Shown: positions 1 through 64,000 of the stretch, in pieces
Position numbering within the stretch: the stretch's first letter is position 1
Layout: every line of letters begins with the position of its first letter
NCBI GenBank assembly: GCA_016787525.1
Contig: JAEUUP010000027.1
Location: 3,058-67,057 of the forward strand
Direction of reading: 5' to 3'
Length of the DNA stretch: 64,000 nt
From: Saprospiraceae bacterium
GTDB taxonomy: Bacteria > Bacteroidota > Bacteroidia > Chitinophagales > Saprospiraceae
The notes under the pieces: generated by a model
Told to the model about the DNA's origin: nothing
The model's input: the letters and a program-made list of their open reading frames with translations, nothing else
Database searches by the model: none
Position numbers and translations under genes: made by a program

Positions 1-119
1 ATTCATATCCGCATTGGCATATATTTTTGTCAACAGAGATATTTTGATAGAAATATTGCGTGATGGGTTACCTTGATATTGTCTGGTGAATGAACAATGG
101 TGATTAATGATTATATTTT

Positions 120-794
120 TTACTTCTCCAAAGGCACCCAAATTTGTTTATCCCAATCAAAACGTTCTTTATGATTGATGTTTTTCTTATAATCATATTT
201 TGACTTCTGAATGTAGGCATGACCTGGGTAGTGGTATTTTTTATCTTTTTTTATGCCATTTAAAATTTCACATAACAAGGTATAAGTACCTAAACTACGA
301 TTCATCTCATTGGGGTCATAAAAGGCAGTTGTACTGTACTGAAGGTTAGGCGTTACATCAAAAAAACTACATGCGATAAGCTTATCATGCTTGTATAAAC
401 ACAATTCATGCATCGGAAAAGGTGTACCATTGTCCGATACCCATACATAAAGGTCAGCAAATCGGTTGAAACGATTGATGTACCACTGGTCAAACAGCTC
501 CAATTTTTCCCATGTAATATGTGCTGGACGAATGATTTTGACGAGGTCATCGTTGCGACGTAGATTGATACGTTGGCTTTTTGTAAAATCAAATTGAGGT
601 GATAACTTATAACGCAAAGGCATCAATTCTAAAGGTGAAATAATTTCCACGCCATTTTGTATCGTCAAAATATACTCGAATCGCCGCCGAAAAAAGTTTT
701 CACCCACTCGATCCCAACCGTCAAGCAACAGTTGTTCCCAATCTATCAATGACATTCGCTCTCTGTCTAACCGCTGGTTGAAGTCTTGCACCAT
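120..794 (-). CDS. bpt: Arginyl/leucyl-tRNA--protein transferase family (Bpt/ATE-like aspartate/glutamate leucyltransferase)
   Basis: 224-aa ORF. The internal segment ...KLIACSFFDVTPNLQYSTTAFYDP... resembles the conserved '...SxVYTFYDP' core of the Bpt/ATE1 family, and the length fits bacterial Bpt. Confidence 0.5.
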   Translation of the reverse strand: MVQDFNQRLDRERMSLIDWEQLLLDGWDRVGENFFRRRFEYILTIQNGVEIISPLELMPLRYKLSPQFDFTKSQRINLRRNDDLVKIIRPAHITWEKLELFDQWYINRFNRFADLYVWVSDNGTPFPMHELCLYKHDKLIACSFFDVTPNLQYSTTAFYDPNEMNRSLGTYTLLCEILNGIKKDKKYHYPGHAYIQKSKYDYKKNINHKERFDWDKQIWVPLEK

Positions 795-942
795 ATCTAA
801 TGACCCACAATTGAATTAACACCTAACAATTTTTGTCTAAAAGCTATTTTTACTGAGGGGGCTATTTTGAGGACAAAAATAAGTCATAAAACACAAAAGC
901 CGTTGCAAACATTAAAGTTTACAACGGCTTTTTTCACTTTCG

Positions 943-1025
943 TACCTCGGGCGGGACTCGAACCCGCACGAGCTAATGCTCACAGGATTTTAAGTCCTGC
1001 GTGTCTACCATTCCACCACCAAGGC
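943..1025 (-). tRNA. tRNA-Leu (anticodon TAA), long variable arm
   Basis: Manual fold of the reverse complement: acceptor GCCTTGG/CCGAGGT with wobble pairs, anticodon loop CTTAAAA, long extra arm, T-arm GCGGGTTCGAGTCCCGC. About 83 nt; CCA is not encoded. Confidence 0.8.
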
Positions 1026-1123
1026 AATACGACAATGTTGTGCAAATGTATAAAAAGTCTCTTTCAAAACAAAAAAAAAGCCACCTTTTCAGATGGCTAT
1101 TTCTTTACTTTTCGCAGAAAGAG

Positions 1124-1196
1124 AGCGGAAAACGAGACTCGAACTCGCGACCCCAACCTTGGCAAGGTTGTGCTCTACCAACTGAGCTACTTCCGC
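1124..1196 (-). tRNA. tRNA-Gly (anticodon GCC)
   Basis: Reverse complement GCGGAAGTAGCTCAGTTGGTAGAGCACAACCTTGCCAAGGTTG...GCGAGTTCGAGTCTCGTTTTCCGCT. Canonical D-loop and T-loop, anticodon loop TTGCCAA, 73 nt. Confidence 0.8.
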
Positions 1197-1360
1197 TTTT
1201 TTTGATTTATCAATATCGCCTTTGCGAATTGCGATGCAAATATACAGCACTAATGTTTTGATAACCAAATTTTTTTAGAGTTTTTTTTCAAAAAAAACTT
1301 CACACTAATTCTAATCTATTAATTATCAATCATTTAAGTTAGAAAAAAAATCATTCACAC

Positions 1361-2830
1361 TTATTCTTTGAGAGCTTTACTCAATTCATCTTTATCGTCG
1401 AAAGGAAGCTTGACACCATTGATTTCTTGATATTTTTCATGACCTTTACCTGCCAAAAGTATAATATCTCCTTTCTGAGCCAATTTTACAGCAGTTCTAA
1501 TGGCTTGGCGGCGGTCAGCTATCTCAAGCACTTTACTCGCATCTTTTACAGCTATATCCACCTTCATTTGTTCGATGATACTGAGGGGGTCTTCCGAGCG
1601 AGGATTGTCGGAGGTCAGGATCAATGTATCACTCAATGTGACACCTATTTTACCCATGATACGCCTTTTGGCAGGGTCACGATCGCCCCCTGCGCCTGTC
1701 AGTGTGATAATTTTTTGAGTGCCTTTCCTAAAGTGTCGAATTGTCTCTAGTACATTTTCTAAAGCATCGGGCGTATGAGCATAATCTACAATACCAACAA
1801 TATCCCTTTGGATGTCATGAATGTAATCAAAACGGCCTTCTGCTCCTTTTAAATTAGACAAAATGGTCAGCACTTCTAGTTTGTCCGCACCCAATAAAAC
1901 TGCCGCAGAATAAACAGCTAAAAGATTATAAGCATTGAATTCGCCTATCATTCTGGCATAAAAATCATGCCCATCCATATCTAAATGCAATCCAAGTAAA
2001 CCATTTTCAATGATTTTCGCCTTAAAATCTGCTACTTTCCGCAGTGCATAGCTGTACTTTTGGGCTTTCGTATTCTGTAACATAAACCGTCCATTGCGAT
2101 CATCGTTATTGGTCAAAGCGAAAGCGTTTTTGGATAAACCATCAAAAAGTAATTTTTTGGCATCTCGATAGTTCTCAAAAGTTTTGTGGTAGTCCAAATG
2201 GTCATGAGTAATATTTGAAAAAATCGCTCCCGTAAACTGAATGCCTGAGACACGATTTTGTGCCAGTGCGTGGCTTGATACTTCCATAAATGCAAATTGG
2301 CACCCCTCAGTAACCATCTCACAAAACAACTGTTGCAAAGCAATTTGGTCAGGCGTAGTGTGTGTAGAAGGTAAAGTTCGACTTGCAACACGATATTCGA
2401 CCGTAGAAATCAAGCCGCATTTATAGCCTAAACCCGCAAACAAATCGTAAAGTAGAGTCGCAGTTGAGGTTTTGCCATTAGTCCCCGTCACGCCCACAAC
2501 TTTGAGGTTTTGAGTCGGATTGTCGTAAAAGTTTGCAGCTAAACTACCCAAAGCAGCCGAAGCATTTTCTACTTTTATAAATCTCGCAAGTGTATCAATA
2601 ACAGGAATCTCTTCACAAATAATAGCACTTGCACCGTTTTCAATGGCTTTTGAAATAAAATCATGTCCATCTACTTGAGTACCTCGCACAGCGACAAAAA
2701 GGCTATTCTGCACCACTTTGCGGCTATCAAAAGCAATTTTTGAGATATTGGTATCTGTATCACCATGACTATCGAGGATTTCTACCCCCCTCAGTATTTC
2801 TGATAATTTTTTCATTATTTTGATTGGCAT
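1361..2830 (-). CDS. murE: UDP-N-acetylmuramoyl-L-alanyl-D-glutamate--2,6-diaminopimelate ligase (MurE)
   Basis: 489 aa. Mur ligase P-loop VVGVTGTNGKTSTA, central and C-terminal Mur ligase domains, and position in the dcw cluster next to ftsI. Confidence 0.9.
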   Translation of the reverse strand: MPIKIMKKLSEILRGVEILDSHGDTDTNISKIAFDSRKVVQNSLFVAVRGTQVDGHDFISKAIENGASAIICEEIPVIDTLARFIKVENASAALGSLAANFYDNPTQNLKVVGVTGTNGKTSTATLLYDLFAGLGYKCGLISTVEYRVASRTLPSTHTTPDQIALQQLFCEMVTEGCQFAFMEVSSHALAQNRVSGIQFTGAIFSNITHDHLDYHKTFENYRDAKKLLFDGLSKNAFALTNNDDRNGRFMLQNTKAQKYSYALRKVADFKAKIIENGLLGLHLDMDGHDFYARMIGEFNAYNLLAVYSAAVLLGADKLEVLTILSNLKGAEGRFDYIHDIQRDIVGIVDYAHTPDALENVLETIRHFRKGTQKIITLTGAGGDRDPAKRRIMGKIGVTLSDTLILTSDNPRSEDPLSIIEQMKVDIAVKDASKVLEIADRRQAIRTAVKLAQKGDIILLAGKGHEKYQEINGVKLPFDDKDELSKALKE

Positions 2831-2916
2831 GTTTAAACACTATCATTGCAAGTTTTTGGTGGCTACAAAATCGTGTATATGACAAATCGTTACAGAAAGA
2901 ATTGTTTTTATATTGA

Positions 2917-2998
2917 ATTACTGTTTTAAAACTTAAAACGACAATTACTGACTGTTTTTCTGCTCCGAAGGAGTCCTTTGGACAAGCAGAAAAAAGCG
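2917..2998. repeat. Partial copy (left half) of a MITE/REP-like palindromic element, core TTTTTCTGCTCCGAAGGAGTCCTTTGGACAAGCAGAAAAAA
   Basis: Shares CTGTTTTAAAAC...ACTGTTTTTCTGCTCCGAAGGAGTCC(T)TTGGACAAGCAGAAAAAAGCG with the full element at 36851-37147 and the core at 15395-15440. It lies in the murE-ftsI intergenic space. Confidence 0.6.
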
Positions 2999-3068
2999 TA
3001 TAAAGAAGAAGTTTTATAGAGCGAATAATGTTGTCGCTATTACCTTACCACTGCATAATATCAGTGAA

Positions 3069-5195
3069 TTAATCTAATCTTATCGAAATAATATTGCCAG
3101 GATATGCTACACTACCTGGATTAAGAGACTGAGCAACTACTTTTCCATAACCACTGAACGACACACGAAGACCTCTATTTTCAAGTAAATAAAGGGCATC
3201 TTTCAAACCCATACCCACTACTGAGGGGACTTGTTTGAGATTACCGACGTTGCGGGTCATAACATTTAAAGTGTCACTTTTGGCACGTAGAACTGTCCAA
3301 TCCTCATTTTTTGAGGCTACTATTTCGTGCTTTAACTCTACATTTTGCAACATTTTGAGTAAATCACCTTTATAGCCTACGTCATCGGGCAATAAAGCAG
3401 GTGATGGTACGGGTTTACCTTTCTGGTTGATAGGGTCACTCAATGCTATATTAGAAGAAACTAACTTATCTGCAATTTCGCGAAAAACAGGAGCAGCGAC
3501 AGTTCCTCCATAATGTCCTGTTTTGGGTTTTGAAATGGCTATAATACACGAATAAACGGGATTTTCAGCAGGGAAATAACCTACGAATGAGCCTAAATAA
3601 CCTCCTGTATGTTTTTTACCTTTATCTTTTGAATAATTCAATTGTGCGGTCCCTGTTTTTCCAGCAAAGCGATACTGAGGGGTGCGTAGATGATAAGCTG
3701 TTCCTCCTGGTAGTTCTACGACTGACTCTAACAATTCTTTTGCTTGCGACAAAGCATCTTTTGACGCTATGCTTTTATTGATAATAGTCGGTTTAAATAG
3801 TTTCTGAGTTTCATTGAATCGGCGGATCTCGCTGACCAAATAAGGCTTCATCATCACCCCATCGTTTGCAACAGCATTGTAAAATGTCAATAACTGTAAA
3901 GGTGTGATTTCCAATTCATAACCCACACTCATCCAAGGCAAAGTAATACCACTCCATGTTGCATCATCCGCGTTTTTAATGTTTGGAGGTGTCTCTCCTT
4001 CAAGCTCAATGCCCGTCGGAATGGTTAGATTGAACTCTTGTAAGTGTTTGATAAATTTTTGGCGTTTATCATTAAAATAATTGTAAACCAGTTTTGAAAC
4101 GCCGACATTCGATGACGCTGAGAAGGCTTCTTTAACTGTCATAAGGTTTTTTTTAGCCCGTTCGTGGTCTTCCAAAACAACATCTGAGTATTGGTGTCTG
4201 CCGCCTTCTATATCCACAGTATCACTTAATCTGACTGCATTTTCTTCCAAAAGTGCCAGCATTGAAGCTAATTTAAATGTCGAACCTGGCTCTACTTTGA
4301 TGCCCACAGCATAATTATAGTCTTCCCACCAACCGTCTTTTGTTCGACTAACGTTAGAAATGGCTTTAATTTTACCTGTTTTCACCTCCATAACAATCGC
4401 TGTACCATGCTCGGCTTGGTAAGCATCGCAAGAACGAATCAGAGCTGTTTGGGTAATATCTTGAATATTTACATCGAGCGTTGTTACCAAGTCATTACCA
4501 TTTCGCGGTTCAATATCGGTCAGGTCTTGTAGCGGTATCCACACATCATTGCCCACGCGAATCATCGGTACATTTTCTTTCCCACCACTCAGTTCTTTGT
4601 CAAAACGCCCTTCTAACCCGATTTTTAAATCATCTTTTGTATAACCTAAAGTCCTAAGAGCCAGCATCTTAAAAGGATGTTCGCGACGATTGGTTCTGAC
4701 TGCTATAAACCCGTTTGAGCGACCTCCTCTGAAAACTGGAAAAGTTTTCAAAATACTCAATTCTTCAAAAGTAACATCTTTTTTTATGAGTTCATAACGA
4801 CTTTTGGCGTTGAAATGTGCCCACAGATAATTCCTCCATTCATCAATAGTTGTTTTTTCTGGTGTTAAATAAGTGGTCAAACTCCAAGCCAAGGAATCTA
4901 AACTTTTGACAAACTCCTCTTTGCTCAAACCATCTGCGCCAAAGTCCATACGAACTTCAAAAAAAGGGATAGAAGTAGCCAGCAGAGACCCATCTTCTGC
5001 CAAAATATTACCTCTTTCACCTGGAACTTCTCGGTTTTGAATATACCGTTTATCTGCTTCTTTGCGCCATCTATCCCCTTCTTTTGTGACCAGCACAAAC
5101 GCTTTAAAGAAGATAATGATAGCCACAAAAATGACGATACCTGTCACGATATAAACGCGTAATAAGACATTATCTCTTATATTTCCTATTGCCAT
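3069..5195 (-). CDS. ftsI: Peptidoglycan D,D-transpeptidase FtsI / penicillin-binding protein (class B PBP with C-terminal PASTA-like domain)
   Basis: 708 aa. N-terminal TM helix, PBP dimerisation domain, transpeptidase motifs (STFK-like 'GSTFKL', SxN, KTG 'KTGTA'), and dcw cluster context. Confidence 0.85.
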   Translation of the reverse strand: MAIGNIRDNVLLRVYIVTGIVIFVAIIIFFKAFVLVTKEGDRWRKEADKRYIQNREVPGERGNILAEDGSLLATSIPFFEVRMDFGADGLSKEEFVKSLDSLAWSLTTYLTPEKTTIDEWRNYLWAHFNAKSRYELIKKDVTFEELSILKTFPVFRGGRSNGFIAVRTNRREHPFKMLALRTLGYTKDDLKIGLEGRFDKELSGGKENVPMIRVGNDVWIPLQDLTDIEPRNGNDLVTTLDVNIQDITQTALIRSCDAYQAEHGTAIVMEVKTGKIKAISNVSRTKDGWWEDYNYAVGIKVEPGSTFKLASMLALLEENAVRLSDTVDIEGGRHQYSDVVLEDHERAKKNLMTVKEAFSASSNVGVSKLVYNYFNDKRQKFIKHLQEFNLTIPTGIELEGETPPNIKNADDATWSGITLPWMSVGYELEITPLQLLTFYNAVANDGVMMKPYLVSEIRRFNETQKLFKPTIINKSIASKDALSQAKELLESVVELPGGTAYHLRTPQYRFAGKTGTAQLNYSKDKGKKHTGGYLGSFVGYFPAENPVYSCIIAISKPKTGHYGGTVAAPVFREIADKLVSSNIALSDPINQKGKPVPSPALLPDDVGYKGDLLKMLQNVELKHEIVASKNEDWTVLRAKSDTLNVMTRNVGNLKQVPSVVGMGLKDALYLLENRGLRVSFSGYGKVVAQSLNPGSVAYPGNIISIRLD

Positions 5196-5314
5196 ATTTG
5201 ATAAAATATGAGGTATAAATTATGAAATAAGTAGTCATTGGTCACTGTTCTTAAGTCATTACTATTCAAATACTAAAACAATTCCCGATTATTTAAGTCG
5301 AACAACTTAATTAG

Positions 5315-5629
5315 TCATTTCACGACAATTCTTTTTGTTCTTTGGTTGGTTGCGCGCAAACCAAATGGCTCGACTCGTTTTTCGATTTCAGATTGTTTCG
5401 TCGAAAGCATAACATTGGCTTTGGCTTCGTTGTATCGCCATTTCAAGTCTTTGATTTCTTTTTCCAAGGCTTGAATTTGACGTACTTGTTTATCCGCAAA
5501 ATTGGAATTGGCAATATAGATCAAGCCTAAAAAGAAAATGAAAAACACAAATGGAATATTACCAAATATCCAATCAGACATCATAGTGCCGACGTGAGTG
5601 TAATCTTTGAGAGGACGTGCTAATGCCAT
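5315..5629 (-). CDS. ftsL: FtsL-like cell division membrane protein (true start possibly the internal Met of MMSDW...)
   Basis: Small single-TM protein with a coiled-coil periplasmic part, sitting between rsmH and ftsI as FtsL does in dcw clusters. Confidence 0.5.
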   Translation of the reverse strand: MALARPLKDYTHVGTMMSDWIFGNIPFVFFIFFLGLIYIANSNFADKQVRQIQALEKEIKDLKWRYNEAKANVMLSTKQSEIEKRVEPFGLRATNQRTKRIVVK

Positions 5630-5714
5630 TTTTTATTGAATTAAAGGTTTACATGTTAAAAAAATTAATGAAACTCTCGTTAAAATCTCCGTCTTTGTTC
5701 TTCAAATCAAAAAA

Positions 5715-6617
5715 TTATACTTTCTCTGCAACACGTAACTTTGCTGAGCGTGCACGTGGATTGTTCCGAATTTCTTCTTGTGTTGGCTCAATCGGTTTCT
5801 TTGTAATCACTTTAAATGGGCGATGGATGTTGCCATAAAAATCGGATTGTAATTCACCGTCGAAGTTAGCACTTTTCATAAAATTTTTCACTAAACGGTC
5901 TTCAATTGAATGAAAAGTAATAACTGCTAATCGTCCTCCTGTTGTCAAAACGTCTAAACTTTGTTGTAAAAAATCTTTTAATGCACCCACTTCGTCGTTT
6001 ACTTCCATACGCAAGGCTTGAAAAACTTGTGACCGATAGCGTATTTTATCACCCATACTGAGGGGGTCGCTGACAGCTAAAAGGTCGCTGATATTTTGAA
6101 AAATTTTTCCTGAACGAGCCGCGACTAAAGCTTGTGCCAAAGTTTTAGCATTGCGCACCTCGCCGTATTCACTCAAAATTTTTTGCAGATTTTCGGCAGT
6201 AAAACTGTTTAAGATATCCGCTGCCGTTTTACCTTCATTCTGATTCATTCGCATATCCAAAGGAGCATCGAAGCGGTATGAAAAACCTCGCTCTGCTTCA
6301 TCAAATTGATGCGATGACACACCCAAATCCGCCAAAATGCCATCTACACGTCGAATTGCCGAAAAACGTAACATACGCTTCAGTTCTCTAAAATTATGAT
6401 TCAAGAACATAAATCGCTTATCTTCAAGCATTTGCGAACGTACATCTTCGTCTTGATCGAAACCAATCAGCTTGCCATTTGTAGTCAAGCCCATCAGTAT
6501 CAAACGGCTATGACCGCCTCCACCGAAGGTCGCATCTACATACGTTCCATCGGGTCGTACATTCAAAGCTTCGACTGCCTCATTGAGTAAAACAGTTGTA
6601 TGATAAGTTGCAGACAT
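5715..6617 (-). CDS. rsmH: 16S rRNA (cytosine1402-N4)-methyltransferase RsmH (MraW)
   Basis: 300 aa. N-terminal ...YVDATFGGGGHS... SAM-binding motif, and conserved position after mraZ. Confidence 0.9.
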   Translation of the reverse strand: MSATYHTTVLLNEAVEALNVRPDGTYVDATFGGGGHSRLILMGLTTNGKLIGFDQDEDVRSQMLEDKRFMFLNHNFRELKRMLRFSAIRRVDGILADLGVSSHQFDEAERGFSYRFDAPLDMRMNQNEGKTAADILNSFTAENLQKILSEYGEVRNAKTLAQALVAARSGKIFQNISDLLAVSDPLSMGDKIRYRSQVFQALRMEVNDEVGALKDFLQQSLDVLTTGGRLAVITFHSIEDRLVKNFMKSANFDGELQSDFYGNIHRPFKVITKKPIEPTQEEIRNNPRARSAKLRVAEKV

Positions 6618-6848
6618 AGACTTATTGCTTATTTTAGGCGCAAGGTAGGTTTTTCCTAAAAAAAATTCTGGATTTTGACTGACAACTCGTTTAAGTAACC
6701 CATTGTCAACAAAATCCAGAATTAGTAAATTGATAAAAATGTAAGATATCGTGTTTCACAGTGTGAGGTGTGTACTCTAATGTGTGTGTGTGTGTAAGTA
6801 AAAAAAAACGATTTTGGTTTTGTGTGCAATAATTTTTGGTTCAAAGAA

Positions 6849-7301
6849 TTACTCGCTTCGGTTACCCAAAACTTTTTGGGCTAATTCTGCCATCGTCGTA
6901 TCACCACCATTCATCATAGTTTCATACTCAGTAGCATCCCAAATTTCAATTTTATTGCCATAGGCATTTAAAATAACTTCTTTTTCTAATCCAGCAAATT
7001 CACAGAGCCTTTTCGGAACGAGAATGCGCATTTGGTCGTCCATTTCAATATCCGTTGCGCCATTGTGAAATCTGCGCAGGAATTGTCGTGTATCGTTGTC
7101 GTACAAATTTAGTTTCTCAAACTCCTTTACCGTAGTCTCCCAAACTTCAATGGGATAAAGAGTTAAATGTTTTTCGAACCCTTTGTTCAGCACAAAATGA
7201 TATTCATTTCGCTCGCCTAACTTCTTCAAAAGAGACGAAGGCAATCGAATCCGCCCTTTGGCATCCATCGAACAATCATATTCGCCACGTAGGTTGAGCA
7301 T
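6849..7301 (-). CDS. mraZ: Transcriptional regulator MraZ
   Basis: 150 aa with a duplicated MraZ/SpoVT-AbrB-like fold ('DAKGRIRLP' ... 'DDQMRILVP'). First gene of the dcw cluster. Confidence 0.85.
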   Translation of the reverse strand: MLNLRGEYDCSMDAKGRIRLPSSLLKKLGERNEYHFVLNKGFEKHLTLYPIEVWETTVKEFEKLNLYDNDTRQFLRRFHNGATDIEMDDQMRILVPKRLCEFAGLEKEVILNAYGNKIEIWDATEYETMMNGGDTTMAELAQKVLGNRSE

Positions 7302-7765
7302 TTTTCATTCATTTTTCTGTCCGCTATTCGTCTCTCTTTTTCCTAAAAAAACTAGTTTGAATCGCTTATTGCTGTTTCATGGTTCAAAAGTAGTACCTTT
7401 TTTCCACATTCTCCCACTTTTTCCCACTTATTTTTCACAAAATATTTATCCACATTTCCACATTCTGAACAACATATTGACATCCAACATTTTACATGTA
7501 GGATATAAATTTTAATAGTGCAAAAATAATTTTCATTTTTTTTGACTGCTCCGAAGCATAGGAAGTGGTTATCTATCCAATCACCATTCCAATACTGAGG
7601 GGTATTTCTAAGTACTCAAAAACAGCAAAAAAAAAGGTAGTTTTCGCAAACTACCTCTAATAACCGAAGCCAATTAATAAGTTGGTGGTAAAATGTGGTT
7701 AATATGTATCATCTAGAACTTTAGATTAAACAAAAAAATATTGAAACCAATTAATCTATTTTTCA

Positions 7766-9616
7766 TCAGTCCTTAGTTGCTTTTAACACATGCTTCGTTA
7801 CCGAACGATTGTAAATATTGGTAAATGTCAACATATAGTTACCATCTTGAAATCTCGACAAATCTAATTTGATTTCCTTCACATCGGTCGAAATAGGCGT
7901 TTCATAAACCAATAATCCTTTACTGTTGAAGACGTGGAGTCGTTTATAACTATAAATAGACTCCCATTTCACACGAAAAATACCCGTTGAAGGATTAGGA
8001 AACACTCGAATGCCTTTTACTTCTGCATCAACCGAGCCACCGCTGTTGTCATCTTTTTTCTTAACAGTAACTGTCACTAAGTCACGCATAGAATAATATT
8101 TTGCTTGATTAGGATCCTTTATCAAGTAATCATCCTCCGACGAAAAGCGAAAAACATACGTTCCTGCTTCGCTACATTTTACTTTTGTTGCCCGTGATTT
8201 AGTATTTTCAAACGAAACATCGCCAACGCCTGACACTTTTTCCCATAAAACAGGTAGCGAGTCGTTGAGTACGCCATCCTTATACACCCGCCCCCTCAGT
8301 ATGACAGAGTCTAAAAGCACTTCTTTTTGGTCTTCACCTGCTTGAATATCGTATGTTTTTTTAAAAGAAAATGGGTTTTCAAATCCTGTCAGATGCTGAT
8401 GAAAAAAAGAATATCGTCCAAACCAGTACTCTTCGGGATAGTTATGCCCTATTTCTCGCAAATGCAACATTGTCGCTGCACCCAAGTATTGATTGTAGGC
8501 AGCAAAATGGGTAGCAGTAGGTGTCACATCGTCCTTATAACCCGTTTGAATCATCAAAGCCCCTTTGTAGCGTTTCAAAAAATAAACAGCATCGTGGTAT
8601 TTTGAGGCTATTTTCACTTTGTTCGTATCCATACCCAACGATGCACCTTGTATATTATAACGTGGAAAACCACTCGCTCGATGGTAGCGCGTACCTTGTT
8701 GCTCCGAGTTGGCTGGTGCTATGGCTAAAACAGCCTTCACCCGCTCATCCAAACCTGCCAAAGTGATAGATAAGCCACCACCCTGCGAATTACCACAAAG
8801 CCCCAAACTACCATTGAAATCGGGTCGAGATGCGACATAATCAATTGCCCTCAAACCACCTAAAACCATCCAACGGTTGTAAAACTTTGTTGGGTCAGTT
8901 AAATCATTAGGTTTGTAAGCATTTGAGTCTTCTTGGTTGGGAGGCGTGTTATGAACAGTCAGTTGGACGATTATTGACTTACATTTTTCAGCAAAATCGG
9001 TCACTACAAAGCCATCTGGTTCAAAAGGGACTGTACCAAAGGGAGGCAATTGGATAATCGCTGGAAACTTACCACTACCCGCAGGTATTGCTATATAACC
9101 ATTGACTGTCCGTCCGTCCACATTGTCTAATCGCAGGACATAGAGTTTTGAACCATTGGGCAATGTATTTTTTAAAGTGAGTTGTGGATTGATGGGAATC
9201 GCTTTGAGTTTTTCCTTTTCTTTTTTCCAAAAATCGTCAAAATCAGATGGCTCTGTTTCGATTGGCTGAATGTTATGTGGGTCGAATACGGCACTGACCC
9301 AAGCAACCTGTCCATTCTGTTCTGCCTTGAAAAAAATCGCTCCTGGATGAGGTAGATTGAACAGCACAACAGTGTCTGAGCGTCCTTGTTGAATCGTAAA
9401 ACTGCCTTTTTTAATCACTGAACTTTCGTCTCGAGGGTCATACCAAATAGAATAAGAGCCAGTTCCAAACACATTTGATGAAATACGAAATGCAGCCTTC
9501 TCACCTGCGGCATAAGTGGCTTTCACATTATCCATTGTGATTTTGACTTGACTTTTAAGGAAAAAGGGGGAAAACAATAGGTTGATGGCAACCAGAAATC
9601 GTTGGCAGTTCTTCAT
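7766..9616 (-). CDS. Secreted alpha/beta hydrolase (acetylxylan esterase / CE7-like, GNSQGG nucleophile motif) with C-terminal T9SS sorting domain
   Basis: 616 aa with a signal peptide. GNSQGGGLS matches GxSxG in AXE1-like context. The C-terminal ~80 aa (VFPNPSTGIF...YMLTFTN...) resembles a Por_Secre_tail. Confidence 0.5.
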   Translation of the reverse strand: MKNCQRFLVAINLLFSPFFLKSQVKITMDNVKATYAAGEKAAFRISSNVFGTGSYSIWYDPRDESSVIKKGSFTIQQGRSDTVVLFNLPHPGAIFFKAEQNGQVAWVSAVFDPHNIQPIETEPSDFDDFWKKEKEKLKAIPINPQLTLKNTLPNGSKLYVLRLDNVDGRTVNGYIAIPAGSGKFPAIIQLPPFGTVPFEPDGFVVTDFAEKCKSIIVQLTVHNTPPNQEDSNAYKPNDLTDPTKFYNRWMVLGGLRAIDYVASRPDFNGSLGLCGNSQGGGLSITLAGLDERVKAVLAIAPANSEQQGTRYHRASGFPRYNIQGASLGMDTNKVKIASKYHDAVYFLKRYKGALMIQTGYKDDVTPTATHFAAYNQYLGAATMLHLREIGHNYPEEYWFGRYSFFHQHLTGFENPFSFKKTYDIQAGEDQKEVLLDSVILRGRVYKDGVLNDSLPVLWEKVSGVGDVSFENTKSRATKVKCSEAGTYVFRFSSEDDYLIKDPNQAKYYSMRDLVTVTVKKKDDNSGGSVDAEVKGIRVFPNPSTGIFRVKWESIYSYKRLHVFNSKGLLVYETPISTDVKEIKLDLSRFQDGNYMLTFTNIYNRSVTKHVLKATKD

Positions 9617-9678
9617 AGTCGGTCAATTTTGTTTGTTTTTTGAAAAATAGAAACCCAATATTTCAAACGACAATCTTA

Positions 9679-10728
9679 TCATTTCATTGTCTTTATCCAT
9701 TCACGAATCAATTCGACCCCCTCAGTATGCACCAACGCGCGACCTACTTCGGGCATCATTTCGCCTGGATTTGTCGTAGCCATGCGATACAACAAGATAC
9801 TCTCAGCGGGTTTTTGAGGAAAAATATCGTATTTCAAATTGCCCGAACCACGTCCAGCCGCCACAGGTGTTTTATAGAAGCCATAAGCCGTTGAATCTTT
9901 TGTTTTCCAATCTAAAAACAAACCCGATGTCACGGCTGGGCCACTCAAATTGTGACAATGGGCGCAATTGATGTCCAAATATGCCCGCGCTTTAGCATCT
10001 AAGGATGCCGCTTTATCCTCCCAATTTGGAAATTTTGGGACAGCTGTAATGTCCGGAGGCAACCCCCTCAGTATGCCAATCTTTGACCAATGTAGTAATT
10101 GATTTTCTGCGCCCAAATCTCCATTCAATTGCCGTGCAGAAGGCCCGATAGGCGACATTTTATCACCGCGAATATGACACCCACGGCATTGATTAACATT
10201 AGGAATCAAATAGTCGAAAGATTGTTTTTTACCTTTCGCATCTTTGAAAACCACTTTTTTAGTATCACCAGCAGGTTCTAAAGTCGCTTCTGTTTGCTCA
10301 TCGTTCCAAACATAAGGCAAAGCTACCCAGCCACCATCATCATCTCTCAAAAGAACCCTCGTTTCTAAAATACGTCGCCCTTTTTTCTCATCTTTAAAGT
10401 CATTGGGATAGTAAAAAGTCTTAATTATTTTAGTGCCAATCGGAAATTGCAAGACGGAATCAGCATTATAATCTACTGTTTTGCCATCAGGTAACTGCAC
10501 AAAGCGCAATTTTTGAGCATAATCTGAAAACAAAGGCATATTTAAACCATAATTTACAACACCCTTTGCAGGCTTTTGTTCCGACATTTTGCCCTCAAAA
10601 AAACCGTATTCTGACAGATTATCTTTGATAGTTGATGGCATTACTGAGGGGATGTCATTTGGTGAAAACGACATCAAAATCACAATAAAAACAAATAGAC
10701 AAAAAGTAAATAGTTTAAATTTAAGCAT
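9679..10728 (-). CDS. Di-haem c-type cytochrome family protein (secreted)
   Basis: 349 aa with a signal peptide and two CxxCH haem-binding motifs (CRGCH, CAHCH). Confidence 0.5.
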   Translation of the reverse strand: MLKFKLFTFCLFVFIVILMSFSPNDIPSVMPSTIKDNLSEYGFFEGKMSEQKPAKGVVNYGLNMPLFSDYAQKLRFVQLPDGKTVDYNADSVLQFPIGTKIIKTFYYPNDFKDEKKGRRILETRVLLRDDDGGWVALPYVWNDEQTEATLEPAGDTKKVVFKDAKGKKQSFDYLIPNVNQCRGCHIRGDKMSPIGPSARQLNGDLGAENQLLHWSKIGILRGLPPDITAVPKFPNWEDKAASLDAKARAYLDINCAHCHNLSGPAVTSGLFLDWKTKDSTAYGFYKTPVAAGRGSGNLKYDIFPQKPAESILLYRMATTNPGEMMPEVGRALVHTEGVELIREWIKTMK

Positions 10729-10742
10729 CGTATTTTTAGTTT

Positions 10743-11081
10743 TTACTTCAATATTTTAGATTTCCCTTCCAATTCATCCACATACTGAACATCGCCCAGC
10801 CGAAATTTAAGCGGTAGTTTCTTATTCAAACCTATTTTGTATTCAATTTTGCAGAAAAAAGGGAGCGTTTCTACAGAAAAAACAGAAGGCACTTTTTGAG
10901 GTTTTTCACTCATATTTTGGGATGTCCCCGAGTTTTGCTGAGTTAGAATCGTTTTTCCCTTTTTTTTCAAGGCAGAATACTGAGGGGGTAGTTTTATTTG
11001 TTCGACAGACAACCCTACTGACTGCGCTTTGCCATATGCACAACCTAAACTGAGGACAAGTGAAAAAATGATTGAACGCAT
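10743..11081 (-). CDS. Small secreted hypothetical protein
   Basis: 112-aa ORF with an N-terminal signal peptide, immediately upstream of and co-oriented with the cytochrome gene. Confidence 0.35.
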   Translation of the reverse strand: MRSIIFSLVLSLGCAYGKAQSVGLSVEQIKLPPQYSALKKKGKTILTQQNSGTSQNMSEKPQKVPSVFSVETLPFFCKIEYKIGLNKKLPLKFRLGDVQYVDELEGKSKILK

Positions 11082-11164
11082 TTTTTTATAAATTTAGTGA
11101 GCCATTTTTGAGTCTAATTCCTCAAAAATGGCTCATTGGATTATTATTTTTCACAGAATCAACA

Positions 11165-12070
11165 CTAATTCGGTTCTTTTTTAAGCTTTTCTTGTATGTC
11201 TAATACAAACGCTTCCGTCACATGTGCAACTTTTGCTATGCTGTTAATCGGTAACAGACCTTCTTTGAGCAGTTCCTTGATAATTTCAATTTTACCTTCA
11301 ATTATGCCTTCAATTTTACCCTCAGTCTTGCTCTTAACGATTAACTTTTGTGTTTCTTCTTTTTCGCGTTCTATTTCAGCTTGATTCACGAGCCAATATT
11401 GATAAGCTCGATACCTATCGGGTGACAAAGTACGAATATCAAGCTCACCTATCGGAATTTTGAGCCAATCTTCTTCCCAAAATGCGGGTTTTTCTGCAAT
11501 TTCTGCCATGATATGTGCATTTTTGATAGTGAAAATTAATTTTTCTAAGTCCGACTTCACTTTATCAGCACTTAAACTAAACTTTTCTAACTCTACTGTG
11601 ACGTATTGTATGGTACTTGGATACGCTACACCATCTTGATTTTTCAACGAAATAATGTTGTGGTAGCTTTCTACTTCATGAATATTCGTCCCTAAGATGG
11701 CGATGCAGTAGATTTTCTCTTTGATATTGAAGTCAAATTTACCTTTTCTCACCAAAGTATCAAAACTTTGAAACGCATAAAATTGCATTCGGTTCAAAAA
11801 ATACTCTTTGGCTATGCCTTGCATTTCGACAATAAATGTGTTACCTATCTCGTCGGTACACAGTACATCGAAAATGCCACTGCGGCTGTCTTTGATAAGA
11901 CCATCAAACGTATTTTTCAAAAAAGTTATTTCTTCAATTTTATGAGGCAATTTGAGCAAGGCTTGTAAAGCTCGTTTTAAAAAAACTGTATTTTTTTCAT
12001 TGCCAAAAGTGACTTTAAAGCCATAATCGGATGTAAAAGGTATGAAATTCAGTTTTCCCAATTCGTTCAT
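11165..12070 (-). CDS. Rpn/YhgA-like PD-(D/E)XK nuclease family 'putative transposase'
   Basis: 301 aa. N-terminal ...DYGFKVTFG...FLKRALQALL...DVLCTDEIGNTFIVEMQ... matches the conserved PD-(D/E)XK core of the Rpn family common in Bacteroidota, followed by a coiled-coil C-terminus. Confidence 0.65.
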   Translation of the reverse strand: MNELGKLNFIPFTSDYGFKVTFGNEKNTVFLKRALQALLKLPHKIEEITFLKNTFDGLIKDSRSGIFDVLCTDEIGNTFIVEMQGIAKEYFLNRMQFYAFQSFDTLVRKGKFDFNIKEKIYCIAILGTNIHEVESYHNIISLKNQDGVAYPSTIQYVTVELEKFSLSADKVKSDLEKLIFTIKNAHIMAEIAEKPAFWEEDWLKIPIGELDIRTLSPDRYRAYQYWLVNQAEIEREKEETQKLIVKSKTEGKIEGIIEGKIEIIKELLKEGLLPINSIAKVAHVTEAFVLDIQEKLKKEPN

Positions 12071-12159
12071 AGTCGTTCGTTTTCTTTTGTATGTTTAAGG
12101 ATAGAAGTTTTTTTAGGTGCAGATTTACGGAACTTTTGAAAATTCCGTAAATCTGTATA

Positions 12160-13284
12160 TCAATACATTTCGAACTTTAGAAACCGACATTCTAACGCAC
12201 CGTTGTACAGGTGAATCTTGCGACGTGGACGTAAACCAATGAATTTGGCGGCTTCTAAATTACCCGATAAGACCCAAACAGTCCAACCTTTCCAATTTTT
12301 CTTCAAGGCATCGCCTATTTTTTTATGAAAATCAATGGCATCCTCCAATTGCAAACGCTCATCGTAAGGCGGATTTATAATCATAAGCCCCCCCTCAGTA
12401 TTTGCGGGAGCAGAGCGGGTAAAAAAGTCTGCCTTTTCCAATTTTATTTTCCGATTGAATCCAATAGCTTCGATATTGCGCTGTGCAGCACTCAAGGAAC
12501 GTCCACTAAAATCCGACCCCATAATCCGAGGTTTAAAATCTAAAACACGGTGGCTATCACTCTCGTCAACGACCTGTTCCCACAATGTTTTATCAAAATC
12601 TAACCAATTTTTACAACAAAAATAACTGCGCCGATACTGAGGGGGTATCCGATGCGCTATCAGAGCAGCTTCTGTCAACAGCGTACCAGAGCCACAAAAA
12701 GCATCAAAGAAACCTGTTTCGCCCGACCAATCTGCCAGTTTTATCATACCTGCTGCCAGCACTTCGTTCAAAGGTGCGGCGACGGTATCCTGACGATACC
12801 CACGCTTGTGTAACGACTCGCCCGAAGCATCCAACGAAATGGAAAACTCATCTTCGTGTACATGTACATTGATTTGAATATCGGGTCGCTCAACGTCCAC
12901 ACTTGGGCGGCGGTTCATTTTGTCGCGGAATTGGTCGGCGATAGCATCTTTTGTCTTCAACCCGACATAATGGGAGTGTGTGAAGACTTTGGAGCGTGCA
13001 ATGGCATCAATGGCAAAAGTATGGCGCAAGTCCATCAATCGCCACCATTCTATTTCGCGTACTTTTTTGTAAAAAGCATCTAAATTATTGGCTCGAAAGG
13101 TGTGAATCGGCTTTAAAATGCGCAAAGCAGTTCGCAATTCAAGATTCGAGCGATACAAAAGGCGTTGGTCGCCTTCGTAGATAACGCCTCGTTTGGTTGG
13201 TTCAATTTCAGTACCGCCCAAACTTTCAATTTCTTTTGCCAGCACTTCTTCAAGTCCAGCAAATGTTTTCGCAATTAATTTCAC
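12160..13284 (-). CDS. THUMP-domain class I SAM-dependent RNA methyltransferase (RlmL-N-terminal-like, COG0116)
   Basis: 374 aa. THUMP region, DAFCGSGT SAM-binding motif and NPPY catalytic motif (IINPPYDERL). Confidence 0.7.
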   Translation of the reverse strand: MKLIAKTFAGLEEVLAKEIESLGGTEIEPTKRGVIYEGDQRLLYRSNLELRTALRILKPIHTFRANNLDAFYKKVREIEWWRLMDLRHTFAIDAIARSKVFTHSHYVGLKTKDAIADQFRDKMNRRPSVDVERPDIQINVHVHEDEFSISLDASGESLHKRGYRQDTVAAPLNEVLAAGMIKLADWSGETGFFDAFCGSGTLLTEAALIAHRIPPQYRRSYFCCKNWLDFDKTLWEQVVDESDSHRVLDFKPRIMGSDFSGRSLSAAQRNIEAIGFNRKIKLEKADFFTRSAPANTEGGLMIINPPYDERLQLEDAIDFHKKIGDALKKNWKGWTVWVLSGNLEAAKFIGLRPRRKIHLYNGALECRFLKFEMY

Positions 13285-13299
13285 GTATTTTTTTTGTTC

Positions 13300-13761
13300 T
13301 TAAATGACAAAATCGGGATTGTACCAACCATAATAATTGCAAACAGCACTATCCAACTCAAAACCCGTGCGTGGATAGAGTTTGTTGCCAATTTCGTTGG
13401 TGATGTCGGTTTGCAAAACCACGCCAACTGCGCCTGTTTTGCGTGCCATGTCTTTCACATGTTCAATCAGAGCGATAGAAAAGCCTTTGCCTCGTGCTTC
13501 TGGCGATACAAAAAGGTCGTTCAATAACCACAAACGCCCCAAACGAATGGAACTATAAGTCGGATATAACTGCGTGAAACCAACAGCTTGCCCCCCCTCA
13601 GTATAGATGAGGTAAACGATGCTTTCTTGTTTCAAGATGCGCTCAGTCAGAAACTGTCGTGTTTTCAACTCATTGGCGGGTTTCTTGTACCACACACGGT
13701 AGGCTTCAAAAAGAGGAACAAGTTCGTCGAGGTGATTCAGTGTCGCTTGAATTATTTTCAT
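13300..13761 (-). CDS. GNAT family N-acetyltransferase
   Basis: 153 aa. The motif A-like segment ...VSPEARGKGFSIALIEH... resembles an acetyl-CoA binding loop. Confidence 0.7.
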   Translation of the reverse strand: MKIIQATLNHLDELVPLFEAYRVWYKKPANELKTRQFLTERILKQESIVYLIYTEGGQAVGFTQLYPTYSSIRLGRLWLLNDLFVSPEARGKGFSIALIEHVKDMARKTGAVGVVLQTDITNEIGNKLYPRTGFELDSAVCNYYGWYNPDFVI

Positions 13762-13970
13762 TTCAATAGTTTGATTTTCAATACATTATTCTAAAGCACA
13801 TTTGCCAGCATAACCTAAAACGATAAGCCAAACAATGCCTTTACCAAGAAAAAAAAGGAAGCCACCGATACCGATACGTTTGAACCAAAGTTTCGTTTTT
13901 TCATTCATTGTTTCAAAATTTTCGCAAAGAAACAACGAACTCCCCTTTAAGTTGGCTTTTCTATTAAATT

Positions 13971-14660
13971 TTAGACCGAAAATGCTGTCAAATATTTGTC
14001 AATATACACTTGTTTGGATTTTAGTTTGTACTGCATGATGAATCGAGGGTGTTCTAAAGCCACAATTTTTTTGAAAAAGCCCATTTTATCGTTTAATTTT
14101 TTCAAAAATTGCTCGTTTTTACCCGTTCCAAAACAAAAACAAATGTCTGTATGCACACCCATCGAAATTTGGGTTTCAATATTCCAAACCATAAAATCAT
14201 AGACAGCAGCAGTCAGTTCTCGACTGTCGTAGTAGTTGTAGTTCACCTCTTTTCCACCCTCTTTCAAGGCAGTAAACCCAAGCGGACAGACCGAATTGAT
14301 ATAAAAATGGCTGTAAAAAGCGGCAGCACCGCCATAAGCTGCAATCATGTCATAGACGTAAACCGAGGAAGGCTCGTAGGTATCCTTGCCTGTGTAGGGC
14401 AAGCCGCATTCATTTTTCAAACGATGCGAATCTGTGAATGGCACACCCGTCACACCTGCTCCAAAACGACCAGGATTGATGCCCAAAATCAGATGTCGAG
14501 GCTCATTGTCGTCATAGAATTTCTTATAAAAAGCAGAAGAAATGGTCAAAATATCAGGATTTTCCTTGAAAGGGTTCATAATTCTGATGCCTTCAGGCAA
14601 TGACCCTGTGAATGCTACACGCTCATTGAAAGCAATGATTTTATCTGCGAAAGTTGTCAT
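13971..14660 (-). CDS. Uracil-DNA glycosylase superfamily protein
   Basis: 229 aa. Motif A-like GINPGRFGAGVTGVPFTD and a C-terminal HP(R) motif B-like ...ALEHPRF... Confidence 0.45.
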   Translation of the reverse strand: MTTFADKIIAFNERVAFTGSLPEGIRIMNPFKENPDILTISSAFYKKFYDDNEPRHLILGINPGRFGAGVTGVPFTDSHRLKNECGLPYTGKDTYEPSSVYVYDMIAAYGGAAAFYSHFYINSVCPLGFTALKEGGKEVNYNYYDSRELTAAVYDFMVWNIETQISMGVHTDICFCFGTGKNEQFLKKLNDKMGFFKKIVALEHPRFIMQYKLKSKQVYIDKYLTAFSV

Positions 14661-14794
14661 TTTATTATTTTTAAGGCTGTAAAACTATTTCAAAGCCTTG
14701 TATTTTTCGGCATACTGAGGGGTCAAAATTTTGTTATTGAAAAAGGCTTTTCTACATTTGGGTTTTTATTTTTAAGCATTGACACAGTAATTTT

Positions 14795-15286
14795 ATGATT
14801 ATTTCAGCTATTGTAGCCACTGCCAAAAACGGTGTCATCGGCAAAGACAATGAAATTCCTTGGTATTTGCCCGCCGATTTTGCCTATTTCAAACGAACGA
14901 CTTTGAATCACCACATCATCATGGGGCGCAACTGCTTTGAAAGCATCGGACGACCTTTGCCTAAGCGCACCAATATTGTGATTACACGCAATCCGTTCTA
15001 TATCGCTTCAGGTTGCTTGATGGTTCACTCGATTACTGAGGGGGTGAAAATGGCGAAAAAAAATGGCGAAACGGAGGCTTTTATCATCGGTGGCGGCGAA
15101 ATTTATGCTCAATCTATTGACCTTTGGGATAAATTGTATTTGACAGAAGTGGATTTGGATACTGAGGGGGATGTTTTTTTCCCAGAATTGGATATGTCAG
15201 AATGGCGTTTGGTGTCGGAGGAATACCATACGAAAGATGAGAAAAACGAATACGATTATTGTTTTAAGGTTTATGAACGGATTTGA
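14795..15286 (+). CDS. folA: Dihydrofolate reductase
   Basis: 163 aa. MIISAIVATAKNGVIGKDNEIPWYLPADFAYFKRTT... is a canonical DHFR N-terminus. Confidence 0.85.
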   Translation: MIISAIVATAKNGVIGKDNEIPWYLPADFAYFKRTTLNHHIIMGRNCFESIGRPLPKRTNIVITRNPFYIASGCLMVHSITEGVKMAKKNGETEAFIIGGGEIYAQSIDLWDKLYLTEVDLDTEGDVFFPELDMSEWRLVSEEYHTKDEKNEYDYCFKVYERI

Positions 15287-15379
15287 ACTTGAATCTAAAG
15301 ATTTACGAATTGATAGTTTGTAAATTCTATAAAAAATAGATAAGCTCTGCTTGTCATAAGTAACGCGCTAAGAATAAAC

Positions 15380-15575
15380 GACACCATTACACACTGTTTT
15401 TTCGCTCCGAAGGAGTCCCTGTGGACAAGCGAAAAAAATGTGCTTTTAAAATATTTCTTTCGGATTGAAGCTAAAAATTGAGGCAAAAGCCTCAATTTTT
15501 AGCTTCAATCCATAAAAAAACTTTTTGCACGCCTTTAGTGCGTAGCACGAAACAGTGAGTGATGGTGTCGTTTGT
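15380..15575. mobile_element. MITE-like element with ~21-bp terminal inverted repeats containing the REP-like core and a 21-bp perfect hairpin
   Basis: Terminal IRs: CGACACCATTACACACTGTTT (15380) and its near-complement AAACAGTGAGTGATGGTGTCG (15555). Core CTGTTTTTTCGCTCCGAAGGAGTCCCTGTGGACAAGCGAAAAAAA at 15395-15440. Perfect palindrome GGATTGAAGCTAAAAATTGAGG-caaaag-CCTCAATTTTTAGCTTCAATCC at 15462-15511. Lies directly 3' of folA. Confidence 0.55.
15462..15511. terminator. Perfect 22-bp-stem hairpin; probable bidirectional terminator downstream of folA
   Basis: GGATTGAAGCTAAAAATTGAGG caaaag CCTCAATTTTTAGCTTCAATCC, followed by an A/T run. Confidence 0.5.
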
Positions 15576-15625
15576 TTTTTTTGTCGTTACTAAATCTTTG
15601 TACTTAGAATTTAAAAACATACGCT

Positions 15626-16921
15626 ATGCGAGAAGACTTTTTACATTTCCTTTGGCGGACACGCCGATTCGACCTGTCAAATTTGACCACAACCGATGGG
15701 CAAACACTCGAAATCTTAGACTTTGGAGATTATAATGCCTTGGATGCGGGTGCAGATTTTCAGAATGTGAAAATCAAAATAGGCGATATTATTTGGTGTG
15801 GTACGGTCGAGATGCACGTCAAATCGTCGGATTGGTGGCAGCATGGGCATCAAAAAAACGCTGCTTATAATAATGTGATTTTGCATGTGGTTTATGAAGA
15901 AGATGAGCCGATTGAGCAAAATACTGAGGGGGGGCATTTGCCATGTTTAGTGTTAAAAAATCGCATTCCTGAAGGTATTTTTCAAAAATATTGGTCAATT
16001 CTGCACAATGAACATTGGATTCCTTGTCAGCACCATTTTTACACAGTTTCTGAAATAACAAAAGATATGTGGCTCGAAAGGCTTTTAGTTGAGCGTTTGG
16101 AGCGTAAAACAGAAGCGATTGCGGTGGCATTTGAGCGCAACAAAGGCGATTGGGAAGAGACATTTTGGCAATTCATCGCCCGCTATTTTGGCTCAAAAGT
16201 GAATAGTGACCCAATGGAAATGATGGCTCAGCGTGTACCGCATTTGGTGTTGGCAAAACATAAAAATCAGTTGTTCCAGATTGAAGCCTTGTTGTTTGGG
16301 CAAGCGGGTTTGTTGGCAGATAATTTCGTGGATGAATATCCACAAAAATTGCAGAAAGAGTACCAGTTTTTACAAAAAAAACACAGCCTCTCAGCCCCCC
16401 TCAGTAAAACAACTTGGAAATTCTCGCGTATGCGTCCGCAAAGTTTTCCGACTATCCGTTTGGCACAGTTAGCCGCTTTGATTCATCGCAGCAGTCATTT
16501 GTTCTCGAAAGTGATTGATAATATGTCTATTATAGATTTGAAAAAACTATTTGAAATAGAAACGAGTGACTATTGGCACACACATTTTGTGTTTGATACC
16601 CCCTCAGTAAAATCCTCAAAATCGGTGCATAAATTGGGGTCAGAGACAATTGACTTGCTGCTGATAAATGTGGTCGCGCCATTTTTATTTTTTTATGGTA
16701 CATCGCGAAAAGATGACATCATGAAAGAACGTGCATTGATATTATTAGACAACTTGAAGGCAGAAAAAAACGTTGTTATGGATGGGTGGAAATCATTAGG
16801 ATTAGATACAAAAAGTGCTGCTCGTTCTCAAGCCCTTATTCAACTGAAAACAACTTACTGTGAAACCAAAAACTGTGTAAATTGTGCCGTGGGTGTCGCT
16901 ATTTTGAAAAATATGACATAA
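15626..16921 (+). CDS. Conserved hypothetical protein (DUF2851-like, Bacteroidota)
   Basis: 431-aa ORF with protein-like composition. The product is unknown; the DUF assignment is from memory only. Confidence 0.45.
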   Translation: MREDFLHFLWRTRRFDLSNLTTTDGQTLEILDFGDYNALDAGADFQNVKIKIGDIIWCGTVEMHVKSSDWWQHGHQKNAAYNNVILHVVYEEDEPIEQNTEGGHLPCLVLKNRIPEGIFQKYWSILHNEHWIPCQHHFYTVSEITKDMWLERLLVERLERKTEAIAVAFERNKGDWEETFWQFIARYFGSKVNSDPMEMMAQRVPHLVLAKHKNQLFQIEALLFGQAGLLADNFVDEYPQKLQKEYQFLQKKHSLSAPLSKTTWKFSRMRPQSFPTIRLAQLAALIHRSSHLFSKVIDNMSIIDLKKLFEIETSDYWHTHFVFDTPSVKSSKSVHKLGSETIDLLLINVVAPFLFFYGTSRKDDIMKERALILLDNLKAEKNVVMDGWKSLGLDTKSAARSQALIQLKTTYCETKNCVNCAVGVAILKNMT

Positions 16922-17021
16922 AAAAGACACAGTCAAAGTGAATTATTTATGCTTCTTAATTTTTTTATATAATTTTGAAGCAGATTCGCAATTACTTTTT
17001 AATATTTTAAAGACACACGAT

Positions 17022-18233
17022 ATGAAGCAATTATTCACTCTCCTAGCATTCGTAACATTCATGTCAACTTTGGCAGTATCTCAAATAACAATTTATCGAG
17101 CTGACTACACGGTTTCGGGTGTTGTAAGCGACAATTCCATATATCGAGACATTGGCACCATAGGGTTAAATATACCCCAGAGAGGTGCAGGGCGTATTTA
17201 TGATTACACATCTATAAAAGATACTATCACCACCACTAATCAGGTCAATACGCCTGCTGCTGCTGCTTCGTTGCCCGCTCTTTTTAAAGATGCAACTTTT
17301 TTATTCAGACCAAGACCTACATTTGGACCATACTCAATGATTGATTCTCAGTTTTTAAAGCTTGATACAACAGGTTATTATCTTTTAGGATATTCGAGAG
17401 CTTCAACCCAAGTGAGCATTTCAGCACAGACGGGAAGTACGGGAGATAGTTTAGAGTTTTTGCCACGAACCAAACGGTTTACAAACCCTCCTTTTTTAAT
17501 AAAATTTCCAATGATGTCAACAACTGTATCTAAAATTTTGACCATTGATACTGTTCCATACAAGATAAAGTGGGTTTCAGCAGGCTATCCGACGGCTACC
17601 CCAGCAACTCATGTGCGCAGGTTAGAATATACAACAGAAGTGATTGGATGGGGGACTTTGCGCATGAGAAGTTCTATTGTTGGTAATCCTAATTTGGAAT
17701 TTGGGGTGCTTTTTGAGCGTTATGCGGAGCTGCGTTTAGATAGCTTTTTCATCAATAATACACCTATGCCAAAGCGGATTTTAGATTCATTTCGTTTAGT
17801 TCAGGCAGCTAAAGATACAGCGATAACATATAATTTGAGAGGTATTGGCTTTAAAAGAGGAATTTTACAGTTTCGTATGAGTAAAGAAGAAGCTTTTATC
17901 ACGGGAGCTAATCGCGTAATTGAACCTTCGATGAATTTGCTATCTGATACAAAAGATTTGGTGAGCAATGACGTTGTTTTAACTATTTTTCCGAACCCAA
18001 TTACTGAGGGGGTCAATTTAGAGTTTGAAAAAAAATCGAACGAAGATTGGCAAGCAGTCATTTTCAATGAAGTGGGTCAAATCATTGATATTCAAACAAT
18101 TACATCAAGTCAAGGTAAGGTAGTTCATAGTGTAGCATTAAATAAATCATTGCCCACTGGCACTTATTTTGTCAATATTTTAGATGAGAGAAGTTTGATT
18201 CGATCAAAAGGAAAATTTGTAAAAGTCAATTGA
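17022..18233 (+). CDS. Secreted protein with C-terminal T9SS sorting domain
   Basis: Signal peptide MKQLFTLLAFVTFMSTLAVSQ. The C-terminal ~80 aa (VVLTIFPNPITEGVNLEF...TGTYFVNILDE...KFVKVN) resembles Por_Secre_tail. Confidence 0.55.
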   Translation: MKQLFTLLAFVTFMSTLAVSQITIYRADYTVSGVVSDNSIYRDIGTIGLNIPQRGAGRIYDYTSIKDTITTTNQVNTPAAAASLPALFKDATFLFRPRPTFGPYSMIDSQFLKLDTTGYYLLGYSRASTQVSISAQTGSTGDSLEFLPRTKRFTNPPFLIKFPMMSTTVSKILTIDTVPYKIKWVSAGYPTATPATHVRRLEYTTEVIGWGTLRMRSSIVGNPNLEFGVLFERYAELRLDSFFINNTPMPKRILDSFRLVQAAKDTAITYNLRGIGFKRGILQFRMSKEEAFITGANRVIEPSMNLLSDTKDLVSNDVVLTIFPNPITEGVNLEFEKKSNEDWQAVIFNEVGQIIDIQTITSSQGKVVHSVALNKSLPTGTYFVNILDERSLIRSKGKFVKVN

Positions 18234-18388
18234 TAAATTCTTGTCAAGAAAAAACAAAAGGTTGGTAGTGTGCAGATACGCGCTACCAAGCTTTTAAATT
18301 ATAAATCAATGTTTTACAATTTAAAGAAAATAAATTTTATAAAAAATTGTAAACAAAACACCTAAAGACCAAATGCCGTTCACTACCT

Positions 18389-19870
18389 TTGCACATGGAA
18401 ACGGTAAAAACAGTCTCAGACAAATTTCTCGGGGAAGCCCTTACTTACGACGACGTTCTGCTCGTCCCTGCTTATTCTCAAGTCCTGCCACGCGAAGTTG
18501 ATATTTCAACAAAACTGACTCGCGAAATCACTTTAAATGCGCCTTTAGTCTCTGCTGCTATGGACACTGTCACTGAAAAACAGTTGGCAATCGCTATTGC
18601 ACGACAAGGTGGCATTGGCATCATCCACAAAAACATGACGATTGAACAGCAAGCCGAACAGGTGCGCGCTGTCAAACGCTCCGAAAGTGGGATGATTATT
18701 GACCCCGTGACACTTGCGCCTTCGTCGAAAGTCAGCGACGCTCATGCTTTGATGCGTCAGCACAGCATCGGCGGCATTCCTGTTACTGAGGGGGGTAAGT
18801 TGATTGGTATTTTGACCAATCGCGATTTGCGTTTTGAGAAAAATGGCAACCGCCTTGTGAGCGAATTGATGACTGCTAACAATCTCATCACAGCACCCAA
18901 AGGCACGAATCTCGAACAAGCTAAAGAAATCTTGCAGCGCAACAAAATCGAAAAACTGCCTGTTGTGGATGATTATGGCAATTTGGTCGGGCTTATCACC
19001 TACAAAGACATTATGAAAGTGCAGGATTACCCTCATTCTTGTAAAGATTCGTTGGGTCGTTTGGTGGTTGGTGCGGCATTGGGTGTCACACGCGATTTGT
19101 TCGACCGTGTGGATGCACTTGTCGCAGTAGGCGTTGATGTAGTGATTGTGGATACGGCACATGGGCACTCAGAAGGTGTACTTTGGGCGGTAAAACAGGT
19201 CAAAGAACGCCATAAAAACCTGCAAGTTATCGGTGGTAATGTGGCAACTGCCGAAGGAGCAAAAGCTCTTGCGGATGCAGGTGCAGATGCTGTGAAAGTG
19301 GGTGTTGGACCCGGTTCAATTTGCACGACTCGTATTGTGGCAGGCGTGGGTGTGCCGCAATTGACGGCGGTTTACAATGCTGCTCAAGGACTGAGGGGTA
19401 CGGATGTGCCAATCATCGCGGATGGTGGTGTGCGTTATACAGGTGATATTCCGAAAGCCATAGCTGCAGGTGCAGCAACGGTGATGGCGGGTTCACTATT
19501 TGCAGGTGTGGATGAATCACCCGGTGAGACGATTATCCTTGATGGTCGGAAATTTAAAGTATATCGTGGTATGGGTTCGTTGGGCGCGATGCAGCAAGGC
19601 TCAAAAGACCGCTACTTCCAAGATGTGGAAGAAGATATTAAGAAACTTGTACCCGAAGGTATCGAAGGGCGGATTCCGTTCAAAGGTACTTTGGCAGAAG
19701 TGATGGTGCAATATATTGGCGGCTTACGAGCAAGTATGGGCTACTGTGGCGCAAGAACAATTAGTGATATGCAGAACGCAAGGTTTGTGAGAATAACAGG
19801 AGCAGGTATAGTCGAAAGTCACCCGCACAATATTACGATTACGAAAGAGTCGCCGAATTACTCTAGATAA
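18389..19870 (+). CDS. guaB: IMP dehydrogenase
   Basis: 493 aa. N-terminal ...[10 protein letters not shown]..., tandem CBS domains, active-site loop [11 protein letters not shown], and C-terminal GG(L/I)RASMGYCG. Confidence 0.9.
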
Positions 19871-19959
19871 CTAAGAATAAAGACATTAAGTACAAAGACA
19901 AAAACTCTTTACTGAGGGGGTCTAATAATCTTTGTACTTAATGTCTTTTGACTTAACTA

Positions 19960-22605
19960 TCAATATTTAAACACTAATTTAGCGAAAAACATACGACCAT
20001 TTGAACCCATTTGGACAGCATCAAAAGTGCCACCCGTCTCTGTTTCACGGTCTTGATACATACGTTGACCTCCTGATTTGTAGCCAGGATAGACATCAAA
20101 TATATTTGACGAACCGAGGAAAATATTCACACCTTTAGGCAGTTGATAACCCAAAGTCAGGTCTGTAATAGTTGCAGCATCGTACTTGTCAATCTGTCCA
20201 ACAAAGTCTTCTAATTCAATTTCTCCGAAATGAACAAAACGCAAATTGGCATTGAATTTACCAATGCGGTAATCTGTCGTCAAGTTGATTTTGCGAGGAG
20301 GCGCAGAGGCATACATGAATAGTTTTTCTCTATTGCCAAAATATGTGGATTCTTTACCTTTGAGTTTTGGACTCGTTTTGATGTCAGATTCTTTGATTTC
20401 AGACATTTTATTGAAGTTACCCGCCAATGAAACCAATAATTTACCATCTCCGACCTGTGTTGAATACGTAGTGATTGCGTCCAAACCTATTGTTGTTGTA
20501 TTGACAGCGTTTGTAAAAAATTGTGCCGCACTTACTCCCAACGCTTTCAAATCTGCGCCTATATCTGGGTCTGAGTCATAGAAAACGCCTGTCAAAACGG
20601 CTCTATCCTTCACTTTTACTTGATAAGCATCTACCGAAATATTCAAACCATCAATTGGTCGTGCTGTAAAGCCGACACTGAGGTGCTGTGAACGTTCTTG
20701 ATTTAGAGTAGGAATGCCTAATTTACGTGTGATAGGGCTGTTGTTTTTTGCCAAAATTTGGTCAAATGGTACGCCTGAAATAAAGTTGGTGATGGTTGAG
20801 TTGAAATAAATTTGAGCCAATGAAGGTGCACGGAAACCCGTACTTGCTGCTGCACGAACTAAGATTTTAGGGTTTACTTTGTAGCGTGAAGCAATTTTAT
20901 AGTTCAAAGTATTACCAAAATCACTATAATTTTCGTAACGCAAAGCACCTGAAACCAAAAACTCAGGCGTGATATCGAACTCTGAGTCAATGTAGAGACC
21001 CAAATTTGACCTAAACTCATTCAGTTCATTTTCGGGCCTGAAACCTGGGAAGCCTTGAGAACCACTCGGGCGATTGAGTTTATTGAATTGAACCACTTTG
21101 TTGTTGATGACTGTGTCAATTACACCATAGTTGCGATATGACCCTTCTTCACCACTAAAAATGTGGTAGTTTTCAACGCGATATTCAGCACCAAATGCCA
21201 AGTTTGCACCCGACAATACTGAGGGGTAGCTGCGAGAAAAGTTCAGGCTCGTGGTATTTTGGCTTGCACCAAATCCACCTGCGTCGAAACGAGTGGGAGA
21301 TTCTGCTAAAAGAGAGGCATTTAATGTTTTATCAACATAATAATGGAAAAGGTTTGAGCCATAAGTATTGTTGAAATCAACATCTAGGTTTTTCAATTTG
21401 CCCTTCACACCAGCAGACAGTGAACGGTCGAAAATAGAGGATTGTATATGTGGCGTAAAGCCATTAGGATAAATGGCTTTGACGTTGCGTTCGCTGTCGG
21501 CATCTCTATCCCACGCATAAGCATCCGTACCACGATAGCTGTAGCCACCAAAAGCATAAAAGTCGAAACCACTTTTAGTTGGAATACGGCTATTGAAAAA
21601 CGACGTAAACCCTTTCATTGAGCCATCGCCAAAATTATTACGATACAATGCCGAGTCTGCAATCGCACGATTGGTTTTGTCACGCGAAGTAAACTCAGCA
21701 GTAACGTTTACATAGCCTTCATTACCAATTTTAAAACCATAGTTGGTATTGACTTGATACATCGTGCCATCAAAATTGCCATTGTCAGAATCTATGTATT
21801 TTTTGGCATTCCGTTGATAAACGCTTGTATTCAAGTTAGTCATATTGCCTTCGTTATTAGACTTCAAAACAATATTGATAACCCCTGCAATCGCATCTGA
21901 ACCGTACTGAGCGGAAGCACCATCGCGCAAAATCTCAATACGTTCGATAGCTGCAGTCGGAATGGCATTCATATCTGTACCTGTGTTGCCACGACCACGC
22001 GTTCCGAAAATATTGAGTAACGATGATTGGTGGCGACGCTTACCATTGATAAGCACTAGAGTTTGGTCAGGTCCCAACCCCCTCAGTGAAGCAGGGTCAA
22101 TATGATCGGCACCATCCGCACCCGATTGACGAGAAGCATTGAAAGAAGGTGCGACAAATTGCAAAAACTGATTAACATCGAGTTGACCTACTTGTTGTAA
22201 AACGGAAGATACAGGAATGACATCAACTGGTACAGGCGTTTCGAGTTTGGTACGGGTTTCATTTCGTGAACCAATAACTGTGATATTTTCAAGTTCGACA
22301 CCTTGCTCCAATTCAATATTGATACTCGTCGTAGAGCCATTGAATTTGATGGTTTGCGAGGTAAAACCCGTAAAACTCGCTACAATAGTACATTCTCCAC
22401 TCGGAACGCGTAAGTAGAAATTGCCTTCATTGTCAGATACTGTGTTGTTATTATTCTCTTTTACATAGACGTTTGCACCTACAATTGGTTCCTTAGTGCC
22501 TTTCACAGTCACTTTACCTGAAATAAATTGTTGTGCAAAACTTGAAGCGGCAAAAAGAAAAAAGAATAGCGTAGCTGCTGAGAGCTTTTGGACGTAGATT
22601 CTCAT
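19960..22605 (-). CDS. TonB-dependent outer-membrane receptor with N-terminal carboxypeptidase-regulatory-like domain
   Basis: 881 aa with a signal peptide. CarbopepD_reg-like segment (GKVTVKGTKEPIVGANVYVK), plug domain, and a long beta-barrel ending in an aromatic residue. Confidence 0.8.
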   Translation of the reverse strand: MRIYVQKLSAATLFFFLFAASSFAQQFISGKVTVKGTKEPIVGANVYVKENNNNTVSDNEGNFYLRVPSGECTIVASFTGFTSQTIKFNGSTTSINIELEQGVELENITVIGSRNETRTKLETPVPVDVIPVSSVLQQVGQLDVNQFLQFVAPSFNASRQSGADGADHIDPASLRGLGPDQTLVLINGKRRHQSSLLNIFGTRGRGNTGTDMNAIPTAAIERIEILRDGASAQYGSDAIAGVINIVLKSNNEGNMTNLNTSVYQRNAKKYIDSDNGNFDGTMYQVNTNYGFKIGNEGYVNVTAEFTSRDKTNRAIADSALYRNNFGDGSMKGFTSFFNSRIPTKSGFDFYAFGGYSYRGTDAYAWDRDADSERNVKAIYPNGFTPHIQSSIFDRSLSAGVKGKLKNLDVDFNNTYGSNLFHYYVDKTLNASLLAESPTRFDAGGFGASQNTTSLNFSRSYPSVLSGANLAFGAEYRVENYHIFSGEEGSYRNYGVIDTVINNKVVQFNKLNRPSGSQGFPGFRPENELNEFRSNLGLYIDSEFDITPEFLVSGALRYENYSDFGNTLNYKIASRYKVNPKILVRAAASTGFRAPSLAQIYFNSTITNFISGVPFDQILAKNNSPITRKLGIPTLNQERSQHLSVGFTARPIDGLNISVDAYQVKVKDRAVLTGVFYDSDPDIGADLKALGVSAAQFFTNAVNTTTIGLDAITTYSTQVGDGKLLVSLAGNFNKMSEIKESDIKTSPKLKGKESTYFGNREKLFMYASAPPRKINLTTDYRIGKFNANLRFVHFGEIELEDFVGQIDKYDAATITDLTLGYQLPKGVNIFLGSSNIFDVYPGYKSGGQRMYQDRETETGGTFDAVQMGSNGRMFFAKLVFKY

Positions 22606-23182
22606 AAAGTAGATTTTTACTTTAAAGTTTTGGAAATAGTGGTTCTATGTTTGTGTAATAAATGTCCCTCAATGATACTGAAGGGTGGTTATTAAAGGCA
22701 AAAATAAAACGCCTTTTAGGAATATGTATGTTTTGTAAATTAAAAATATGAATATCTGTGCATTTTTATTTTTTTATGTTAAAAAACGCATAGGGACAAA
22801 ATATTGTCAAATGTGTAAAAGAAATACCTGAACCATCAAAAACAGTAAAAATCTACTGATTTTTCAATTAAAATTCTAATTTTAGAGCGTTTTTAAAAAT
22901 TTAATTCTCCAAAATGTTAAAATTATCGCTGCAAATACTAACTAAATAAGGGTGATTTGGTTAAATATTCGTTAAAACCAAAAAAAAATGGAATAAGCCT
23001 GTTGCATCACTCGAAAATTTGGCTTTATCTTTGGGGCATAATAGAACGAAAGTCATCCTTTCCATTTTCTCGAAACTTTAATTTCATAACTTAAATTACA
23101 TTGCCTATAGATAGTAGCTTCTACATTTAAATAATCTGATTTCATTCAGTTTTCATTCACAAGTCTGAAAAATATTTAGAGT

Positions 23183-23773
23183 ATGCAAGCTACGCAAACA
23201 GCACAACTCGCAGATCAAGAGTTGATAGACCTTTACCTCAACGGCAATGAGAAAGCATTCGAAATTTTACTTCGCCGCCACAAAGCACGTATCTATACGT
23301 CTATTTACATCTTCTGCAAAGACGCGCAGTTAGCCGAAGATATTTTCCAAGAAGTTTTCATCAAAATCATCAACACTCTCCGTTCGGGTCGCTACAACCA
23401 TGAAGGCAAGTTCCTCCAATGGGCTTTACGTATTTCGCACAATCTATGTGTGGACTATTTTCGCCGCGACAAACGTCGTCCAACGATGGGTCAAACTGAT
23501 GAATATGATATTTTCAACGTCATTGGCTTGTCGGACGAAAGTCCTGAGCAAAATATCATGCGTAGCCAAACACACGAGCGTATCCGTCATTTGGTTGATT
23601 CATTGCCTATTGAACAACGTGAAGTTGTCGTTTTGAGACACTATGCTGATATGAGTTTTAAGGAAATCGCGTCGTTGACACGTGTGAGCATCAATACTGC
23701 TTTGGGTCGTATGCGCTACGCTCTCATAAACATGCGCCGTATGGTTGAGGAAAAAGATTTGATATTGCAATAA
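23183..23773 (+). CDS. ECF-type sigma-70 family RNA polymerase sigma factor
   Basis: 196 aa. Region 2 (...FQEVFIKIINTL...) and region 4 HTH (SFKEIASLTRVSINTALGRMRYAL). Confidence 0.75.
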   Translation: MQATQTAQLADQELIDLYLNGNEKAFEILLRRHKARIYTSIYIFCKDAQLAEDIFQEVFIKIINTLRSGRYNHEGKFLQWALRISHNLCVDYFRRDKRRPTMGQTDEYDIFNVIGLSDESPEQNIMRSQTHERIRHLVDSLPIEQREVVVLRHYADMSFKEIASLTRVSINTALGRMRYALINMRRMVEEKDLILQ

Positions 23774-23802
23774 ATTTAATTTTCATACATTCTGAGTTGG
23801 AA

Positions 23803-23844
23803 TACTGAGGGGTCATACTTTCACACGAAAGCGACCCCTCAGTT
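23803..23844. terminator. Hairpin built from an inverted pair of the TACTGAGGGG motif, downstream of the ECF sigma gene
   Basis: TACTGAGGGGTC-atactttcacacgaaagc-GACCCCTCAGT, an 11-bp stem. Confidence 0.5.
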
Positions 23845-23989
23845 GTTTCTATTCTTAATGAAAAATGTAGCTAACCTTCTTCATATTCATCACGAATTCC
23901 GACTAATCTTGAATAGACCATTCGTCGATTTTCTCAAAAACATCATACTTTTAAGCATAAAACCAATAAAAGCCAACTTTTAGGCTCTA

Positions 23990-25663
23990 TCAAAGTTTTG
24001 ATTCTACGATTTTAAGAACATCGCTCTCCCATCGCTCAGCCTGTAAAATCATATCGTTGGCTTCTGCTAAAACTGTCTCAACATAATCTTTTTCTTCAAA
24101 ACCTGAAGCATTGATTTTTACATTCAGATATGCGCCACGCACAGCCGCTCGTGCGCACAAAGCCCCAACGCCCGCATCGGATACAGAGTTTGGATTGCCG
24201 ATGTCTGCCATTCTTTGTATGATATTGAAACTTTCTAAAGCCAAACGCATTGTACTGAGGGGTACTTCGATGGCTAATTTTGTCGCCGCATTCAATGCTT
24301 CTTTTCGTGCTTTTTTCTCATTGTCCGTAGCTTTGGGCAACGACATTGCCGACATGATGGCATTGAAAGCCATTGTATCTTCATCTACTTTGTGTAGCAG
24401 TGCGTCTTTGAGGCGTTGCCCTTCCTCAGCCACTTCGCTAAACGTTTCCCAGCGGTCGTCCCAGCCTTTTTTATGGCTGCTCAGATTCGCCACCATTGTC
24501 GCCAACGATGCACCGAGCGAACCGACATAAGCAGCAATAGAACCACCACCTGGTGCAGGACTTTCCGATGCTGTTTCATCGGCGAATATTTTGAGCGACA
24601 TTTTACTGAGGGGGGCGTTTTTATCGTCTTCGAGCAGATATTCGATGACTCGTTGCTTGGGATCAAAAGGCGATAATTCATCTAAACCGAATGTTTTGAC
24701 CGCAATTTTTATCAACTCCGCTTCCGAAACGCCTGCTGAACGTTTTTGTTTCTTCAAAAAATACTTACCTGCGTCTATCAAAACCTGTTTGGGTACGAGT
24801 CCAACAAGCTCTGAGCCTGTCACTCGCAAACCTCGACGGTCAGCCGATTTGCAACATTCTTCAAAGGCGATGTGCAACGGTGTATCGCGCAAATTGGTCA
24901 AATTCATCGAAACTTGGGCAATGCCATATTCCTCAATAAACCAACCGATACCTTTGACTGATTGGCAAGCACCGACTATGCGCTTAGGTTCGCCCGATTC
25001 GTCCAATACTTTTTTACCTTTTTCATCCAAAACGATGCGCCCTTGTTCACGTACATCGAAAGCCACTGAATTGGCGCGACGCACACTTGTCGTGTTCAAA
25101 TTGACATTATAAGCCACTAAAAAATCTCTTGCACCTATGACAGTCGCACCAGCTCTGGCATTAAACTCAGCTGGACCGAAATCTGGCTGCCAATCTGGGT
25201 TCTTGAGTTTTTCTTTCAAGCCCTCGTATTCACCTGCTCGGATGGTGGCTAAGTTGCGTCTTTCGGGTCGAGTTGCCGCCGCTTCGTACAAAAACACGGG
25301 AATACTGAGGGGGTCTCCTACCTTTTCAGCGAGTCTCTTTGCCCACTCGGCTGTTTCTTCCATCGAAATATGGGCAATTGGCACAAGCGGACACACATCG
25401 GTTGCACCCATGCGCGGGTGTTCGCCTGTGTGTTTGGACATATCAATCACTTCTGCGGCTTTTTTAATGGCTCTAAAAGCCGCTTCAATCACTGCCACAG
25501 GCTCGCCAACAAAGGTCACAACAGTGCGATTAGTGGCTTTACCTGGGTCAACATTGAGCAGTTGCACGCCTTCTACGGCTTCGATTTCGTCTGTGATTTG
25601 CTTGATTACTGAGGGGTCGCGTCCTTCGCTAAAATTGGGAACGCACTCGATGAGCTGTTTCAT
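23990..25663 (-). CDS. ftcD: Bifunctional glutamate formimidoyltransferase / formimidoyltetrahydrofolate cyclodeaminase
   Basis: 557 aa. N-terminal MKQLIECVPNFSEGRD... is the formiminotransferase domain, and the C-terminal ~200 aa is helical cyclodeaminase-like. Confidence 0.8.
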   Translation of the reverse strand: MKQLIECVPNFSEGRDPSVIKQITDEIEAVEGVQLLNVDPGKATNRTVVTFVGEPVAVIEAAFRAIKKAAEVIDMSKHTGEHPRMGATDVCPLVPIAHISMEETAEWAKRLAEKVGDPLSIPVFLYEAAATRPERRNLATIRAGEYEGLKEKLKNPDWQPDFGPAEFNARAGATVIGARDFLVAYNVNLNTTSVRRANSVAFDVREQGRIVLDEKGKKVLDESGEPKRIVGACQSVKGIGWFIEEYGIAQVSMNLTNLRDTPLHIAFEECCKSADRRGLRVTGSELVGLVPKQVLIDAGKYFLKKQKRSAGVSEAELIKIAVKTFGLDELSPFDPKQRVIEYLLEDDKNAPLSKMSLKIFADETASESPAPGGGSIAAYVGSLGASLATMVANLSSHKKGWDDRWETFSEVAEEGQRLKDALLHKVDEDTMAFNAIMSAMSLPKATDNEKKARKEALNAATKLAIEVPLSTMRLALESFNIIQRMADIGNPNSVSDAGVGALCARAAVRGAYLNVKINASGFEEKDYVETVLAEANDMILQAERWESDVLKIVESKL

Positions 25664-25758
25664 ACCTTAAAATTTGGTTGTTGATATTTGGAAAAAAATA
25701 AGCAGATGATGGGCTATCACCTGCTCTTTATTACGGATCGTATTGTCCTTTGTTGACT

Positions 25759-26067
25759 TCAATTGACGGAAAAGTGTGGTACTTGAGTGGCTAAAATATT
25801 GTAAAATGTCAATGGGCAAATCACGTATTGCATGAAGCGAGTTAGAGGTAAGGCTCGAATCAATGCCAACACCTCCGCTTCCGAATCGGCATTGAACACA
25901 GCCCATACTTTAGCACTTTCTAAAGAAACGGCATAAGTGACCAATTTGCCTTCCGAAAAGTAATCATTGACCATAGCCCGTTGCTCCGGAATTCGGCTAG
26001 TGAAACGCTCAGACAATTGGGTGGGTAGCGTAAAATCTACCATATATTGTTGTGTGTCGCTTGGCAT
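25759..26067 (-). CDS. Hypothetical small protein
   Basis: 102-aa ORF with protein-like composition, upstream of and co-oriented with ftcD. No recognisable motif. Confidence 0.35.
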   Translation of the reverse strand: MPSDTQQYMVDFTLPTQLSERFTSRIPEQRAMVNDYFSEGKLVTYAVSLESAKVWAVFNADSEAEVLALIRALPLTRFMQYVICPLTFYNILATQVPHFSVN

Positions 26068-26272
26068 TTTAAATCACTGGTTTTACTGAATCGAAAACAA
26101 ATAAAACTTCTGAATATAGCACAAAGTTACAGGTTTTTATATGATTCATAGGGCATAATGAGCGGTGAATTTCAAAAAAATACTGTTAATTTGTCCCATT
26201 CTTCAACTAATTTTAAACAAGTGCGACGAAAGGCATACTTCACGCTTTCGTTCACCTAAAATCAACAACAAA

Positions 26273-26689
26273 ATGACACTCTTGTTCAATTTAATGGGCA
26301 ACGTAGGCAGTTTTACACTTGTCAAAATGCTCGTTCCTGCTTTTATGGCCATTCTCTTTTTGCAAGCTGGATTCGATAAAGTATTGAATTACAAAGGCAA
26401 TCTTGATTATTTTACCGATTATTTTAAAAACAGCCCCCTCTGTAAAACAGTAGGCTTATTGATGCCAACGATCACGCTCTTGGAAGTAGCTGCGGGCATC
26501 CTTTCGGCCATCGGTACAGTAGCTCTGCTTTTAGGCAATGAAATCTTGGCTTATGTCGGTTTGATGCTCTCCGCTACATCTATTCTTTGTCTGTTTTTTG
26601 GACAACGCATGGCAAAAGATTATGGCGCATCTGCTTCCATGACGGGCTACTTTATTGCGGCTTTAGTTGGTTTATTGATGTTGGCGTGA
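26273..26689 (+). CDS. DoxX-like integral membrane protein
   Basis: Four predicted TM helices. ...MLVPAFMAILFLQAGFDKV... resembles the DoxX family. Confidence 0.4.
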   Translation: MTLLFNLMGNVGSFTLVKMLVPAFMAILFLQAGFDKVLNYKGNLDYFTDYFKNSPLCKTVGLLMPTITLLEVAAGILSAIGTVALLLGNEILAYVGLMLSATSILCLFFGQRMAKDYGASASMTGYFIAALVGLLMLA

Positions 26690-26730
26690 GGCGTTTAAAG
26701 GATACCCTTCAGTAAGCCATCTGTATATTC

Positions 26731-27114
26731 TTACTGAGGGGTGTCTTTCAAGTTTTGAATTTGAGCCAATAAGTCTGCTTTTTGGGCTTCGTAGATGGCT
26801 TTTTGCTCTTCATAAAATTTGGCTTTATTTTTAGTTTGAAAAATATCAAACCCCCATATAGCAAGCATGAGTATTCCACTAAGCAACCCTCCATTACCAA
26901 TAAATGACATAAAATATAAACAAATAATAGTCATACAGGCAAAAATCCAAAAGCCAATTTGTACGTCAGTACTATCTAATTTTGGAATAAAATCTTGTCC
27001 TCGCCCTACTACTTTAAAACCATCCTGCCGCCGCAGCCATTGTGCCTCCAATTCTGCGAGGGCTTTTTCTAATTTTAGAATATCTATTTGCGTTTGTGGA
27101 TTCATTTTTTCCAA
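26731..27114 (-). CDS. Hypothetical membrane protein with flanking coiled-coil segments
   Basis: 127 aa with two central TM helices. It overlaps the upstream gene end by 13 nt, which suggests an operon. Confidence 0.4.
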   Translation of the reverse strand: MEKMNPQTQIDILKLEKALAELEAQWLRRQDGFKVVGRGQDFIPKLDSTDVQIGFWIFACMTIICLYFMSFIGNGGLLSGILMLAIWGFDIFQTKNKAKFYEEQKAIYEAQKADLLAQIQNLKDTPQ

Positions 27115-28358
27115 TATTGATTTTTAAAATCGTCTCTTAAAAAAGGTTCAACAACTTTGTAGGGAATAAAAACGGGACTGACATACCAACCATGATTACC
27201 TTTCCCAACCATGTAAAAACCTTTGGAAGTGAAGCCGTTTGACATGTTAAGCAGTAATTCTCTTTTACCTTTATCGTCATATCGTGCCTCCAAATTAAAA
27301 TAGTTATCTATTGCTTCTGCAAATTTTTCTTCGTCGTAACTTTTCTTAAAAACCTCTTTTTCTGTTAGTTTTCTTTTTCTTTTTATGTCATACGTTTCAA
27401 AACTCACCCCAGCACCACCATAAGTATCCAATTCTGTATTTGACCAAAAGAGTTTGAATATAACAACTAAATCGTCATTATTCCAATAAATACTGTTCCT
27501 CGCAACCACTGAATATTCGCTATTTCTCAAATGCTCATCTTCTTCTAAATCTTTCAAAGCCACGTCAATCGCCTTAGTACCTTCGATGATAAATGAGTCA
27601 CAATGTATTTCACAATTACTATTGAGTTTTAAATGATTATTTAAAAAAAACAAAACATCTTTTTTATTGGCGGGTTTAGCAATAGGTAAACTTGAAGTGT
27701 AAACAATACTCATCTTTCTATCTTCTTTGAGTAATTTCTTTGTGTCTATGTATGGCTTATTGACAAAACACTCTGATAAATCAAATTGAGTCACCCCCTC
27801 AGTATTTGTCTCTTGAAATTCAAAAACACCCTGTATCAATGTCTTGTTATCCAAAATTAAACCTTTCAAAACATTTTTATCGCCAAAACTACCGAGCATC
27901 GTAAATAAATTATCAAAATTTGCTTCTGCTTTATCACTCACATAGAAATCAAGAAACTTCGCTGTATCTGATTTAACACCCCAAACTTCATAGGCTCGTA
28001 CTTTTGATGGAATGAAAACAGTACCCGCAAAAGCCCATTTACCATCATACGTTAAATGTGCAAAATTCAAGTTTAAAATGGCAGAATCACCATTGAAAAC
28101 GCCTACCATGTGTTTGTAGAAAGGACGGTTGAGCTTATTTAAGTTCATGGTAGGCACATTGGGAGTCATGATTTTTAAAACCGAATCTGTCAAACGTTCC
28201 CTTAGTTTATATTCAGAATCCAAAAGATTCATTTCGGGAATAGAATCTTTCTTTTCTTCAATTTGAGTGAGGTTTGCTTCTGGTTGTTTAGCGACTTTAT
28301 CGTGGCAACAAAAAAAGATGAATGTTGTGAAAACAGTAAGTAAAAAATTGATTTTCAT
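27102..28358 (-). CDS. Hypothetical lipoprotein/secreted protein (start chosen at MKINFLL; the ORF track extends to 28508)
   Basis: Signal peptide MKINFLLTVFTTFIFFCC. A terminator-like hairpin at 28446-28492 separates it from the upstream 76-aa ORF, which supports the shorter start. Confidence 0.45.
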   Translation of the reverse strand: MKINFLLTVFTTFIFFCCHDKVAKQPEANLTQIEEKKDSIPEMNLLDSEYKLRERLTDSVLKIMTPNVPTMNLNKLNRPFYKHMVGVFNGDSAILNLNFAHLTYDGKWAFAGTVFIPSKVRAYEVWGVKSDTAKFLDFYVSDKAEANFDNLFTMLGSFGDKNVLKGLILDNKTLIQGVFEFQETNTEGVTQFDLSECFVNKPYIDTKKLLKEDRKMSIVYTSSLPIAKPANKKDVLFFLNNHLKLNSNCEIHCDSFIIEGTKAIDVALKDLEEDEHLRNSEYSVVARNSIYWNNDDLVVIFKLFWSNTELDTYGGAGVSFETYDIKRKRKLTEKEVFKKSYDEEKFAEAIDNYFNLEARYDDKGKRELLLNMSNGFTSKGFYMVGKGNHGWYVSPVFIPYKVVEPFLRDDFKNQYWKK

Positions 28359-28509
28359 AAATTTAGTTTTAAAAACGGGTGGCGTAAAAATATAAACGTA
28401 AAAGTTTCGGAAACGATACGAACACCGAAAACGCTGCTGTTTACTCCCCTCAGTAAAACAGCCTTTGCACGGGTGTGCAAAGGCTGTTTTAATTAAAGAA
28501 TTCATCAAA

Positions 28510-28740
28510 TTAAGCGGCTTGTTTCAACTCAAACTGAACATCAATTTCAGCCAAAAGCGTTATTAACTCGGTGACGAGTTGCGCTTTCATCCTTTGCTTT
28601 GATTCAATCAAATACGCAGGGGCATCCATCGAAAGAGCTTGTTTGATGCCTGTGCTGTACATCTTTATCAATTCGACAGTGCGAGTGATGCGCGTCAAAA
28701 GTTCATCTTGATGGGTCGGATCATTTTGTATTGTTACCAT
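28510..28740 (-). CDS. Small hypothetical protein, partner of the upstream minimal nucleotidyltransferase
   Basis: 76 aa, helical composition. Its start is 5 nt after the stop of the MNT-like gene. No HEPN Rx4-6H motif is evident. Confidence 0.4.
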   Translation of the reverse strand: MVTIQNDPTHQDELLTRITRTVELIKMYSTGIKQALSMDAPAYLIESKQRMKAQLVTELITLLAEIDVQFELKQAA

Positions 28741-28744
28741 ATTT

Positions 28745-29188
28745 TTAAAAATTGAGTTGAATAATACCTTTTGGCTTGCCTAACCTATCACTTCCGTACA
28801 ATTCCAATTTTTCATTTTTACTGTAAATTGTAATGTATTGTTTAAAATCCTTTTCAGGATAAACGGGAACTGTGTAAGAATCAATATTTCGCCATCGAAA
28901 CTCATGTTCCCAATTTCTGATTCGATTTTCAAATTTACGGTAAAATTCCCAATCGACAAAATTTACAAGGTCTAAATCATTCGGAAAAGGCTTTTTTGTT
29001 ACAAAACTACCATCAAGCCATTGATAAAAATGTCCACAAGGCGCATTTTGAAACGCTTTCACCAGTTCAAGATATTGGTTAAAAATACGTTCCCGATGCT
29101 CATTAAAAACAAAGTGCGTTTTGAACGTTTCAAGTGTTGTCGGTATTACTTCATAAGGTATAAGATGACCGTTGTTGTCGAATAGCAT
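28745..29188 (-). CDS. Minimal nucleotidyltransferase (MNT, pol-beta fold) domain protein
   Basis: 147 aa. ...WLDGSFVTKKPFPNDLDLVNFVD... fits the GS-x9-DxD nucleotidyltransferase signature. Confidence 0.5.
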   Translation of the reverse strand: MLFDNNGHLIPYEVIPTTLETFKTHFVFNEHRERIFNQYLELVKAFQNAPCGHFYQWLDGSFVTKKPFPNDLDLVNFVDWEFYRKFENRIRNWEHEFRWRNIDSYTVPVYPEKDFKQYITIYSKNEKLELYGSDRLGKPKGIIQLNF

Positions 29189-29453
29189 GTTTTTTGATGT
29201 TTGTTTTAGAATAAAAAAATTGAGTCAAGGACAAATTTACATTTAACAATGATATTTAAGCGTTTTTGGGTACAATAGTCACATTTTTTACACAATATAC
29301 ATTGATTGAAAAAGAGCTTTCTAAAAAGACATTGTCTTGGCGTATTTCCCTAATTATCACAGAACTTATACGGAATATGCCGTGTCTTGATGTTTACCCT
29401 CAGTAAAAGAGCCTTTGCGTGGATATTGGGGGTATTAGCATTAAAATGCTTCA

Positions 29454-29912
29454 TTTTGCAAGTTGCAACGCACTTTTGCAAGTTGCAACGGACTTTTGCA
29501 ACTTGCAAAGGACTTTTGCAAATTGCAACGCACTTTTGTAAGTTGCAAAGGACTTTTGCAAGCTGCAACGCACTTTTGCAAATTGCAACGCACTTTTGCA
29601 AGCTGCAAAACACTTTTGCAAATTGCAACGCACTTTTGTAAGTTGCAAAGGACTTTTGCAAGCTGCAAAGGACTTTTGCAAGTTGCAACGCACTTTTGCA
29701 AGTTGCAACGCACTTTTGCAAGTTGCAACGGACTTTTCCAAGTTGCAAAGGACTTTTGCAAGTTGCAAAGGACTTTTCCAAGCTGCAACGCACTTTTGCA
29801 AGCTGCAACGCACTTTTGCAGCTTGCAACGCACTTTTGCAAATTGCAACGCACTTTTGCAAGCTGCAAAACACTTTTGCAAATTGCAAAAACCTTTTGCA
29901 CGCTGCAAAAAC
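29454..29912. repeat. Tandem array of ~23 units of a 20-bp repeat TTGCAAGTTGCAACGCACTT (variants GCAAAGGACTT / GCAACGGACTT / TTGCAAGCTG / TTGCAAATTG)
   Basis: Directly visible periodicity. Each unit carries the palindromic hexamer TTGCAA twice (GTTGCAAC is also self-complementary). All six reading frames are open across the array, which is a non-coding hallmark. Confidence 0.9.
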
Positions 29913-30141
29913 CGCTATAAGTGGGTAAAATGACTAAATGACCTGCGGCAAACCCTTTGGGCATGAATATGAGTTCAATTAAATGCTATCGTTAAGCTAA
30001 AAACGGACGTGTCTGAAGGACTCTTTTGGAGAAATACAGAAATCAGAGACCCCTCAGTATTAGAGAAACCAAACTCCAAAATAGTCCTTTGGATAGTGTC
30101 GTTCGTTTGTGTCAGCGGGATAAGCACATTGTATAATTAAC

Positions 30142-31191
30142 TTACTCATTGATATGGTTAGTATAAAATATCGCAAAGCCAATAAACATCGATAGAATCA
30201 TAAAAAATCGAAAACCAACTCCATCTTCTGCATAAGCATGTCCACCGCTGTTGATATATTCTGATAATGTGTAATAAACGGTTTTCGAAGTTGTTTTTTC
30301 TATTTGACAAGGTTCGATAAATTCATATTTATCAAAAAAATCTTTCCACGTAGGCTTAACTGTTTGAGCGATTTTATAATTGAAATCTCTTTTAGTAATC
30401 ATCAAACGCAAGGAATCGCGTAAGATGATTGGGTCGTTTTTTAAATTTTTATTCGATAAAGCTTTGAACGCAGCACCGTCAATAGTAAACCTAAAATCGG
30501 CATATTGGGCTAATTTCAAATCGTACCAATGAGAGTTTTTATTGCGTCTTTCCATAAATTCAGATACTGTACCAACAATAGCTACAACATTGTTATTGTT
30601 AAGCGGAGGTTCGGGTTTATAATCAGAATTGATAATAAAGTTAAAAATCAGTAACAAAAGGCTTGATAAGGCAATGCCAATGCCTAATTTACGATAATTT
30701 CGACGAGAAAATATATTTGTACAATTAACATCCTGTTTTGCAAAGTGTGTAATTAATTCTGAAATAGTTTTAAACTCATCATGAGATGAACAACTTTCTG
30801 ATGACATTTGAAAGTATTGGTTATCAACTGTTTGACAATTTAAAATATACCAAGTGCCGTTTTTCCCTTTATGAATATCAATGTCGTAGTTGATAATGTC
30901 TTTATATAGAATTTGGGTTCTTTTGCTTCTAAATCGTTTATAGCTAATTAGAAAAGTATCATAAAAATCGAAACAATCTTTTTGAAAATAACGCCATAAA
31001 AAATAAGACATAATAATAATACAGGAGCAATTGAAAGACACAAAAGTCAAATTAGGATACTTTGTCGTTAATATATAAAATGCTAAAATAAAAAGCCCCA
31101 AAATCCCAGAACCTAAAAGTATAGGTGCTATTAAAGATGGTCTATAATGGAATTTTGATATTTCAGATAATGATTTAGAAGATTCAGACAT
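30142..31191 (-). CDS. Hypothetical multi-pass membrane protein
   Basis: 349-aa ORF with several hydrophobic helices and no recognisable catalytic motif. Confidence 0.35.
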   Translation of the reverse strand: MSESSKSLSEISKFHYRPSLIAPILLGSGILGLFILAFYILTTKYPNLTFVSFNCSCIIIMSYFLWRYFQKDCFDFYDTFLISYKRFRSKRTQILYKDIINYDIDIHKGKNGTWYILNCQTVDNQYFQMSSESCSSHDEFKTISELITHFAKQDVNCTNIFSRRNYRKLGIGIALSSLLLLIFNFIINSDYKPEPPLNNNNVVAIVGTVSEFMERRNKNSHWYDLKLAQYADFRFTIDGAAFKALSNKNLKNDPIILRDSLRLMITKRDFNYKIAQTVKPTWKDFFDKYEFIEPCQIEKTTSKTVYYTLSEYINSGGHAYAEDGVGFRFFMILSMFIGFAIFYTNHINE

Positions 31192-31227
31192 ACTTGTTTT
31201 GATGATTAAAATTTAAGAAAAAGAGTG

Positions 31228-31647
31228 TCAAATGCTTTTAAAACATTTGACTATTTCAAAAAAACTTTGTACCATAAGATAAGCAGGATAATAAATGACT
31301 TTAAGGAAAATTAAAGTGCGATTGAAATCATCTGAATATCGAAATGGATGGTCAATCATACCACCCAATAAGCCGATATTGTCGTATCGTGGTTTAGCGT
31401 CAAAAATATAGCCAATTAGTAGATAAACAAGAAAGAATCCCAATCCTACAATGACATACTTAATCTTTACTGCTTGAAGATCCTGTTTGCTAAACTCAAA
31501 AATATAGTAAACACATACCCAAAAACAAATTTGTCCTAAAATGAGGATGAGAAAATTAATGGGTTCATTGGGTTTATTTTCTCGTACTTTAACGCTTCCT
31601 GTCGGATGTGTTTTTTTAGCTTCCCATAGCCATTCAATTACACTCAT
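31228..31647 (-). CDS. Hypothetical small membrane protein
   Basis: 139 aa with 3-4 predicted TM helices. Confidence 0.35.
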   Translation of the reverse strand: MSVIEWLWEAKKTHPTGSVKVRENKPNEPINFLILILGQICFWVCVYYIFEFSKQDLQAVKIKYVIVGLGFFLVYLLIGYIFDAKPRYDNIGLLGGMIDHPFRYSDDFNRTLIFLKVIYYPAYLMVQSFFEIVKCFKSI

Positions 31648-31742
31648 TTCGCAATAGTTGGTTAGAAATTATGTGATTGTGATACGAAATGTATAAGTTC
31701 GGGAAACTTAAAATTTCCCGAACTTATGACACCCCTCAGTAT

Positions 31743-33614
31743 TTACGCCTCAGGCAACTCCTTCTTATCCTTACCCCAAGACTCCAACAACTTCAAACCG
31801 AGTAAATCTAAGACGCTGCCGCCCCCCTCAGTACCACCGCCTGCGATAAGCACATCGGGTATGATTTTGACACCTTCTTTACCGATGGTTTCGGTGACTT
31901 TCATCTTCACAAAGCCGTCGGCACCGATGCTTTTCACTTGCAATTCGTAGGCTTCGGCGTTGGATTTACCGATGGCAAGGATTTTAGCGGCTTCGGCTTC
32001 ACCTGTGGCGCGGGTTCTTTCGGCTTCGGCGTTACCCATCATGCGGAGTTTCTCGGCTTCGGCATTGGCGATGAGTTTCACACGTTGCGATTCGGCTTCG
32101 GCTTGTACTTTTGTGCTGGTCGCTTCACCATTCGCTTTTTTCACCGCTGCATCTGCCACCCGTTCAGCGATTTGTACGCCTTGTTGGGCTTGCACGATTT
32201 GCTTTTGCATATCCGCCACAGCTGTTTCTTTTTCGAGTGTTTGGCGGGTTTCTTGCGCCATGCGTTGAGTCTCGTAAGTGACTTTTTGCTCTTCGGCAAT
32301 TTTACGGTCAGTCAATGTTTTCATCAATGATTCAGGCGGCACGATGTCGCCAATCAAGGTGTCCACGCCATTGACATTGTATTGTTCCAACACTTCGCTG
32401 ATGTGCTTTTTGGCGGAGTCTTGGCGTTCTTTACGTTGAGTCAAGAACGAAATCACATCTGCTGTTTGCGCCGAGTTACGGAAATAGTTACCAATCGTTG
32501 GCTCAAGCACTTGACTGACTAAGTTGAGCATTGTACCAAATCGCGCAATCACTTTGGGTGCTTCATAACTTGGAATGTGAATGATCTGCGAAACGTCCAA
32601 ATTGAATGGGAAACCATCGCGAGAACGCACTGTTATCGTTGACAAATGTCTGTCGAGATTGTGGCTTTCGTTGCGTGCTGTTGCCCAGTTCAACACCAAG
32701 TTAGTAGTCGGCACAAGTTCAACTTTCATAATGTACGGATTCAGAGGATATTTGCCTGGCCCGAGTGGCTCGTTCCACACGCCTTTGTGACCTTTGCCAA
32801 CAATATTACCATGTTTGAAATCTTCGCCACTGACATCCGTACCGTCGGGACCAACATAAGAGTTGACAACGCCCACTGTACCAATCGGAATCAAAACCAT
32901 ATCTACTTGTTCGATTTGCACAAACCATGGGTTGAAGGTGTACATACCAGCCAAGACAATTTGTTGTTGCAAACCTCTGCGCCCACCGTTTTTCAAGAAC
33001 ACATCGGCATCTTGGAAATTGTTATGTCCTTTGATGTCGTGTCCTGCGATTTGCCCTGCATCGAGTGGGTCGCCGTCGAGTGTGGTAATGATACCGACTT
33101 TGTTTTCCCCAATTTTGGTCATTTCGGTCAAAACGATTTCAAACAAGAAGGTATTGATACGATACGTACCTGCGGTGATGATGGCCGCTTGGCGACCTTT
33201 TTGACCACCATTTTTCAGGAACATTTCGGCATCTTGAAAGGAATCGGAAGGAACAGATTGGGCCAAAACGCGACCTTTAGGTAATTCGGCACCATCTTTT
33301 GCCACAATCAGACCAATTTGTCCCGAAGGAATAATCATCAGAGGTTGCAAAGTGATTTCGTATTGCCAAATCCACATACCAAAGTGCAAACCCGGCGGCA
33401 ATGTCTGAGCTTGATAACCTGCCTCCCCCTCAGTAGCAATGATGCGGCCTGCGGGCAATTCTTTTTTATCGCCAAAAAGGACGAATTTTTTTGTTACAAG
33501 ACCGATTTTATCCTCTGGAACAATCACTAAACCGAGTAATTGGAAGATATAACGGCGCAAGAGAATGAGGATGACCAATGCAGGTATCCACCAGAAATTC
33601 AATAAATTATCCAT
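31743..33614 (-). CDS. Flotillin-like SPFH/band-7 domain protein
   Basis: 623 aa. N-terminal TM, tandem SPFH regions, and a C-terminal Ala/Glu-rich coiled coil (AEAESQRVKLIANAEAEKLRMMGNAEAERTRATGEAEAAKILA) typical of flotillin/YqiK. Confidence 0.75.
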   Translation of the reverse strand: MDNLLNFWWIPALVILILLRRYIFQLLGLVIVPEDKIGLVTKKFVLFGDKKELPAGRIIATEGEAGYQAQTLPPGLHFGMWIWQYEITLQPLMIIPSGQIGLIVAKDGAELPKGRVLAQSVPSDSFQDAEMFLKNGGQKGRQAAIITAGTYRINTFLFEIVLTEMTKIGENKVGIITTLDGDPLDAGQIAGHDIKGHNNFQDADVFLKNGGRRGLQQQIVLAGMYTFNPWFVQIEQVDMVLIPIGTVGVVNSYVGPDGTDVSGEDFKHGNIVGKGHKGVWNEPLGPGKYPLNPYIMKVELVPTTNLVLNWATARNESHNLDRHLSTITVRSRDGFPFNLDVSQIIHIPSYEAPKVIARFGTMLNLVSQVLEPTIGNYFRNSAQTADVISFLTQRKERQDSAKKHISEVLEQYNVNGVDTLIGDIVPPESLMKTLTDRKIAEEQKVTYETQRMAQETRQTLEKETAVADMQKQIVQAQQGVQIAERVADAAVKKANGEATSTKVQAEAESQRVKLIANAEAEKLRMMGNAEAERTRATGEAEAAKILAIGKSNAEAYELQVKSIGADGFVKMKVTETIGKEGVKIIPDVLIAGGGTEGGGSVLDLLGLKLLESWGKDKKELPEA

Positions 33615-34040
33615 GATTTTTTTTGTTTTTTAAAGTTTTTGAAAATGGTTAGTCGTTAGTTATTGATTCGCTTATGGTGAATAATAACGGATATACGAAT
33701 CAAACAACAGGCGGCGGGTGGTCGAGCGGCAGTTGCAGGTGAAATAAAGGAATGATGGACATTTGGGTTGTTTTAGTTTGTGAATGAAACTGTGTCAAAA
33801 TTGTGCTTCTATTAATTTTTCATAAAGATAGCAAGACAACCAATCCATGTTTTATTAAATTCCCTGCTGCCGACGAAAGAGCAGTTATTAACGACTAAAT
33901 GAAGTATAAATCGGTCAGATGTGAATTTTTTGTTAAAAAGAGACAAAACATACTGAGGGGGGTATTTTTGAAGAATGAACTTTTTTAATTGGGTTGTGCT
34001 TCTTTGTGAAAATCATTATTCACTTTAAAAAACGATAATT

Positions 34041-34712
34041 ATGAAAAAAAGCACCTTGTTTTCCTTAATTCTATTCTTAGCCTCTCAATCACTCGTTTTT
34101 GCACAAGATGTGTGCGAAGAAATGATGAAATTCAATGATTATGCAAAAAATCACAACCGCACTTCCCGAATGACAATGACTATGTCTCCTATGGGTCAAA
34201 CACAGATTACAGAATCCGACGGCAAAGGCAGATTTCACATGACCATGGCGATGGAAACACCTATGCAATTGAAAATGGAAAGTGTGCTTACGGGCAATCA
34301 GCTGTACACCAAAAAAGATGATGAAGATTGGAAAGCACAAGATTTGGATAGTGTGCAAATCGCAAGTATGAAACAAAAGTGGCAAAACAACCAGCTTCAG
34401 TTTTTCAAAAATTGCAAAAAACTGGACAATGAAACCATTGGTGGACAAGAATATCGTGTCTATTCAGGCGATTTTGATTACGAAAAAATGCGTGATTACA
34501 TGGGGCAAAACAATGAAGCACAACAAAGTTTAGCCATGTTGCAAAATATGGATATAAAAATGACTTTTTATGTCAACAAGAAAGATGATTTGGAAAGAGC
34601 CAAAATGAAAATGAATGTGCAAGGTATGAGTATTGATGCAGATATGGTTTATGAATATGATTTGCCCATTGTCATTAATATTCCGCCACCGCCAGCACCC
34701 AAAAAAGACTAA
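34041..34712 (+). CDS. Secreted Met-rich hypothetical protein
   Basis: Signal peptide. MTMTMSPM, HMTMAMETPM and similar Met-rich motifs. Confidence 0.4.
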   Translation: MKKSTLFSLILFLASQSLVFAQDVCEEMMKFNDYAKNHNRTSRMTMTMSPMGQTQITESDGKGRFHMTMAMETPMQLKMESVLTGNQLYTKKDDEDWKAQDLDSVQIASMKQKWQNNQLQFFKNCKKLDNETIGGQEYRVYSGDFDYEKMRDYMGQNNEAQQSLAMLQNMDIKMTFYVNKKDDLERAKMKMNVQGMSIDADMVYEYDLPIVINIPPPPAPKKD

Positions 34713-34784
34713 AAAGATGGAGATACTGAGGGGGTAAAACAAAAAAGGCAGCTTGCAAATGAATGCAAACTGCCTTTTGTTGTG

Positions 34785-35173
34785 TGGAGCTGGAGGGCAT
34801 CGAACCCTCGTCCGGTCAAAGCATCAGAGAGCTTTCTACATGTTTAGTCGCCATATTTGTTTTTTCGAGCTGTGGGGAGGTTGGGCGACACACCCAGACC
34901 GCAGCCTTATCTCTTTGGATTTCGCCAACAGCCAGAGCGCTCTGTTAACTATTCTGATTAGGGATGATACGCCGCACGGCAGAAATCAGACAATCTGCGA
35001 AGACCACGTAGGTCGTGTGCTGAGCGCAAAGGCATTCTAACTCCTAGAATTAGGCTGCCATGGCATATTGATAGTTGCCAGCTGTAGTTTAAAGTACCGT
35101 TTTACGGGAGGTAACATCATAGCCCGACATGCTTACTAACCAATTCACTTTCCCGTCGAATCCAGTCAGCCCC
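34785..35173 (-). ncRNA. ssrA: tmRNA (SsrA), predicted tag approximately A-GNYQYAMAA
   Basis: Reverse complement starts GGGGCTGACTGGATTCGACGGG and ends GGACGAGGGTTCGATGCCCTCCAGCTCCA, which are the canonical tmRNA 5' end and tRNA-like 3' end. The internal reading frame GCT GGC AAC TAT CAA TAT GCC ATG GCA GCC TAA follows an in-frame stop. Confidence 0.85.
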
Positions 35174-35416
35174 ATTTTTTAAAGAACTTTTCCCTAAAAA
35201 GGGACACAAAGATAACAGTTTTTGAAAAATAAAGGTTCATTTTTTATTTTGAAAACCAAGAATCTTCAAGACATTTTAAAATCCGAAATACTAAAGGGGT
35301 TAAATAACTGTTAAAAGACGAGTTAATGGGCGTTTTGTTTTTATTTTTGTTCAAAATTCTAAAAAATTGTATCAACAGTTTTTTTATATCAAAAATAGTT
35401 GCTCAATCCACAGAAC

Positions 35417-36850
35417 ATGAATCAAAAAGCAATTTGGGTTATCATTGGGTTAATGTCGTTGGCGGTTATCGGGGTACTGTCATTGCAGATGAGTTTTATC
35501 AACAACAGCCGTCGGTTGAACGAAGAACAGTTCGATAAACACATCTCTGCCAGTATGCGAACAGTTGCCAAACGGCTTGAAAATGTGGAGAACATCCAAG
35601 TTACGAACTTTGCTAATGGCTTCTCCATCAAGCACTTAGAGGTAGATACATCCAATGGTAGTTTTCGCTATCAACAACGAACTATGATGTCGAATGACCC
35701 CTCAGTATTGCGCCAAACGATGGATGCCGTTCAGTTGAAACAAGAAATGTTCAATACTCCCATCGAAGAGCGCATTGATGTGGTGCAACTCGACCATTTT
35801 TTGAAAGAAGAATTGGGCAGTGATATTCCATTCAGCTACGGTGTCTGGTCGAATGGTGACAACTGTTTTGTCATTTTCAATAACCAATATATCGTTCCGA
35901 CTCAAAATCAAGTTGACTACCGCTATTTGAAATCCTCGGAATACAAAACCAATCTGTTTCCCACTGATATCAATAACCCTGGTACGTTACATGTTTTTTT
36001 TCCTACCAAATCCGCCGTTGTTTGGGGGCGTTTGTGGCTCGATTTGCTGATGTCTCTTTTGTTTGCTGCCATCATTTTGGGTTCTTTTGCCTACACGATT
36101 AATGTCATTTTGCAACAGAAAAAGTTATCTGAAATGAAAAATGACTTTATCAACAATATGACACACGAGTTCAAAACGCCGATTGCAACTATTTCCTTAG
36201 CTTCTGACTCCATCACCAACCCCTCAGTCATCAACAATCCTGACAAAGTCAAACGTTTTGCCGACATCATTCGCCAAGAAAATAAACGAATGCACGGTCA
36301 GGTCGAAAAAGTGTTGCAAATGGCACTGGTAGAACGAGGTAAAATTAAGTTGAACTTCACAGAGGTTAATTTACATCAAGTTATCGAGCAAGCTGTCGGC
36401 AATATGAGCCTACAAGTTGAACGCAAAGATGGCACTGTTGCAGCCGAACTTCGAGCAGACAAACATTATATTGAAGGTGATTTAAATCATATTTCAAATG
36501 TGATCAACAATCTTTTGGACAACGCTAATAAATATTCGCCCGAAAAACCAGAGATAATCGTCTCTACCCGCAATGTTGCCAATGGTATCGAGGTCACCGT
36601 GTCGGATAAAGGCATTGGTATGTCGAAAGAAGCGAAAAAGCGTATTTTCGAGAAGTTTTACCGTGTCCATACAGGCAATTTGCACGATGTCAAAGGTTTT
36701 GGTTTGGGTTTGGCTTACGTCAAAGCGATGGTGACAGCGCACAAAGGTTCAATTGATGTCAAATCGGAATTGGGTAAAGGTTCAAGTTTTATCCTACTTT
36801 TCCCTTTCAAAGTTGGTCAAGACTCCGTTGAACATGAGGAAGAGGGCTGA
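35417..36850 (+). CDS. Sensor histidine kinase (two TM, HisKA + HATPase_c)
   Basis: H-box MTHEFKTPIATI, N-box NLLDNANKYS, G-boxes DKGIGM and GFGLGL. Confidence 0.75.
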   Translation: MNQKAIWVIIGLMSLAVIGVLSLQMSFINNSRRLNEEQFDKHISASMRTVAKRLENVENIQVTNFANGFSIKHLEVDTSNGSFRYQQRTMMSNDPSVLRQTMDAVQLKQEMFNTPIEERIDVVQLDHFLKEELGSDIPFSYGVWSNGDNCFVIFNNQYIVPTQNQVDYRYLKSSEYKTNLFPTDINNPGTLHVFFPTKSAVVWGRLWLDLLMSLLFAAIILGSFAYTINVILQQKKLSEMKNDFINNMTHEFKTPIATISLASDSITNPSVINNPDKVKRFADIIRQENKRMHGQVEKVLQMALVERGKIKLNFTEVNLHQVIEQAVGNMSLQVERKDGTVAAELRADKHYIEGDLNHISNVINNLLDNANKYSPEKPEIIVSTRNVANGIEVTVSDKGIGMSKEAKKRIFEKFYRVHTGNLHDVKGFGLGLAYVKAMVTAHKGSIDVKSELGKGSSFILLFPFKVGQDSVEHEEEG

Positions 36851-37147
36851 AGAAAAAGCTCCCTCAGAAGCTGTTTTAAAACCTATAAACACTATTTTTG
36901 ACTGTTTTTCTGCTCCGAAGGAGTCCCTTTGGACAAGCAGAAAAAAGCGTGCTTTGTTATATTTCCTTCGGAGCGAAGCTATTTTTTGATGTTTTTCGCA
37001 AGCGAAAAACATCAAAAAATAGCTTCGCTCCATAAAAGACCATTCTTGTACGCTTTTTTTCGCTTGTCCAAAGGACTCCTTCGGAGCGAAAAAACAGTGC
37101 GTGATTGTTCGATTAGGTTTTAAAATAGCTTCTGAGGGAGCTTTTTC
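36851..37147. mobile_element. ~300-bp nested-palindrome MITE-like element (full copy)
   Basis: Outer 32-bp IRs GAAAAAGCTCCCTCAGAAGCTGTTTTAAAACC (36851) and GGTTTTAAAATAGCTTCTGAGGGAGCTTTTTCC (37115). Inside is the REP-like core forward (36901-36950) and reverse (37051-37099), flanking a perfect 31-bp-arm central hairpin (CGGAGCGAAGCTATTTTTTGATGTTTTTCGC | GCGAAAAACATCAAAAAATAGCTTCGCTCCG). The element begins at the histidine kinase stop codon. Confidence 0.6.
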
Positions 37148-37290
37148 CATATTTCATAACTCATATTTGATTTATACCACCCCCTCAGTATTTTGCCCGT
37201 TTTAAAAGATAAAATGGGCGAACACCTGTATTTTATCGTATTTTTGCCCTTTCAAAAACTTATTTACATGACATCAATTTCACAACACTC

Positions 37291-38364
37291 ATGAGGAAAC
37301 CACCATTTCTATTGGCTTTCGCACTATTAGCATTCGTTGCCTGTGTTCCTGTAAAAAAACCTGAAGACGACATAAAACCTGAAGACGCTGTTTGGCAAAT
37401 GGTTGCTGATATAAACGCTTCTGACAGTCAAATTAGGTCTATCTATGCCACACCATTTGAAATCTATTTTGCATCCGATAGTTACCTTTTTCGATTAGAT
37501 ACCGCTTTCAAATTGCTCGAAAAAAGGATTCTAACGCCTATTGACCGTTCGCCCTATCGTCGAGTTATTATGAGTGACAACACGTTCACACGACTCTATC
37601 AAGGTGCGTCGGGTGCTTATACATTAGAGTTTAGGCACACCCGTAATTCCAATGTAATCAAACGTTTTACAACAACTGAATTGGTGGACACTGCCAGAAG
37701 GGAAACTTTCGATATGGAAACCAATATCCGTCAATATGGCTGCTACAACAGCGATGGCACTAAATTCATGCTGCCAGGTCGCCTTTTGCCCGCCAATAAG
37801 CCTTATGTGCTGCTTTTAGATGTCAATTTGACTTTTTTGCAGGATGACATAGCAAGTGTCAAAGTCGCCAAACGAGTCGAGTTGCCTAATTTGAATATTG
37901 ATAAATTTGAATCTTTCCGCTATTTGAATGGCAATTTTTATATCGCCACTTATGAAGGCGGTTTTCGTATCACGCCTGATGGGCAAGTACGCAAATTGTT
38001 CAATAATTGGGTCAAAGACTTCTTTGCCATTGGCGACAAACTCTATGTGACTGGCGGCGGTGACTACGATTTTCAAACATCCACCGACAATGGTTTGACA
38101 TGGAAACGTTCTCTGCCCAGTTCTTTAAAATACATCGAAACAGCCAATAACAAGGTTTTCTCACATGCTTTGACGGGTTTACCTTTTGGTTTGGCAGATT
38201 CTTCGTTGACAAAAGTTCAACCTTTGAAATACAATACCGATATGACTTTTGGCAATGTTTCGGACTTTGATATTGCTTATTTCAAAGGACGTTATTTCAC
38301 TAATTCAAAATTAGGTAAAAATGAAGTGCATGTTTTTCTAACTAAAATATTGCAAACCAAATAA
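37291..38364 (+). CDS. Hypothetical lipoprotein
   Basis: 357 aa. Signal peptide with Cys (LAFVAC). Confidence 0.4.
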   Translation: MRKPPFLLAFALLAFVACVPVKKPEDDIKPEDAVWQMVADINASDSQIRSIYATPFEIYFASDSYLFRLDTAFKLLEKRILTPIDRSPYRRVIMSDNTFTRLYQGASGAYTLEFRHTRNSNVIKRFTTTELVDTARRETFDMETNIRQYGCYNSDGTKFMLPGRLLPANKPYVLLLDVNLTFLQDDIASVKVAKRVELPNLNIDKFESFRYLNGNFYIATYEGGFRITPDGQVRKLFNNWVKDFFAIGDKLYVTGGGDYDFQTSTDNGLTWKRSLPSSLKYIETANNKVFSHALTGLPFGLADSSLTKVQPLKYNTDMTFGNVSDFDIAYFKGRYFTNSKLGKNEVHVFLTKILQTK

Positions 38365-38380
38365 TTAGAGAAAAACTTTA

Positions 38381-38432
38381 CCCCTCAGTAAAAAAGCCTT
38401 CGCAAGCCTGTGAAGGCTTTTTTCATTTGTAG
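38381..38432. terminator. Motif-plus-hairpin terminator element (CCCCTCAGTAAAAAAGCCTTCGCAAGCCTGTGAAGGCTTTTTT)
   Basis: Uptake-like motif followed by a GC stem (AGCCTTCGCA...TGTGAAGGCT) and a T-run, immediately 3' of the + strand gene ending at 38364. Confidence 0.5.
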
Positions 38433-38642
38433 CACCATTGGTTTATTGCTCAAAAAAGAACGCTCAAAAGAAGAATTTGCCCTAAAAATTACTTTTGGTT
38501 TAAAAATTATGACCATTAGTTGAAGAGAATTGGCTCTAAAAGCCCGTTGCTGCACCTTTGTATCACAAAACAGCCAAACAAATTATGTGCGCTGTTTGCG
38601 ATAGTATCTTAAATTTCTAAATTTTCAAAAAACGTCTTTACG

Positions 38643-39539
38643 ATGAAAACAATCAAGCAACTCGCGCTGATGAGCGCAGCACTTTTCTATTGCCTTATGC
38701 TCCATGCAGCTACACCGAACAACACAATCGCACCCAATGCCGTTGACCCTAAACTATTGGCGCAATCTGCGACTACCGCCAGCAGTATCGCCGATTTGAT
38801 ACTCGAAGCCATTATGAATTTTACGCCGACCAATTACCCCACCAAGCCTGTGACATTGGGCACTTGCCCTGTCGTCACACTCACGCCGAGTGGCACGAGC
38901 AATCCATTTCCATGCAGCATCAAGATTGATTTTGGTGCAGGCTGCACGACACGTTCGGGTGCTTATGCCGAAGGTTCTGCCACCGCTACGTTTACGAATC
39001 GGGTGAGTATTCCGAATGCACAAGTCAATTGCACGTTCACCAATTTCAAATACAATGGTATATTGACCTCTGGGGCAATTAGCTTTACGATGGAAGGCAA
39101 TGATTTTGTTGCCTATCAAAACATCAAAATTGTTGCAACAGACTTGTACATGCGCGTTGGTTTGCAATCTGTTACATACAAAACACTCGAAATGCGCCGC
39201 AAACAAGTCGGCGGTTTGGAAACGATTCCATCGTATCAAGGCAATTTTGAATGGATAAAAGACGATGTGTATGAAACAGAAATCACAAAAGGAGAATGCG
39301 TGTTTTTGGGCGAAAAAACCAGTAATGTGGCTGTCGAAGCGACCGTCGTAACAACTAAAAACTTGACAAAAGCCTACACCTGTCAATATCCTTCATCGGG
39401 CATTCTGAAACTGACTGGCACAGAAAAAGATTCTTATGCCACCGTTGATTTTGGCAATGGCACATGCGACAATACGATAATCATTAAAATGGGTGACAAT
39501 CCAAGAGGACTCGAAGTACCACTACCTGCACGTCCTTAG
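38643..39539 (+). CDS. Hypothetical secreted protein
   Basis: 298-aa ORF with a signal peptide. Confidence 0.4.
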   Translation: MKTIKQLALMSAALFYCLMLHAATPNNTIAPNAVDPKLLAQSATTASSIADLILEAIMNFTPTNYPTKPVTLGTCPVVTLTPSGTSNPFPCSIKIDFGAGCTTRSGAYAEGSATATFTNRVSIPNAQVNCTFTNFKYNGILTSGAISFTMEGNDFVAYQNIKIVATDLYMRVGLQSVTYKTLEMRRKQVGGLETIPSYQGNFEWIKDDVYETEITKGECVFLGEKTSNVAVEATVVTTKNLTKAYTCQYPSSGILKLTGTEKDSYATVDFGNGTCDNTIIIKMGDNPRGLEVPLPARP

Positions 39540-39558
39540 TGAGCAATAAAGTAATGTA

Positions 39559-39611
39559 CCTCTCAGTAAAAAAGCCTTTGCGATGTTGCGAAGGCTTTTT
39601 TACTGAGGGGT
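39559..39611. terminator. Hairpin flanked by inverted motif copies (CTCAGTAAAAAAGCCTTTGCGATGTTGCGAAGGCTTTTTTACTGAGGGGT)
   Basis: Near-perfect palindrome with an A/T stretch, 20 nt after the stop of the + strand gene. Confidence 0.5.
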
Positions 39612-39680
39612 ATGTATCTTAAAAAAGAAGGCAAGAATAGGGAAGTCTAATGTCAAACTAAAAATAAGCAACTTTCAATT

Positions 39681-40271
39681 TCAAAGAATGACCTTTCTAA
39701 AAGTCAATGAAACGCGGCGTTTCCGTTGAAAAACTTGATTTTCAAACACATCTTTTTGTCTTGCAGGTATCGAATGAGTCCATTCATAACGACTTTCGCC
39801 TTTCAGAATGACGGCACTACGAGGTTCAAGTAGGATAGGAATTTTAATATTGTTTCTACAAAATTCCATAACGGCGGTTGAATTGAGTGAAATAGACACA
39901 ATTGTATCTTCAAAACAAGGTTCACAATCAATATGTGGGCTGATACCTTGTCCAGGCTCATATTCATTGACGATAACTTGGTCTGGTATATCCTCAAATA
40001 CCCCCTCAGTATAAAGGCGTTTTGCGATGTTTTCTAAACAACTTGGCAACGTCCCTATTTTCATAGACACATCAATGCGTCGCGCTCGGTAGTCGTATTT
40101 GTACCCATAATGTTGCACTCGGCGTTTTAAATCCAAAAGCCAATTTTGAGCATCAATTTGGGTAAATAAAAATGCTTCCTCTTCCTGCGAGATATAATTT
40201 GGATGATAAGACAGCCCCGCAATAGGGTTTGAATACACTTCTTTTTGAAACAGATTGAGTTGATTGGACAT
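39681..40271 (-). CDS. alkB: AlkB-like Fe(II)/2-oxoglutarate-dependent dioxygenase (DNA/RNA alkylation repair)
   Basis: 196 aa. HxD...H triad context (GISPHIDCE ... H) and C-terminal RVSLTFR, which carries the 2OG-binding Arg. Confidence 0.65.
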   Translation of the reverse strand: MSNQLNLFQKEVYSNPIAGLSYHPNYISQEEEAFLFTQIDAQNWLLDLKRRVQHYGYKYDYRARRIDVSMKIGTLPSCLENIAKRLYTEGVFEDIPDQVIVNEYEPGQGISPHIDCEPCFEDTIVSISLNSTAVMEFCRNNIKIPILLEPRSAVILKGESRYEWTHSIPARQKDVFENQVFQRKRRVSLTFRKVIL

Positions 40272-40353
40272 TTTTTAGGGCAAAAATACACTTTTTGTGT
40301 GTTATTATGAAGCTGAAAATTTGATTAAAGCAATACAATTGAAAACAAAATTG

Positions 40354-41058
40354 TTAATTTTTACCTGTACTCAAACTATCAATACCATAATGAATGCCAT
40401 TTTTTCTGAAAAAATCTTTGAACAAATCATAAAGTTCAGGGCATTCATCAATTTGACTCAAATAACCTAAATTATCAGGAGTATAACAGCGGTATTGACC
40501 GCATTCAAAGCAAATTTCAAAATTCATTATTGGTTTATTTTGTTTATCAAAGAATACAATAGCATTCCGTGGTCGGTAGCAGCATGAAATACTTCTCGAA
40601 CCATGTATAAGGCGATAATTAGTTGTATAATTTTCACAGAAATAACTCAACGAATCTATTTGTGTTTCATTTAATTCCAATTTCTCATAAACAGAATAGA
40701 CTTTTCCTAAAACTTTTATAGTATCTAAAATCGGGCGAGTTATTTTTACAGGAATGTCTTTTCCCATCAAATTTCTTTTCCTTTCCAATTTTTCTCCCTC
40801 AGGCGAAACAATCGTATCCGTATAGGTTCTTATATCGTTTTCCCAAATTTCATAATCAGGAAACGACACCAACACAATTTTAGCCGCTTCATTAAACGGG
40901 TATATTTTACGACATTCATCTACAGTTTTTTTACCATACCAACCACAATGAATTTTCCCTTGCTCGTGCAAACGTTGTTCTTTTTTGAATGTATATTTTT
41001 GACAGCTTACTAAAAATATAAGGGCTGATGTGATGATTATTAACTTATTCATATTCAA
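40354..41058 (-). CDS. Hypothetical lipoprotein (Cys-rich)
   Basis: 234 aa. Signal peptide plus lipobox-like LVSC. Confidence 0.35.
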   Translation of the reverse strand: MNMNKLIIITSALIFLVSCQKYTFKKEQRLHEQGKIHCGWYGKKTVDECRKIYPFNEAAKIVLVSFPDYEIWENDIRTYTDTIVSPEGEKLERKRNLMGKDIPVKITRPILDTIKVLGKVYSVYEKLELNETQIDSLSYFCENYTTNYRLIHGSRSISCCYRPRNAIVFFDKQNKPIMNFEICFECGQYRCYTPDNLGYLSQIDECPELYDLFKDFFRKNGIHYGIDSLSTGKN

Positions 41059-41145
41059 CGGTTTATTTGATATGGTTTGTAAAACAAAAAGCCGATACCC
41101 CTCAGTATATCGGCTTTTGTTTCATTTCAGATATTTGAAAATCAA

Positions 41146-43794
41146 TTACTTAATCAACTCTTTTGCCTTTTCCAACGCGCTACCTAACCCCTCAGTATCC
41201 GTACCACCCGCCGTTGCAAAATGCGCTTGACCGCCGCCACCACCTTTGATTTCTTTTGCCAATTCACGAATCCACGCGCCAGCGTTCCACGCTTTGGCTT
41301 TTGCCAAATCGGGACTGATGCTGATGGTCAATTGCGGTTTGTCGTCCTTGACTGAGCCGAATACGATGACTGCATTGCCAACCTCCTTGTCGAGATTTGC
41401 CGCCAATGTTTTGATCGCACTGGCATCGCTCAAACTGATTTGTTTGATAAGCACATTCACCCCCTCAGTTGCCGCGCCGTTGCTCGCAATGACTTGGAAC
41501 TCAGCACGCAAGCTGCGTTGCAAGGAAGCCGCTTGCTCAAGGTGCATCGCTTCGATTTGTTTCCGCAAAGCCTTGTTTTCATCTTGCAAATCAGCAACAC
41601 GTTGCGCTGTGTTTTTTGGATTTTTGAAAATATCGCGAATCGCATTCAATTCAGCCACTTCTGTATTCAGATACGCTTCTGCGGCATCTGCTGTGACCGC
41701 CTCGATGCGGCGCACACCCGCTGCAACCGCAGATTCTGAAACAATTTTGAACAAACCGATTTCACCCGTAGCGGCTACGTGCGTACCACCGCATAACTCT
41801 TGACTGAAATCTTTGTCAAACGTAATCACACGCACTGTTTCGCCATATTTTTCACCAAAAAGCATCATAGCACCCGTTTTTCGAGCATCTTCGATGGGCA
41901 TATTGCGGACTTCGTGGAGAGCAATGTTCTCGCGAATCTTTTTATTCACCATCAATTCAATCGCGGCAAGTTCGTTTTTCGACACTGCACCCGGGTTTTG
42001 GAAGTCAAAACGCAGACGATTGGCATCCACACTTTGTCCTTTTTGCGTCGCTTGTTTGCCCAAAATGTTGTGCAAAGCGGCGTGCATCAAGTGCGTTGCG
42101 GTGTGATTTTTAGAAATAGCGGCTCGTTTGTCGCGGTCAACTTGACAACGCACACGCTCATCGTGGATATTTTCGGGCAAATTGGCAACGACATGAATAA
42201 TCAAGTCATTTTCTTTTTTGGTATCTATCACTTCAATTTTTTCGCCGTCGAAATACATTGCGCCAGTATCGCCCACTTGACCACCACTTTCAGCGTAAAA
42301 AGGTGTGCGATTGACCACAATTTGATATTGCAAGCCTTTTTTGTCTTGTACTGCGCGATATTTCATCACTTTAGTATTCTCAACTTTCAATTGGTCGTAG
42401 CCAACAAACTCAACACCCGGCGTATCGTCCAATACAATCCAGTCGCCGACTTGCTTTTCAGCATCTTTTTTCGAGCGTTGTTTTTGTTCTTGCAGGCATT
42501 TTTCAAACCCCTCAGTATCCACGCTCAAACCTTTTTCAGAAGCAATCAATTGCGTCAAGTCAACAGGAAAACCATAGGTATCGAACAATTCAAATGCCTC
42601 AGAACCAACGATGACCGACCCCTCAGTACGCAAGGTTTCAAAACGTTTCAAACCATTTTCCAAAGTGCGTAAAAAAGACTTTTCCTCTTCCAAAATGACT
42701 TTTTGCACAAAAGCCTCTTGTGCTTTCAATTCAGGAAACACATCGGCAAATTCTGATGCCAAAAGTGGAATCAATTTGTTCAAAAGCGGGTCTTTGACAT
42801 CCAAAAATGAATAAGCATAGCGCACAGCCCGACGCAAAATGCGGCGAATAACATAGCCCGCACCATTCGACGAAGGCAATTGTCCGTCGGCAATCGTAAA
42901 CGCAACGGCACGAATATGGTCAACGATGACCCGCATCGCCACGTCCGATTTGGCGGTGCGTTCGTAGCTGCCTGTGTAGGTTTTGCCACATTCTTTCTCG
43001 ACCAAAGCGATGAAAGGTGTGAAAATATCGGTGTCGTAAGTGTATTTTTTGCCTTGCATCACCATACAAAGGCGTTCAAAACCCATCCCTGTATCCACAT
43101 GTTGCGCTGGCAAAACGACCAAAGAAGCGTCTGCTTTGCGCTCAAATTGCATAAAGACGTTGTTCCAAATCTCCACTACTGAGGGGTCGTCCATATTCAC
43201 CAATTTTTCGCCGGGAACTTTCGCACGTTCTTCGTCGCTGCGGAAATCGAAGTGAATTTCGGAACAAGGACCACACGGCCCTTGTGCGCCCATTTCCCAG
43301 AAATTATCTTTTTTATTGCCGTCCAAAATGTGGTTGTCGGGCAGATATTGTCGCCAATAGTTGCGGGCTTCTTCGTCACTTGCCAAACCTTCTTTTTCGT
43401 CGCCACCGAACACGGTTGCATACAAACGGTCTTTTGGCAAGCCCAAAGTACCTGTCAAAAACTCCCATGACCACTCAATGGCTTCTTTTTTGAAATAATC
43501 GCCAAACGACCAGTTGCCCAACATCTCGAACATGGTGTGGTGTGTGCCGTCGAAGCCCACATCTTCCAAGTCGTTGTGTTTACCCGACACCCGCAGACAT
43601 TTTTGCGTGTCGGCGATGCGTACTGAGGGGGGCGTTCCGTTGCCCAAAAAGAAATCTTTGAACTGAACCATACCCGAATTGGTAAACATCAAAGTCGGGT
43701 CGTTTTTAAGTACCAAGGGTGCAGAAGGCACGATTTTATGCTGTTTCGATTTGAAAAAATCGAGAAATGATTGGCGGATTTCGCGTGATGTCAT
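41146..43794 (-). CDS. alaS: Alanine--tRNA ligase
   Basis: 882 aa. N-terminal MTSREIRQSFLDFFKSKQHKIVPSAPLV..., class II motifs, editing domain, and C-terminal DHHA1-like region. Confidence 0.9.
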   Translation of the reverse strand: MTSREIRQSFLDFFKSKQHKIVPSAPLVLKNDPTLMFTNSGMVQFKDFFLGNGTPPSVRIADTQKCLRVSGKHNDLEDVGFDGTHHTMFEMLGNWSFGDYFKKEAIEWSWEFLTGTLGLPKDRLYATVFGGDEKEGLASDEEARNYWRQYLPDNHILDGNKKDNFWEMGAQGPCGPCSEIHFDFRSDEERAKVPGEKLVNMDDPSVVEIWNNVFMQFERKADASLVVLPAQHVDTGMGFERLCMVMQGKKYTYDTDIFTPFIALVEKECGKTYTGSYERTAKSDVAMRVIVDHIRAVAFTIADGQLPSSNGAGYVIRRILRRAVRYAYSFLDVKDPLLNKLIPLLASEFADVFPELKAQEAFVQKVILEEEKSFLRTLENGLKRFETLRTEGSVIVGSEAFELFDTYGFPVDLTQLIASEKGLSVDTEGFEKCLQEQKQRSKKDAEKQVGDWIVLDDTPGVEFVGYDQLKVENTKVMKYRAVQDKKGLQYQIVVNRTPFYAESGGQVGDTGAMYFDGEKIEVIDTKKENDLIIHVVANLPENIHDERVRCQVDRDKRAAISKNHTATHLMHAALHNILGKQATQKGQSVDANRLRFDFQNPGAVSKNELAAIELMVNKKIRENIALHEVRNMPIEDARKTGAMMLFGEKYGETVRVITFDKDFSQELCGGTHVAATGEIGLFKIVSESAVAAGVRRIEAVTADAAEAYLNTEVAELNAIRDIFKNPKNTAQRVADLQDENKALRKQIEAMHLEQAASLQRSLRAEFQVIASNGAATEGVNVLIKQISLSDASAIKTLAANLDKEVGNAVIVFGSVKDDKPQLTISISPDLAKAKAWNAGAWIRELAKEIKGGGGGQAHFATAGGTDTEGLGSALEKAKELIK

Positions 43795-43821
43795 ATTTTT
43801 AAGTAATTGATTTTAAACAAT

Positions 43822-44685
43822 TTATCGTGGTTTTGAAAAAAGAAAAACTATTTCATGTTCTTTATCAACAACTTGACCACATTTATAATAGATATTCCAT
43901 TTTGGAATAAGTTTAACTTGCCGTAAGGCTTCTTGCTTCCAAACTTCTTCACCTTCAGGTTTTATTGTACCATACCAATTTCTATTTTTTACAGGTATTG
44001 CACTAATAATTTTGCCTTCATCATCAGTTGTAATTTTTATTGTTACTTGTCTTTCTACGGCAATATCTGGGAGGTGTTTCCAATCTGTATTTTTAGCAAT
44101 ATCTTCTTCTGAAATTTGTCCAGAAATATTGATATATTCTGTTTTATCCTTAAACTCCCCTTTGTCAATGACTTTACCGTCTTTTATGGTAAAACATAGT
44201 TGAGTATTATAGTCAGAAAATCCATATTCTGTATAATGATGTGCTGCAATTTGATAATTTATCTCTTTTCCAAAAACACGTCCATTAACACATCTTTCTT
44301 TAAACTCTTTTTGTAAATCAAGTAAGCCTAAAGAATCTCTATCCTCAGCGAAATGGTTTCTATCTAAAAGTATTTCTATCAAAAATAAACTATCATTTTC
44401 GATTTGCCAAGTTGGTAAAAAACTACCTCCTAAGCATGTTTTGAATTCCATATCTTCAAAAATGGATGTCATTTTGAGGCTATAATCAAGAAGTTTTTCA
44501 GGCATAATCAAGGTGTCTTTCCCATTAATTAGTAAGGCTTGAAATAAGACTTGACTGTAAGTCATTGATAGAAACCCCAATACGAAAACAGGTAAAATGA
44601 TGATTTTTTTTTTGAAATTCATTGGACTAAGATTTAAGTGTTTCAAAAATTTCGCAAAACTACAAAAAACAAAAAGCATCACCAA
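43822..44685 (-). CDS. Hypothetical secreted protein (start possibly at the internal MNFKKKII...)
   Basis: 287-aa ORF. A signal peptide follows the internal Met. Confidence 0.35.
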   Translation of the reverse strand: MVMLFVFCSFAKFLKHLNLSPMNFKKKIIILPVFVLGFLSMTYSQVLFQALLINGKDTLIMPEKLLDYSLKMTSIFEDMEFKTCLGGSFLPTWQIENDSLFLIEILLDRNHFAEDRDSLGLLDLQKEFKERCVNGRVFGKEINYQIAAHHYTEYGFSDYNTQLCFTIKDGKVIDKGEFKDKTEYINISGQISEEDIAKNTDWKHLPDIAVERQVTIKITTDDEGKIISAIPVKNRNWYGTIKPEGEEVWKQEALRQVKLIPKWNIYYKCGQVVDKEHEIVFLFSKPR

Positions 44686-44726
44686 CGAAAACCGTAAGCA
44701 ATGCTTTTTTAGAAAGACAAAAAATC

Positions 44727-45194
44727 CTAATTTTTAGCTGACGAGCCTTCATAGAGTGTAGTGCCTTTGGCATCTTCGAGCATGTACATGCCTTTCCATT
44801 GTTTGAGCGTCAAATTGGCGTTTTTCCAGACACCAGCACTTTCTTTTTTCTCTTTTTTCAAAATCACTGTGCCTTTTTGGCTGGGCATGTAGATTTCGGC
44901 TTGTGCATCGTCAGTGTCGGATTTAAAAACGACGAAGGCGGACAAGGTTTGGTCGAGATTCGCCGCTTTGGGATTGAGGCGGATGCCGACTTCAAAGGTG
45001 CGGATACATTCGTTGCGGACTGTTGACCATGTGTAGCCTGCCGAGCCGATACAGCCATGCTCGTCTCTGTCGCCGCCTGTCATGGCGGGGGCAGGTGGTG
45101 GTGGCGGCGGAGGCGTTTGTTCTTTTTGACTTTTCATGTTGCTGCATGAGGCGAGGAATAAAACGGCACTCGCCAATAAGATTCTGATAGACAT
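44727..45194 (-). CDS. Hypothetical lipoprotein with poly-Pro linker
   Basis: 155 aa. Signal peptide plus LASCS lipobox, then a PPPPPPPAPA linker. Confidence 0.4.
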   Translation of the reverse strand: MSIRILLASAVLFLASCSNMKSQKEQTPPPPPPPAPAMTGGDRDEHGCIGSAGYTWSTVRNECIRTFEVGIRLNPKAANLDQTLSAFVVFKSDTDDAQAEIYMPSQKGTVILKKEKKESAGVWKNANLTLKQWKGMYMLEDAKGTTLYEGSSAKN

Positions 45195-45234
45195 AATTAG
45201 GTAATCTGGTTGAAAATGGTGAAATAATAACTGT

Positions 45235-46125
45235 TTATCCTAAGAAATCGGGTTGCGCAAATTCTGGATTGGGGTATTTGTAGAAGCCTTCGCCTGTTTT
45301 TAGTCCGAGTTTGCCTTCGTCCACATATTCCTTCAACAAGGCGGCGAAGCGAACGCTGCGGCTATCGCTGCGTGTCTTCACAACGTGCCAAGCGGTCTCC
45401 AAACCGATGGTGTCTAAGATGCCGAATGGGCCCATATTGGATTTAAAATTGCCCATCCACGAACGGTCAATGTCTTGAATGGAGGCGATGTCACGTGTGC
45501 GCAAGTCGCCCGCAGCACCGAGTATCGCCATCAGCATTTGGTTGAACAGATAGCCGGGGTTTTCCTTTTTTATCAGAACTGGAATCTGGTGAATCGCTTT
45601 ACTCAAGTCCATCAAAAGGTCAATAACGGCCCCCTCAGTATCGGGGTGTGGCATGATGTCCACCACATTCATCGTGAAAACGTCGTGAAAATGCCAAGCG
45701 CAGAACAGATGTGGTCGCCCCGTGTCCTCAGCAATCAGTGAAGGGAGCAAGTACGATGTGTTGGTCGTCAAAATCGTCCCTTTTTCCCACAGAGGGGCAA
45801 AGTCTTGATACACTTTTTTCTTCAAAGTGAGGTCTTCAGTCACTGATTCGCTCACAAAATCTATATTTTTGACCGCTTCTACCCTATCGGTGGTCGTGGT
45901 CAGACGGCTGATGGCCGCGTCGGCATCCCCCTCAGTCATCCACCCTTTTTTGACGAAGCTGCGCAGTAGTTTGTCTTGCACAGACCTTGCTTTTTGGAGC
46001 GAATCGGCTGAAATATCGTACATCCGCACATTGAATCCGTCCATCGCACAACGCAAACCAATGCGCAAGCCCAAAGTACCACAACCAATGATGAGAATGT
46101 TTTTTATGTCTTTTAATTCTTTCAT
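45235..46125 (-). CDS. 3-hydroxyacyl-CoA (3-hydroxybutyryl-CoA) dehydrogenase
   Basis: 296 aa. N-terminal Rossmann NILIIGCGTLGLRIGL and a C-terminal 3HCDH domain. Confidence 0.8.
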   Translation of the reverse strand: MKELKDIKNILIIGCGTLGLRIGLRCAMDGFNVRMYDISADSLQKARSVQDKLLRSFVKKGWMTEGDADAAISRLTTTTDRVEAVKNIDFVSESVTEDLTLKKKVYQDFAPLWEKGTILTTNTSYLLPSLIAEDTGRPHLFCAWHFHDVFTMNVVDIMPHPDTEGAVIDLLMDLSKAIHQIPVLIKKENPGYLFNQMLMAILGAAGDLRTRDIASIQDIDRSWMGNFKSNMGPFGILDTIGLETAWHVVKTRSDSRSVRFAALLKEYVDEGKLGLKTGEGFYKYPNPEFAQPDFLG

Positions 46126-46353
46126 AAATTCGATTGATTGATAAAGTTATTACACCTTCAAAGATGAGGTTTTGTCTTATTTTTCATACATGATTTCAAT
46201 TATTTTTTTGAAAACCCTTCCGCAACATGCGTTTAAGCTGTTTAAAAAACTAATTTTGCCCTCTAAAAAATCATTATCTATTCTGGATTTGTGGTTGACC
46301 CATGCGCTCAATCCAAAATCATAAATCCGAAATCCAAAATCATTTTCTTTTCT

Positions 46354-47223
46354 ATGCAACTACTTGATGGAAAATTACTTGCCGAAACGATTAAATCTGA
46401 AATCAAAGAAAAAGTGGACCGCATCAAAGCCATCCATGGCAAAGTGCCTCATTTGGCGGCTGTTTTAGTGGGCAACAACCCTGCCAGCGAGGCTTATGTG
46501 GGCAACAAAATCCGTTCTTGCGAGCAAGTTGGCTTCAAATCAACCCTCATTCGCCGCGATGGCAGTGTGACGCAAGCGGAGTTGTTGGAGATTGTTAAAG
46601 ATTTGAACGAAGACCCTGATGTGGATGGCTTTATCGTTCAGTTGCCTTTGCCCAAACACATTGACGAGCAGGTTGTCACCCTCGCGATTGACCCCGCTAA
46701 GGATGTGGACGGCTTTCATCCGACGAATTTTGGGCGTATGACGCAAGGTTTGCCTGCGTTTTTACCTGCTACGCCTTCGGGCATTCTCGAAATGTTGAAA
46801 CGTTACCGCATCGAAACGGCGGGTAAGGAATGTGTGATTATTGGTCGCTCCAATATCGTGGGGACCCCCCTCAGTATTTTGCTCTCGCGCAAGGGTTGGG
46901 ATGCAACGGTGACTTTGGCACACTCTCGAACCAAGGATTTGAAAGAGGTCTGCCTACGGGCGGATATTTTGGTGGCGGCTATCGGTGTGGCGCACTTCGT
47001 GACAGCGGATATGGTGAAAGAAGGAGCGGTGGTGATTGATGTCGGCATGAATCGCATCGAGGATTTGACGAAGAAAAGCGGCACGCGCCTTGTGGGTGAC
47101 GTTGATTTTGATGCGGTTGCACCTAAAACGAGCTTTATCACGCCTGTGCCGGGTGGTGTCGGGCAATTGACGGTGGCTTCTTTGATGCTGAATACTTTGC
47201 GGGCGGTGCAAAGTCGGACTTGA
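46354..47223 (+). CDS. folD: Bifunctional methylenetetrahydrofolate dehydrogenase / methenyl-THF cyclohydrolase
   Basis: [14 protein letters not shown]...[28 protein letters not shown]... is a canonical FolD N-terminus. Confidence 0.85.
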
Positions 47224-47233
47224 GGGTTGTATT

Positions 47234-47344
47234 ACTGAGGTTTGGGAGCGTTCTACTGAGGGGGTGATAAGTTCTACTGAGGTTTGAGAGCGTTCTACTG
47301 AGGGGGTGATTTGAAATCACCCCCTCAGTAGAACCATTTTCGAG
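47234..47344. repeat. Cluster of five TACTGAGG-family motif copies: two 40-bp direct repeats plus a 19-bp-stem perfect hairpin
   Basis: GTTCTACTGAGGTTTGrGAGCGTTCTACTGAGGGGGTGAT repeated twice, then GTTCTACTGAGGGGGTGAT-ttgaa-ATCACCCCCTCAGTAGAAC. Lies immediately 3' of folD. Confidence 0.85.
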
Positions 47345-47345
47345 G

Positions 47346-47722
47346 TTACTTGCTCCAATTTTGAGCTTGCTTGCTCAATTTTTGAGCTTGCTTGCTCCAA
47401 TTTTGAGCTTGCTTGCTCCAATTTTGAGCTTGCTTGCTCCAATTTTGAGCTTACTTGCTCAATTTTTGAGGTTGCTTGCTCAATTTTTGAGCTTGCTTGC
47501 TCAATTTTTGAGCTTGCTTGCTCCAATTTTGAGCTTACTTGCTCAATTTTTGAGGTTGCTTGCTCAATTTTTGAGCTTACTTGCTCAATTTTTGAGGTTG
47601 CTTGCTCAATTTTTGAGCTTACTTGCTCAATTTTTGAGCTTGCTTGCTCAATTTTTGAGCTTGCTTGCTCCGATTTTGAGCTTGCTTGCTCAATTTTTGA
47701 GCATCTCTCCTCCATTTTTGAG
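47346..47722. repeat. ~18 tandem copies of a 21-bp repeat TTGCTCAATTTTTGAGCTTGC; the minus-strand frame encodes the heptad (SSKIEQA)n
   Basis: Visible 21-nt periodicity. Variants alter only I/L and A/V/T positions of the heptad. The ORF track shows a 132-aa minus-strand ORF (47317..47715) and a 131-aa plus-strand ORF over the same repeats. Confidence 0.85.
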
Positions 47723-47760
47723 GCGCATTAAACGTGTCAACAACTTTTCAATATAAAAAA

Positions 47761-48612
47761 ATGAATTATTACGAAGTAGAAATAACGCCGATGCTCGATG
47801 GCGAGTCAATGGGGCAGTATGTGGAGGAGAAAATCGAGATTTTGATTGCGGTTTTGAGCGATTTGCCTTTCGATACGTTCGAGGAAATGACAACAAGCCT
47901 CAAAGCGTTTATGCGTGAGGAGGATTGGAATGAGTCGGTGGTCGAACAACTCGATGAATTGAGCTTGGCGTTTCATTTTTCTTATAAAACAACGCATGTG
48001 CCGTATCAAAACTGGAATGAAGTGTGGGAATCTAATTTTCAGCCCATCAAAGTGGATGATTTTGTGGGTTTGCGAGCGGATTTTCACCCTGATACTGAGG
48101 GGGTCGTCTTTGATTTGGTTATCAATCCGAAGATGGCTTTTGGGACGGGGCATCACGAGACGACTTATATGATGATGCAGTTGATGCGCGACCTCGATTT
48201 TGAGGGTCAAAAGGTGCTGGACTATGGGTGTGGCACAGGTGTTTTGGCGATTTTGGCTTCAAAATTGGGTGCAACGGTACTCGAAGCGGTGGACATCGAA
48301 GTGGCGAGTTACGACAACACCATCGAAAATTGCGCCATCAATGGTGTCGAGAACGTCGCGACTTTTTGCGGCACGTTGGATGCTGTGCCGTCGTCCGATT
48401 TTGACATTATTTTAGCCAATATCAACCGCAATGTGATTTTATATTCTCTAAATGATTTGAAAAATCGTTTAAAAAAGGGCGGCATCATTCTGTTTTCGGG
48501 CTTTTTGAAACAAGATGAAAACATCCTACTCGAAGCAACCCGCAAGGAAGGTTTCAGTCATTTGGAGACCAAACAGCGGGGCAACTGGATTAGTATGAAG
48601 TATAAATTATAA
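47761..48612 (+). CDS. prmA: Ribosomal protein L11 methyltransferase
   Basis: ...INPKMAFGTGHHETTYMMMQ..., then the SAM-binding VLDYGCGTGVLAI. Confidence 0.8.
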   Translation: MNYYEVEITPMLDGESMGQYVEEKIEILIAVLSDLPFDTFEEMTTSLKAFMREEDWNESVVEQLDELSLAFHFSYKTTHVPYQNWNEVWESNFQPIKVDDFVGLRADFHPDTEGVVFDLVINPKMAFGTGHHETTYMMMQLMRDLDFEGQKVLDYGCGTGVLAILASKLGATVLEAVDIEVASYDNTIENCAINGVENVATFCGTLDAVPSSDFDIILANINRNVILYSLNDLKNRLKKGGIILFSGFLKQDENILLEATRKEGFSHLETKQRGNWISMKYKL

Positions 48613-48886
48613 GGTCAAGAATCTTGTATCATTTCAAGGTTGTTGAGTGTGCATCTATAAAAAATGAGGCTTACGAAATCCTAATATTTCGTAAGCCTCC
48701 TACTTTAAGCCCCCCCTCAGTAAAAACCGAGAAAGCCTGTTAATATTCGTATCAACAAATAATTTCACAAGAGCATTTATCGTTTTTTAACCTTCAAAGA
48801 TTGACTATTCATTGAATCTTACGCATATTTGTTTGATTGACTGTTTAACTCATCGTCCATTTACTCAATATTTAATGTCTGACAGC

Positions 48887-51800
48887 ATGAAGAAGTTTAT
48901 ATTATTCTCTCTTTTTTTGGCATTTTCTTTCTCAAAATCTTTGTCCCAATCGTCAACGACAAAGCCTGCGGCGGCGGCGGTTACAAAGCCCGCTTTGACG
49001 GAAACACCCGCGGAGTTTTTGAAAAAGTTGGAGACTTACGTGACATACAGCCAGCAGCAACAATCTATTTCGACCTTCAAAGCCTTTGAGACGAAGTTCA
49101 AAGGTGGTGCTTTTACGGACGAAGAGCAGACTCGACTGATGACGATTTGTAATGATATGCTGACTTTGAAATTGAACTCAACACCTTATTTTACGGACTT
49201 CTTGCACAGTGCAACGGCGGTGGAGTCAGGCGGTAAGGAATCGCGTTTCGAGAAATGGTTGACGGTGTTAGAACCCATGATAGCCGATGCGATGCAGATA
49301 CGGAAGTTCGAGCCGATAAGACGCTTTTTGGAGTTTTCGACTGATTTCTTCGACCACAATGCCTTGTTCTACGGCACGAATAGCATCAACTGGTATGTGG
49401 ACAATCGCGACTATGTTTGGAAATCGAACAAGGGTATCCCCTCAGTATCGTGGGACAAATTGACAATCAAGGCGGTCTATAAAAAGGATTCGATAGAGAT
49501 AAAAAATACAAAAGGGACGTTTTTCCCAGTGTCGAACCAATGGGAAGGAAGTGGCGCGATAGTGAATTGGGAGCGATTCAAGAACAATGAAATTGAATGC
49601 AAGCTGGGCGATTATTCGATAGATGTGTCGAAAGGTTTTTACAGGGCGGAAAAAGCGTTGTTGAAGTATCCTGCTTTGTTTCCCGACAAAGATATAGAAG
49701 GCGTGTTTGAAGACAAAGTGAACTTCGGCAATGCGACAGTTGAAAACACCTATCCGCGATTCGAATCGTATGAAAAGCGTTTGAAATTGAGCAGTATTGG
49801 TAAAAACATCCAATATCAAGGGGGCTTTCGACTCTATGGCATGACGGTTTTTGGCTACGGTACAAAGGACGAAAAAGCGAATTTGATGATTAACGACAGC
49901 AAGAAAGGTCATCGCGCATTCCGCTCGACCTCAGAGCTTTATGTGATTCGCAAAGGCGAAAGCATTTTGTCCGAAAGCTCCGAAGCGGTCATCTACTTTG
50001 GTTCGGATTCAATTTACCACCCCTCAGTAAATTTGAAGATGAATGTGGCTGAGAACATTTTGATGCTCGACAGAGGCGAGCGAGCGAGCCAACGCAACCC
50101 GTTCTTCAATTCGTATCACCAAGTGAATATGGTGATGAGCAAGATAAAATGGTATATTGACAAGGACTCCATCATTTTGGGCGACAAACAACCGGGTTAT
50201 GGCATCAACAGCAATAATGCTTTGTTTGAATCTCTAAAGTTTTTCAGCGAACCCGACTTCCGCAAGTTTCAGAATATTTCGACACGCAATCCCGTTTCAG
50301 TCTTGAAGATGTACAGCGACCAAGTGCAGAAGCGCATTCTGAATGCCGACGATGCTGTTCGCCAAATCAACCCGAAGATGGACGCGGGCATGGTTCAAAG
50401 TCTTTTATACGAGTTAGTATCCAATGGTTTTGTGAATTACGATGCTGAAAAGAACATTTTGGAACTCAAAGACAAGGTTTTCCACTATTCGTTAGCCAAT
50501 CAGAAAAAAGTAGATTACGATGTACTTAGGGTTTCATCCGAAACCATCAAAGAAAATTCCAATTTCTTTTTGTTGGACACCACAATCCGCATCAACGGTG
50601 TCAAAGGAGTCGAATTGAGTAACAAACAGAAAATCAGAGTTGTCCCACGCAACGAAGAAGTGATCTTGAAACGCAATCGCGACTTCGACTTCGATGGTCG
50701 GATGCACGCAGGCTTTTCAATTTTTTACGGCAAGAAATTCCATTTCAACTACGACCATTTCGATGTGACGATAGACTCAGTGCGGTATCTCGACTTGTAT
50801 CTTAAAACAGGTGAAGACCAGTACAAACGACCGATAGCGTCGGCCATCAATTCCCGCTTGGAGCATCTCAGTGGTGTGCTGTTGATAGATGCGCCGAACA
50901 ACAAATCGGGACGAGAAGATGTGAAAATTATGCCTTCGTTTCAGTCCAAAAACCACAGTTATGTCTTCTACGATGCACCTGAAAACCAAGATGGGGTTTA
51001 CAAAAGAGATTCATTTTATTTCAAGTTGGACAAATTCAATCTCGACGGTTTGGACAGCTTGGACAGAAAGCAATTGAATTTTAAGGGGACGATGGTTTCG
51101 ACGAATATCTTTCCTGATTTTAGAGAGACACTGATGTTGCAACCCGATTCATCGCTGGGTTTCATAACGCCTTCGCCTACTGAGGGGTATCCTTTGTACA
51201 GTGCAAAAGGTAATTTCAAAGGTGACATAATGTTGAACAATAAAGGTTTTTTTGGCAAAGGCTCTGTCAAATACCTCGATGCCACTATTGAGTCACAAGA
51301 CGTTGTTTTCAGACCCAAACAGATGGGTGCCAGTGCGAAAAGCTTTTTCTTAGCAGAGAACCGCCCCAAAAACACACCTCAAGTGGTGGCTCCAGGTGTT
51401 GAAATTGACTGGCGACCCAGTCGTGACTCGATGTATCTGACTTCAAAGGATTCCGCGTTTAAGATATACCCCGAAGGCAATTATTCGATGCGCAACACCA
51501 TTATCTTAACGCCAAGTGGTGTGAAAGGCATAGGCACTTTTGAATGGGAAAAGGGCTATTTGAAGTCGAAGCTGTTCTCTTTTGGCGCGCACTCGGTTGC
51601 AGCCGATACGATGTCGCTCAGTATCCGAGCTTTATCGAATGTATCGGACCAGTTGGCGTTGGACACACGTAATGTCAGAGGCAAAATTGATTTTGACAAG
51701 CAAATCGGTAATTTCAAATCCAATTCGGAGGATGTGATGACCTATATGCCAGGTATCAAATACAAAACAACCATCAACGAGTTCGATTGGGATTTGCAGA

Positions 51801-53431
51801 CCGAGAATATTGATTTCCACTCCGACGGCAAACCTGCTTACTTTTTGAGTGTGGACAAAGAGCAAGACTCACTGTATTTCTTCGGATTGAAAGCCTCTTA
51901 CGACTTGAAATCTAATATTTTGAAAGTGCGTGGCGTTGACCATATCAAAACCTGCGATGCATTTGTCTATCCCGACTCCAACAAGACCCAAGTCGAATTG
52001 GGCGGCAAGATGTCCACTCTGATGAATGCCCGCATCGTTTGCGATACCTTGACGAAGCATCACGTCATCAACCGCGCCACAGTCAATATAAAAGGACGCA
52101 AAGACTACACCGCCAACGGCTTTTATGAATACAACGTGGCTGGCAAAAATCAAGAAATCAAGTTCGACAATATTATTGGTCAGCCAGTTGGCACAGGTTA
52201 TCGCTACCAAAAGCGGACTGAAACCTCTGCCACAGGTACAGTCAAAGCTGAAGATGATTTTTTGATAGACAACAAAACGACGTTTAAAGGGACAATCGCT
52301 CTGTCATCGGGTTCAAAGAATCTGCGGTTCGAGGGTTTTGCGCGGTTCGAGCATGAAAACTTGCCAAACCGCCAGTGGTTCAGTATCAACTCCTATGCCG
52401 ACAAATCTGACTTGGCTTTGCGCTACAATGTACCGAAAAACGAAGAAGGGACACCGCTCTACACAGGCATCTACATCAGCAAAGAGAACGCGCAAGCTTA
52501 TCCACGCGCCATGATGTCTTTGTCTTTTGCCAAAGACCGCCCTGTGATAGAGGTGAAAGGTATCTTTAAGTACAACGCAGGTACAGATCAAATCACATTT
52601 GGCGACTCACTCAAAGTGCGAGGTTCGTCGTTGCAAGGCAACAAAATGATTTATGACAACCGCACAGGCGTTGTCAACTGTGAAGGCAAGTTTTCAATCG
52701 GCGCAGGTCTGCAACACATCAAAGTCACTGCTGCAGGAACCGCTCGCACCAAATTCCTATCGCCCAGCGAAGAACAAAGAGACTCAAACGGCATCAAAGG
52801 CAGCCCCCTCAGTATAGAAGTGATGGCAGCACTCCAAATGTACATCCCCGACAAACTCTTGAAAATCATGGCTGCTGACATACAAGCAGGTACATTCGAT
52901 GCACCTGACACCGATTACAAAAAAGATGATTTTGCCGAAAAAGCGTTGGCAGAGTTTATTACTGACGAAAAGGATTATAAAAAAATCGTGACCGAAATGA
53001 AAGAAAAAACATTGGATTTGCCCGACAAATACAATAAAAACAGCTTTTTCTTCAGTCGCATGTCCATGCGTTGGAACTCCGAACTACAAAGTTTTGTCAG
53101 CTACGGTTCAAAAGCAGACTTGAACAGCGTTTTAGGTATTCCTATCAACAAAAAAGTAACAGCTTGGGTTGAATTCAAACAGCCATCCAACAACGACGAC
53201 CGCGTCTATGTCTATATCAAAACAGCCAACGACTTTTTCTACTTCTTTGGCTATCAAAAAGGCGTATTAGGCATGGCTTCGACCAACCCGAAAATGGAAG
53301 AAGAGTTCAACAAAATCAAACCCAAAGAGCGCATTGCCAAAACAGAAACTGGCACAATCGAACTTCAATGGGAAGATGCTGGCAAAGGCGAGATGTTTGT
53401 GCGTCGCGTACAAGGGGCACAAGGCAAATAG
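48887..53431 (+). CDS. Very large (~1515 aa) secreted/outer-membrane-associated hypothetical protein, possibly AsmA/TamB-like
   Basis: Uninterrupted 4.5-kb ORF with an N-terminal signal/anchor (MKKFILFSLFLAFSFS) and beta-rich composition. The family assignment is a guess. Confidence 0.45.
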   Translation: MKKFILFSLFLAFSFSKSLSQSSTTKPAAAAVTKPALTETPAEFLKKLETYVTYSQQQQSISTFKAFETKFKGGAFTDEEQTRLMTICNDMLTLKLNSTPYFTDFLHSATAVESGGKESRFEKWLTVLEPMIADAMQIRKFEPIRRFLEFSTDFFDHNALFYGTNSINWYVDNRDYVWKSNKGIPSVSWDKLTIKAVYKKDSIEIKNTKGTFFPVSNQWEGSGAIVNWERFKNNEIECKLGDYSIDVSKGFYRAEKALLKYPALFPDKDIEGVFEDKVNFGNATVENTYPRFESYEKRLKLSSIGKNIQYQGGFRLYGMTVFGYGTKDEKANLMINDSKKGHRAFRSTSELYVIRKGESILSESSEAVIYFGSDSIYHPSVNLKMNVAENILMLDRGERASQRNPFFNSYHQVNMVMSKIKWYIDKDSIILGDKQPGYGINSNNALFESLKFFSEPDFRKFQNISTRNPVSVLKMYSDQVQKRILNADDAVRQINPKMDAGMVQSLLYELVSNGFVNYDAEKNILELKDKVFHYSLANQKKVDYDVLRVSSETIKENSNFFLLDTTIRINGVKGVELSNKQKIRVVPRNEEVILKRNRDFDFDGRMHAGFSIFYGKKFHFNYDHFDVTIDSVRYLDLYLKTGEDQYKRPIASAINSRLEHLSGVLLIDAPNNKSGREDVKIMPSFQSKNHSYVFYDAPENQDGVYKRDSFYFKLDKFNLDGLDSLDRKQLNFKGTMVSTNIFPDFRETLMLQPDSSLGFITPSPTEGYPLYSAKGNFKGDIMLNNKGFFGKGSVKYLDATIESQDVVFRPKQMGASAKSFFLAENRPKNTPQVVAPGVEIDWRPSRDSMYLTSKDSAFKIYPEGNYSMRNTIILTPSGVKGIGTFEWEKGYLKSKLFSFGAHSVAADTMSLSIRALSNVSDQLALDTRNVRGKIDFDKQIGNFKSNSEDVMTYMPGIKYKTTINEFDWDLQTENIDFHSDGKPAYFLSVDKEQDSLYFFGLKASYDLKSNILKVRGVDHIKTCDAFVYPDSNKTQVELGGKMSTLMNARIVCDTLTKHHVINRATVNIKGRKDYTANGFYEYNVAGKNQEIKFDNIIGQPVGTGYRYQKRTETSATGTVKAEDDFLIDNKTTFKGTIALSSGSKNLRFEGFARFEHENLPNRQWFSINSYADKSDLALRYNVPKNEEGTPLYTGIYISKENAQAYPRAMMSLSFAKDRPVIEVKGIFKYNAGTDQITFGDSLKVRGSSLQGNKMIYDNRTGVVNCEGKFSIGAGLQHIKVTAAGTARTKFLSPSEEQRDSNGIKGSPLSIEVMAALQMYIPDKLLKIMAADIQAGTFDAPDTDYKKDDFAEKALAEFITDEKDYKKIVTEMKEKTLDLPDKYNKNSFFFSRMSMRWNSELQSFVSYGSKADLNSVLGIPINKKVTAWVEFKQPSNNDDRVYVYIKTANDFFYFFGYQKGVLGMASTNPKMEEEFNKIKPKERIAKTETGTIELQWEDAGKGEMFVRRVQGAQGK

Positions 53432-53442
53432 AATAGTGCTTT

Positions 53443-53474
53443 TACTGAGGGGTGGATTAATCTACCCCTCAGTA
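53443..53474. terminator. Inverted motif pair hairpin (TACTGAGGGGTGGA-ttaa-TCTACCCCTCAGTA) 12 nt after the stop of the large ORF
   Basis: Directly visible palindrome. Confidence 0.5.
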
Positions 53475-53482
53475 TATCAAAA

Positions 53483-54103
53483 TCACTGAATCGGATAACA
53501 CGTATATTCCCCTCGTTCTTCGGCTTCGTGTGAAGAAAGGTCAAATGAGATGTACTGACCATAGCCAAAACTCAAACCTTGTTTTTCCCATTTTTCCCTA
53601 TCAGGACACACCGAAGCCGCCAATCTCAAGTTCCGTGTATCTAAAGGAGTCATATAAATCAGCTTATTCTGTTCAAAACGCATCTCCGTTTCGTACCTCG
53701 CTTCGTGGACGGGTTTTCGATTTTTCAGGTCATAAATAAGCAGCGAACGACCATTCGGTCCAGTGCCATTGTCCACAAACATCAAATTGTCTTTGATGCC
53801 ATAAAAATGGTGTGCATCAATATTCTCAATCCAAAAGGTATCTTTCACCCCCTCAGTAAAAACATAAATTTCCTCGCCAACACCTTCTTCTGAAAGCACT
53901 GTTTTTATTTTATGTTTGGCATAACTATAATTTCGCCCCGTCGTTGTTTCTTCGCATTTAGCTGATTCGCAACCTTTTATGCCCACAAGCGTATCGCGTT
54001 GAGCCGTTGCTACCGAAGACTTAGATGACGCTGTTTGACTTTTATTTTGACCGCAAGCGGAAATAAAAAGCGTGGACAAAAACAGTAAGATTAGATTTTT
54101 CAT
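53483..54103 (-). CDS. Hypothetical lipoprotein
   Basis: 206 aa. Signal peptide plus ISACG lipobox. Confidence 0.4.
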   Translation of the reverse strand: MKNLILLFLSTLFISACGQNKSQTASSKSSVATAQRDTLVGIKGCESAKCEETTTGRNYSYAKHKIKTVLSEEGVGEEIYVFTEGVKDTFWIENIDAHHFYGIKDNLMFVDNGTGPNGRSLLIYDLKNRKPVHEARYETEMRFEQNKLIYMTPLDTRNLRLAASVCPDREKWEKQGLSFGYGQYISFDLSSHEAEERGEYTCYPIQ

Positions 54104-54299
54104 ACGATTGAATTATGCAATGAATGTATAATGAATGGACAAAATAAACGAACCATCCAGAAACAAACGACCATTCTGCTCTTTAAATGTAAAAAAAGTC
54201 TGAGTTTTTTGATTTTGCGGCACGATATTCTTGCTTGAAAGATAATTTTTTTATTATTGCAAATTCATAAAAGAGATAAAGACAGCACAACTAAATTTT

Positions 54300-56423
54300 A
54301 TGCAAAAGGAAACAGAAGAACAATTAGCTATCAACGAAATAGAAGAAATTCACACAATACCTTTTATCCAAAGAGATAGAAGTTGGTTGAGCTTCAATCA
54401 TCGTGTTTTGCAAGAAGCCAAAGACCCGATTGTGCCATTGATGGAAAAAATCAAGTTTTTGGCGATATACTCATCCAATCTCGATGAGTTTTTCCGCGTC
54501 AGAGTGGCTCAACACCGCAGTTTGATTCGTCTTTCTAAAAAAACGAAAAAGGAATTGGACTACAATCCTAAAAAAACACTCAAGTCACTTCTGCGTATTG
54601 TGAACGAACAACAAATGGAGTTCAGCCGTATTTTTATGGAAGAAATCATCCCCGGCTTGCGCGAACACAATATTTTCCTGATGCGTCGGCTCGATTTGAG
54701 CAAAGAACAAAATGCCTTCGTCGAGTCTTATTTTCAAGAGAATCTACTGCCGTTTGTTCAGCCCGTTATACTTGTCAAAGACAAAATTCGCTTTTTTTTG
54801 AACAATGCGGCTTTGTATTTGGCCGTTGCTTTGGTTTCAAAAGACAGTTATACATCCAAAACGGAATACGCTATTGTCAAAATCCCAAGCGATTTTTTAC
54901 CGCGATTCATCGAATTGCCCTCGAAAAGTGGGCGACATGAGGTGATGATGCTCGACGACATCGTGCGTCATTCTGTTGCTTGGTTATTTCCTGGCTACGA
55001 CATCATTGACACCTATTCCATCAAGTTGACACGCGATGCAGAACTCTATATTGACGATGAATTTACAGGTAACTTGATTCAAAAAGTGAAATCGAGTCTC
55101 CAAAAACGGAATGTCGGTCCCGCCTCTCGATTCGTTTATGACCGCACCATTCCGCAACAATTTCTCGATTTTTTGAGCAATACTTTTGACCTCGAAAAGA
55201 CCGATATGTTGCCCGAAGGTCGCTACCACAACAATTTCGACTTTTTCAAATTTCCCGATTTCGGTTTATCGCAACTCAAATACAAATCCCTGCCACCGCA
55301 GAAATACCCTGCTTTGGAAGATGCAGAAGACTTTTTCAACGTCTTTTCGGAACGCGACCACTTGTTGCATTTCCCTTACCAAAGTTATGAGTCCGTCATC
55401 CGTTTCTTTGAAGCCGCCGCAGAGGACCCCTCAGTATCGCACATCAAAATTGTGCAATATCGGGTTGCCAAAAAAAGTCGCATCATGCGTGCTTTGATGA
55501 AAGCAGTTGAAAATGGCAAACAAGTCTCCGTTTTCATTGAAGTAAAAGCGCGATTTGACGAAGAAGCCAATATAAAATGGGGCGAAGCTCTGCAAAAAGC
55601 GGGTGTTGCGGTCTATTATTCGATGCCAGGCATCAAAGTTCACTCAAAATTGGCTTTGGTGAGTCGCAAAGAAGGTCGAAAAGAAAAACTCTACGCCTAC
55701 CTCGGCACGGGCAACTTCAATGAAGATACCGCTAAGGTTTATTCCGATTTGTGCATTTTCACCACCGACGAACGTTTGACTAAGGAAATTGCCCGCGTTT
55801 TCCGCTATTTAGAAACGGCCAACAAAGAAGGCATACAACCTTTCAAACATCTTTTAGTCGGACAATTCAATCTGCGGGAAGGTTTGGTTGCAAAAATTGA
55901 CCGCGAAATCGCCTTTGCCAAAGCAGGAAAGCCCGCTTCGATGATATTGAAAATGAACAGTTTATCCGATACGGATATGATTACAAAACTCTACGAAGCT
56001 TCTCAGGCAGGCGTTAAAATCAAAATCATCACGCGTGGTATTTGCTCGCTTGTACCGAACGTCAAAGGTTTTAGCGAAAACATAGAAATCATCAGTATTG
56101 TAGATAGATTTTTGGAACATGCCCGCGTTTTCATTTTCAATAACGGTGGCAAAGAAGAAATTTACCTATCCAGTGCCGATTGGATGACTCGAAATTTGTC
56201 GCATCGCGTTGAAACGTCTTTTCCGATTTATGATGCAAAATTGCGGCAAATCATCAGACAAGTCATTGATTATCAACTCAATGATAATGTAAAAGCCCGC
56301 ATCCTCAATGAAGAACAAGACAATTCTTATCGCAAAGACGAAAGTGAAATCGCTGTACGAGCGCAAATTGAAACTTATTATTATTTCATGCGACTCAACA
56401 GTGCAACCCTACCCCCTCAGTAA
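54300..56423 (+). CDS. ppk: Polyphosphate kinase 1
   Basis: 707 aa. ...RDRSWLSFNHRVLQEA...AIYSSNLDEFFRVRV... is the PPK1 N-domain, and two PLD-like C-terminal domains follow. Confidence 0.85.
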   Translation: MQKETEEQLAINEIEEIHTIPFIQRDRSWLSFNHRVLQEAKDPIVPLMEKIKFLAIYSSNLDEFFRVRVAQHRSLIRLSKKTKKELDYNPKKTLKSLLRIVNEQQMEFSRIFMEEIIPGLREHNIFLMRRLDLSKEQNAFVESYFQENLLPFVQPVILVKDKIRFFLNNAALYLAVALVSKDSYTSKTEYAIVKIPSDFLPRFIELPSKSGRHEVMMLDDIVRHSVAWLFPGYDIIDTYSIKLTRDAELYIDDEFTGNLIQKVKSSLQKRNVGPASRFVYDRTIPQQFLDFLSNTFDLEKTDMLPEGRYHNNFDFFKFPDFGLSQLKYKSLPPQKYPALEDAEDFFNVFSERDHLLHFPYQSYESVIRFFEAAAEDPSVSHIKIVQYRVAKKSRIMRALMKAVENGKQVSVFIEVKARFDEEANIKWGEALQKAGVAVYYSMPGIKVHSKLALVSRKEGRKEKLYAYLGTGNFNEDTAKVYSDLCIFTTDERLTKEIARVFRYLETANKEGIQPFKHLLVGQFNLREGLVAKIDREIAFAKAGKPASMILKMNSLSDTDMITKLYEASQAGVKIKIITRGICSLVPNVKGFSENIEIISIVDRFLEHARVFIFNNGGKEEIYLSSADWMTRNLSHRVETSFPIYDAKLRQIIRQVIDYQLNDNVKARILNEEQDNSYRKDESEIAVRAQIETYYYFMRLNSATLPPQ

Positions 56424-56512
56424 AAACCGCTGAAAACGAATATGAGCGCCATCCCACATCGCCGTGAGATGGCTCATATTCATTTATTCGAGGTGAAATA
56501 CCGTTTATTTTT

Positions 56513-59089
56513 CTACATTTTCACCAATTTCAAAGGCATTTTCTCTTTCTGAACAATGAAATAAATGCCTTTGGGCAATTGCCTCACGTCAAAAAACAGT
56601 TGATTTTTCCCCATTTCCAATCTGCGATTTTCGGAGTAAACAGCTTTGCCAAAAGAGTCGGTAATGGTGAAAAGCGTATTTTGCGCGACGACACTTTCCA
56701 CCTCCATTTGAACAAAATCTGTACTGGGATTAGGTGTCAAACGTTGCGGCGAAAAAGATACAGGATAGACCGAAACTGTCGCACTATTGTTCGATTCAAT
56801 CAAATCTGCTGGCGTTGAAGCCAACAATTTGGTCGTACCTACAAGCGGCGGTGTCAAATTGAGTACAAAAATAGGCACTGTCAGAGTCGCCGTCCCACGG
56901 GCTGCCAAAGTCGGAATACTCCACGTAAAACAAGGTACACCACCAGCACACCATTCGCTCCACGTTCCTACTGAGGGGGTCGCTGTGCCACCGTTTGCCG
57001 TAAATTCGGGGTATTTAAACATTATTCTCACATCGCTAAAAGGCTGATTTCCTGCATTTTTTGCGGTAATGATAAAGTCAATATTTTTATACGGTTGATA
57101 GTGCGATGGCGTTGTCGCTATACTCAAAACAATGTCAGGCGCATCAAAATTCGGGTCTTGCAACACCCGCACCGTAAACCCACACGTCGAAGCATTGCGT
57201 GCCAAGTCATAGGCTGTCACCGTCACATCCGTTGCGCCCACAGGCAATTTTATGTCGGGCAAAACATTTTCCCCATTTGGCAAAGCATAAATAAGTGTGA
57301 TGTGTTCACAAGCATCGCTGACTGAGGGGGTCGGCAACGTGACCAAAGCAGAGTCTTGACTGGTTGGTATTGTCACAATCAAGTTGGCGGGGCAGGTGAT
57401 CCTGGGCTTGGTCGTGTCATTTTCGCAAGGGTCAACTCCTGCGATGATGTTGATGGCATAATCTTCCACTTCGCCCTTATCGAAGGTCTCGCAGGCTGTG
57501 GGATAGCTGCCATTTTTCAAACTGACACGCATTAGAGTTGTGCCAAGTCCAGCTGTATTGGGTATAAATACATTGGTTGTCAATGGATTAGCATTGTTTT
57601 GTTCCAATACTTTTTCGCTGTCTTCAAAAATTCGGTTTTGATTAAAATCAATCCATACTCGACAGTAAGCGTTGGGCAAATTGCCTATCCAACTCAAAGC
57701 AGGCGTGATACTGAGGGGGTAAGTCCGATTGGTCGCAATCGTCGTCGAAAGGTTGGTATAGTCCGAATAACCCAGCGTAGCAAAGTCTTTAAACTTGTCG
57801 CTCGAATTGTTGATGCTGTCAAAACGCACGTTTGCAATCCACAATTCCCAAGGCGTATTGCTTTTAGAGGGGCAATATTTTTCGGTCAAGGTCGGAAATT
57901 TGTTCCTATAAAAATAAATGGTATTGCCTGAGCCACCCACCATCGCAAAACCGCCATTGAGGGTTTCCATCATATTGGTCGCTTGCGTCAAACCTGTTTG
58001 TTCTGGCACAACGATACTGTCCAATTGCGCGCCTGTGCGACCACTCAATTTGCGTACAATCGTCCCTTTTTGAGTTTCGACCAAAACATTGCCGTCGCGT
58101 TGCATCGTTATTGCGCCTGCATACTGCAATTTAGTCCCATTGCATAGTTGCCCTTTGCGCTCAAAAGTCCACAAAGTATCACCAAAAGCATTGAATTTAA
58201 ATACTTTATAACTGGCTTCCTCACACGCAGCTGTTTTTGAAACATACGTCAACAGCACCAATAAATTGCCATTTTCGGCGGGGTAAACATTGTGGTATTG
58301 GCCTTCTGTCGCACTCGATAGGCTGGCTTTGTGCCACAGATAATTACCATTTGTATCCAAACGTACCACCACCGCGCCGTCTCCATTGCCCATACCGCAG
58401 TTTGTTGCGGGTTCTTTCGTTGTGTATTCAAAATAGTAGCCGCCATCGGTTGTTTGCCATATTTTATTGACTGGGATACGTTTATTGATGACAAAATCGC
58501 TACAATCGGAGCTATTTGAGCGTCTGATTTTGCTGTAAATCATGCCTTGGCTGACTACTTTTTGCCATTGTAAATTGCCCAACGAGTCCGTTTTTATCAA
58601 TTGCACTTTGTAAGTCGTGTCATTAGCGACCTGCGTTTCGCCGACAATCATAAAACCTTTGTCGCGAGTAGGCAAAACATAATTCCCAACATTGTCCATA
58701 CTGAGGGGGTATGTTTTTGACCAAATAGTGGTGTTGGTACGGCTTATTTTACTCAAAGTAATATCGCGGTTGGGTTCTGAACCTGTGGCACTGGTGATGG
58801 CATAGTAAATTGAATCGTAGCGATAACGCCCGCAACTGCCCACAAAATCGGTTTCTGCATTGAGAAAATTGCCTTGTGCATCTGTCCACACATAGGTGGC
58901 TTGGCTGTTGGCACTTGTGCAAGTATTGATAAGAAAATTTGCTCCGTTATTGAACTCACCCATCGCCGAAGTTTGGGCGGGAAAATTATAGGTTTTAAAA
59001 ATACCTGTGTTCTGAGCATACAAAAAGAAAGGAAAAATGGCGAGCATACTGAGGGGTACTCTGAAATAGACTAAACGTGAGAGACTCAT
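56513..59089 (-). CDS. Large secreted GEVED-domain protein with T9SS C-terminal sorting domain
   Basis: Signal peptide after the internal Met. CETFDKGEVEDYAINI motif. The C-terminal ~80 aa (…GIYFIVQKE…KLVKM) resembles Por_Secre_tail. Confidence 0.55.
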   Translation of the reverse strand: MSLSRLVYFRVPLSMLAIFPFFLYAQNTGIFKTYNFPAQTSAMGEFNNGANFLINTCTSANSQATYVWTDAQGNFLNAETDFVGSCGRYRYDSIYYAITSATGSEPNRDITLSKISRTNTTIWSKTYPLSMDNVGNYVLPTRDKGFMIVGETQVANDTTYKVQLIKTDSLGNLQWQKVVSQGMIYSKIRRSNSSDCSDFVINKRIPVNKIWQTTDGGYYFEYTTKEPATNCGMGNGDGAVVVRLDTNGNYLWHKASLSSATEGQYHNVYPAENGNLLVLLTYVSKTAACEEASYKVFKFNAFGDTLWTFERKGQLCNGTKLQYAGAITMQRDGNVLVETQKGTIVRKLSGRTGAQLDSIVVPEQTGLTQATNMMETLNGGFAMVGGSGNTIYFYRNKFPTLTEKYCPSKSNTPWELWIANVRFDSINNSSDKFKDFATLGYSDYTNLSTTIATNRTYPLSITPALSWIGNLPNAYCRVWIDFNQNRIFEDSEKVLEQNNANPLTTNVFIPNTAGLGTTLMRVSLKNGSYPTACETFDKGEVEDYAINIIAGVDPCENDTTKPRITCPANLIVTIPTSQDSALVTLPTPSVSDACEHITLIYALPNGENVLPDIKLPVGATDVTVTAYDLARNASTCGFTVRVLQDPNFDAPDIVLSIATTPSHYQPYKNIDFIITAKNAGNQPFSDVRIMFKYPEFTANGGTATPSVGTWSEWCAGGVPCFTWSIPTLAARGTATLTVPIFVLNLTPPLVGTTKLLASTPADLIESNNSATVSVYPVSFSPQRLTPNPSTDFVQMEVESVVAQNTLFTITDSFGKAVYSENRRLEMGKNQLFFDVRQLPKGIYFIVQKEKMPLKLVKM

Positions 59090-59371
59090 TTCGTTCGTTT
59101 TAAAAGTGAATGCTAATCGGTTTGTTTTAATACAAAAAATCAAAACACTTGATAAGCTACTGTTTATCAAATGTTTGCATCAATAAAATGAGTTTTTTGT
59201 TTGTACTAAAAATGTGATAAAAGTCTGTCTGTCGTTGATTCTATTTCTAATAGTGGCGCAAAATTATAAAATTCCGACTTGTTTGTATGACGAAAAAACA
59301 GGAAAATGTAACCCCAGAATATAATGCTGTGATATTTTCTTACTTTTGTTTTTTTACTAAAAAATCAAATC

Positions 59372-60445
59372 ATGACAATGCGAATCTTACCACTGCTCGT
59401 TATGCTCGTTCTCAGTTTTACAGCCTTGTCCCAAACAATGGGTAATGCCAACCAGCAAGTTTACAATACGTCCACTGCGGCAAATGTCCACAATCAGAAC
59501 CCAGTTAGCAATAATACGAATAACAATAAAAGAGTGGAGCTGCCCATCAATCTCTATCACAGCAACGTCAATCTGCAAGCGGAAATACTGTACAATGCTA
59601 AACCTTCGACCTATTTAGCCATTTTTGCGACTACACAAGAGGGTGAAAAAGCCGAAGATGTGGATAGAAACATGAATCAACGCATCGAAACTTTCAAGCG
59701 GGGTTTGACGGAAGCAGGTATTTCATCGAGTCAGGTTTTTGTGGATTTTATCAGTCTGATGCCCAAATACGAAATGCAAGTTGAGAAAAAGCGTTTTTCA
59801 AAAACAGCAAATGAAGTGCCGATTGGTTTTCAGTTGAAGAAGAACATTCATATCTCGTTCACTGATGGTAAGGTTTTGGACAAAATCATTTCGGCAGCTA
59901 CGGCAGCGGAAATCTATGATTTGGCAAAAGTAGAAGTGAGTATGAGTGACTCGAAAAAAGCCTTAGCTGAGTGCCGCGAAGAAGCAATGAAAATCATAAA
60001 AGAAAAAACAAAAGTGTTCGCAGATTTGGGTATCAAAACGACACCCCTCAGTATTGGGGATAATTTTGAGACTTACTATCCAAGCGAAAACTACGAATCA
60101 TATGTTGCGGCGGCATATGATTATAGTCAAGTCCAAAGCCAACAACAGTTCAAAGTAGGCAAAATAGCTGTGAAATATGCCAATAAAGACCGCACAGTGT
60201 TCTACTCTCGCTTGCCTTATGACCAGTTCGATACTGTCATCAATCCCGATTTTATAGAGCCTCCGATTCAGATTCACTACAAATTGATGGTACAATATCA
60301 AATTGAAAATATCGAACTCAAAACCAAGCGCGATGCAGACGAAGAACGTAACCGTCAACACAATGAGGTAGTCAGAAAAGATGAATTACGCATTCGAGAA
60401 CTCCAAGCTCAGAATCCGCCAAAAACGTGCTGCGATAAGAATTAG
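59372..60445 (+). CDS. Hypothetical secreted protein
   Basis: 357 aa. Signal peptide, Asn/Gln-rich N-terminus, and a C-terminal CC motif. Confidence 0.4.
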   Translation: MTMRILPLLVMLVLSFTALSQTMGNANQQVYNTSTAANVHNQNPVSNNTNNNKRVELPINLYHSNVNLQAEILYNAKPSTYLAIFATTQEGEKAEDVDRNMNQRIETFKRGLTEAGISSSQVFVDFISLMPKYEMQVEKKRFSKTANEVPIGFQLKKNIHISFTDGKVLDKIISAATAAEIYDLAKVEVSMSDSKKALAECREEAMKIIKEKTKVFADLGIKTTPLSIGDNFETYYPSENYESYVAAAYDYSQVQSQQQFKVGKIAVKYANKDRTVFYSRLPYDQFDTVINPDFIEPPIQIHYKLMVQYQIENIELKTKRDADEERNRQHNEVVRKDELRIRELQAQNPPKTCCDKN

Positions 60446-60503
60446 GGTAAAAAAGAGTGGATTTATAGTCTTACACACATAAACCCACTCCTTTTAGAAA
60501 AGC

Positions 60504-63500
60504 CTAAAACTTAAGAAATTTCGTCGGCACATTCAGCCCTTTGCCTGCATCAGTTTGAATAAAATAGATGCCTTGTGGTAAGTCAAACAGGTCGAAGTTC
60601 AAGTGATTTGAGCCTTTTTGAAGGACTCTTGTTGCCGATTGCAGCTCTTTTCCGTTGATGTTATAAAAACCAAACTGCACTGTTTGGTCTATCAAACTCT
60701 CCAATTCGACCACAACCTCCCCCTCAGTAACGGTTGGATGGATGGATTGAATGACGACAGGCACGAGTTGCGTAGGCTTTTGGCGTATCGAGGCTTGCAA
60801 CGGTGCGGCTGAGTTGATGGACAGCGTGGCGATGTTGTTCGAAAGATTGGCATCGGTGGGCGTAGAACTCAATAGCTTTGCCGTTGCCATAATTGGCGAA
60901 GTCGGATTCAGCACGTATAAAGGCACTTGCAAGGTAGCTGTTGCGTCAACGGCTAAATTTGGAATCGCCCATTGAAAACATTGAACGCTGCCTGCACACC
61001 ATTCTCGCCATATCCCTACTGAGGCGACTGCTGCACCGCCATTTGTTGTGCCTATTGGGAATTTAAACTCGACTATAACATTCGTAAAGGCTTGATTGCC
61101 TGTGTTTTTAGCTGTGATGATGACATTCAAAGGGCTAAATTTGGTAAAGACGGAAGGGTTGACGGTCATACTCATTGCCATATCTGCACTGCTTTCATTA
61201 CTGATGACTGAAAATTGGGTTGCTGACACTAAAATATTATTGTTTTCATTGCTTTCCACTACTTGATTGTCGGCATCCACTTTCAAAATCAAATAATAAC
61301 GACCTATTGCTAAAGTCGCAGGGAGGGTCGAAGCACCATTAACTTGTGATACAGAAAACCCAGAATTGAAATTACCAGTTGGGATAATACCATCTTGTAC
61401 GTCATCAGCACTCAATACACTGTCAGTTGACACATAGGCTTTAACAGCAAAGTTGCCAGGAGCGTTGGCAGTGCCGATGTTTTTAATATCTACCTTCCAA
61501 TTCAAAATCTGACCCCGTTGTACTGAGGGGGTCGGTAGAGTCAAAGTCGCAAGAGTCAAATCGGGTTGTGGCATAGGAGTATTGCCACAATCGGGATTCC
61601 AAGCCCATAAAATACCATTTCTTGAACCTAAAACCAGACATGTGGTGTCGCCTGTACGCACAATATGGTCGTATGGCACGAACAGAATGTTCTTGACGTG
61701 CGTGGGTACAGTAAGCGCATTGTCCAAAAAACGGACTTCTAACCTTGTGAAATTATTGTAACCGACACGCGGGTCGCCTGCGAAATTGGCACTCAGGCGG
61801 TAAGCTGTGTCACGCAACGACGGACGATAGTAGTAACTGTATGTCCGATATTGCCCGTAGTAGTCCGTACTACCCTGCCCTACTTCGCGCAGAGTCAATG
61901 GAATAAGGCTGTCTGTGTTGAAAAGAGTGGTCAGAGTACCTGAAAAACTGCCTTTTTGTCCGTAACGACTGCCATTAATGGAAAAAATTAAGTGGTTGCC
62001 GCAAGCAGCTACAATCATTGGCGTTTGTGGTGCACCAATACCTAAATTGCTTGCTTTGAGGCGTTGTAGGTTGTTGTTTGTTTTCTGATATTTCACTAAA
62101 TTGTGGTTGCTCACCGTCAATAAGCCCACAACACCATAGCCATAGCTCAACAAAAACTGATTATTGGGCAGTAAAAACAGTTGATAGCAGGTGTCAAAGG
62201 GCACATTGTAAGGGCCTTGGTTGCGTGCTTCGACGGTGTGGTCGAGGTAGTTGAGTTGGGCATCGGTGGTGACTAAAACCAAAGAGTCTCGGTTGTTAGG
62301 CGGATAGGTTGGGTCGTAAAATTTTTGAAAACCTGCTAAAACAAATGTGCCATCGCCCATTTCGAGGGCGGCATCAATCTTTGGTAGGCGGCTCAATACT
62401 GAGGGGGCGATGTTTTTGGTGTAAGCAAGTGTGCCATTGACTAATTTTTTGATAACTTGATTGTTTCTAACCAAAATACTGTCTTTTTGAGCCGTGCCGA
62501 GCGTCGAACTGCTGATGGGTTGACCGTTTTTATCTACCTGTTTTTGAATCAGATTGTTGCCATCACTCACAATCAAGGTCGTCGAACCGTCTGTGTTGGG
62601 CGAATAGCACAACAATTGGGTGTTGCCTAAGCTGTTGCTGCACGTCGGAATCGTCGGCAGGGTGACGTTGATGGCAATCGAGCCGTTATTATTCGCCGTG
62701 TTGGTCTCGTTACTGAGGGGGGCGACTCGGATGATGAAATAGGGATTCGTGTGAGTCCATGTGGGCGGGATTTCGATTTGATGATTTTTCAAAACACTCT
62801 CATTTGTCGCCAACGAAGCAGTATAATCGGAACTCACCAGTATATCGTCGCTTGAATATTGATTGTCTGAAGACAAATAAACATAACTGAAAATAGCCGA
62901 TGCCGTCGCCACATTGCTCGCATTACGAATATAATAACCCAAATTATGTCCAACACCTACTTCAAAGACGCTGGCAGCCGATATGTTTTCCAATACCAAG
63001 TCTGGTGCAGCCGTTTGCCCCCCCTCAGTAATTTGGACGGTGTAGTCTTCCACTTCGCCTCGGTCAAACGTTTCGCAGGCTGTCGGATATGCGTTGTATT
63101 TCATCGCGATACGCATTCGTGTATTGCCCAAAGCGGCTGTCGCAGGCACTGTAAAAGCATTTTCGTTGTCAAAAAACAGTTGGTTTTGATAGACTACTTG
63201 GCGATTGATGACTTGCTCGTCGGCATCCGCAAAGTCACCGTCCTTGTTGAAATCAATCCACACACGCCAAAACAGAGACGCGTGCCGAGGGTCGCCCATC
63301 CAGCTTGCTTGAGGTTCGATTGTCACCAAATTGCCATTGTTGCGGAGCATGGGCGCAGGTGCGAGGTTGGTGAAGTTTCCGTATCCTTCTTTTTGTGTGG
63401 CGGGAAACGAGGTGCTGCCCAAAGCATTAGACACATGCACACGTCCCAACCACGCCTCCCACGGGGCTGTGGCTTTTGCGGTGCAATACGTTTGTGCCTG

Positions 63501-63569
63501 AGAAAAAGTACCCACCAATAGGAAAATACTGAGGGGTATGTGTTTCCACGAAATCAGTGCTTTTTTCAT
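60504..63569 (-). CDS. Large secreted GEVED-domain protein with T9SS C-terminal sorting domain (paralog of 56513..59089)
   Basis: Signal peptide MKKALISWKHIPLSIFLLVGTFSQAQ. CETFDRGEVEDYTVQI motif. The C-terminal ~80 aa (…GIYFIQTD…KFLKF) resembles Por_Secre_tail. The N-terminal domain (…WRVWIDFN…) is shared with the other gene. Confidence 0.55.
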   Translation of the reverse strand: MKKALISWKHIPLSIFLLVGTFSQAQTYCTAKATAPWEAWLGRVHVSNALGSTSFPATQKEGYGNFTNLAPAPMLRNNGNLVTIEPQASWMGDPRHASLFWRVWIDFNKDGDFADADEQVINRQVVYQNQLFFDNENAFTVPATAALGNTRMRIAMKYNAYPTACETFDRGEVEDYTVQITEGGQTAAPDLVLENISAASVFEVGVGHNLGYYIRNASNVATASAIFSYVYLSSDNQYSSDDILVSSDYTASLATNESVLKNHQIEIPPTWTHTNPYFIIRVAPLSNETNTANNNGSIAINVTLPTIPTCSNSLGNTQLLCYSPNTDGSTTLIVSDGNNLIQKQVDKNGQPISSSTLGTAQKDSILVRNNQVIKKLVNGTLAYTKNIAPSVLSRLPKIDAALEMGDGTFVLAGFQKFYDPTYPPNNRDSLVLVTTDAQLNYLDHTVEARNQGPYNVPFDTCYQLFLLPNNQFLLSYGYGVVGLLTVSNHNLVKYQKTNNNLQRLKASNLGIGAPQTPMIVAACGNHLIFSINGSRYGQKGSFSGTLTTLFNTDSLIPLTLREVGQGSTDYYGQYRTYSYYYRPSLRDTAYRLSANFAGDPRVGYNNFTRLEVRFLDNALTVPTHVKNILFVPYDHIVRTGDTTCLVLGSRNGILWAWNPDCGNTPMPQPDLTLATLTLPTPSVQRGQILNWKVDIKNIGTANAPGNFAVKAYVSTDSVLSADDVQDGIIPTGNFNSGFSVSQVNGASTLPATLAIGRYYLILKVDADNQVVESNENNNILVSATQFSVISNESSADMAMSMTVNPSVFTKFSPLNVIITAKNTGNQAFTNVIVEFKFPIGTTNGGAAVASVGIWREWCAGSVQCFQWAIPNLAVDATATLQVPLYVLNPTSPIMATAKLLSSTPTDANLSNNIATLSINSAAPLQASIRQKPTQLVPVVIQSIHPTVTEGEVVVELESLIDQTVQFGFYNINGKELQSATRVLQKGSNHLNFDLFDLPQGIYFIQTDAGKGLNVPTKFLKF

Positions 63570-64000
63570 CTTGTTTGCTTTTAAAAAGTCAGATAATGCT
63601 TGTTTAATTGCGCTGCATACAGAGAAATACCTAAGCCATAGCTTCACGCCTACTGTCTGCACTGCCTCTCTTTGACCTTCAAACATACAAATTCCTGACC
63701 AATCCGTCAATGATTGTCGTCAGCTTTAAAAGAAACTAAGATGGTGTGGGAAGTGTCGAAATGTGTGTTCATTTGTCCTTCTTGTCAGTCCTTTTGAAGG
63801 ACTGACAAGACCTCTTAAAGGACTTAGAAGACCTCTTATAAGGTCTTAGAAGACCTTTCAAAGGGGAATGTTCAAAAAAGTGTGTCAAGGAGTAAAAATA
63901 TTAAAAAATAAAATTTCCCACATTTTACAGACGTTAGCCAACAATGTTTTAGTGGCTGGGTCTGCCTTATCCACATTTCAATGCTTTGACAAATTTTAAA

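Follow-up and report, generated by a model that had tools for sequence, protein, structure and literature searches.

A 10-base word abundant in one clade of Saprospiraceae carries the sequence hallmarks of a DNA uptake signal

To our knowledge, DNA uptake signals have so far been found in the Neisseriaceae and Pasteurellaceae alone. USS densities in the Pasteurellaceae level off at about 750 per Mb, and temperate phages of this family, Mu- and BcepMu-like phages included, accumulate USS to host-like levels. Inverted-repeat DUES occur in terminators, and a pattern of placement at variable protein positions has been published for both USS and DUS (PMC2817400). Among the Bacteroidota, Riemerella is known to be competent; pilus homologs are absent and only A-rich k-mers have been found, so the phylum is without precedent for a sequence-specific receptor. 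Natural competence has no known case in the Saprospiraceae. We found no report of a motif of this kind in Bacteroidota in the literature searched, and the novelty initially claimed for the phylum holds within that literature.

The window described here is a 64-kb stretch of DNA from an uncultured member of the Saprospiraceae (Bacteroidota). It contains 78 exact copies of the 10-base word TACTGAGGGG, 41 on the + strand and 37 on the - strand, spanning positions 851 to 63536, in agreement with a first-pass annotation that had estimated about 75-85 copies with about 40 in each orientation. The mean expected from 100 dinucleotide-preserving shuffles was 0.01 copies, against an observed frequency of approximately 1 per 800 bases over both strands. 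Another 15 sites differ from the word by one mismatch, seven of them at position 1, which explains why the 9-mer ACTGAGGGG is found 87 times. Because exact copies outnumber one-mismatch copies 78:15, all 10 positions matter. The preceding base is mostly A (42/78) or T (23/78) and the following base G (47/78) or T (27/78) and never C (0/78), giving the extended motif W-TACTGAGGGG-K; the flanks beyond carry nearly zero information, and conservation ends at about 12 bp. An A-run said to follow intergenic copies found weak support; at 5-9 nt 3' of the G-run, T is modestly enriched (30-35 of 78 sites vs 23 expected). Copies are more evenly spaced than random (CV 0.66 vs 0.98, p ~2e-4), and the longest interval between them is 2.6 kb.

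Eighteen copies are intergenic, accounting for 23% of sites vs 11.5% of the DNA (p=0.003). Those outside hairpins lie on the + strand at 851-860, 7593-7602, 14713-14722, 19910-19919 (between the convergent guaB and TonB-dependent receptor genes), 33951-33960, 34724-34733 (about 50 nt past the tmRNA 3' end) and 47254-47263, and on the - strand at 30050-30059, 31732-31741, 37181-37190, 38381-38390, 41098-41107 and 48713-48722. The copy at 47254-47263 falls in a 21-bp tandem repeat (47233-47303), a short array that contains motif copies.

Five inverted pairs form hairpins, all five between convergent genes, and together they involve 8 of the 78 exact copies. The four pairs listed in the first-pass annotation are all real, although one was misplaced (it lies at 47296-47330, not 47303-47345), and we identified a fifth at 26705-26741. 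The hairpin at 23803-23844 (dG -25.3), between genes 23183-23773 (+) and 23990-25663 (-), has an exact 5' arm (23803-23812, +) and a one-mismatch copy as its partner. At 26705-26741 (dG -16.1), between 26165-26689 (+) and 26731-27114 (-), a one-mismatch copy is joined to an exact 3' arm (26732-26741, +) that also supplies the stop codon (PQ*) of ORF 26731-27114. The pair at 39559-39610 (dG -37.8), between 38643-39539 (+) and 39681-40271 (-), consists of a one-mismatch copy and an exact 3' arm (39601-39610, +), and forms an outer stem that encloses a GC-rich hairpin with an A-run and a T-run at its sides. Two exact copies make up each of the remaining hairpins, namely 47296-47330 (dG -27.7; between folD (+) and ORF 47317-47715 (-)), with its 5' arm at 47296-47305 (+) and a 3' arm at 47321-47330 (-) that overlaps the end (LRG*) of the ORF, and 53443-53474 (dG -23.8; between 48812-53431 (+) and 53483-54103 (-)), with arms at 53443-53452 (5', +) and 53465-53474 (3', -).

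The other 60 copies are genic, and every frame without a stop is used in both the sense and the antisense direction. Sense copies number 27 (TEG 23, LRG 4) and antisense copies 33 (PLS 14, PSV 14, PQY 5), so that the transcribed strand is not favoured, and the TAC-TGA frame is absent among all 60, as the first-pass annotation had noted. Of the genes of at least 900 bp, 21/24 contain the word; it is missing from one gene of the Rpn-type nuclease/transposase kind and from two orphan ORFs.

Giving the strand of each gene and copy in parentheses, murE (1361-2830, -) carries PLS at 1579-1588 (+), TEG at 2303-2312 (-) and LRG at 2787-2796 (-), kept in 7/7, 5/7 and 6/7 relatives, respectively. Further exact copies are found in ftsI (3069-5195, -; PSV at 3219-3228 and PQY at 3673-3682, both +), rsmH (5715-6617, -; PLS at 6056-6065, +), ORF 7766-9616 (-; LRG at 8292-8301, -), ORF 9679-10728 (-; TEG at 9718-9727, -, LRG at 10064-10073, -, and PSV at 10642-10651, +), ORF 10743-11081 (-; PQY at 10978-10987, +), an rlmL-like gene (12160-13284, -; TEG at 12391-12400, -, and PQY at 12635-12644, +) and ORF 13300-13761 (-; TEG at 13594-13603, -). 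Next come folA (14795-15286, +; TEG at 15034-15043 and 15160-15169, both +), a DUF2851 gene (15626-16921, +; TEG at 15922-15931, +, PLS at 16397-16406, -, and PSV at 16600-16609, -), ORF 16938-18233 (+; TEG at 18002-18011, +) and guaB (18389-19870, +), in which the copy at 18784-18793 (+) reads VTEG, as had been noted for GuaB. The TonB-dependent receptor gene (19960-22605, -) has PSV at 21217-21226 (+), ftcD (23990-25663, -) has PLS at 24253-24262, 24604-24613 and 25303-25312 and PSV at 25607-25616 (all +), and ORF 27102-28508 (-) has TEG at 27795-27804 and 28446-28455 (both -).

Farther along the window, copies occur in an SPFH-domain gene (31743-33614, -; TEG at 31824-31833 and 33426-33435, both -), a histidine kinase gene (35399-36850, +; PSV at 35698-35707, -), a 2OG-Fe(II) oxygenase gene (39681-40271, -; TEG at 40002-40011, -), alaS (41146-43794, -; TEG at 41188-41197, 42508-42517 and 42619-42628, all -, and PSV at 43177-43186 and 43621-43630, both +), a 3-hydroxyacyl-CoA dehydrogenase gene (45235-46125, -; TEG at 45631-45640, -), folD (46291-47223, +; PLS at 46867-46876, -) and prmA (47734-48612, +; TEG at 48093-48102, +). 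ORF 48812-53431 (+) holds PSV at 49438-49447 and 50020-50029 (both -), TEG at 51178-51187 (+) and PLS at 52805-52814 (-), and ORF 53483-54103 (-) holds TEG at 53849-53858 (-). The ppk1 gene (54300-56423, +) contains PSV at 55427-55436 (-) and ends in a copy that provides its stop codon (PQ*, 56413-56422, -). The last copies belong to a T9SS cargo gene (56513-59170, -; PSV at 56969-56978 and PLS at 57709-57718, 58699-58708 and 59047-59056, all +), a SIMPL-domain gene (59372-60445, +; PLS at 60044-60053, -) and gene 60504-63710 (-), with TEG at 60720-60729 and 63021-63030 (both -), PSV at 61521-61530 and 62397-62406 (both +) and PLS at 62711-62720 and 63527-63536 (both +).

Seven species-level MAGs at about 25-30% DNA divergence served as relatives. 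Their DNA contains TACTGAGGGG at densities of 0.7-1.3 per kb, and most of these copies occupy orthologous positions. The window itself has 1.22 copies per kb, compared with 0.86 per kb in a further 152 kb from the clade. Unlinked contigs of the relatives also hold approximately 1 copy per kb, which contradicts a local artefact, one of the outcomes the first-pass annotation had set against an uptake signal. The word is restricted to one clade: six other Saprospiraceae, represented by 109 kb, had no copy, and none of 67 loci from other Bacteroidota had more than a single chance copy. Point substitution both creates and erodes copies; orthologous sites without the word hold near-motifs that differ by point changes. 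No recombination mosaic between related species was seen in an alignment of about 20 kb. The DNA sequence itself is conserved, more than the protein it encodes would demand; third codon positions of murE are saturated outside motif sites, where the window shares 46-49% of them with each of the 7 relatives, and those inside motif sites are 100% identical in 6/7. The motif forces clade-specific residues (PLS, TEG, LRG, PSV, PQY) onto columns of MurE, FtsI and RsmH that are variable among 68-73 other Bacteroidota sequences of these proteins.

A contig of a Mu-like phage associated with the clade contains 21 copies in 21.9 kb, and these sit inside terminase, portal, head and tail genes. Such a density fits equally well any host-internal force that acts on resident DNA.

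A polar chromosome motif, either of the Chi type (a RecBCD/AddAB recombination hotspot) or of the KOPS/SRS type (an FtsK/SpoIIIE guide), would be short, G-rich, non-palindromic and over-represented, as TACTGAGGGG is. However, + and - copies (41:37) are interleaved along the 64 kb and no significant strand polarity was found in any of 15 clade contigs, which argues against both types; a strand skew had been proposed as evidence against uptake, and the contigs contradict it. Chi in E. coli is polar and occurs at about 1 per 4.5 kb, whereas TACTGAGGGG is non-polar within contigs and several-fold denser, and we consider a motif of this type very improbable. Fainter still is the chance that a miniature mobile or REP-like element left these copies behind, or that they act primarily at the RNA level as, for example, terminator stems. 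The stable hairpins after genes and the tandem repeat at 47233-47303 with its motif copies could be explained in this way, but the paired copies are few, most copies lie in frame within genes, neither strand is preferred in transcripts, and Rfam gives only one tmRNA and two tRNAs in the window. Conservation that stops at about 12 bp and the orthologous positions of many checked genic copies already contradict such an origin; because the flanks are unrelated, the word is not a mobile element, and a single transposed element, also named at the outset as contrary evidence, is contradicted.

It is possible, although we think it unlikely, that an intracellular system for binding or processing DNA recognizes the word, to the benefit of any resident replicon, and that ordinary selection rather than uptake bias maintains it. 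The system could be an abundant protein that structures the nucleoid, or the word could be a 'self' mark, effective in either orientation, that keeps a host nuclease or defence system in check. Even spacing, strict conservation at orthologous sites and the full density in the Mu-like phage, for which imitating host DNA would be an advantage, are consistent with this explanation. So is the lack of dedicated competence or pilus genes in about 200 kb of DNA read from the clade, an absence that says little either way since this is a few per cent of a genome. Against it, the parS and matS sites and those of Noc and SlmA occur in small numbers and are mostly palindromes, Chi is polar, and we know of no nucleoid, segregation or self-marking motif that combines a 10-bp asymmetric sequence, approximately 1 copy per kb, equal use of strands and intrusion into coding sequence at a cost to the protein; accumulation in phage, moreover, has a documented parallel under uptake. 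A sequence-specific mutational or repair bias, in which a nickase or very-short-patch-like repair turns near-matches into the exact word by biased gene conversion and the word itself has no function, seems to us improbable. Comparable ideas have been proposed for HIP1 in cyanobacteria. Origin by point mutation, the very sharp exact-to-one-mismatch ratio, action on all resident DNA including prophage, and restriction to one clade, as expected if a single enzyme was gained once, would all agree with such a bias. However, HIP1 has 8 bp, is palindromic and is linked to methyltransferases (PMC4390886), whereas TACTGAGGGG is asymmetric and runs over 10 contiguous bases, so that it exceeds known methyltransferase or VSP targets in length and does not resemble them. 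Bias alone does not predict even spacing or pairing at convergent gene ends, and a candidate enzyme was not seen in the window.

The explanation we favour, with moderate confidence and on sequence evidence, is that (W)TACTGAGGGG(K) enhances DNA uptake in a clade of uncultured Saprospiraceae from freshwater and glacier streams, and that biased uptake and recombination maintain it. We infer that these organisms may be competent, that a receptor may exist and that uptake itself may be biased. A surface or periplasmic DNA receptor of the natural-transformation machinery would bind double-stranded DNA bearing the 10-12-bp word, and fragments from clade members would as a result be taken up preferentially. 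RecA-dependent recombination would then swap the resident allele, and word-bearing alleles would be over-transmitted by molecular drive, possibly together with selection. The word would build up by point substitution wherever protein or regulatory sequence tolerates it and would resist decay, leading to evenly spaced saturation at about one per kb on both strands. Where inverted pairs arose between convergent genes, they may have been put to use as bidirectional terminator hairpins or tolerated within them, and prophages long resident in these hosts may gain the word in the same way.

Every sequence-level prediction tested for the uptake signal first proposed came out as predicted, and the results on density, polarity, flanks, DNA-level conservation, pairing, clade restriction and phage together support an uptake role. 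The TACTGAGGGG pairs between convergent genes parallel the inverted-repeat DUES of terminators, and the placement of the word in MurE, FtsI and RsmH is the pattern reported for USS and DUS. Its flanking bases vary between lineages, resembling dialects, and the Mu-like, temperate-type phage contig can be likened to the USS-bearing temperate phages of Pasteurellaceae. The word has every sequence hallmark of the uptake signals of Neisseriaceae and Pasteurellaceae.

The exact word TACTGAGGGG occurs 78 times in the 64-kb window (41 copies on the plus strand and 37 on the minus strand), against an average of 0.01 copies in dinucleotide-preserving shuffles of the window. This several-thousand-fold enrichment, which concerns one discrete word, confirms the hyper-abundance noted in the first-pass annotation, and such extreme over-representation of a short non-palindromic word is a feature of the uptake signals of Neisseriaceae (DUS) and Pasteurellaceae (USS). 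One-mismatch variants are few (15 in the window) and 7 of the 15 differ at the first T; therefore, we take ACTGAGGGG, which occurs 87 times in the window, as the functional core, with all other positions tightly held. When all copies were aligned, position −1 was A or T in 65 of 78 and position +1 was G or T in 74 of 78 and C in none. Apart from a faint T-richness 5-9 nt downstream, the flanks were otherwise essentially information-free. After masking of the word, no second dispersed k-mer was found in the window, only two tandem arrays.

A tandem array at 29454-29888 consists of 21.8 copies (87% match) of a 20-bp unit, TTTTGCAAGTTGCAACGCAC. Because this period is not a multiple of three, the array is considered non-coding, and the ORFs that overlap it at 29350-29964 were rejected as spurious. 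It sits where GC is lowest in the window (0.35) and motif copies are few, adjoining a DUF6932 gene (28745-29188), and could be iteron- or centromere-like. A 21-bp tandem repeat at 47336-47722 (18.4 copies) encodes a heptad-repeat (coiled-coil) protein (ORF 47317-47715, minus strand). Just upstream of it is a separate 21-bp repeat (47233-47303, 3.4 copies) in which degenerate (TACTGAGGTT) and exact motif copies alternate, leading into a hairpin at 47296-47330.

In gene content, the window is ordinary Bacteroidota chromosome, with mraZ-rsmH-ftsI-murE, guaB, folA, ftcD, alaS, folD, prmA and ppk1, a SusC-like receptor gene and several genes encoding T9SS sorting domains. It also contains a tmRNA gene (34782-35173) and two tRNA genes (943-1025 and 1124-1196), all on the minus strand; mechanically called plus-strand ORFs at 34753-35040 and 867-1205 overlap these RNA genes and were discarded as spurious. 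Exact-sequence look-ups of three window proteins (the TonB-dependent receptor, AlaRS and FolA) matched no database entry. Thirteen of the window's ORFs match no family at all. The ORF at 48812-53431 (plus strand) encodes 1539 aa and has no Pfam match even at E = 0.01.

Sixty copies of the word are genic, 27 in the sense orientation (encoding TEG in 23 and LRG in 4) and 33 in the antisense orientation (PLS in 14, PSV in 14 and PQY in 5), and none uses the TAC-TGA frame. Three copies overlap gene ends, where two provide the stop codon (PQ-stop) and one abuts it (LRG-stop). The 18 intergenic copies represent a two-fold excess (p = 0.003). Copies are spaced more regularly than at random (CV 0.66 vs 0.98, p about 2e-4), and the largest gap is 2.6 kb. 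The word is present in 21 of the 24 genes of at least 900 bp; the motif-free ones are a gene for an Rpn-family recombination-promoting nuclease/transposase and two orphan ORFs without a Pfam match (11165-12070 and 30142-31191 on the minus strand, 37291-38364 on the plus strand). These three genes, the sole material for comparing motif density in accessory genes, may be recent acquisitions. Five inverted pairs of the word form hairpins (dG −16 to −38 kcal/mol). Each of the five is located between convergent genes and may be part of a putative transcription terminator, as inverted pairs of DUS and USS are.

Relatives were identified by a MurE scan using one genome per GTDB species, a set of representatives that does not include the source genome. 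The nearest were seven Saprospiraceae metagenome-assembled genomes (MAGs; L001-L007) from glacier-fed streams and similar sites, which are 73-83% identical to the window in MurE and 70-76% identical in DNA. Their WGS prefixes are JAYTMI01, JAYVFS01, JAYTUQ01, JAYTUR01, JAYSRS01, JAYUKJ01 and JANLQI01. All seven contain the word at 0.7-1.3 copies per kb. It was found in none of six other Saprospiraceae MAGs (MurE 56-60% identical), and 67 other Bacteroidota loci yielded a single chance copy in one locus. By scanning metagenomes for inverted pairs, we obtained six further motif-rich contigs (L083, L087, L088, L108, L110 and L124) with unrelated housekeeping genes, including those for EF-Tu, NusG and RuvC (recognised by eye from translations) and RecA, KdpA and aconitase (recognised via Pfam). 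The motif density therefore holds at unlinked loci, and it amounts to 0.86 per kb over 152 kb of DNA from the motif-bearing clade besides the window. The base preferred at position −1 varies by sub-lineage, being W in the window and A in 81% of sites in sub-clade A, and sites in L005 and L006 have the form A-core-TCC. In these small samples, the lineage-specific flanks resemble dialects. A word common to a clade, with dialects, and missing from neighbouring lineages is also the pattern seen for DUS and USS.

Of the 56 inverted-pair matches in metagenomes, about 48 were chance hairpins standing alone, without additional copies of the word; the same was true of the matches in all viral contigs but one. 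In each of nineteen unrelated IMG/VR contigs (L142-L161), the only copies are those of one CCCCTCAGTA...TACTGAGGGG hairpin, and several of these contigs, with 34-37% GC, come from one sample (3300045988); the hairpins may be due to chance or may be a terminator common to one phage group. Frequent 10-mers in four loci from outside the clade (L035, L054, L028 and L052) were local tandem or palindromic repeats and not dispersed motifs. L035, from a Sphingobacteriales MAG, has a ~21-bp tandem array at 18390-18818, and L054, from Pedobacter paludis, has a palindromic repeat cluster at 4652-5733.

The origin of individual copies was followed by aligning about 10 kb of dcw sequence from the window with the syntenic DNA of L002, L003 and L007. 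Most window sites are exact in these three relatives despite differing flanking bases, and species without a given site have a near-match one to a few substitutions away. Dispersed copies with unrelated flanks and a point-mutational origin, in several frames and between genes, are likewise characteristic of DUS and USS. In murE, all three sites are common to three sub-lineages, with only occasional single-base decay. At third codon positions of murE, identity to the window is 46-49% outside the motif, close to saturation, and 100% inside it in six of seven species; therefore, the constraint is on the DNA and not on the protein. The residues encoded by the motif are specific to the clade and replace residues that vary among 68-73 other Bacteroidota orthologues (such as E-D-P-[QEA]-[QTA]-I to E-D-P-L-S-I in MurE and P-N-V to P-S-V in FtsI), and thus the word has been imposed on proteins where it is tolerated. 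No recombination mosaics between related species were visible in sliding-window identity.

The word is also found in IMGVR_UViG_3300037309_000133 (L138, L140 and L141; contig positions 4633-26484), which is a Mu-like transposable phage or prophage. It has 21 copies in 21.9 kb (0.96 per kb), within the genes for the terminase, Mu-type portal, MuF, head protease, major head protein, tail sheath and MuB-like transposition ATPase. Its MuF protein is fused to an ADP-ribosyltransferase domain. Because of the density of the word, we assigned the Saprospiraceae clade as the host of this phage. In Pasteurellaceae, USS accumulate in temperate phages, Mu- and BcepMu-like ones among them, to frequencies as high as those of the host, but they do not do so in large lytic phages (PMC6776037), and the motif density of the phage therefore fits an uptake model. 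The density fits any host-internal force equally well. As alternatives to an uptake signal in general, the word might be an unknown intracellular binding site or a self-mark, which we regard as unlikely, or it might reflect a sequence-specific repair or conversion bias, which we consider quite improbable.

Because every feature found matches DUS and USS, and no other described motif class combines these features, we hold that the word is probably an uptake-enhancing sequence. Biased uptake together with homologous recombination would maintain it, and inverted pairs would have been co-opted at convergent gene ends. The uptake-signal interpretation proposed in the first-pass annotation is thus supported, as far as sequence analysis reaches. 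A Chi- or KOPS-type motif is excluded, as the word has no strand polarity; neither strong skew nor any significant bias was seen in any of 15 contigs (41:37 in the window), the test being made within single contigs. Equal use of the two orientations is also typical of DUS and USS. Mobile or REP elements are excluded by the unrelated flanks and the orthologous point-mutation pattern; REP or MITE elements are also at odds with the absence of conservation past ~12 bp and with the location of 77% of copies within genes. Roles at the RNA level cannot account for copies on both strands inside genes, and a palindromic methyltransferase site of the HIP1 type was rejected because the word is asymmetric, as is evident from the sequence itself.

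No competence or pilus genes other than recA (on L110) were found in the window and about 140 kb of other clade DNA, roughly 200 kb in all, which at a few per cent of a genome is too little for this result to be informative; for L083, L088 and L108 this was checked by reading translated ORFs. Natural transformation in Bacteroidota has been documented in Riemerella, where the machinery lacks pilus homologs and requires ComEC, DprA, an HhH protein, a DUF5689 protein and a CarboxypepD_reg outer-membrane protein (PMC7965970, PMC8459023). A DUF1343 protein is a further competence gene product of the Riemerella type. R. columbina favours its own DNA in competition assays, and k-mer analysis of Riemerella recovered only A-rich low-complexity words, roughly 4- to 7-fold enriched, and no discrete signal (PMC7965970, PMC8459023).

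Surveys from 2025-2026 describe uptake sequences only in Neisseriaceae and Pasteurellaceae. A full-text literature search for the word on either strand returned eukaryotic primer sequences only, and no account of uptake sequences in Bacteroidota or Saprospiraceae was retrieved. What is new is a genomic pattern of the DUS/USS kind that is built on an unrelated word and occurs in another phylum, where the receptor is presumably a different one. We tentatively raise the possibility that the word marks the first DNA uptake system with sequence specificity outside Pseudomonadota, one that evolved independently in Bacteroidota and uses a new surface receptor that is not ComP-like. The receptor would not be a ComP-like pilin because no type IV pili are present in the competent Bacteroidota examined to date; examples would be a T9SS-anchored protein or one associated with an outer-membrane transporter of the SusC/TonB type. 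If true, this third, independently evolved case would mean that uptake specific to self DNA has evolved again and again and is not limited, as had been assumed, to two proteobacterial families. The debate on molecular drive versus selection could then be put to a natural test in a lineage that is environmental and non-pathogenic. Competence would also be indicated for Saprospiraceae that are abundant in stream biofilms, a group not known to be competent, and the way would be open to a DNA receptor that is new and probably not a pilin. The hypothesis lends itself to direct testing. As a practical matter, the word serves as a lineage barcode and has already tied the Mu-like phage contig to its host clade.

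Several properties of the word are common to known systems. Like DUS (GCCGTCTGAA and dialects), it is a non-palindromic word of 10-12 bp present at about 1 per kb on both strands, with genic and intergenic copies, inverted pairs as terminator-like hairpins, conserved orthologous positions and a core common to a family-level clade with dialect variation. However, the sequences are unrelated, DUS belong to Pseudomonadota and the word to Bacteroidota, and DUS are bound by ComP, a minor type IV pilin that acts as their receptor, whereas no pilus or ComP was seen in the clade DNA read; uptake bias has been demonstrated for DUS and is predicted for the word. USS (AAGTGCGGT / ACAAGCGGT) are of comparable or lower density, saturating near 750 per Mb (PMC6776037), are forced onto variable protein positions (PMC2817400), and build up in temperate phages including Mu-like ones (PMC6776037). 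USS flanks are weakly AT-rich, and the AT-rich flank signal of the word is much weaker; the USS sequence is unrelated, and the host of the word is uncultured.

Chi and KOPS/SRS are also short, G-rich, over-represented and asymmetric words. They show a strong bias towards one strand in each replichore and occur several-fold less often than the word, whose strand use is balanced in every contig. HIP1 (GCGATCGC) of cyanobacteria is similarly hyper-abundant, genic and intergenic, lineage-restricted and of unsettled function, but it is an 8-bp palindrome tied to orphan methyltransferases (PMC4390886), unlike the asymmetric word of 10-12 bp. Transformation in Riemerella takes place in the same phylum, and the preference of R. 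columbina indicates that self-preference in uptake or transformation exists in Bacteroidota; k-mer analysis found no discrete signal there, whereas the clade described here has a discrete word.

Follow-up and report, generated by a model that had tools for sequence, protein, structure and literature searches.

Inverted copies of an abundant, uptake-sequence-like motif form hairpins at gene ends in a freshwater Saprospiraceae bacterium

Introduction

Downstream of an ECF sigma factor gene in a freshwater Saprospiraceae bacterium, two copies of a common 9-mer stand in opposite orientation and fold into a hairpin. Why does a motif that is scattered through genes and spacers alike form such a pair at the end of a gene, and does the stem-loop serve the transcript that it follows? 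The DNA analyzed here, called the window, is a 64,000-nucleotide stretch of a 67-kb contig. It comes from an uncultured member of the Bacteroidota that is known from MAGs alone, and it is a housekeeping stretch carrying the dcw cluster, alaS, the IMPDH gene, folD, ppk, and the tmRNA gene. The original prediction named four gene 3' ends with inverted pairs, took these for intrinsic-terminator-like hairpins of the kind formed by the Neisseria DUS and the Haemophilus USS, and held the motif to be old and functionally integrated.

A survey of 177 genomes from late 2025 describes uptake sequences only in the Neisseriaceae and Pasteurellaceae, and about 75 to 90% of the inverted-repeat uptake sequences in these families fall in predicted terminators (10.1101/2025.10.24.684340). 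The competent Riemerella columbina, which belongs to the Bacteroidota, prefers its own DNA, and no signal for this has been identified. A literature search with the 9-mer string returned primers and unrelated matches only. In the literature on Saprospiraceae or Bacteroidota we found no report of such a motif, nor of competence or repeats in Saprospiraceae.

Results

Five inverted pairs fold into stable stem-loops past stop codons

We used ORF-based gene models and checked them by Pfam, Rfam, and the called genes of relatives' loci. The ECF sigma gene (23183 to 23773) matches Pfam Sigma70_r2/r4/ECF. The focal hairpin behind it starts 31 nt past the stop codon (Table 1). The outer stem joins ACTGAGGGGTC at 23804 to GACCCCTCAGT, whose end is at 23843; it is 11 bp long and encloses a 5-bp CTTTC/GAAAG stem. 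The tail, TGTTTCTATTCTT, has T at five of eight positions, and the right arm ends 147 nt from the stop codon of the convergent FTCD gene (23990). The hairpin has a minimum free energy (MFE) of -28.8 kcal/mol, with a z score of -7.4. Rfam matched no known RNA family at this site; its only matches in the window were the tmRNA and two tRNAs. We ruled out an assembly artifact, because assemblies made independently from separate samples (L201, L202, L203, L207, and L208) contain the focal hairpin as well.

The other three gene ends named in the original prediction also carry stable stem-loops, and we found a fifth pair that it had not listed. This fifth pair is placed between the convergent ORFs 26165-26689 (+) and 26731-27114 (-). 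It folds at -26.9 kcal/mol (z = -5.3), with a tail of 4/8 T. The pair after the 298-aa ORF starts 17 nt past the stop codon and is flanked by convergent ORFs 38643-39539 (+) and 39681-40271 (-). Its motif arms enclose a classical bidirectional terminator, A6-GCCTTTGC-loop-GCGAAGGC-T6, so that the total arms reach 25 to 27 nt, and it has an MFE of -44.3 kcal/mol (z = -12.4). The pair after the 1539-aa ORF starts 12 nt past the stop codon, with convergent ORFs 48812-53431 (+) and 53483-54103 (-) on its two sides, and has an MFE of -24.6 kcal/mol (z = -6.8) and a T-tail on neither strand (2/8 T).

The folD pair is at a tandem junction, where both genes run in the same direction, 69 nt past the folD stop codon (47223). 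Its stem had been called perfect, and it is, but it had been placed at 47303 to 47345, about 10 nt to the right of its real position. The MFE is -36.9 kcal/mol (z = -8.6), the tail has 4/8 T, and the perfect arms are equally stable on either strand. The left arm comes from a short 21-bp tandem array. The folD-prmA spacer is filled by a second 21-bp tandem array (47336 to 47722), with 18.4 copies of the unit ATTTTTGAGCTTGCTTGCTCA at 89% matches, and the ORF that overlaps it (47317 to 47715) has low-complexity coiled-coil Pfam matches only and is probably no gene.

Table 1. Positions of motif pairs, single-copy gene-end structures, and associated features in the window
Feature	Position	Strand	Details
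Focal inverted pair, ECF sigma 3' end	23803-23844	+	ACTGAGGGG 23804-23812; CCCCTCAGT 23835-23843
Fifth inverted pair	26698-26746	+	CCCTTCAGT (1 mismatch) 26705-26713; ACTGAGGGG 26733-26741; arms of about 19 nt
Inverted pair after 298-aa ORF	39556-39613	+	CCTCTCAGT (1 mismatch) 39559-39567; ACTGAGGGG 39602-39610
folD inverted pair	47292-47334	+	Perfect 21-nt arms GTTCTACTGAGGGGGTGATTT / AAATCACCCCCTCAGTAGAAC
21-bp tandem array, 3.4 copies	47233-47303	+	Units hold full or degenerate motif copies
Inverted pair after 1539-aa ORF	53443-53474	+	TACTGAGGGGTGGATT / AATCTACCCCTCAGTA; 16-nt arms, 94% complementary
One-copy counterpart of the 39556 module	38381-38423	+	CCCCTCAGT-A6-GCCTTCGC...GAAGGC-T6, without second motif arm
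20-bp hairpin, IMPDH / TonB-dependent receptor convergent junction	19879-19948	+	Motif copy 19911-19919 in loop
Terminator-like hairpin after alaS	41087-41118	-	AAAAGCCGATA-(motif)-TATCGGCTTTT; one loop motif copy; 28 nt downstream of alaS stop; scanner-flagged
Motif copy by bidirectional terminator	34725-34778	+	Motif 34725-34733; terminator common to ORF 34041-34712 (+) and tmRNA gene (-)
Perfect hairpin with adjoining motif	28446-28491	-	Hairpin 28454-28491, 17-nt arms; T-run runs into motif TTTTACTGAGGGG (- strand); downstream of ORF 28510-28740 (-)
21-nt block TTTTCATACATTCTGAGTTGG	23780-23800	+	Ends two bases 5' of focal hairpin; once in window
tmRNA gene	34782-35173	-	Rfam
Two tRNA genes	943-1025, 1124-1196	both -	Rfam

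As + strand RNA, the five pairs have MFEs of -24.6 to -44.3 kcal/mol and z scores of -5.3 to -12.4, and none of 200 dinucleotide shuffles folded as well. Overall, the z scores of the pairs span -4.3 to -12.4. These values agree with the stable stems of the original prediction. The hairpins start 10 to 69 nt past stop codons, and their stems are 14 to 29 bp long. In four of the five pairs the complementarity exceeds the motif, with arms of 16 to 27 nt. Such arms are nonrandom, since two independent motif insertions would not yield them. The mismatched positions of the three imperfect pairs (the fifth pair and those after the 298-aa and 1539-aa ORFs) are without exception G.U wobbles in the + transcript and A.C oppositions in the - transcript, which leaves the + RNA 4 to 11 kcal/mol more stable than the - RNA, a bias that, in this small sample, hints at selection at the RNA level.

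The motif is dense, nonpalindromic, and mostly inside genes

The window copies have the consensus 12-mer WT-ACTGAGGGG-K, which is a 9-mer core with weaker flanks. The core occurs 85 times in the 64-kb window, about once per 750 bases, where 0.2 copies are expected. The copies are split between the strands (43 on + and 42 on -), and their spacing is more even than random (CV 0.66). Most of them (65 of 85, or 76%) lie inside coding DNA, and the density between genes is about twice that in coding DNA. Of the possible frames and orientations, the coding copies use all five that create no stop codon, and none is in the TGA frame. PLS and TEG are the tripeptides encoded through the motif.

In these sequence properties the motif behaves like an uptake sequence. 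It is hundreds-fold over-represented in the window and reaches 0.5 to 1.3 copies per kb in 10 further loci, and it occurs in both orientations, in coding and noncoding DNA, with avoidance of stop frames and with constraint at the DNA level. A scan of metagenomes for ACTGAGGGG-N(0-30)-CCCCTCAGT found, among the matches listed, unrelated and mostly high-GC contigs, none of them motif dense. Position -7 from the core shows a weak extra conservation, with C present in 32 of the 65 coding copies where the background frequency is about 20%. A T-rich 3' flank of the USS kind seemed apparent by eye; it was rejected, as a T-run accompanies 7 of the 65 coding copies and the background is 0.119.

Placement and orientation of the pairs are nonrandom

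We defined a close pair as copies within 60 nt of each other and allowed one mismatch, which gave about 97 copies in 64 kb. The window contains five independent inverted pairs, and a uniform model gives 4.5 (P = 0.47). The pair count is unremarkable because the motif is so dense, and we rejected a simple over-representation of pairs, since the uniform null already accounts for it. However, coding DNA in the window contains no close pair, against 5.75 expected (P = 0.002). We then pooled 276.5 kb, made up of the window, ten relatives' loci, and one locus with a dialect of the motif (see below), as a sample of parts of these genomes. In this pool, there are no close pairs in coding DNA versus 14.1 expected (P of about 7e-7). 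In noncoding DNA, there are 12 inverted pairs at eight independent loci versus 3.8 expected, and one direct pair versus 3.8 expected.

The close pairs in the window are always inverted and never direct, the tandem array aside. They are present at four of seven convergent junctions, which total 685 bp, compared with one among the 41 remaining junctions (Fisher P = 0.00085). A genome-wide scan of inverted pairs relative to stop codons had been suggested as a check, and over 276 kb all eight independent loci are downstream of stop codons. What is nonrandom about the pairs is their placement and orientation, not their number.

The pairs have strong stems but often weak T-tails

All five pairs are stable, GC-rich stem-loops soon after a stop codon. 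A T-rich tail is found at the focal pair, and T6 follows the inner stem of the pair after the 298-aa ORF. At the other three pairs, T-tails are weak or absent. A simple scanner for a stem plus a T-run flagged none of the five, although it picked out terminators of the window that lack the motif, and the motif-free gene-end hairpins there have clear T-runs. The proposal that the pairs are intrinsic-terminator-like is supported by their strong stems at 3' ends and less so by their tails, and a function as intrinsic terminators is only partly supported by the sequence. The hairpins would halt transcripts or stabilize them.

Long hairpins without the motif also occur downstream of genes in the window, at 36970 to 37031 (30-nt arms, 100% complementary) and 15448 to 15525 (37-nt arms, 86% complementary). 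Long perfect palindromes at gene ends appear to be a general trait of the clade.

Single motif copies accompany other gene-end hairpins

Single copies are also associated with hairpins at gene ends. Copies at 19911, 30050, and 41098 are in the loop of such a hairpin, and those at 28446, 31732, 34725, 38381, and 56413 lie between the stop codon and the hairpin. Two of these motif-bearing gene ends belong to RNA genes, namely, the tmRNA and the tRNA pair. The MFE around single intergenic copies has a median of -19.8 kcal/mol, compared with -11.5 kcal/mol in motif-free intergenic windows (P = 0.0015). The motif itself contributes only about 2 kcal/mol to this extra structure. At the tmRNA and tRNA loci, the motif copies are just outside the terminators. 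The mechanical ORFs 34753-35040 and 867-1205 overlap the tmRNA and tRNA genes and are spurious.

The module at 38381 starts 17 nt past the stop codon of ORF 37291-38364, and the scanner flagged it at 38404 to 38419. It is nearly identical over about 45 nt to the module after the 298-aa ORF at 39556, and the two are behind adjacent genes. Gene duplication was rejected as the origin of these twin terminators, because the upstream proteins are unrelated (BLASTP E = 8.5). With one motif copy in the first module and two in the second, they look like the states before and after a stem was extended over an adjacent motif.

The motif is old in the clade and has a one-base dialect

ACTGAGGGG is the top 9-mer in every locus with an FTCD identity of at least 77%. 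There are 10 such loci besides the window, drawn from eight or more species-level lineages, with 0.5 to 1.3 copies per kb at a GC content of 35 to 49%. In the FTCD gene itself, motif copies are at identical codon positions, and CCC CTC AGT is invariant in eight species. The codons beside the motif change synonymously across the same eight species, and outgroups encode other residues at the motif positions. The shared positions, the drifting neighbors, and the outgroup residues together indicate an old motif that is under constraint as DNA and has altered the encoded proteins. The claim of an old motif is borne out to this depth.

One more distant locus, L214 (FTCD 75% identical), uses a one-base dialect, ACTGGGGGG / ATACTGGGGGG. 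The dialect occurs 19 times in the 21.7 kb of L214 (1 to 21683), which has no ACTGAGGGG, and the two forms exclude each other. Both forms are absent from the more distant relatives L215 to L217 and L004 to L006. The motif is therefore restricted to a clade and has a dialect in a related lineage, as uptake sequences do. L214 has two inverted pairs, at 858/904 and 11703/11748, both just past stop codons; one of its pairs starts 20 nt after the FTCD stop codon. These pairs have canonical A-run/T-run flanks, with T7 to T9 tails. Unlike the copies in the window, the dialect copies in L214 are mostly intergenic (about 14 of 19).

We considered GGATAATGG (L001) and GGATTTCGGAAT (L216) as further dialects and rejected them, because each occurs in one or two local hairpin clusters. 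They are found in lineage-specific gene-end hairpin repeats, at L001 4845 to 4934 and 5835 to 5911 (GGATAATGG type) and at L216 15808 to 16017 (GGATTTCGGAAT type). Strand use of the motif is balanced in 10 of 12 loci; in L204 (1 to 11764) the orientation is skewed, with 1 copy on + and 13 on -.

The focal pair is conserved, and the others turn over

The focal pair is kept in three other species (L201, L205, and L204). Four of its 17 stem pairs show double compensatory changes, and the spacer around it has diverged while the pair was retained. In L204 the neighboring gene differs, and the pair is still with the sigma gene. The T-rich tail is conserved as TGTTTYT in most orthologues. The TTTTCATACATTCTGAGTTGG block just upstream is identical in L201, L202, L203, L205, L207, and L208 and is altered in L204. 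The block may belong to a conserved 3'-UTR element or be the seed of a 3'-UTR-derived small RNA.

The other testable pairs behave differently. The folD pair is absent after folD in L001, L002, and L003, and the pair after the 1539-aa ORF is absent at the orthologous ends of the gene of about 1,510 aa in L001 to L003. The fifth pair is not conserved either, as L201 has a motif-free terminator after the orthologous 174-aa gene. Therefore, three of the four testable pairs are lineage specific, and the relatives' gene ends have unrelated long hairpins, an ordinary terminator, or none. Functional integration of the motif would fit the focal pair, with its compensatory changes across species, but does not hold at the three pairs that are replaced or absent. 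Gene-end hairpins are habitual in the clade, with turnover of their sequences, and are built from the motif in some lineages only.

Discussion

We favor, with moderate confidence, the explanation that the five sites are 3'-end hairpins made from a motif that an uptake-sequence-like drive has spread. In this model, the hairpins would be terminators or 3'-end protectors of transcripts, built from the clade-specific WT-ACTGAGGGG-K. A sequence-specific, genome-wide process that resembles DNA-uptake-sequence drive would spread and maintain the motif. The motif would build up wherever it is tolerated, and two close copies would be lost from coding DNA. The highest motif density would be tolerated in the spacers that follow genes, particularly at convergent junctions, and the inverted arrangement may persist there because it doubles as a stem-loop. 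A plausible origin of a pair is the extension of an existing terminator stem across a neighboring single copy. Inverted pairs would thus follow from motif density, the tolerance of gene 3' spacers, and the need for stems in them.

The pairs may instead be a neutral by-product, which we consider unlikely but worth serious weight. According to this explanation, the motif accumulates in 3' spacers as the least constrained DNA, and palindrome correction, that is, template switching at existing hairpins, copies it to the other arm, so that the pair adds no function beyond that of the prior hairpin. The pair number at the uniform expectation, the missing T-tails at several pairs, the lineage specificity of most testable pairs, with unrelated hairpins or none in relatives, and the one-armed and two-armed look of the 38381 and 39556 modules would all be expected, and arms that run far past the motif are what palindrome extension predicts. 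Neutrality does not readily account for the focal pair, which four species have kept with compensatory changes in a diverged spacer, or for the large excess of inverted over direct pairs. It is also strained by the dialect lineage, which repeats the gene-end pairs with canonical terminator flanks.

We regard a role of the pairs at the DNA level as improbable. The pairs would show the motif on both strands, or extrude cruciforms, for a motif-reading protein such as an uptake receptor, a recombination or repair factor, or a nucleoid protein, and convergent junctions would merely accommodate double sites. The analysis turned up no reader protein, the pairs follow gene 3' ends rather than an even spacing, and the greater stability of the + RNA in the three imperfect pairs, a small sample, suggests selection on the RNA. 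On the other hand, the motif is constrained as DNA even within genes, for which RNA structure does not matter, the existence of a dialect implies that a reader evolves along with the motif, and the perfect arms of the folD pair are equally stable on both strands.

Two further explanations are very improbable. A mobile palindromic element such as a REP, BIME, or MITE, if copied into gene ends, would also form hairpins between convergent genes as REPs do and could explain the module of about 45 nt behind two unrelated genes, but such units are extragenic and palindromic or bounded by terminal inverted repeats, and here 76% of motif copies are in coding DNA in several frames, the single motif is nonpalindromic, the coding copies are found at orthologous sites in different species and are not insertions, and the five hairpins are alike in the motif only, with different loops, flanks, and orientation; this reading is largely refuted. 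Equally remote is the idea that the motif, like Chi or KOPS, is a polar signal for recombination or segregation and that the pairs are incidental. Such signals are over-represented, species-specific short words, and the L204 bias would fit one, but no strand bias was found in the window or in most loci, and on this local test of strand balance we rejected the idea. A density of about one copy per 0.75 kb for a 9- to 12-mer exceeds by far the densities of the Chi and KOPS words that have been described.

Returning to the favored reading of 3'-end hairpins from a spreading motif, the comparison with DUS and USS drawn in the original prediction proves close, as every sequence-level hallmark that could be checked is present, the dialect included. 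Like the Neisseriaceae DUS (10 to 12 bp), the motif is a nonpalindromic 12-mer with an invariant core, with roughly one copy in each kilobase, found on either strand and in genes as well as spacers. It is also clade specific with a one-base dialect in a sister lineage, and its intergenic inverted pairs are stem-loops after genes. Unlike the DUS, it is found in the Saprospiraceae, within the Bacteroidota; its sequence is unrelated, 76% of its copies are coding as opposed to about 34% cited for N. meningitidis, and most of its pairs are poorly conserved between species. The window and the relatives' loci examined contain no gene for a ComP- or ComN-like minor pilin receptor and no competence or pilus genes. 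Like the Pasteurellaceae USS, the motif has a 9-bp invariant core with weaker flanks, is mostly genic in stop-avoiding frames, reshapes peptides, is evenly spaced, and forms inverted pairs at gene ends. The USS has a helically phased AT-rich 3' flank, of which the Saprospiraceae motif has no counterpart.

The hairpins share with intrinsic terminators a GC-rich stem-loop within 70 nt of the stop codon, and some are bidirectional between convergent genes. However, their stems are unusually long, and three of the five pairs have a weak U-tract or none. Like REP and BIME sequences, for which roles in termination and mRNA stabilization have been proposed, they are hairpins at gene ends and convergent junctions, but REPs are palindromic and strictly extragenic and the Saprospiraceae motif is asymmetric and mostly intragenic. 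The cyanobacterial HIP1 (GCGATCGC) is a hyper-abundant short word with lineage variants, which the motif resembles. The Neisseria NTS/dRS3 repeats are palindromic and tied to transformation, and 2% of NTS copies lie inside genes. HIP1 and NTS/dRS3 are both palindromic; the Saprospiraceae motif is asymmetric and 76% genic.

These comparisons hint at something new, an uptake-signal-like motif with gene-end pairs in a new phylum. We infer that the motif is read by a DNA-uptake receptor. More tentatively, and with somewhat more doubt than belief, we suggest that WT-ACTGAGGGG-K and ACTGGGGGG could be a true DNA uptake sequence system in freshwater Saprospiraceae, the first outside the Proteobacteria. 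If so, this would be a third independent case, in another phylum and with its own dialect, and the genome-wide signature would arise repeatedly. It would imply that natural competence with preference for self-DNA exists in Bacteroidota, along with a DNA receptor that evolves with the motif. The gene-end pairs would be an independent reinvention of the arrangement in Neisseria and Haemophilus in which an uptake signal serves as a terminator.

Such a case would also bear on the long-running debate over whether these motifs spread by molecular drive or selection, since one pair is conserved with covariation and the others turn over. The A/G dialect offers a handle for a receptor search through co-varying proteins. 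The motif could mark environmental Saprospiraceae that exchange DNA, and it flags gene-end hairpins that standard terminator finders miss. The window also contains another repeat-rich region at 29350 to 29964. It corresponds to a 204-aa ORF with no Pfam match, has a GC content of 35%, and is filled with dense direct and inverted repeats of the TTGCAAGCTGCAACGCACTTT type.

Follow-up and report, generated by a model that had tools for sequence, protein, structure and literature searches.

The question raised by this locus is what kind of system a minimal nucleotidyltransferase leads on the minus strand of the 64,000-nt stretch of Saprospiraceae DNA that we analysed (hereafter the window), where a first-pass annotation had proposed a four-gene, possibly defence-like module in an accessory context. 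The four minus-strand ORFs are all present, and those of the transferase (28745-29188, 147 aa) and of its downstream partner (28510-28740, 76 aa) were confirmed. These two genes are translationally coupled as annotated, with a junction, TAA-aaat-ATG, that leaves 4 nt between them rather than 5. At the DNA level (blastn), homology to the closest relatives covers only 29290 to 28508 on the minus strand, namely ~100 nt of leader and both genes, and the same 147 + 76 aa pair was found in close relatives within unrelated neighbourhoods. The leader, or putative promoter region (29189..29290, minus strand), is where the homology to L001-L003 (82% identity) starts, at 29290. Since joint conservation is limited to the first two genes and the homology does not extend past the second stop codon, the unit is a two-gene mobile cassette rather than a four-gene module. 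For genes 1 and 2, the idea of a minimal nucleotidyltransferase paired with a helical, non-HEPN protein was borne out; the pair is conserved, mobile and widespread beyond the source genome. The defence-island context is dropped, since the neighbours of the cassette are chromosomal housekeeping genes. An empty-site and synteny search could not define the insertion site.

The transferase matches Pfam DUF6932 (PF22014) along its whole length, at 98.4 bits against a curated gathering score of 27, with residues 3-145 aligned to profile positions 3-141 of 142. The GS-x9-DxD signature reported earlier was found on reading the sequence as G60-S61, nine residues and D71-x-D73 (28970-29011, minus strand) and, together with an invariant third carboxylate, D103 (28880-28882, minus strand), it forms a catalytic GS/DxD/D triad that is intact here and whose residues are invariant. 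Moreover, the protein displays the pol-beta superfamily pattern hG[GS]-x9-13-Dh[DE]h, the third carboxylate on the next strand and the alpha-beta-alpha-beta-alpha-beta core, and it scored 20.4 bits against NTP_transf_2, just under the cutoff of 21. It belongs to no housekeeping family; such a placement would have spoken against the first-pass annotation, as would confinement of the pair to this genome. DUF1814 gave no Pfam match at E<=1, neither MenT nor AbiEii appeared among the structural matches, Foldseek returned no match at E<=0.001, and DUF6932 has no sequence relatives in the PDB. The nearest structures, with weak similarity, were the MNT antitoxins HI0073, 8xeh, 5yep and 7ae2; that these neighbours are antitoxins and not toxins counts against regarding the transferase as a toxin. 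The same may be said of its charge, since with a pI of 6.5 (family median, 5.9) the protein is not basic, unlike typical nucleic-acid-targeting toxins; the basic signature of a nucleic-acid-binding toxin was sought and was absent, and that variant was rejected. Literature searches on DUF6932/PF22014, and on NetFlax with a nucleotidyltransferase, found nothing.

The 76-aa partner is modelled as a two-helix antiparallel hairpin (H8-37 and H42-75; AF2 pLDDT 86), and we refer to it as the hairpin protein. It matched no Pfam, NCBIfam or PADLOC family, and neither Pfam nor the AF2 model revealed an HTH, RHH or AbrB domain. Profile searches recovered 30 related proteins, with E-values down to 3e-15, and 489 representative clusters (50% identity) at E<=1e-3, with members of ~70 residues; the protein founds a previously unnamed family. 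Most members keep the Tyr of a QY motif, and the subclade of the window lacks both this QY and a conserved H. The C-terminus reads ...ELKQAA, with the terminal Ala-Ala codons at 28513-28518. Among 125 short representatives, each at most 50% identical to the others, 91 (73%) end in -AA and 102 in -A, against a background of 8/701 ORFs, and LAA is the commonest C-terminal tripeptide. The tmRNA tag of the source genome (GNYQYAMAA) ends in AMAA, and potent ClpXP degrons in E. coli are dominated by C-terminal Ala-Ala (PMC10862746). The resemblance of the hairpin tail to the end of the host tag suggests programmed instability, although the Ala-Ala end could serve a purpose other than that of a degron.

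Transferases of this family are nearly always coupled to a downstream gene. In 73 loci the transferase ORF is intact; 69 of them carry a same-strand ORF that starts between -30 and +45 nt from the transferase stop, and 33 of these 69 partners are hairpin-family proteins. The divergence of the hairpin tracks that of the transferase (Mantel r 0.71; 0/2000 permutations), and the hairpin evolves faster, as seen in a mean pairwise identity of 23% versus 36% for the transferase. Antitoxins usually diverge faster than their partners. Furthermore, a clean in-frame transferase-hairpin fusion was identified (P0054), as well as a less clean one whose junction may be frameshifted (P0180), and tandem double hairpins occur in P0048, P0055 and P0061. 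Fusions and tandem copies argue for direct binding of the two proteins; they are no proof of inhibition, since ordinary enzymes such as kanamycin nucleotidyltransferase also place a helical domain after the transferase. The distribution of the cassette is patchy and mobile, with neighbours that change between loci, a tyrosine integrase adjoining it in Runella, and two copies in R. defluvii.

Other coupled partners of DUF6932 are Xre-HTH proteins, fusions of an HTH with an ImmA/IrrE protease (Peptidase_M78), and PDC-M63B. Fusions of the Xre-COG2856 type (HTH + ImmA/IrrE) have been described in operons with toxins (Makarova et al., 2009; PMC2701414), and it is this very architecture that accompanies distant DUF6932 transferases, which places the transferase in the slot occupied by PIN or RelE toxins in those operons. 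The hairpin of the window, in contrast, lacks both of these domains. When the hairpin family was compared, profile against profile, with N-terminal regions of the HTH, HTH-M78 and PDC-M63B partners, no significant homology emerged (best E 0.036-0.07, probability ~1%), so that a common origin of the partner classes is not supported; this counts against the toxin-antitoxin reading favoured below. PDC-M63 (A+B), in turn, is a PADLOC "guilt-by-embedding" candidate for phage defence (bioRxiv 10.1101/2024.01.29.577857). The 147-aa transferase matches PDC-M63A (E 3.1e-14) and shares its Pfam family, and both systems place the transferase first with a tightly coupled downstream partner. However, the B component (~310 aa, phrog_6603) is missing from the window, with no match in the four genes or in two upstream membrane-protein genes, and the unrelated 76-aa hairpin stands in its position, hence membership of PDC-M63 was rejected. 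In two lambdoid phages, where the 310-aa partners match PDC-M63B at E 1e-42, the PDC-M63 version lies directly downstream of cI, whereas the cassette of the window sits among housekeeping genes.

In this context, the reading that we favour, at a level of confidence that leaves it evenly poised, is a toxin-antitoxin-like module with the transferase as effector and the hairpin as its protease-labile neutraliser. Free transferase would be toxic, nucleotidylating some cellular target; the translationally coupled hairpin would bind and neutralise it, and its Ala-Ala end, by mimicking the ssrA tag, would expose it to continuous degradation by ClpXP. A halt in hairpin synthesis, through loss of the cassette, translation shut-off or perhaps phage infection, would then release the transferase. 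Members of DUF6932 in other lineages are coupled instead to classic antitoxin or regulator architectures (Xre-HTH, or an HTH joined to an ImmA/IrrE protease) or to PDC-M63B. Two coupled genes kept as a unit with a patchy, mobile distribution, as observed here, are a type II trait; the DNA-binding domain of type II antitoxins is absent from the hairpin, an HTH being found only in other partner classes, and autoregulation, which is common in type II systems, is therefore not expected. DUF1814 nucleotidyltransferases are roughly 250-300 aa in length, differing from the cassette's transferase in both family and size. As toxins they are known from MenAT and AbiE (PMC7450476; PMC11375011), which share with the proposed cassette the concept of a two-gene system in which a pol-beta nucleotidyltransferase is the toxic effector and a cognate partner neutralises it; there, however, the antitoxin gene lies upstream, neutralisation proceeds by phosphorylation or transcriptional control, and neither sequence nor structure searches related the transferase of the window to MenT or AbiEii.

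If this reading is true, DUF6932, so far uncharacterised, would gain a function, the new ~70-residue partner family, in which C-terminal Ala-Ala is common, would suggest that antitoxin instability can be encoded as an ssrA-mimic degron, and the PADLOC candidate PDC-M63 would be tied to broader transferase modules with interchangeable partners. A wider version, which we advance tentatively and consider rather unlikely, takes DUF6932 as the common effector of a large, hitherto unrecognised modular abortive-infection or addiction family with interchangeable neutralisers, in which the -LAA/-KAA/-QAA tail of the hairpin would act as a ClpXP "timer" and arrest of translation, for example by phage, would free the transferase. 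This would imply a new mechanism of antitoxin lability and a new family of nucleotidyltransferase toxins with a non-nucleic-acid target. Against the favoured reading, deletion of PDC-M63AB in E. coli NILS69, the only tested relative, gave no phage phenotype (bioRxiv 10.1101/2024.12.20.629700).

The hairpin might instead be indispensable to the transferase, as a subunit that completes or activates it, the pair being a non-toxic two-piece enzyme for a small molecule or regulatory target, on the model of the C-terminal helical domain of kanamycin or lincosamide nucleotidyltransferases. We regard this as unlikely, since elsewhere the hairpin is swapped for HTH repressors or HTH-protease fusions, which are regulators and not substrate-binding domains, the strongly conserved ssrA-like tail suggests programmed instability, and the pair is scattered and linked to integrases and prophages, as a selfish module would be.

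A polarity like that of MntA-HepT (type VII), in which the upstream transferase, as antitoxin or modifier, would silence a downstream effector by nucleotidylating it, seems less probable again. In mntA-hepT the transferase gene comes first and is followed by a tightly coupled partner gene, an order that the cassette reproduces; the closest structures are those of MNT antitoxins, and the Tyr of the QY motif kept by most hairpins would offer a possible AMPylation site, but this motif and the conserved H are missing from the window's own subclade. Indeed, as already annotated, the pair is not a canonical MNT-HEPN system: the partner lacks R-x4-6-H, has no HEPN match in Pfam and is predicted (AF2) to be a soluble two-helix hairpin of 76 aa with no catalytic or membrane-disrupting features, whereas HepT is a HEPN protein. 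The transferase, for its part, belongs to DUF6932 and is only weakly similar in structure, and its alternative partners are HTH regulators and not toxins. The polarity of toxin and antitoxin is likely reversed in the cassette, and we infer that neutralisation would run from the hairpin to the transferase.

As regards the genes that follow, a lipoprotein ORF (27102-28508, minus strand) with an ATG at 28355 gives a plausible 417-aa product (MKINFLL...FFCC), and the ORF of a small TM protein (26731-27114, minus strand) overlaps it at ATGA; the overlap is plausible as annotated, though the product then begins at the ATG at 27105 and has 124 aa, against 127 aa from a TTG. Between genes 2 and 3, a stem-loop with a perfect 17-bp stem (28454-28491, minus strand; dG -30.6 kcal/mol, z -6.33) forms a terminator-like end of the two-gene operon, and lies outside the conserved cassette, since homology to relatives stops upstream of it, at 28508. 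A membrane-associated defence module in which the transferase, hairpin, lipoprotein and 2-TM protein act with the flotillin neighbourhood is scarcely credible: all four genes share a strand, the last two overlap and a flotillin homologue lies 3 kb from the DUF6932 gene in one distant locus (L077), but the stem-loop and ~100 nt separate genes 2 and 3, the homology ends with gene 2, the lipoprotein and TM protein have homologues in 0 of 86 loci, all picked for their DUF6932 gene, and the flotillin relatives (n=12) have none of the window's neighbours in common. A metagenome scan found no relatives of either protein.

Across 98 other loci, the array, lipoprotein, small TM protein and flotillin never occur with the pair, and a functional tie to any of them was discarded. 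The 20-bp array was confirmed at 29454-29888, with 21.8 copies, and its unit occurs in 0/98 fetched loci, so that its link to the cassette was rejected. The "motif-containing hairpin" of the annotation holds as a stem-loop but not as a module feature: the copy of ACTGAGGGG comes after the stem-loop, and the motif, with 24 matches dispersed through the window against 0.32 expected, is a genome-wide element, which led us to reject its link to the cassette as well. Within the cassette leader, TAAATTTG at 29232-29239 fits TAnnTTTG, which we take to be the Bacteroidota -7 consensus, and would presumably act as a promoter element; the AAATTT core of the leader is kept in the window, L001 and L004.

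The conserved unit at this locus consists of two genes, not four. The first is a 147-aa transferase ORF (28745-29188, minus strand) containing YQWLDGSFVTKKPFPNDLDLVNFVD, in which G60-S61, nine residues and D71-L-D73 compose the GS-x9-DxD signature already recognized in the first-pass annotation; the second is a 76-aa partner ORF (28510-28740, minus strand), which has a single His and, as had also been noted, lacks the R-x4-6-H motif of HEPN proteins. Tight coupling of both genes was borne out, with a spacing of 4 nt between the transferase stop and the partner ATG (TAA-aaat-ATG), not the 5 nt reported. In the closest transferase relatives (60-86% identity), the 76-aa gene again follows 2-4 nt downstream, and the flanking genes are wholly unlike those of the window (a DUF5686/CarboxypepD_reg-domain protein and EamA in locus L001; YceD and L32 in locus L004). 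DNA homology between the window and loci L001-L003 (82%) runs from 29290 to 28508, with edges about 100 nt 5' of the transferase ATG and 2 nt beyond the stop codon of the 76-aa gene; in these relatives, conservation of the downstream stem-loop and the sequence beyond it was not found. The upstream part of the block holds TAAATTTG at 29232-29239, a candidate promoter element that matches the Bacteroidota -7 consensus (TAnnTTTG).

The transferase is a pol-beta superfamily protein of the Pfam family DUF6932 (PF22014), which it matches over its full length at 98.4 bits (cutoff 27). It scores slightly below the NTP_transf_2 threshold, and matches PADLOC PDC-M63A (E 3e-14) and phrog_9194 (function unknown); no mention of DUF6932 or PF22014 was found in the literature. 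Residues G60, S61, D71, D73 and D103 are invariant in a comparison that included two phage homologues, and in the AlphaFold model (pLDDT 75.7, pTM 0.71) the invariant residues are predicted to be positioned as in pol-beta-fold enzymes.

Searches of Pfam, NCBIfam and PADLOC left the 76-aa protein unmatched, and its family was built by iterative search of the ORFs that follow DUF6932 genes at 80 genome loci, which grouped 37 small proteins with it (69-104 aa, plus one of 166 aa). The profile of this family recovers 30 proteins database-wide (E down to 3e-15), and a profile of the 76-aa protein plus the recovered proteins reached 489 clusters at 50% identity (E<=1e-3, 1.84 billion representatives), the members of which are nearly all 63-80 aa. 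The 76-aa protein is modelled as an antiparallel two-helix hairpin (pLDDT 86), and family members share the consensus DLLEQI..vN.MI.lH...(loop)...QY...K..F..EL, whose conserved H and QY have disappeared in the window's subclade. Short representatives of this hairpin family end in Ala-Ala in 91/125 cases and in Ala in 102/125, most commonly as LAA, KAA, IAA or QAA; in the comparison set of long ORFs from the same loci, 8/701 end in Ala-Ala. With its terminal Ala-Ala the family mimics the way in which the tag peptide of the host tmRNA, GNYQYAMAA, ends (the tmRNA gene lies in the window at 34784-35173, minus strand), and in an E. coli screen of random C-terminal pentapeptides, Ala in both final positions was the dominant feature of potent ClpXP-dependent degrons (PMC10862746). 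In our view, nothing in the analysis is more original or more open to testing than this ssrA-like tail, carried by a broad and unnamed partner family. Protein P0054 is a clean in-frame transferase-hairpin fusion and P0180 a second one, with a less clean junction that may be frameshifted, and P0048, P0055 and P0061 are tandem double-hairpin proteins; the C-terminal -AA is kept in P0054, P0180 and P0061, and not in P0048 or P0055. Hairpin divergence tracks transferase divergence (Mantel r 0.71, 0/2000 permutations) and is the faster of the two (mean identity 23% vs 36%).

Across loci with an intact transferase ORF, 69/73 carry a same-strand ORF starting -30 to +45 nt from the transferase stop. 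Partners of the hairpin family occur at 33 loci, in Bacteroidota. At 14 loci (L049, L057, L062 and 11 others; Planctomycetota, Brocadia and other phyla), the partner is a regulator-like protein of about 430 aa with three domains: a helical N-terminus (MITNERQYRIT...), an Xre HTH (HTH_3) and an ImmA/IrrE domain (Peptidase_M78). Partners of 135-172 aa are found at 4 loci, with HTH_3 in three and no Pfam domain in the fourth, and other small partners at 4 more. The remaining class, 291-336 aa (14 loci), is grouped by size only: it includes a TPR protein, two proteins that lack a Pfam domain, and two phage partners that proved on testing to be PDC-M63B. In the lambdoid phages PhiR30_1 of Escherichia (L005, 2947-4301) and Eho59 of Erwinia (L006, 3010-4298), PDC-M63AB comprises a DUF6932-like transferase and an overlapping 310-aa protein (phrog_6603), lies directly downstream of cI, and is bordered on its other flank by kil/gam genes in PhiR30_1 and N in Eho59. 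This site is the rexAB position of lambda, a classic slot for lysogen-expressed exclusion or defence genes. Neighbours of hairpin-class cassettes vary, including a beta-lactamase with an HflX-like GTPase, an M16 peptidase, Lon and mannitol dehydrogenase. In Runella (L070, 4658-6471; L017, 4658-6468) the transferase start overlaps the stop of a 447-aa ORF, a tyrosine integrase (L070 copy checked), and Runella defluvii has two cassette copies (L011 and L070).

From these sequence comparisons, the best-supported reading, to which we give about an even chance, is a toxin-antitoxin-like cassette in which the catalytically intact transferase would be the effector, the hairpin protein would bind and neutralise it directly, and the ssrA-mimic tail would keep the hairpin protein short-lived. 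We favor it because the two genes form a conserved and mobile unit, because transferase and hairpin are found fused and co-diverge, because the hairpin tail is degron-like, and because other lineages swap the hairpin for architectures found beside PIN and RelE toxins, as reported by Makarova et al. (PMC2701414). The candidate cassette is similar to type II toxin-antitoxin modules in organisation and distribution, but differs from them in that its putative antitoxin has no DNA-binding domain. The neutral charge and MNT-like fold of the transferase leave room for two other arrangements: the hairpin could serve as a subunit that activates the transferase or binds substrate, giving a two-piece enzyme of KNTase type, which we judge unlikely, or the partner protein could be modified by the transferase, with MntA-like polarity, which seems more doubtful still. 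The four-gene defence-like module proposed in the first-pass annotation is highly improbable, since homology ends at the 76-aa gene and tblastn found no match to the other two proteins in 86 loci, all selected for a DUF6932 gene.

Among known systems, the cassette would be of the kind of two-gene nucleotidyltransferase modules. As the first-pass annotation had already concluded, its non-HEPN partner means that it is not an MNT-HEPN pair; nor is it PDC-M63, because the B component is missing, or MenAT or AbiE, because DUF1814 is absent. PADLOC PDC systems are by explicit description untested candidates, and E. coli NILS69 showed no phage phenotype when PDC-M63AB was deleted (bioRxiv 10.1101/2024.12.20.629700).

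All four minus-strand ORFs initially described are present. The third is lipoprotein-like (417 aa, 27102-28355, ATG at 28355, MKINFLL...FFCC), and its TGA overlaps as ATGA the ATG of a small two-TM coiled-coil ORF (26731-27105, start at 27105); the overlap thus stands with a product of 124 aa, the earlier 127 aa depending on an upstream TTG. Both are a lineage-specific pair, with no Pfam, NCBIfam or PADLOC family and no homologue in the metagenome scan. The 20-bp tandem array upstream of the cassette was likewise located (29454-29888, 21.8 copies, consensus TTTTGCAAGTTGCAACGCAC, 87% matches), but it is unlinked to the cassette because its unit is missing from all 98 fetched loci. Two membrane-protein ORFs between array and flotillin gene (349 aa and 139 aa; 30142-31647, minus strand) have no family, and neither they nor other window neighbours adjoin the flotillin relatives (35-88% identity) at 12 metagenome loci (L087-L098); in the DUF6932 loci searched, these neighbours were absent except for one flotillin 3 kb off in a distant locus. 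The stretch at 26.7-31.7 kb looks lineage-specific. The accessory, defence-like context first proposed gives way to an ordinary Bacteroidota chromosome, with genes for IMP dehydrogenase, alanyl-tRNA synthetase, a TonB-dependent receptor, a sigma-70-family sigma factor, formiminotransferase-cyclodeaminase, a T9SS-sorted protein and tmRNA, and with no integrase or known defence gene in the window.

The hairpin described after the 76-aa gene corresponds to a perfect 17-bp stem-loop (28454-28491, minus strand; dG -30.6 kcal/mol, z -6.3), beginning 19 nt past that gene's stop and about 100 nt from the lipoprotein-like ORF start. Its motif, TTTTACTGAGGG, is a genome-wide element and not a module feature, with 24 matches window-wide (<=1 mismatch) vs 0.32 expected, including TTTTACTGAGGG(G) sites at 28447, 29397, 38382, 39560/39598, 47251-47333 and 53440, and further copies in the contigs of the two closest relatives (L004 and L001). 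Often paired in inverted orientation where genes end, as CCCCTCAGTAAAAA-[GC hairpin]-TTTTTACTGAGGGG, it resembles a REP or terminator-associated element.

Follow-up and report, generated by a model that had tools for sequence, protein, structure and literature searches.

The repeated elements of this region were probably bidirectional terminators of accessory genes that abut a short motif, and they formed a small paralogous family, with the motif being a separate genome-wide feature similar to the uptake sequences of the DUS/USS type. The window, which is the whole stretch of 64,000 nucleotides analysed from a Saprospiraceae bacterium, contained three full copies and one decayed copy of an element of about 50 bases, laid out as motif, A-run, GCCTT(T/C)GC hairpin and T-run. 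The earlier note had reported four loci with a shared ~50-bp element, and these were present as described. An independent repeat search placed the four loci in one 45-nt family (D3). A covariance model was made with 14 members of the family; it gave the full copies 61-66 bits (E ~1e-11), and the next unrelated match in the window had 23 bits. We suggest that the elements should best be annotated as motif-tagged bidirectional terminators and not as a REP-like transposable family.

Anatomy and folding of the elements

The full copies followed the consensus CC(C/T)CTCAGTA, AAAA(A/C), AGCCTT(T/C)GC(A/G); a loop of 4 nt came next, then the arm complementary to the first and finally a T-run. Their stems were 9-12 bp long and were followed by T4-T6, with dG values of -17 to -27 kcal/mol and z values of -3.2 to -13. 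The dG of the copy at 39557 was -44 kcal/mol once its flanks were included. The A-tract on the 5' side (AAAA(C) or A6) mirrored the T-tract on the 3' side ((G)TTTT or T6), and folding was observed on both strands. Small accessory genes ended 17-24 nt from the full copies. From this anatomy, we infer that the elements would terminate transcription. The order of motif and then AAAA, which had been proposed previously, was correct, but the AAAA was not part of the motif. The motif proper stopped at ...CAGTA, and only 11 of its 78 copies continued with AAA. A logo made from 229 copies carried information over 11-12 nt only, (A/C)CCCCTCAGTA(T/A), with none beyond +1, and the AAAA positions were at background. 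We read the AAAA after the motif as the A-tract of a Rho-independent terminator that works in both directions.

The stem sequence AGCCTTYGC was observed nine times in the window against 0.89 expected, and six of the nine occurrences fell within the four elements. Rfam at the gathering threshold assigned no family to the elements. Permissive E-values gave generic hairpin, ctRNA and leader-peptide matches, all far under the gathering scores; weak matches of this kind (ctRNA and leader-peptide families) were located at 38360-38430 and 41009-41122.

The first copy (28444..28492) consisted of the motif at 28446-28455 (+), an A-tract, a perfect 12-bp hairpin at 28459-28486 and a T-run. Its sequence from 28446 was CCCCTCAGTA-AAAC-AGCCTTTGCAC-gggt-GTGCAAAGGCT-GTTTT. 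It folded with a dG of -27 kcal/mol (z -7.1 on the + strand and -6.3 on the - strand), and the covariance model gave 61.3 bits. On the - strand, the T-tract was supplied by the complement of the motif (GTTTTACTGAGGGG). The copy was located 24 nt past the stop of a 76-aa gene (28510..28740, - strand), between this stop and the start of a lipoprotein gene. A long ORF that apparently overlapped 28446 had been given a wrong start. The true start of the lipoprotein gene was 28357 (MKINFLL...), and because of this correction the copy was intergenic.

The locus at 29394..29441 contained the motif variant ACCCTCAGTA, AAAG, the 5' arm AGCCTTTGCG and then TATTGGGGGTA, an inverted motif that had degenerated. 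Both the 3' arm and the T-run were deleted, so no hairpin followed by a T-run was found there. Its composition was TACCCTCAGTA-AAAGAGCCTTTGCGTGGA-TATTGGGGGTA, in which TACCCTCAGTA paired with the degenerate TATTGGGGGTA. The identity to the reference copy of family D3 was 64%, and the covariance model gave 18.4 bits (E 0.096). The locus was 206 nt upstream of the start of a DUF6932 gene and adjoined a 20-bp tandem array. It had been described, at 29397, as partial. This was correct for the absent 3' arm, but the locus was not merely partial, and it was a decayed symmetric copy in which the inverted motif was kept in degenerate form.

The third copy (38379..38425) had the motif at 38381-38390 (+), A6, a hairpin at 38396-38417 (9 bp with one G-U) and T6, with the sequence CCCCTCAGTA-AAAA-AGCCTTCGCA-agcc-TGTGAAGGCT-TTTTT from 38381. 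Its dG was -19.7 (z -5.2), and it scored 65.6 bits. It began 17 nt past the stop of the gene at 37291..38364 (+) and was 218 nt upstream of the gene at 38643..39539 (+). The fourth copy (39557..39612) carried CCTCTCAGTA at 39559-39568 (+), a hairpin at 39574-39595 and CCCCTCAGTA at 39601-39610 (-), and from 39559 it read CCTCTCAGTA-AAAA-AGCCTTTGCG-atgt-TGCGAAGGCT-TTTTT-ACTGAGGGGTA. It was a near-perfect palindrome of 56 nt with the motif on each flank, corresponding to an inverted repeat (I16) with 25-nt arms that were 92% complementary. The dG was -44.3 (z -13.2), and the covariance model gave 63.1 and 60.0 bits. This copy was located between convergent genes, 38643..39539 (+) and 39681..40271 (-, 2OG-Fe(II) oxygenase), and it followed the stop of the first (39539) by 18 nt, with 69 nt separating it from that of the second (39681).

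Homology of the copies

Comparison of the sequences indicated that the copies were truly homologous, related by descent and not merely convergent terminators. The alignment of the 14 family members, which came from six genomes, had a mean column identity of 78%, and the pair 25-38 was C-G in six sequences and U-A in six. Covariance-model matches of 54-69 bits were confined to the clade. The stem was common to the copies, and the loops were partly shared (ACACCCGT, ACACCTGT, ACAGCTGT and ATCCTGT). The half-copy at 29394, which did not fold, retained 22 nt of identity. Other genomes of the clade had copies with 85-88% identity whose flanks were unrelated. The copy at 28446 was 88% identical over 43 nt to positions 313-355 of L105, one of the other loci compared (numbered with L), and the flanks were dissimilar.

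The link between this stem and the motif was strict. At loci that were unselected for the motif, the motif abutted the tract in 7/7 hairpins of the GCC(T/C)T(T/C)G(C/T) class and in 0/12 other AAA-GCC...GGC-TTTT hairpins (Fisher ~2e-5). When positional homologues were collapsed, the counts were 5/5 and 0/8 (~8e-4). Every hairpin of this stem class at these loci had an abutting motif or a motif remnant. The shared stem and loops, the half-copy, the near-identical copies elsewhere and this contrast upheld the claim that the loci are copies of one element rather than independently evolved terminators. As a counterpoint to the terminator reading, the conservation of stem and loop and the strict link of the stem class to direct motif abutment exceeded what termination alone needs.

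In several one-sided copies, the T-run was followed by what was left of another motif (ACTGATT, ACTGTAT and ACTGAGAT), which suggested that the unit began as a symmetric palindrome and then decayed. Since near-identical copies were present in unrelated flanks, some relocation mechanism exists. The copies might have been duplicated along with cassettes, exchanged with the help of homology as in the minimal mobile elements of Neisseria, or moved by a trans-acting enzyme.

The motif and its relation to terminators

The full motif was (A/C)CCCCTCAGTA(T/A), and its core CCCCTCAGTA was found 78 times in 64 kb, where 0.01 copies were expected, which was about one per 0.8 kb. The coding sequence contained 58 of the 78 copies, and 20 were intergenic. 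A Chi- or KOPS-type polarity of the motif was dropped because there was no strand bias (37 copies on + and 41 on -); the orientations were mixed within long co-oriented gene runs. The density was 7-12 per 10 kb where the AlaS identity was at least 80% (80-88%). The motif was absent from L208 (AlaS 77%) and L209 (AlaS 69%). More distant Bacteroidota loci, 870 kb in total, contained no copies; this negative control consisted of metagenome contigs matched by histidine kinase, with relatives of at most 64% identity. The motif appeared to be confined to a narrow clade. It behaved like a DNA-uptake sequence (DUS/USS), and by analogy it might act as an uptake signal. No competence genes were seen within the 64-kb window. 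A literature search with the motif string gave unrelated papers only, and none was on bacterial repeats. The searched literature linked no uptake sequence to Saprospiraceae or Bacteroidota, and it did not document natural competence or uptake specificity for Saprospiraceae or any Bacteroidota.

The intergenic copies of the motif were frequently near hairpins. The window had 18 terminator-like hairpins, and 12 of the 20 copies were no more than 30 nt away from one of them. Motif and hairpin were arranged in at least four ways. The motif abutted the A/T-tract in the three full elements. In the case of an unrelated terminator 3' of alaS (41091..41114), the motif formed the loop, GCCGATA-CCCCTCAGTA-TATCGGC, and this arrangement was conserved in L199 and L203. 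An inverted motif pair made the hairpin stem itself between convergent genes at 53440..53477, with the motif at 53443-53452 (-) and 53465-53474 (+). A stem of this kind was also present at 47292..47334, where two inverted motif variants formed a perfect palindrome of 43 nt (CCCCCTCAGTAGAAC; dG -35.8) flanked by 21-bp tandem arrays. The pair at 39557-39612 merely extended the stem, and at 28444 and 38379 a lone motif was outside a separate GC stem. Finally, the motif was 14-16 nt off the hairpin at 34724, 48713 and 56413. The first of these was the tmRNA terminator (34724..34774), in which a reverse-oriented motif was 14 nt upstream of the hairpin at 34747-34774. At the end of the polyphosphate kinase gene (56413..56481), the motif was in the final codons and an unrelated 44-nt hairpin (56438-56481) followed 16 nt further.

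At orthologous terminators, the gain, loss or flip of the motif is independent of the hairpin. The hairpin of the tmRNA terminator was present in L103 and L201 with the neighbouring motif in the opposite orientation to that in the window. The hairpin at 44676 was without the motif in the window and with it in L199, L201 and L203, and hairpins that were apparently homologous to it carried the motif in L205 and L207. The four elements held only ~5 of the 78 motif copies (~6%). Because of this small share, the earlier note's proposal that the element was a vehicle by which the motif spreads was unsupported; most copies were coding, and the motif was independent of the hairpins. This shows that the spread of the motif was independent of the elements.

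Distribution of the copies

The window contained 3.5 copies, and all of them were inside 11 kb (28.4-39.6 kb). The covariance model gave no match of at least 36 bits in the remaining 49 kb of the window, nor in L199, L203, L204, L205 and L207 (95 kb), which together were ~144 kb of other unselected sequence of the clade. The copies were clustered in the variable alaS-histidine kinase-tmRNA region of the window, L201, L206, L103 and L075. The flanks of the 14 copies were compared, and they had nothing in common beyond the motif and no target-site duplication.

This distribution bears on the possibility, which was the view of the earlier note, that the element is a non-autonomous mobile palindrome of the REP/REPIN or MITE type. 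The unit would be a 56-nt TACC(C/T)CTCAGTAAAAAAGCCTTYGC...GCRAAGGCTTTTTTACTGAGGGGTA that moves by a function supplied in trans, enters intergenic sites and takes the motif with it. Homologous copies, some with unrelated flanks in different genomes, would be expected from such a unit, as would the 25-nt inverted arms at 39557-39612, the truncated copy at 29394 and the second-motif remnants, which suggest birth as a symmetric unit. At unselected loci, direct abutment of the motif was seen with this stem class alone, and this also favoured a mobile unit. However, the copies were few and local in the sequence available, and they had neither a target-site duplication nor a conserved terminus except the genome-wide motif. 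There was no conserved GTAG head, and a Pfam search of the predicted proteins of the window found no Y1/RAYT, IS200/IS605 or integrase gene. The sole transposase-like match in the window was a PDDEXK_2 protein (11165..12070). A pattern scan of genome contigs with CCTCAGTAAAANAGCC (15 specified bases) gave at least 118 matching stretches, of which ~75% were chance matches in unrelated phyla. Among the scan matches listed, two thirds of the motif+A6+GCC hairpins had unrelated stems, and therefore the architecture also arises without this element. Only the small share of motif copies mentioned above was in such elements, and none of the elements was found in viral contigs. We consider a mobile palindrome unlikely, and the description of the family as a REP-like dispersed element was not supported.

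The scans of viral contigs gave no evidence for a phage vehicle. The composite element was not found in the viral contigs scanned. Inverted motif pairs gave 20 matches there, of which 18 were lone chance hairpins, and extra motif copies were present in L215 and L227 only.

Bracketed cassettes and the variable slot

The gene content of the window was typical of a Bacteroidota chromosome, with an FtsL_2/mraZ division cluster, T9SS C-terminal sorting domains and tmRNA. Its 298-aa protein and its AlaS were 100% identical to proteins of a Saprospiraceae MAG (locus tag JNL70_06060). A contig search with the 357-aa protein gave no exact record.

The copies were usually paired and bracketed cassettes of one or two genes, and six such cassettes were found. 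Two of them were in the window. The pair at 28444 and 29394 bracketed the 76-aa gene and the DUF6932 gene (PADLOC candidate family PDC-M63A), and the pair at 38379 and 39557 bracketed a 298-aa orphan. The other four were DUF2147 in L105 (309/923), a 105-aa gene with DUF4365 in L075 (4669/5628), Uma2 in L206 (12897/13629) and a 121-aa gene in L103 (5176/5671). Both copies in L075 had the unusual arm GCCCTCGCG in common. L206 contained three toxin-antitoxin-like (TA-like) cassettes, and the same 59-nt terminator plus motif followed each of them. The cassettes were in both orientations and had their own upstream regions of ~30-220 nt.

The window, L199, L201, L206 and L103 had different genes between alaS and the histidine kinase/tmRNA. 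The alaS-to-histidine kinase slot held genes for 232 aa, a 2OG oxygenase, 298 aa and 357 aa in the window, 358 aa (EAD11) and tmk in L201, and Uma2, DUF389 and tmk in L206. Downstream of alaS, L199 had 175 aa, a 2OG oxygenase, tmk and GH43, on a contig without the kinase. The alaS-histidine kinase interval had the arrangement of a minimal-mobile-element slot, namely conserved genes with differing whole-gene cassettes between them. The copies at L201 9644, L103 5671 and L206 13629 were mutual positional homologues. Two family members, L206 13629-13675 and L201 9644-9691, were between divergently oriented genes, where a terminator is unneeded, and a remnant of a degraded gene was beside the latter. 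The copies at 38381 and L201 9652 were considered as positional orthologues on the basis of their 357- and 358-aa neighbours. This was rejected because tblastn showed that the proteins were unrelated.

It is doubtful that the symmetric unit is a joint that moves defence/TA-type cassettes, in which uptake-signal palindromes at both ends would lead to preferential uptake and to re-integration at other copies. We also regard it as quite unlikely that the palindromic units are recombination sites at cassette boundaries, that is, att-like or homology-facilitated joints for the swap of accessory and defence-type cassettes, with two copies bracketing each cassette and the swap possibly following motif-guided DNA uptake. 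The six bracketed cassettes, the unusual arm common to both copies of L075, the differing genes of the alaS-histidine kinase/tmRNA slot and the repeated terminator plus motif of L206 were consistent with such joints. However, consecutive transcription units that end in terminators give identical bracketing without recombination. The upstream copy was usually the terminator of the preceding gene, as in the case of 38379 for the 357-aa gene and L075 5628 for alaS. Neither an integrase in the window nor an attC-type R'/R'' core (GTTRRRY) in the elements was found, the cassettes did not all point the same way, and they brought their own upstream regions. In addition, the pairs in the window were just 64-84% identical.

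It is highly improbable that the copies are independent convergent terminators, with AAAAAGCC...GGCTTTTT as the optimal design at 40% G+C and the remaining similarity due to chance: GCC-then-T-rich stems were common in terminators of the clade with or without the motif (GCCGTTGCAAAC, GCCTTTTGCT, GCCTTGAAAA and GCCTTTGAGTG), and composites with other stems scored continuously from 58 down to 36 bits, so that the class boundary was fuzzy, but the excess of AGCCTTYGC, the shared loops, the arm sequence kept by the non-folding half-copy and the contrast in motif abutment already disfavoured this explanation.

Proposed origin and significance

As motif-abutting bidirectional terminators, the elements would close the transcription units of small accessory genes in a variable chromosomal region. 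Each of them adjoined a copy of the clade's hyper-abundant 10-11-mer (A/C)CCCCTCAGTA(T/A). Like DUS and USS, the motif accumulates at and near terminators; it is tolerated there, and the T-tract runs straight into TACTGAGGGG. The family probably originated as a symmetric palindrome with the order motif, A6, hairpin, T6 and inverted motif. As to the mode of spread, we infer that the copies may have been propagated with or beside one- and two-gene cassettes by duplication or recombination, and that one-sided decay followed.

A hyper-abundant, lineage-specific motif in or beside terminators is the long-known genomic signature of the uptake sequences of Neisseriaceae and Pasteurellaceae. The same signature was seen here in a freshwater Saprospiraceae lineage, whose phylum had no uptake sequence in the searched literature, and sequence-specific transformation in Bacteroidota becomes directly testable. 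If true, a minimal mobile element flanked by uptake sequences would be indirect evidence of sequence-specific natural transformation in Bacteroidota. Related terminators that are paired around one- or two-gene defence/TA-like cassettes also give a concrete handle on the turnover of accessory genes in the alaS-tmRNA region.

Comparison with known systems

Correia repeat-enclosed elements (CREE) and other MITEs are palindromic and intergenic units with inverted termini that can affect the transcription of neighbours, which resembles the elements described here. CREE are roughly 100-150 nt long. In contrast, our elements measured 47-56 nt and had neither an internal core nor a target-site duplication, be it TA or another. 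Unlike in MITEs, the second terminus was missing in most copies, and two termini were present at 39557 only. Similar to REP/BIME and REPINs, the elements were short, imperfectly palindromic and located where genes end, and they were sometimes paired and formed sequence families; REP/BIME and REPINs can serve as terminators or mRNA stabilisers. However, the alignment of the 14 copies was without GTAG, and the conserved head was the genome-wide CCCCTCAGTA. The copies were few and clustered in the sequence available, and no RAYT was present in the window. The sole strongly conserved end was a motif with 78 copies in the window, mostly within genes.

The elements resembled the attC sites of integrons, which are imperfect palindromes a few nt past the stops of small accessory genes, and as in cassette arrays, related palindromes separated consecutive cassettes. 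However, no R''/R' core sites (RYYYAAC...GTTRRRY) were seen on inspection, and there was no intI in the window. Unlike integron cassettes, those described here had mixed orientations and their own upstream regions. The minimal mobile elements (MME) of Neisseria are defined by conserved flanking genes. As in MMEs, the alaS-histidine kinase/tmRNA slot held differing whole-gene cassettes, and the lineage had an uptake-like motif. In contrast, repeated palindromes at the cassette joints are not part of the MME definition, and exchange by transformation is hypothetical here.

The closest analogue of the elements appeared to be the terminator that bears a DUS or USS. In Neisseriaceae and Pasteurellaceae, DUS and USS are frequently within terminators as inverted repeats. 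Unlike those terminators, the stems described here formed a paralogous family, and the uptake bias and the receptor are putative here. The motif of the four elements was outside a separate conserved GC stem, with an A-tract between them, and was not the stem itself. The host also differed, since it belongs to Bacteroidota, a phylum without a described uptake sequence in the searched literature. However, the lineage-specific motif of 10-12 nt was present about once per kb on both strands, in genic and intergenic positions, as in the case of DUS and USS. It was strongly enriched at and near terminators, in part as inverted pairs by which the stem was made or extended, and the pairs at 39557-39612 and 53440-53477 would be direct analogues of inverted DUS pairs.

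Surroundings of the composite elements

The composite elements, which were read as motif-tagged bidirectional terminators, were located in two stretches of the window (26731-31647 and 36850-41146), and both stretches held orphan or candidate-defence genes. The DUF6932 gene found there corresponded to the PADLOC candidate family PDC-M63A. The 298-aa protein had a single database match, at 100%, and no Pfam matches were obtained for the 357-aa and 232-aa proteins. The G+C content fell to 35% within 28-32 kb of the window. The motif density there was normal, at approximately 1 per kb. Between the gene for the 357-aa protein and a histidine-kinase gene, a nested, near-perfect palindrome of approximately 296 bp was observed (36852-37147). 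The complementarity of its arms was 97% over 34 nt, 90% over 29 nt, 92% over 25 nt, and 100% over 30 nt.

Three intergenic tandem arrays with units of 20-21 bp were identified, and their unit sequences were unrelated to one another. Two were in the window, at 29454-29888 (21.8 copies) and at 47233-47303 and 47336-47722 (18.4 copies), and the third was in the sister genome L201 at 9824-10079 (12.2 copies). Each was adjoined by a motif/hairpin element. The array at 29454 was directly bordered by the decayed element (29394-29441), a composite copy without the 3' arm and T-run. The long ORFs spanning tandem arrays, 29350..29964 and 47317..47715, were probably spurious.

Other genes of the window and comparison loci

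At 11165-12070 (-), the window carried a gene for a PD-(D/E)XK 'transposase' (PDDEXK_2), and the stretch around it was syntenic with locus L090. A Transposase_31 gene adjoined alaS in locus L205 (12806-13765). No connection of these two genes to the composite elements was found. The tmRNA gene of the window (34782-35173, -) was uninterrupted. In the sister genomes L103 (2036-2648) and L201 (12538-13148), an Rfam group I intron match and the tmRNA match overlapped at the 3' end of the latter. A LAGLIDADG ORF lay directly past this region in L201 and in locus L202.

Three tandem toxin-antitoxin-like cassettes of the PIN and Zeta-toxin families, spaced by approximately 1.3 kb, were found in locus L206 (17274-20079). 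All three were followed by a shared 59-nt terminator (GCCTTGTAGCATG stem) with T7-GATTCTT-TACTGAGGGG, and a conserved 65-nt stretch was also present 3' of two of them. This 59-nt unit is a second repeated terminator+motif family, whose stem is unlike that of the composite elements.

The 10-mer motif

The 10-mer CCCCTCAGTA, with the logo (A/C)CCCCTCAGTA(T/A), occurred 78 times in the 64 kb of the window, compared to 0.01 expected (for example at 851, 16397, 24604, 41098, and 53443). Across the window, both strands were used equally and 58 of the 78 copies were intragenic. Only genomes with at least 80% AlaS identity carried the 10-mer, at 7-12 per 10 kb, and it was not found in a genome at 77%. 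Several motif copies were present on two IMG/VR contigs, L215 and L227 (6 over 6 kb and 3 over 1.5 kb), which may be phages or prophages of the motif-bearing clade. The remaining 18 IMG/VR matches of the inverted-pair scan were dismissed as lone chance hairpins. The abundance pattern of CCCCTCAGTA is a signature like that of DUS/USS, the DNA-uptake sequences of Neisseriaceae and Pasteurellaceae, in a Bacteroidota lineage.
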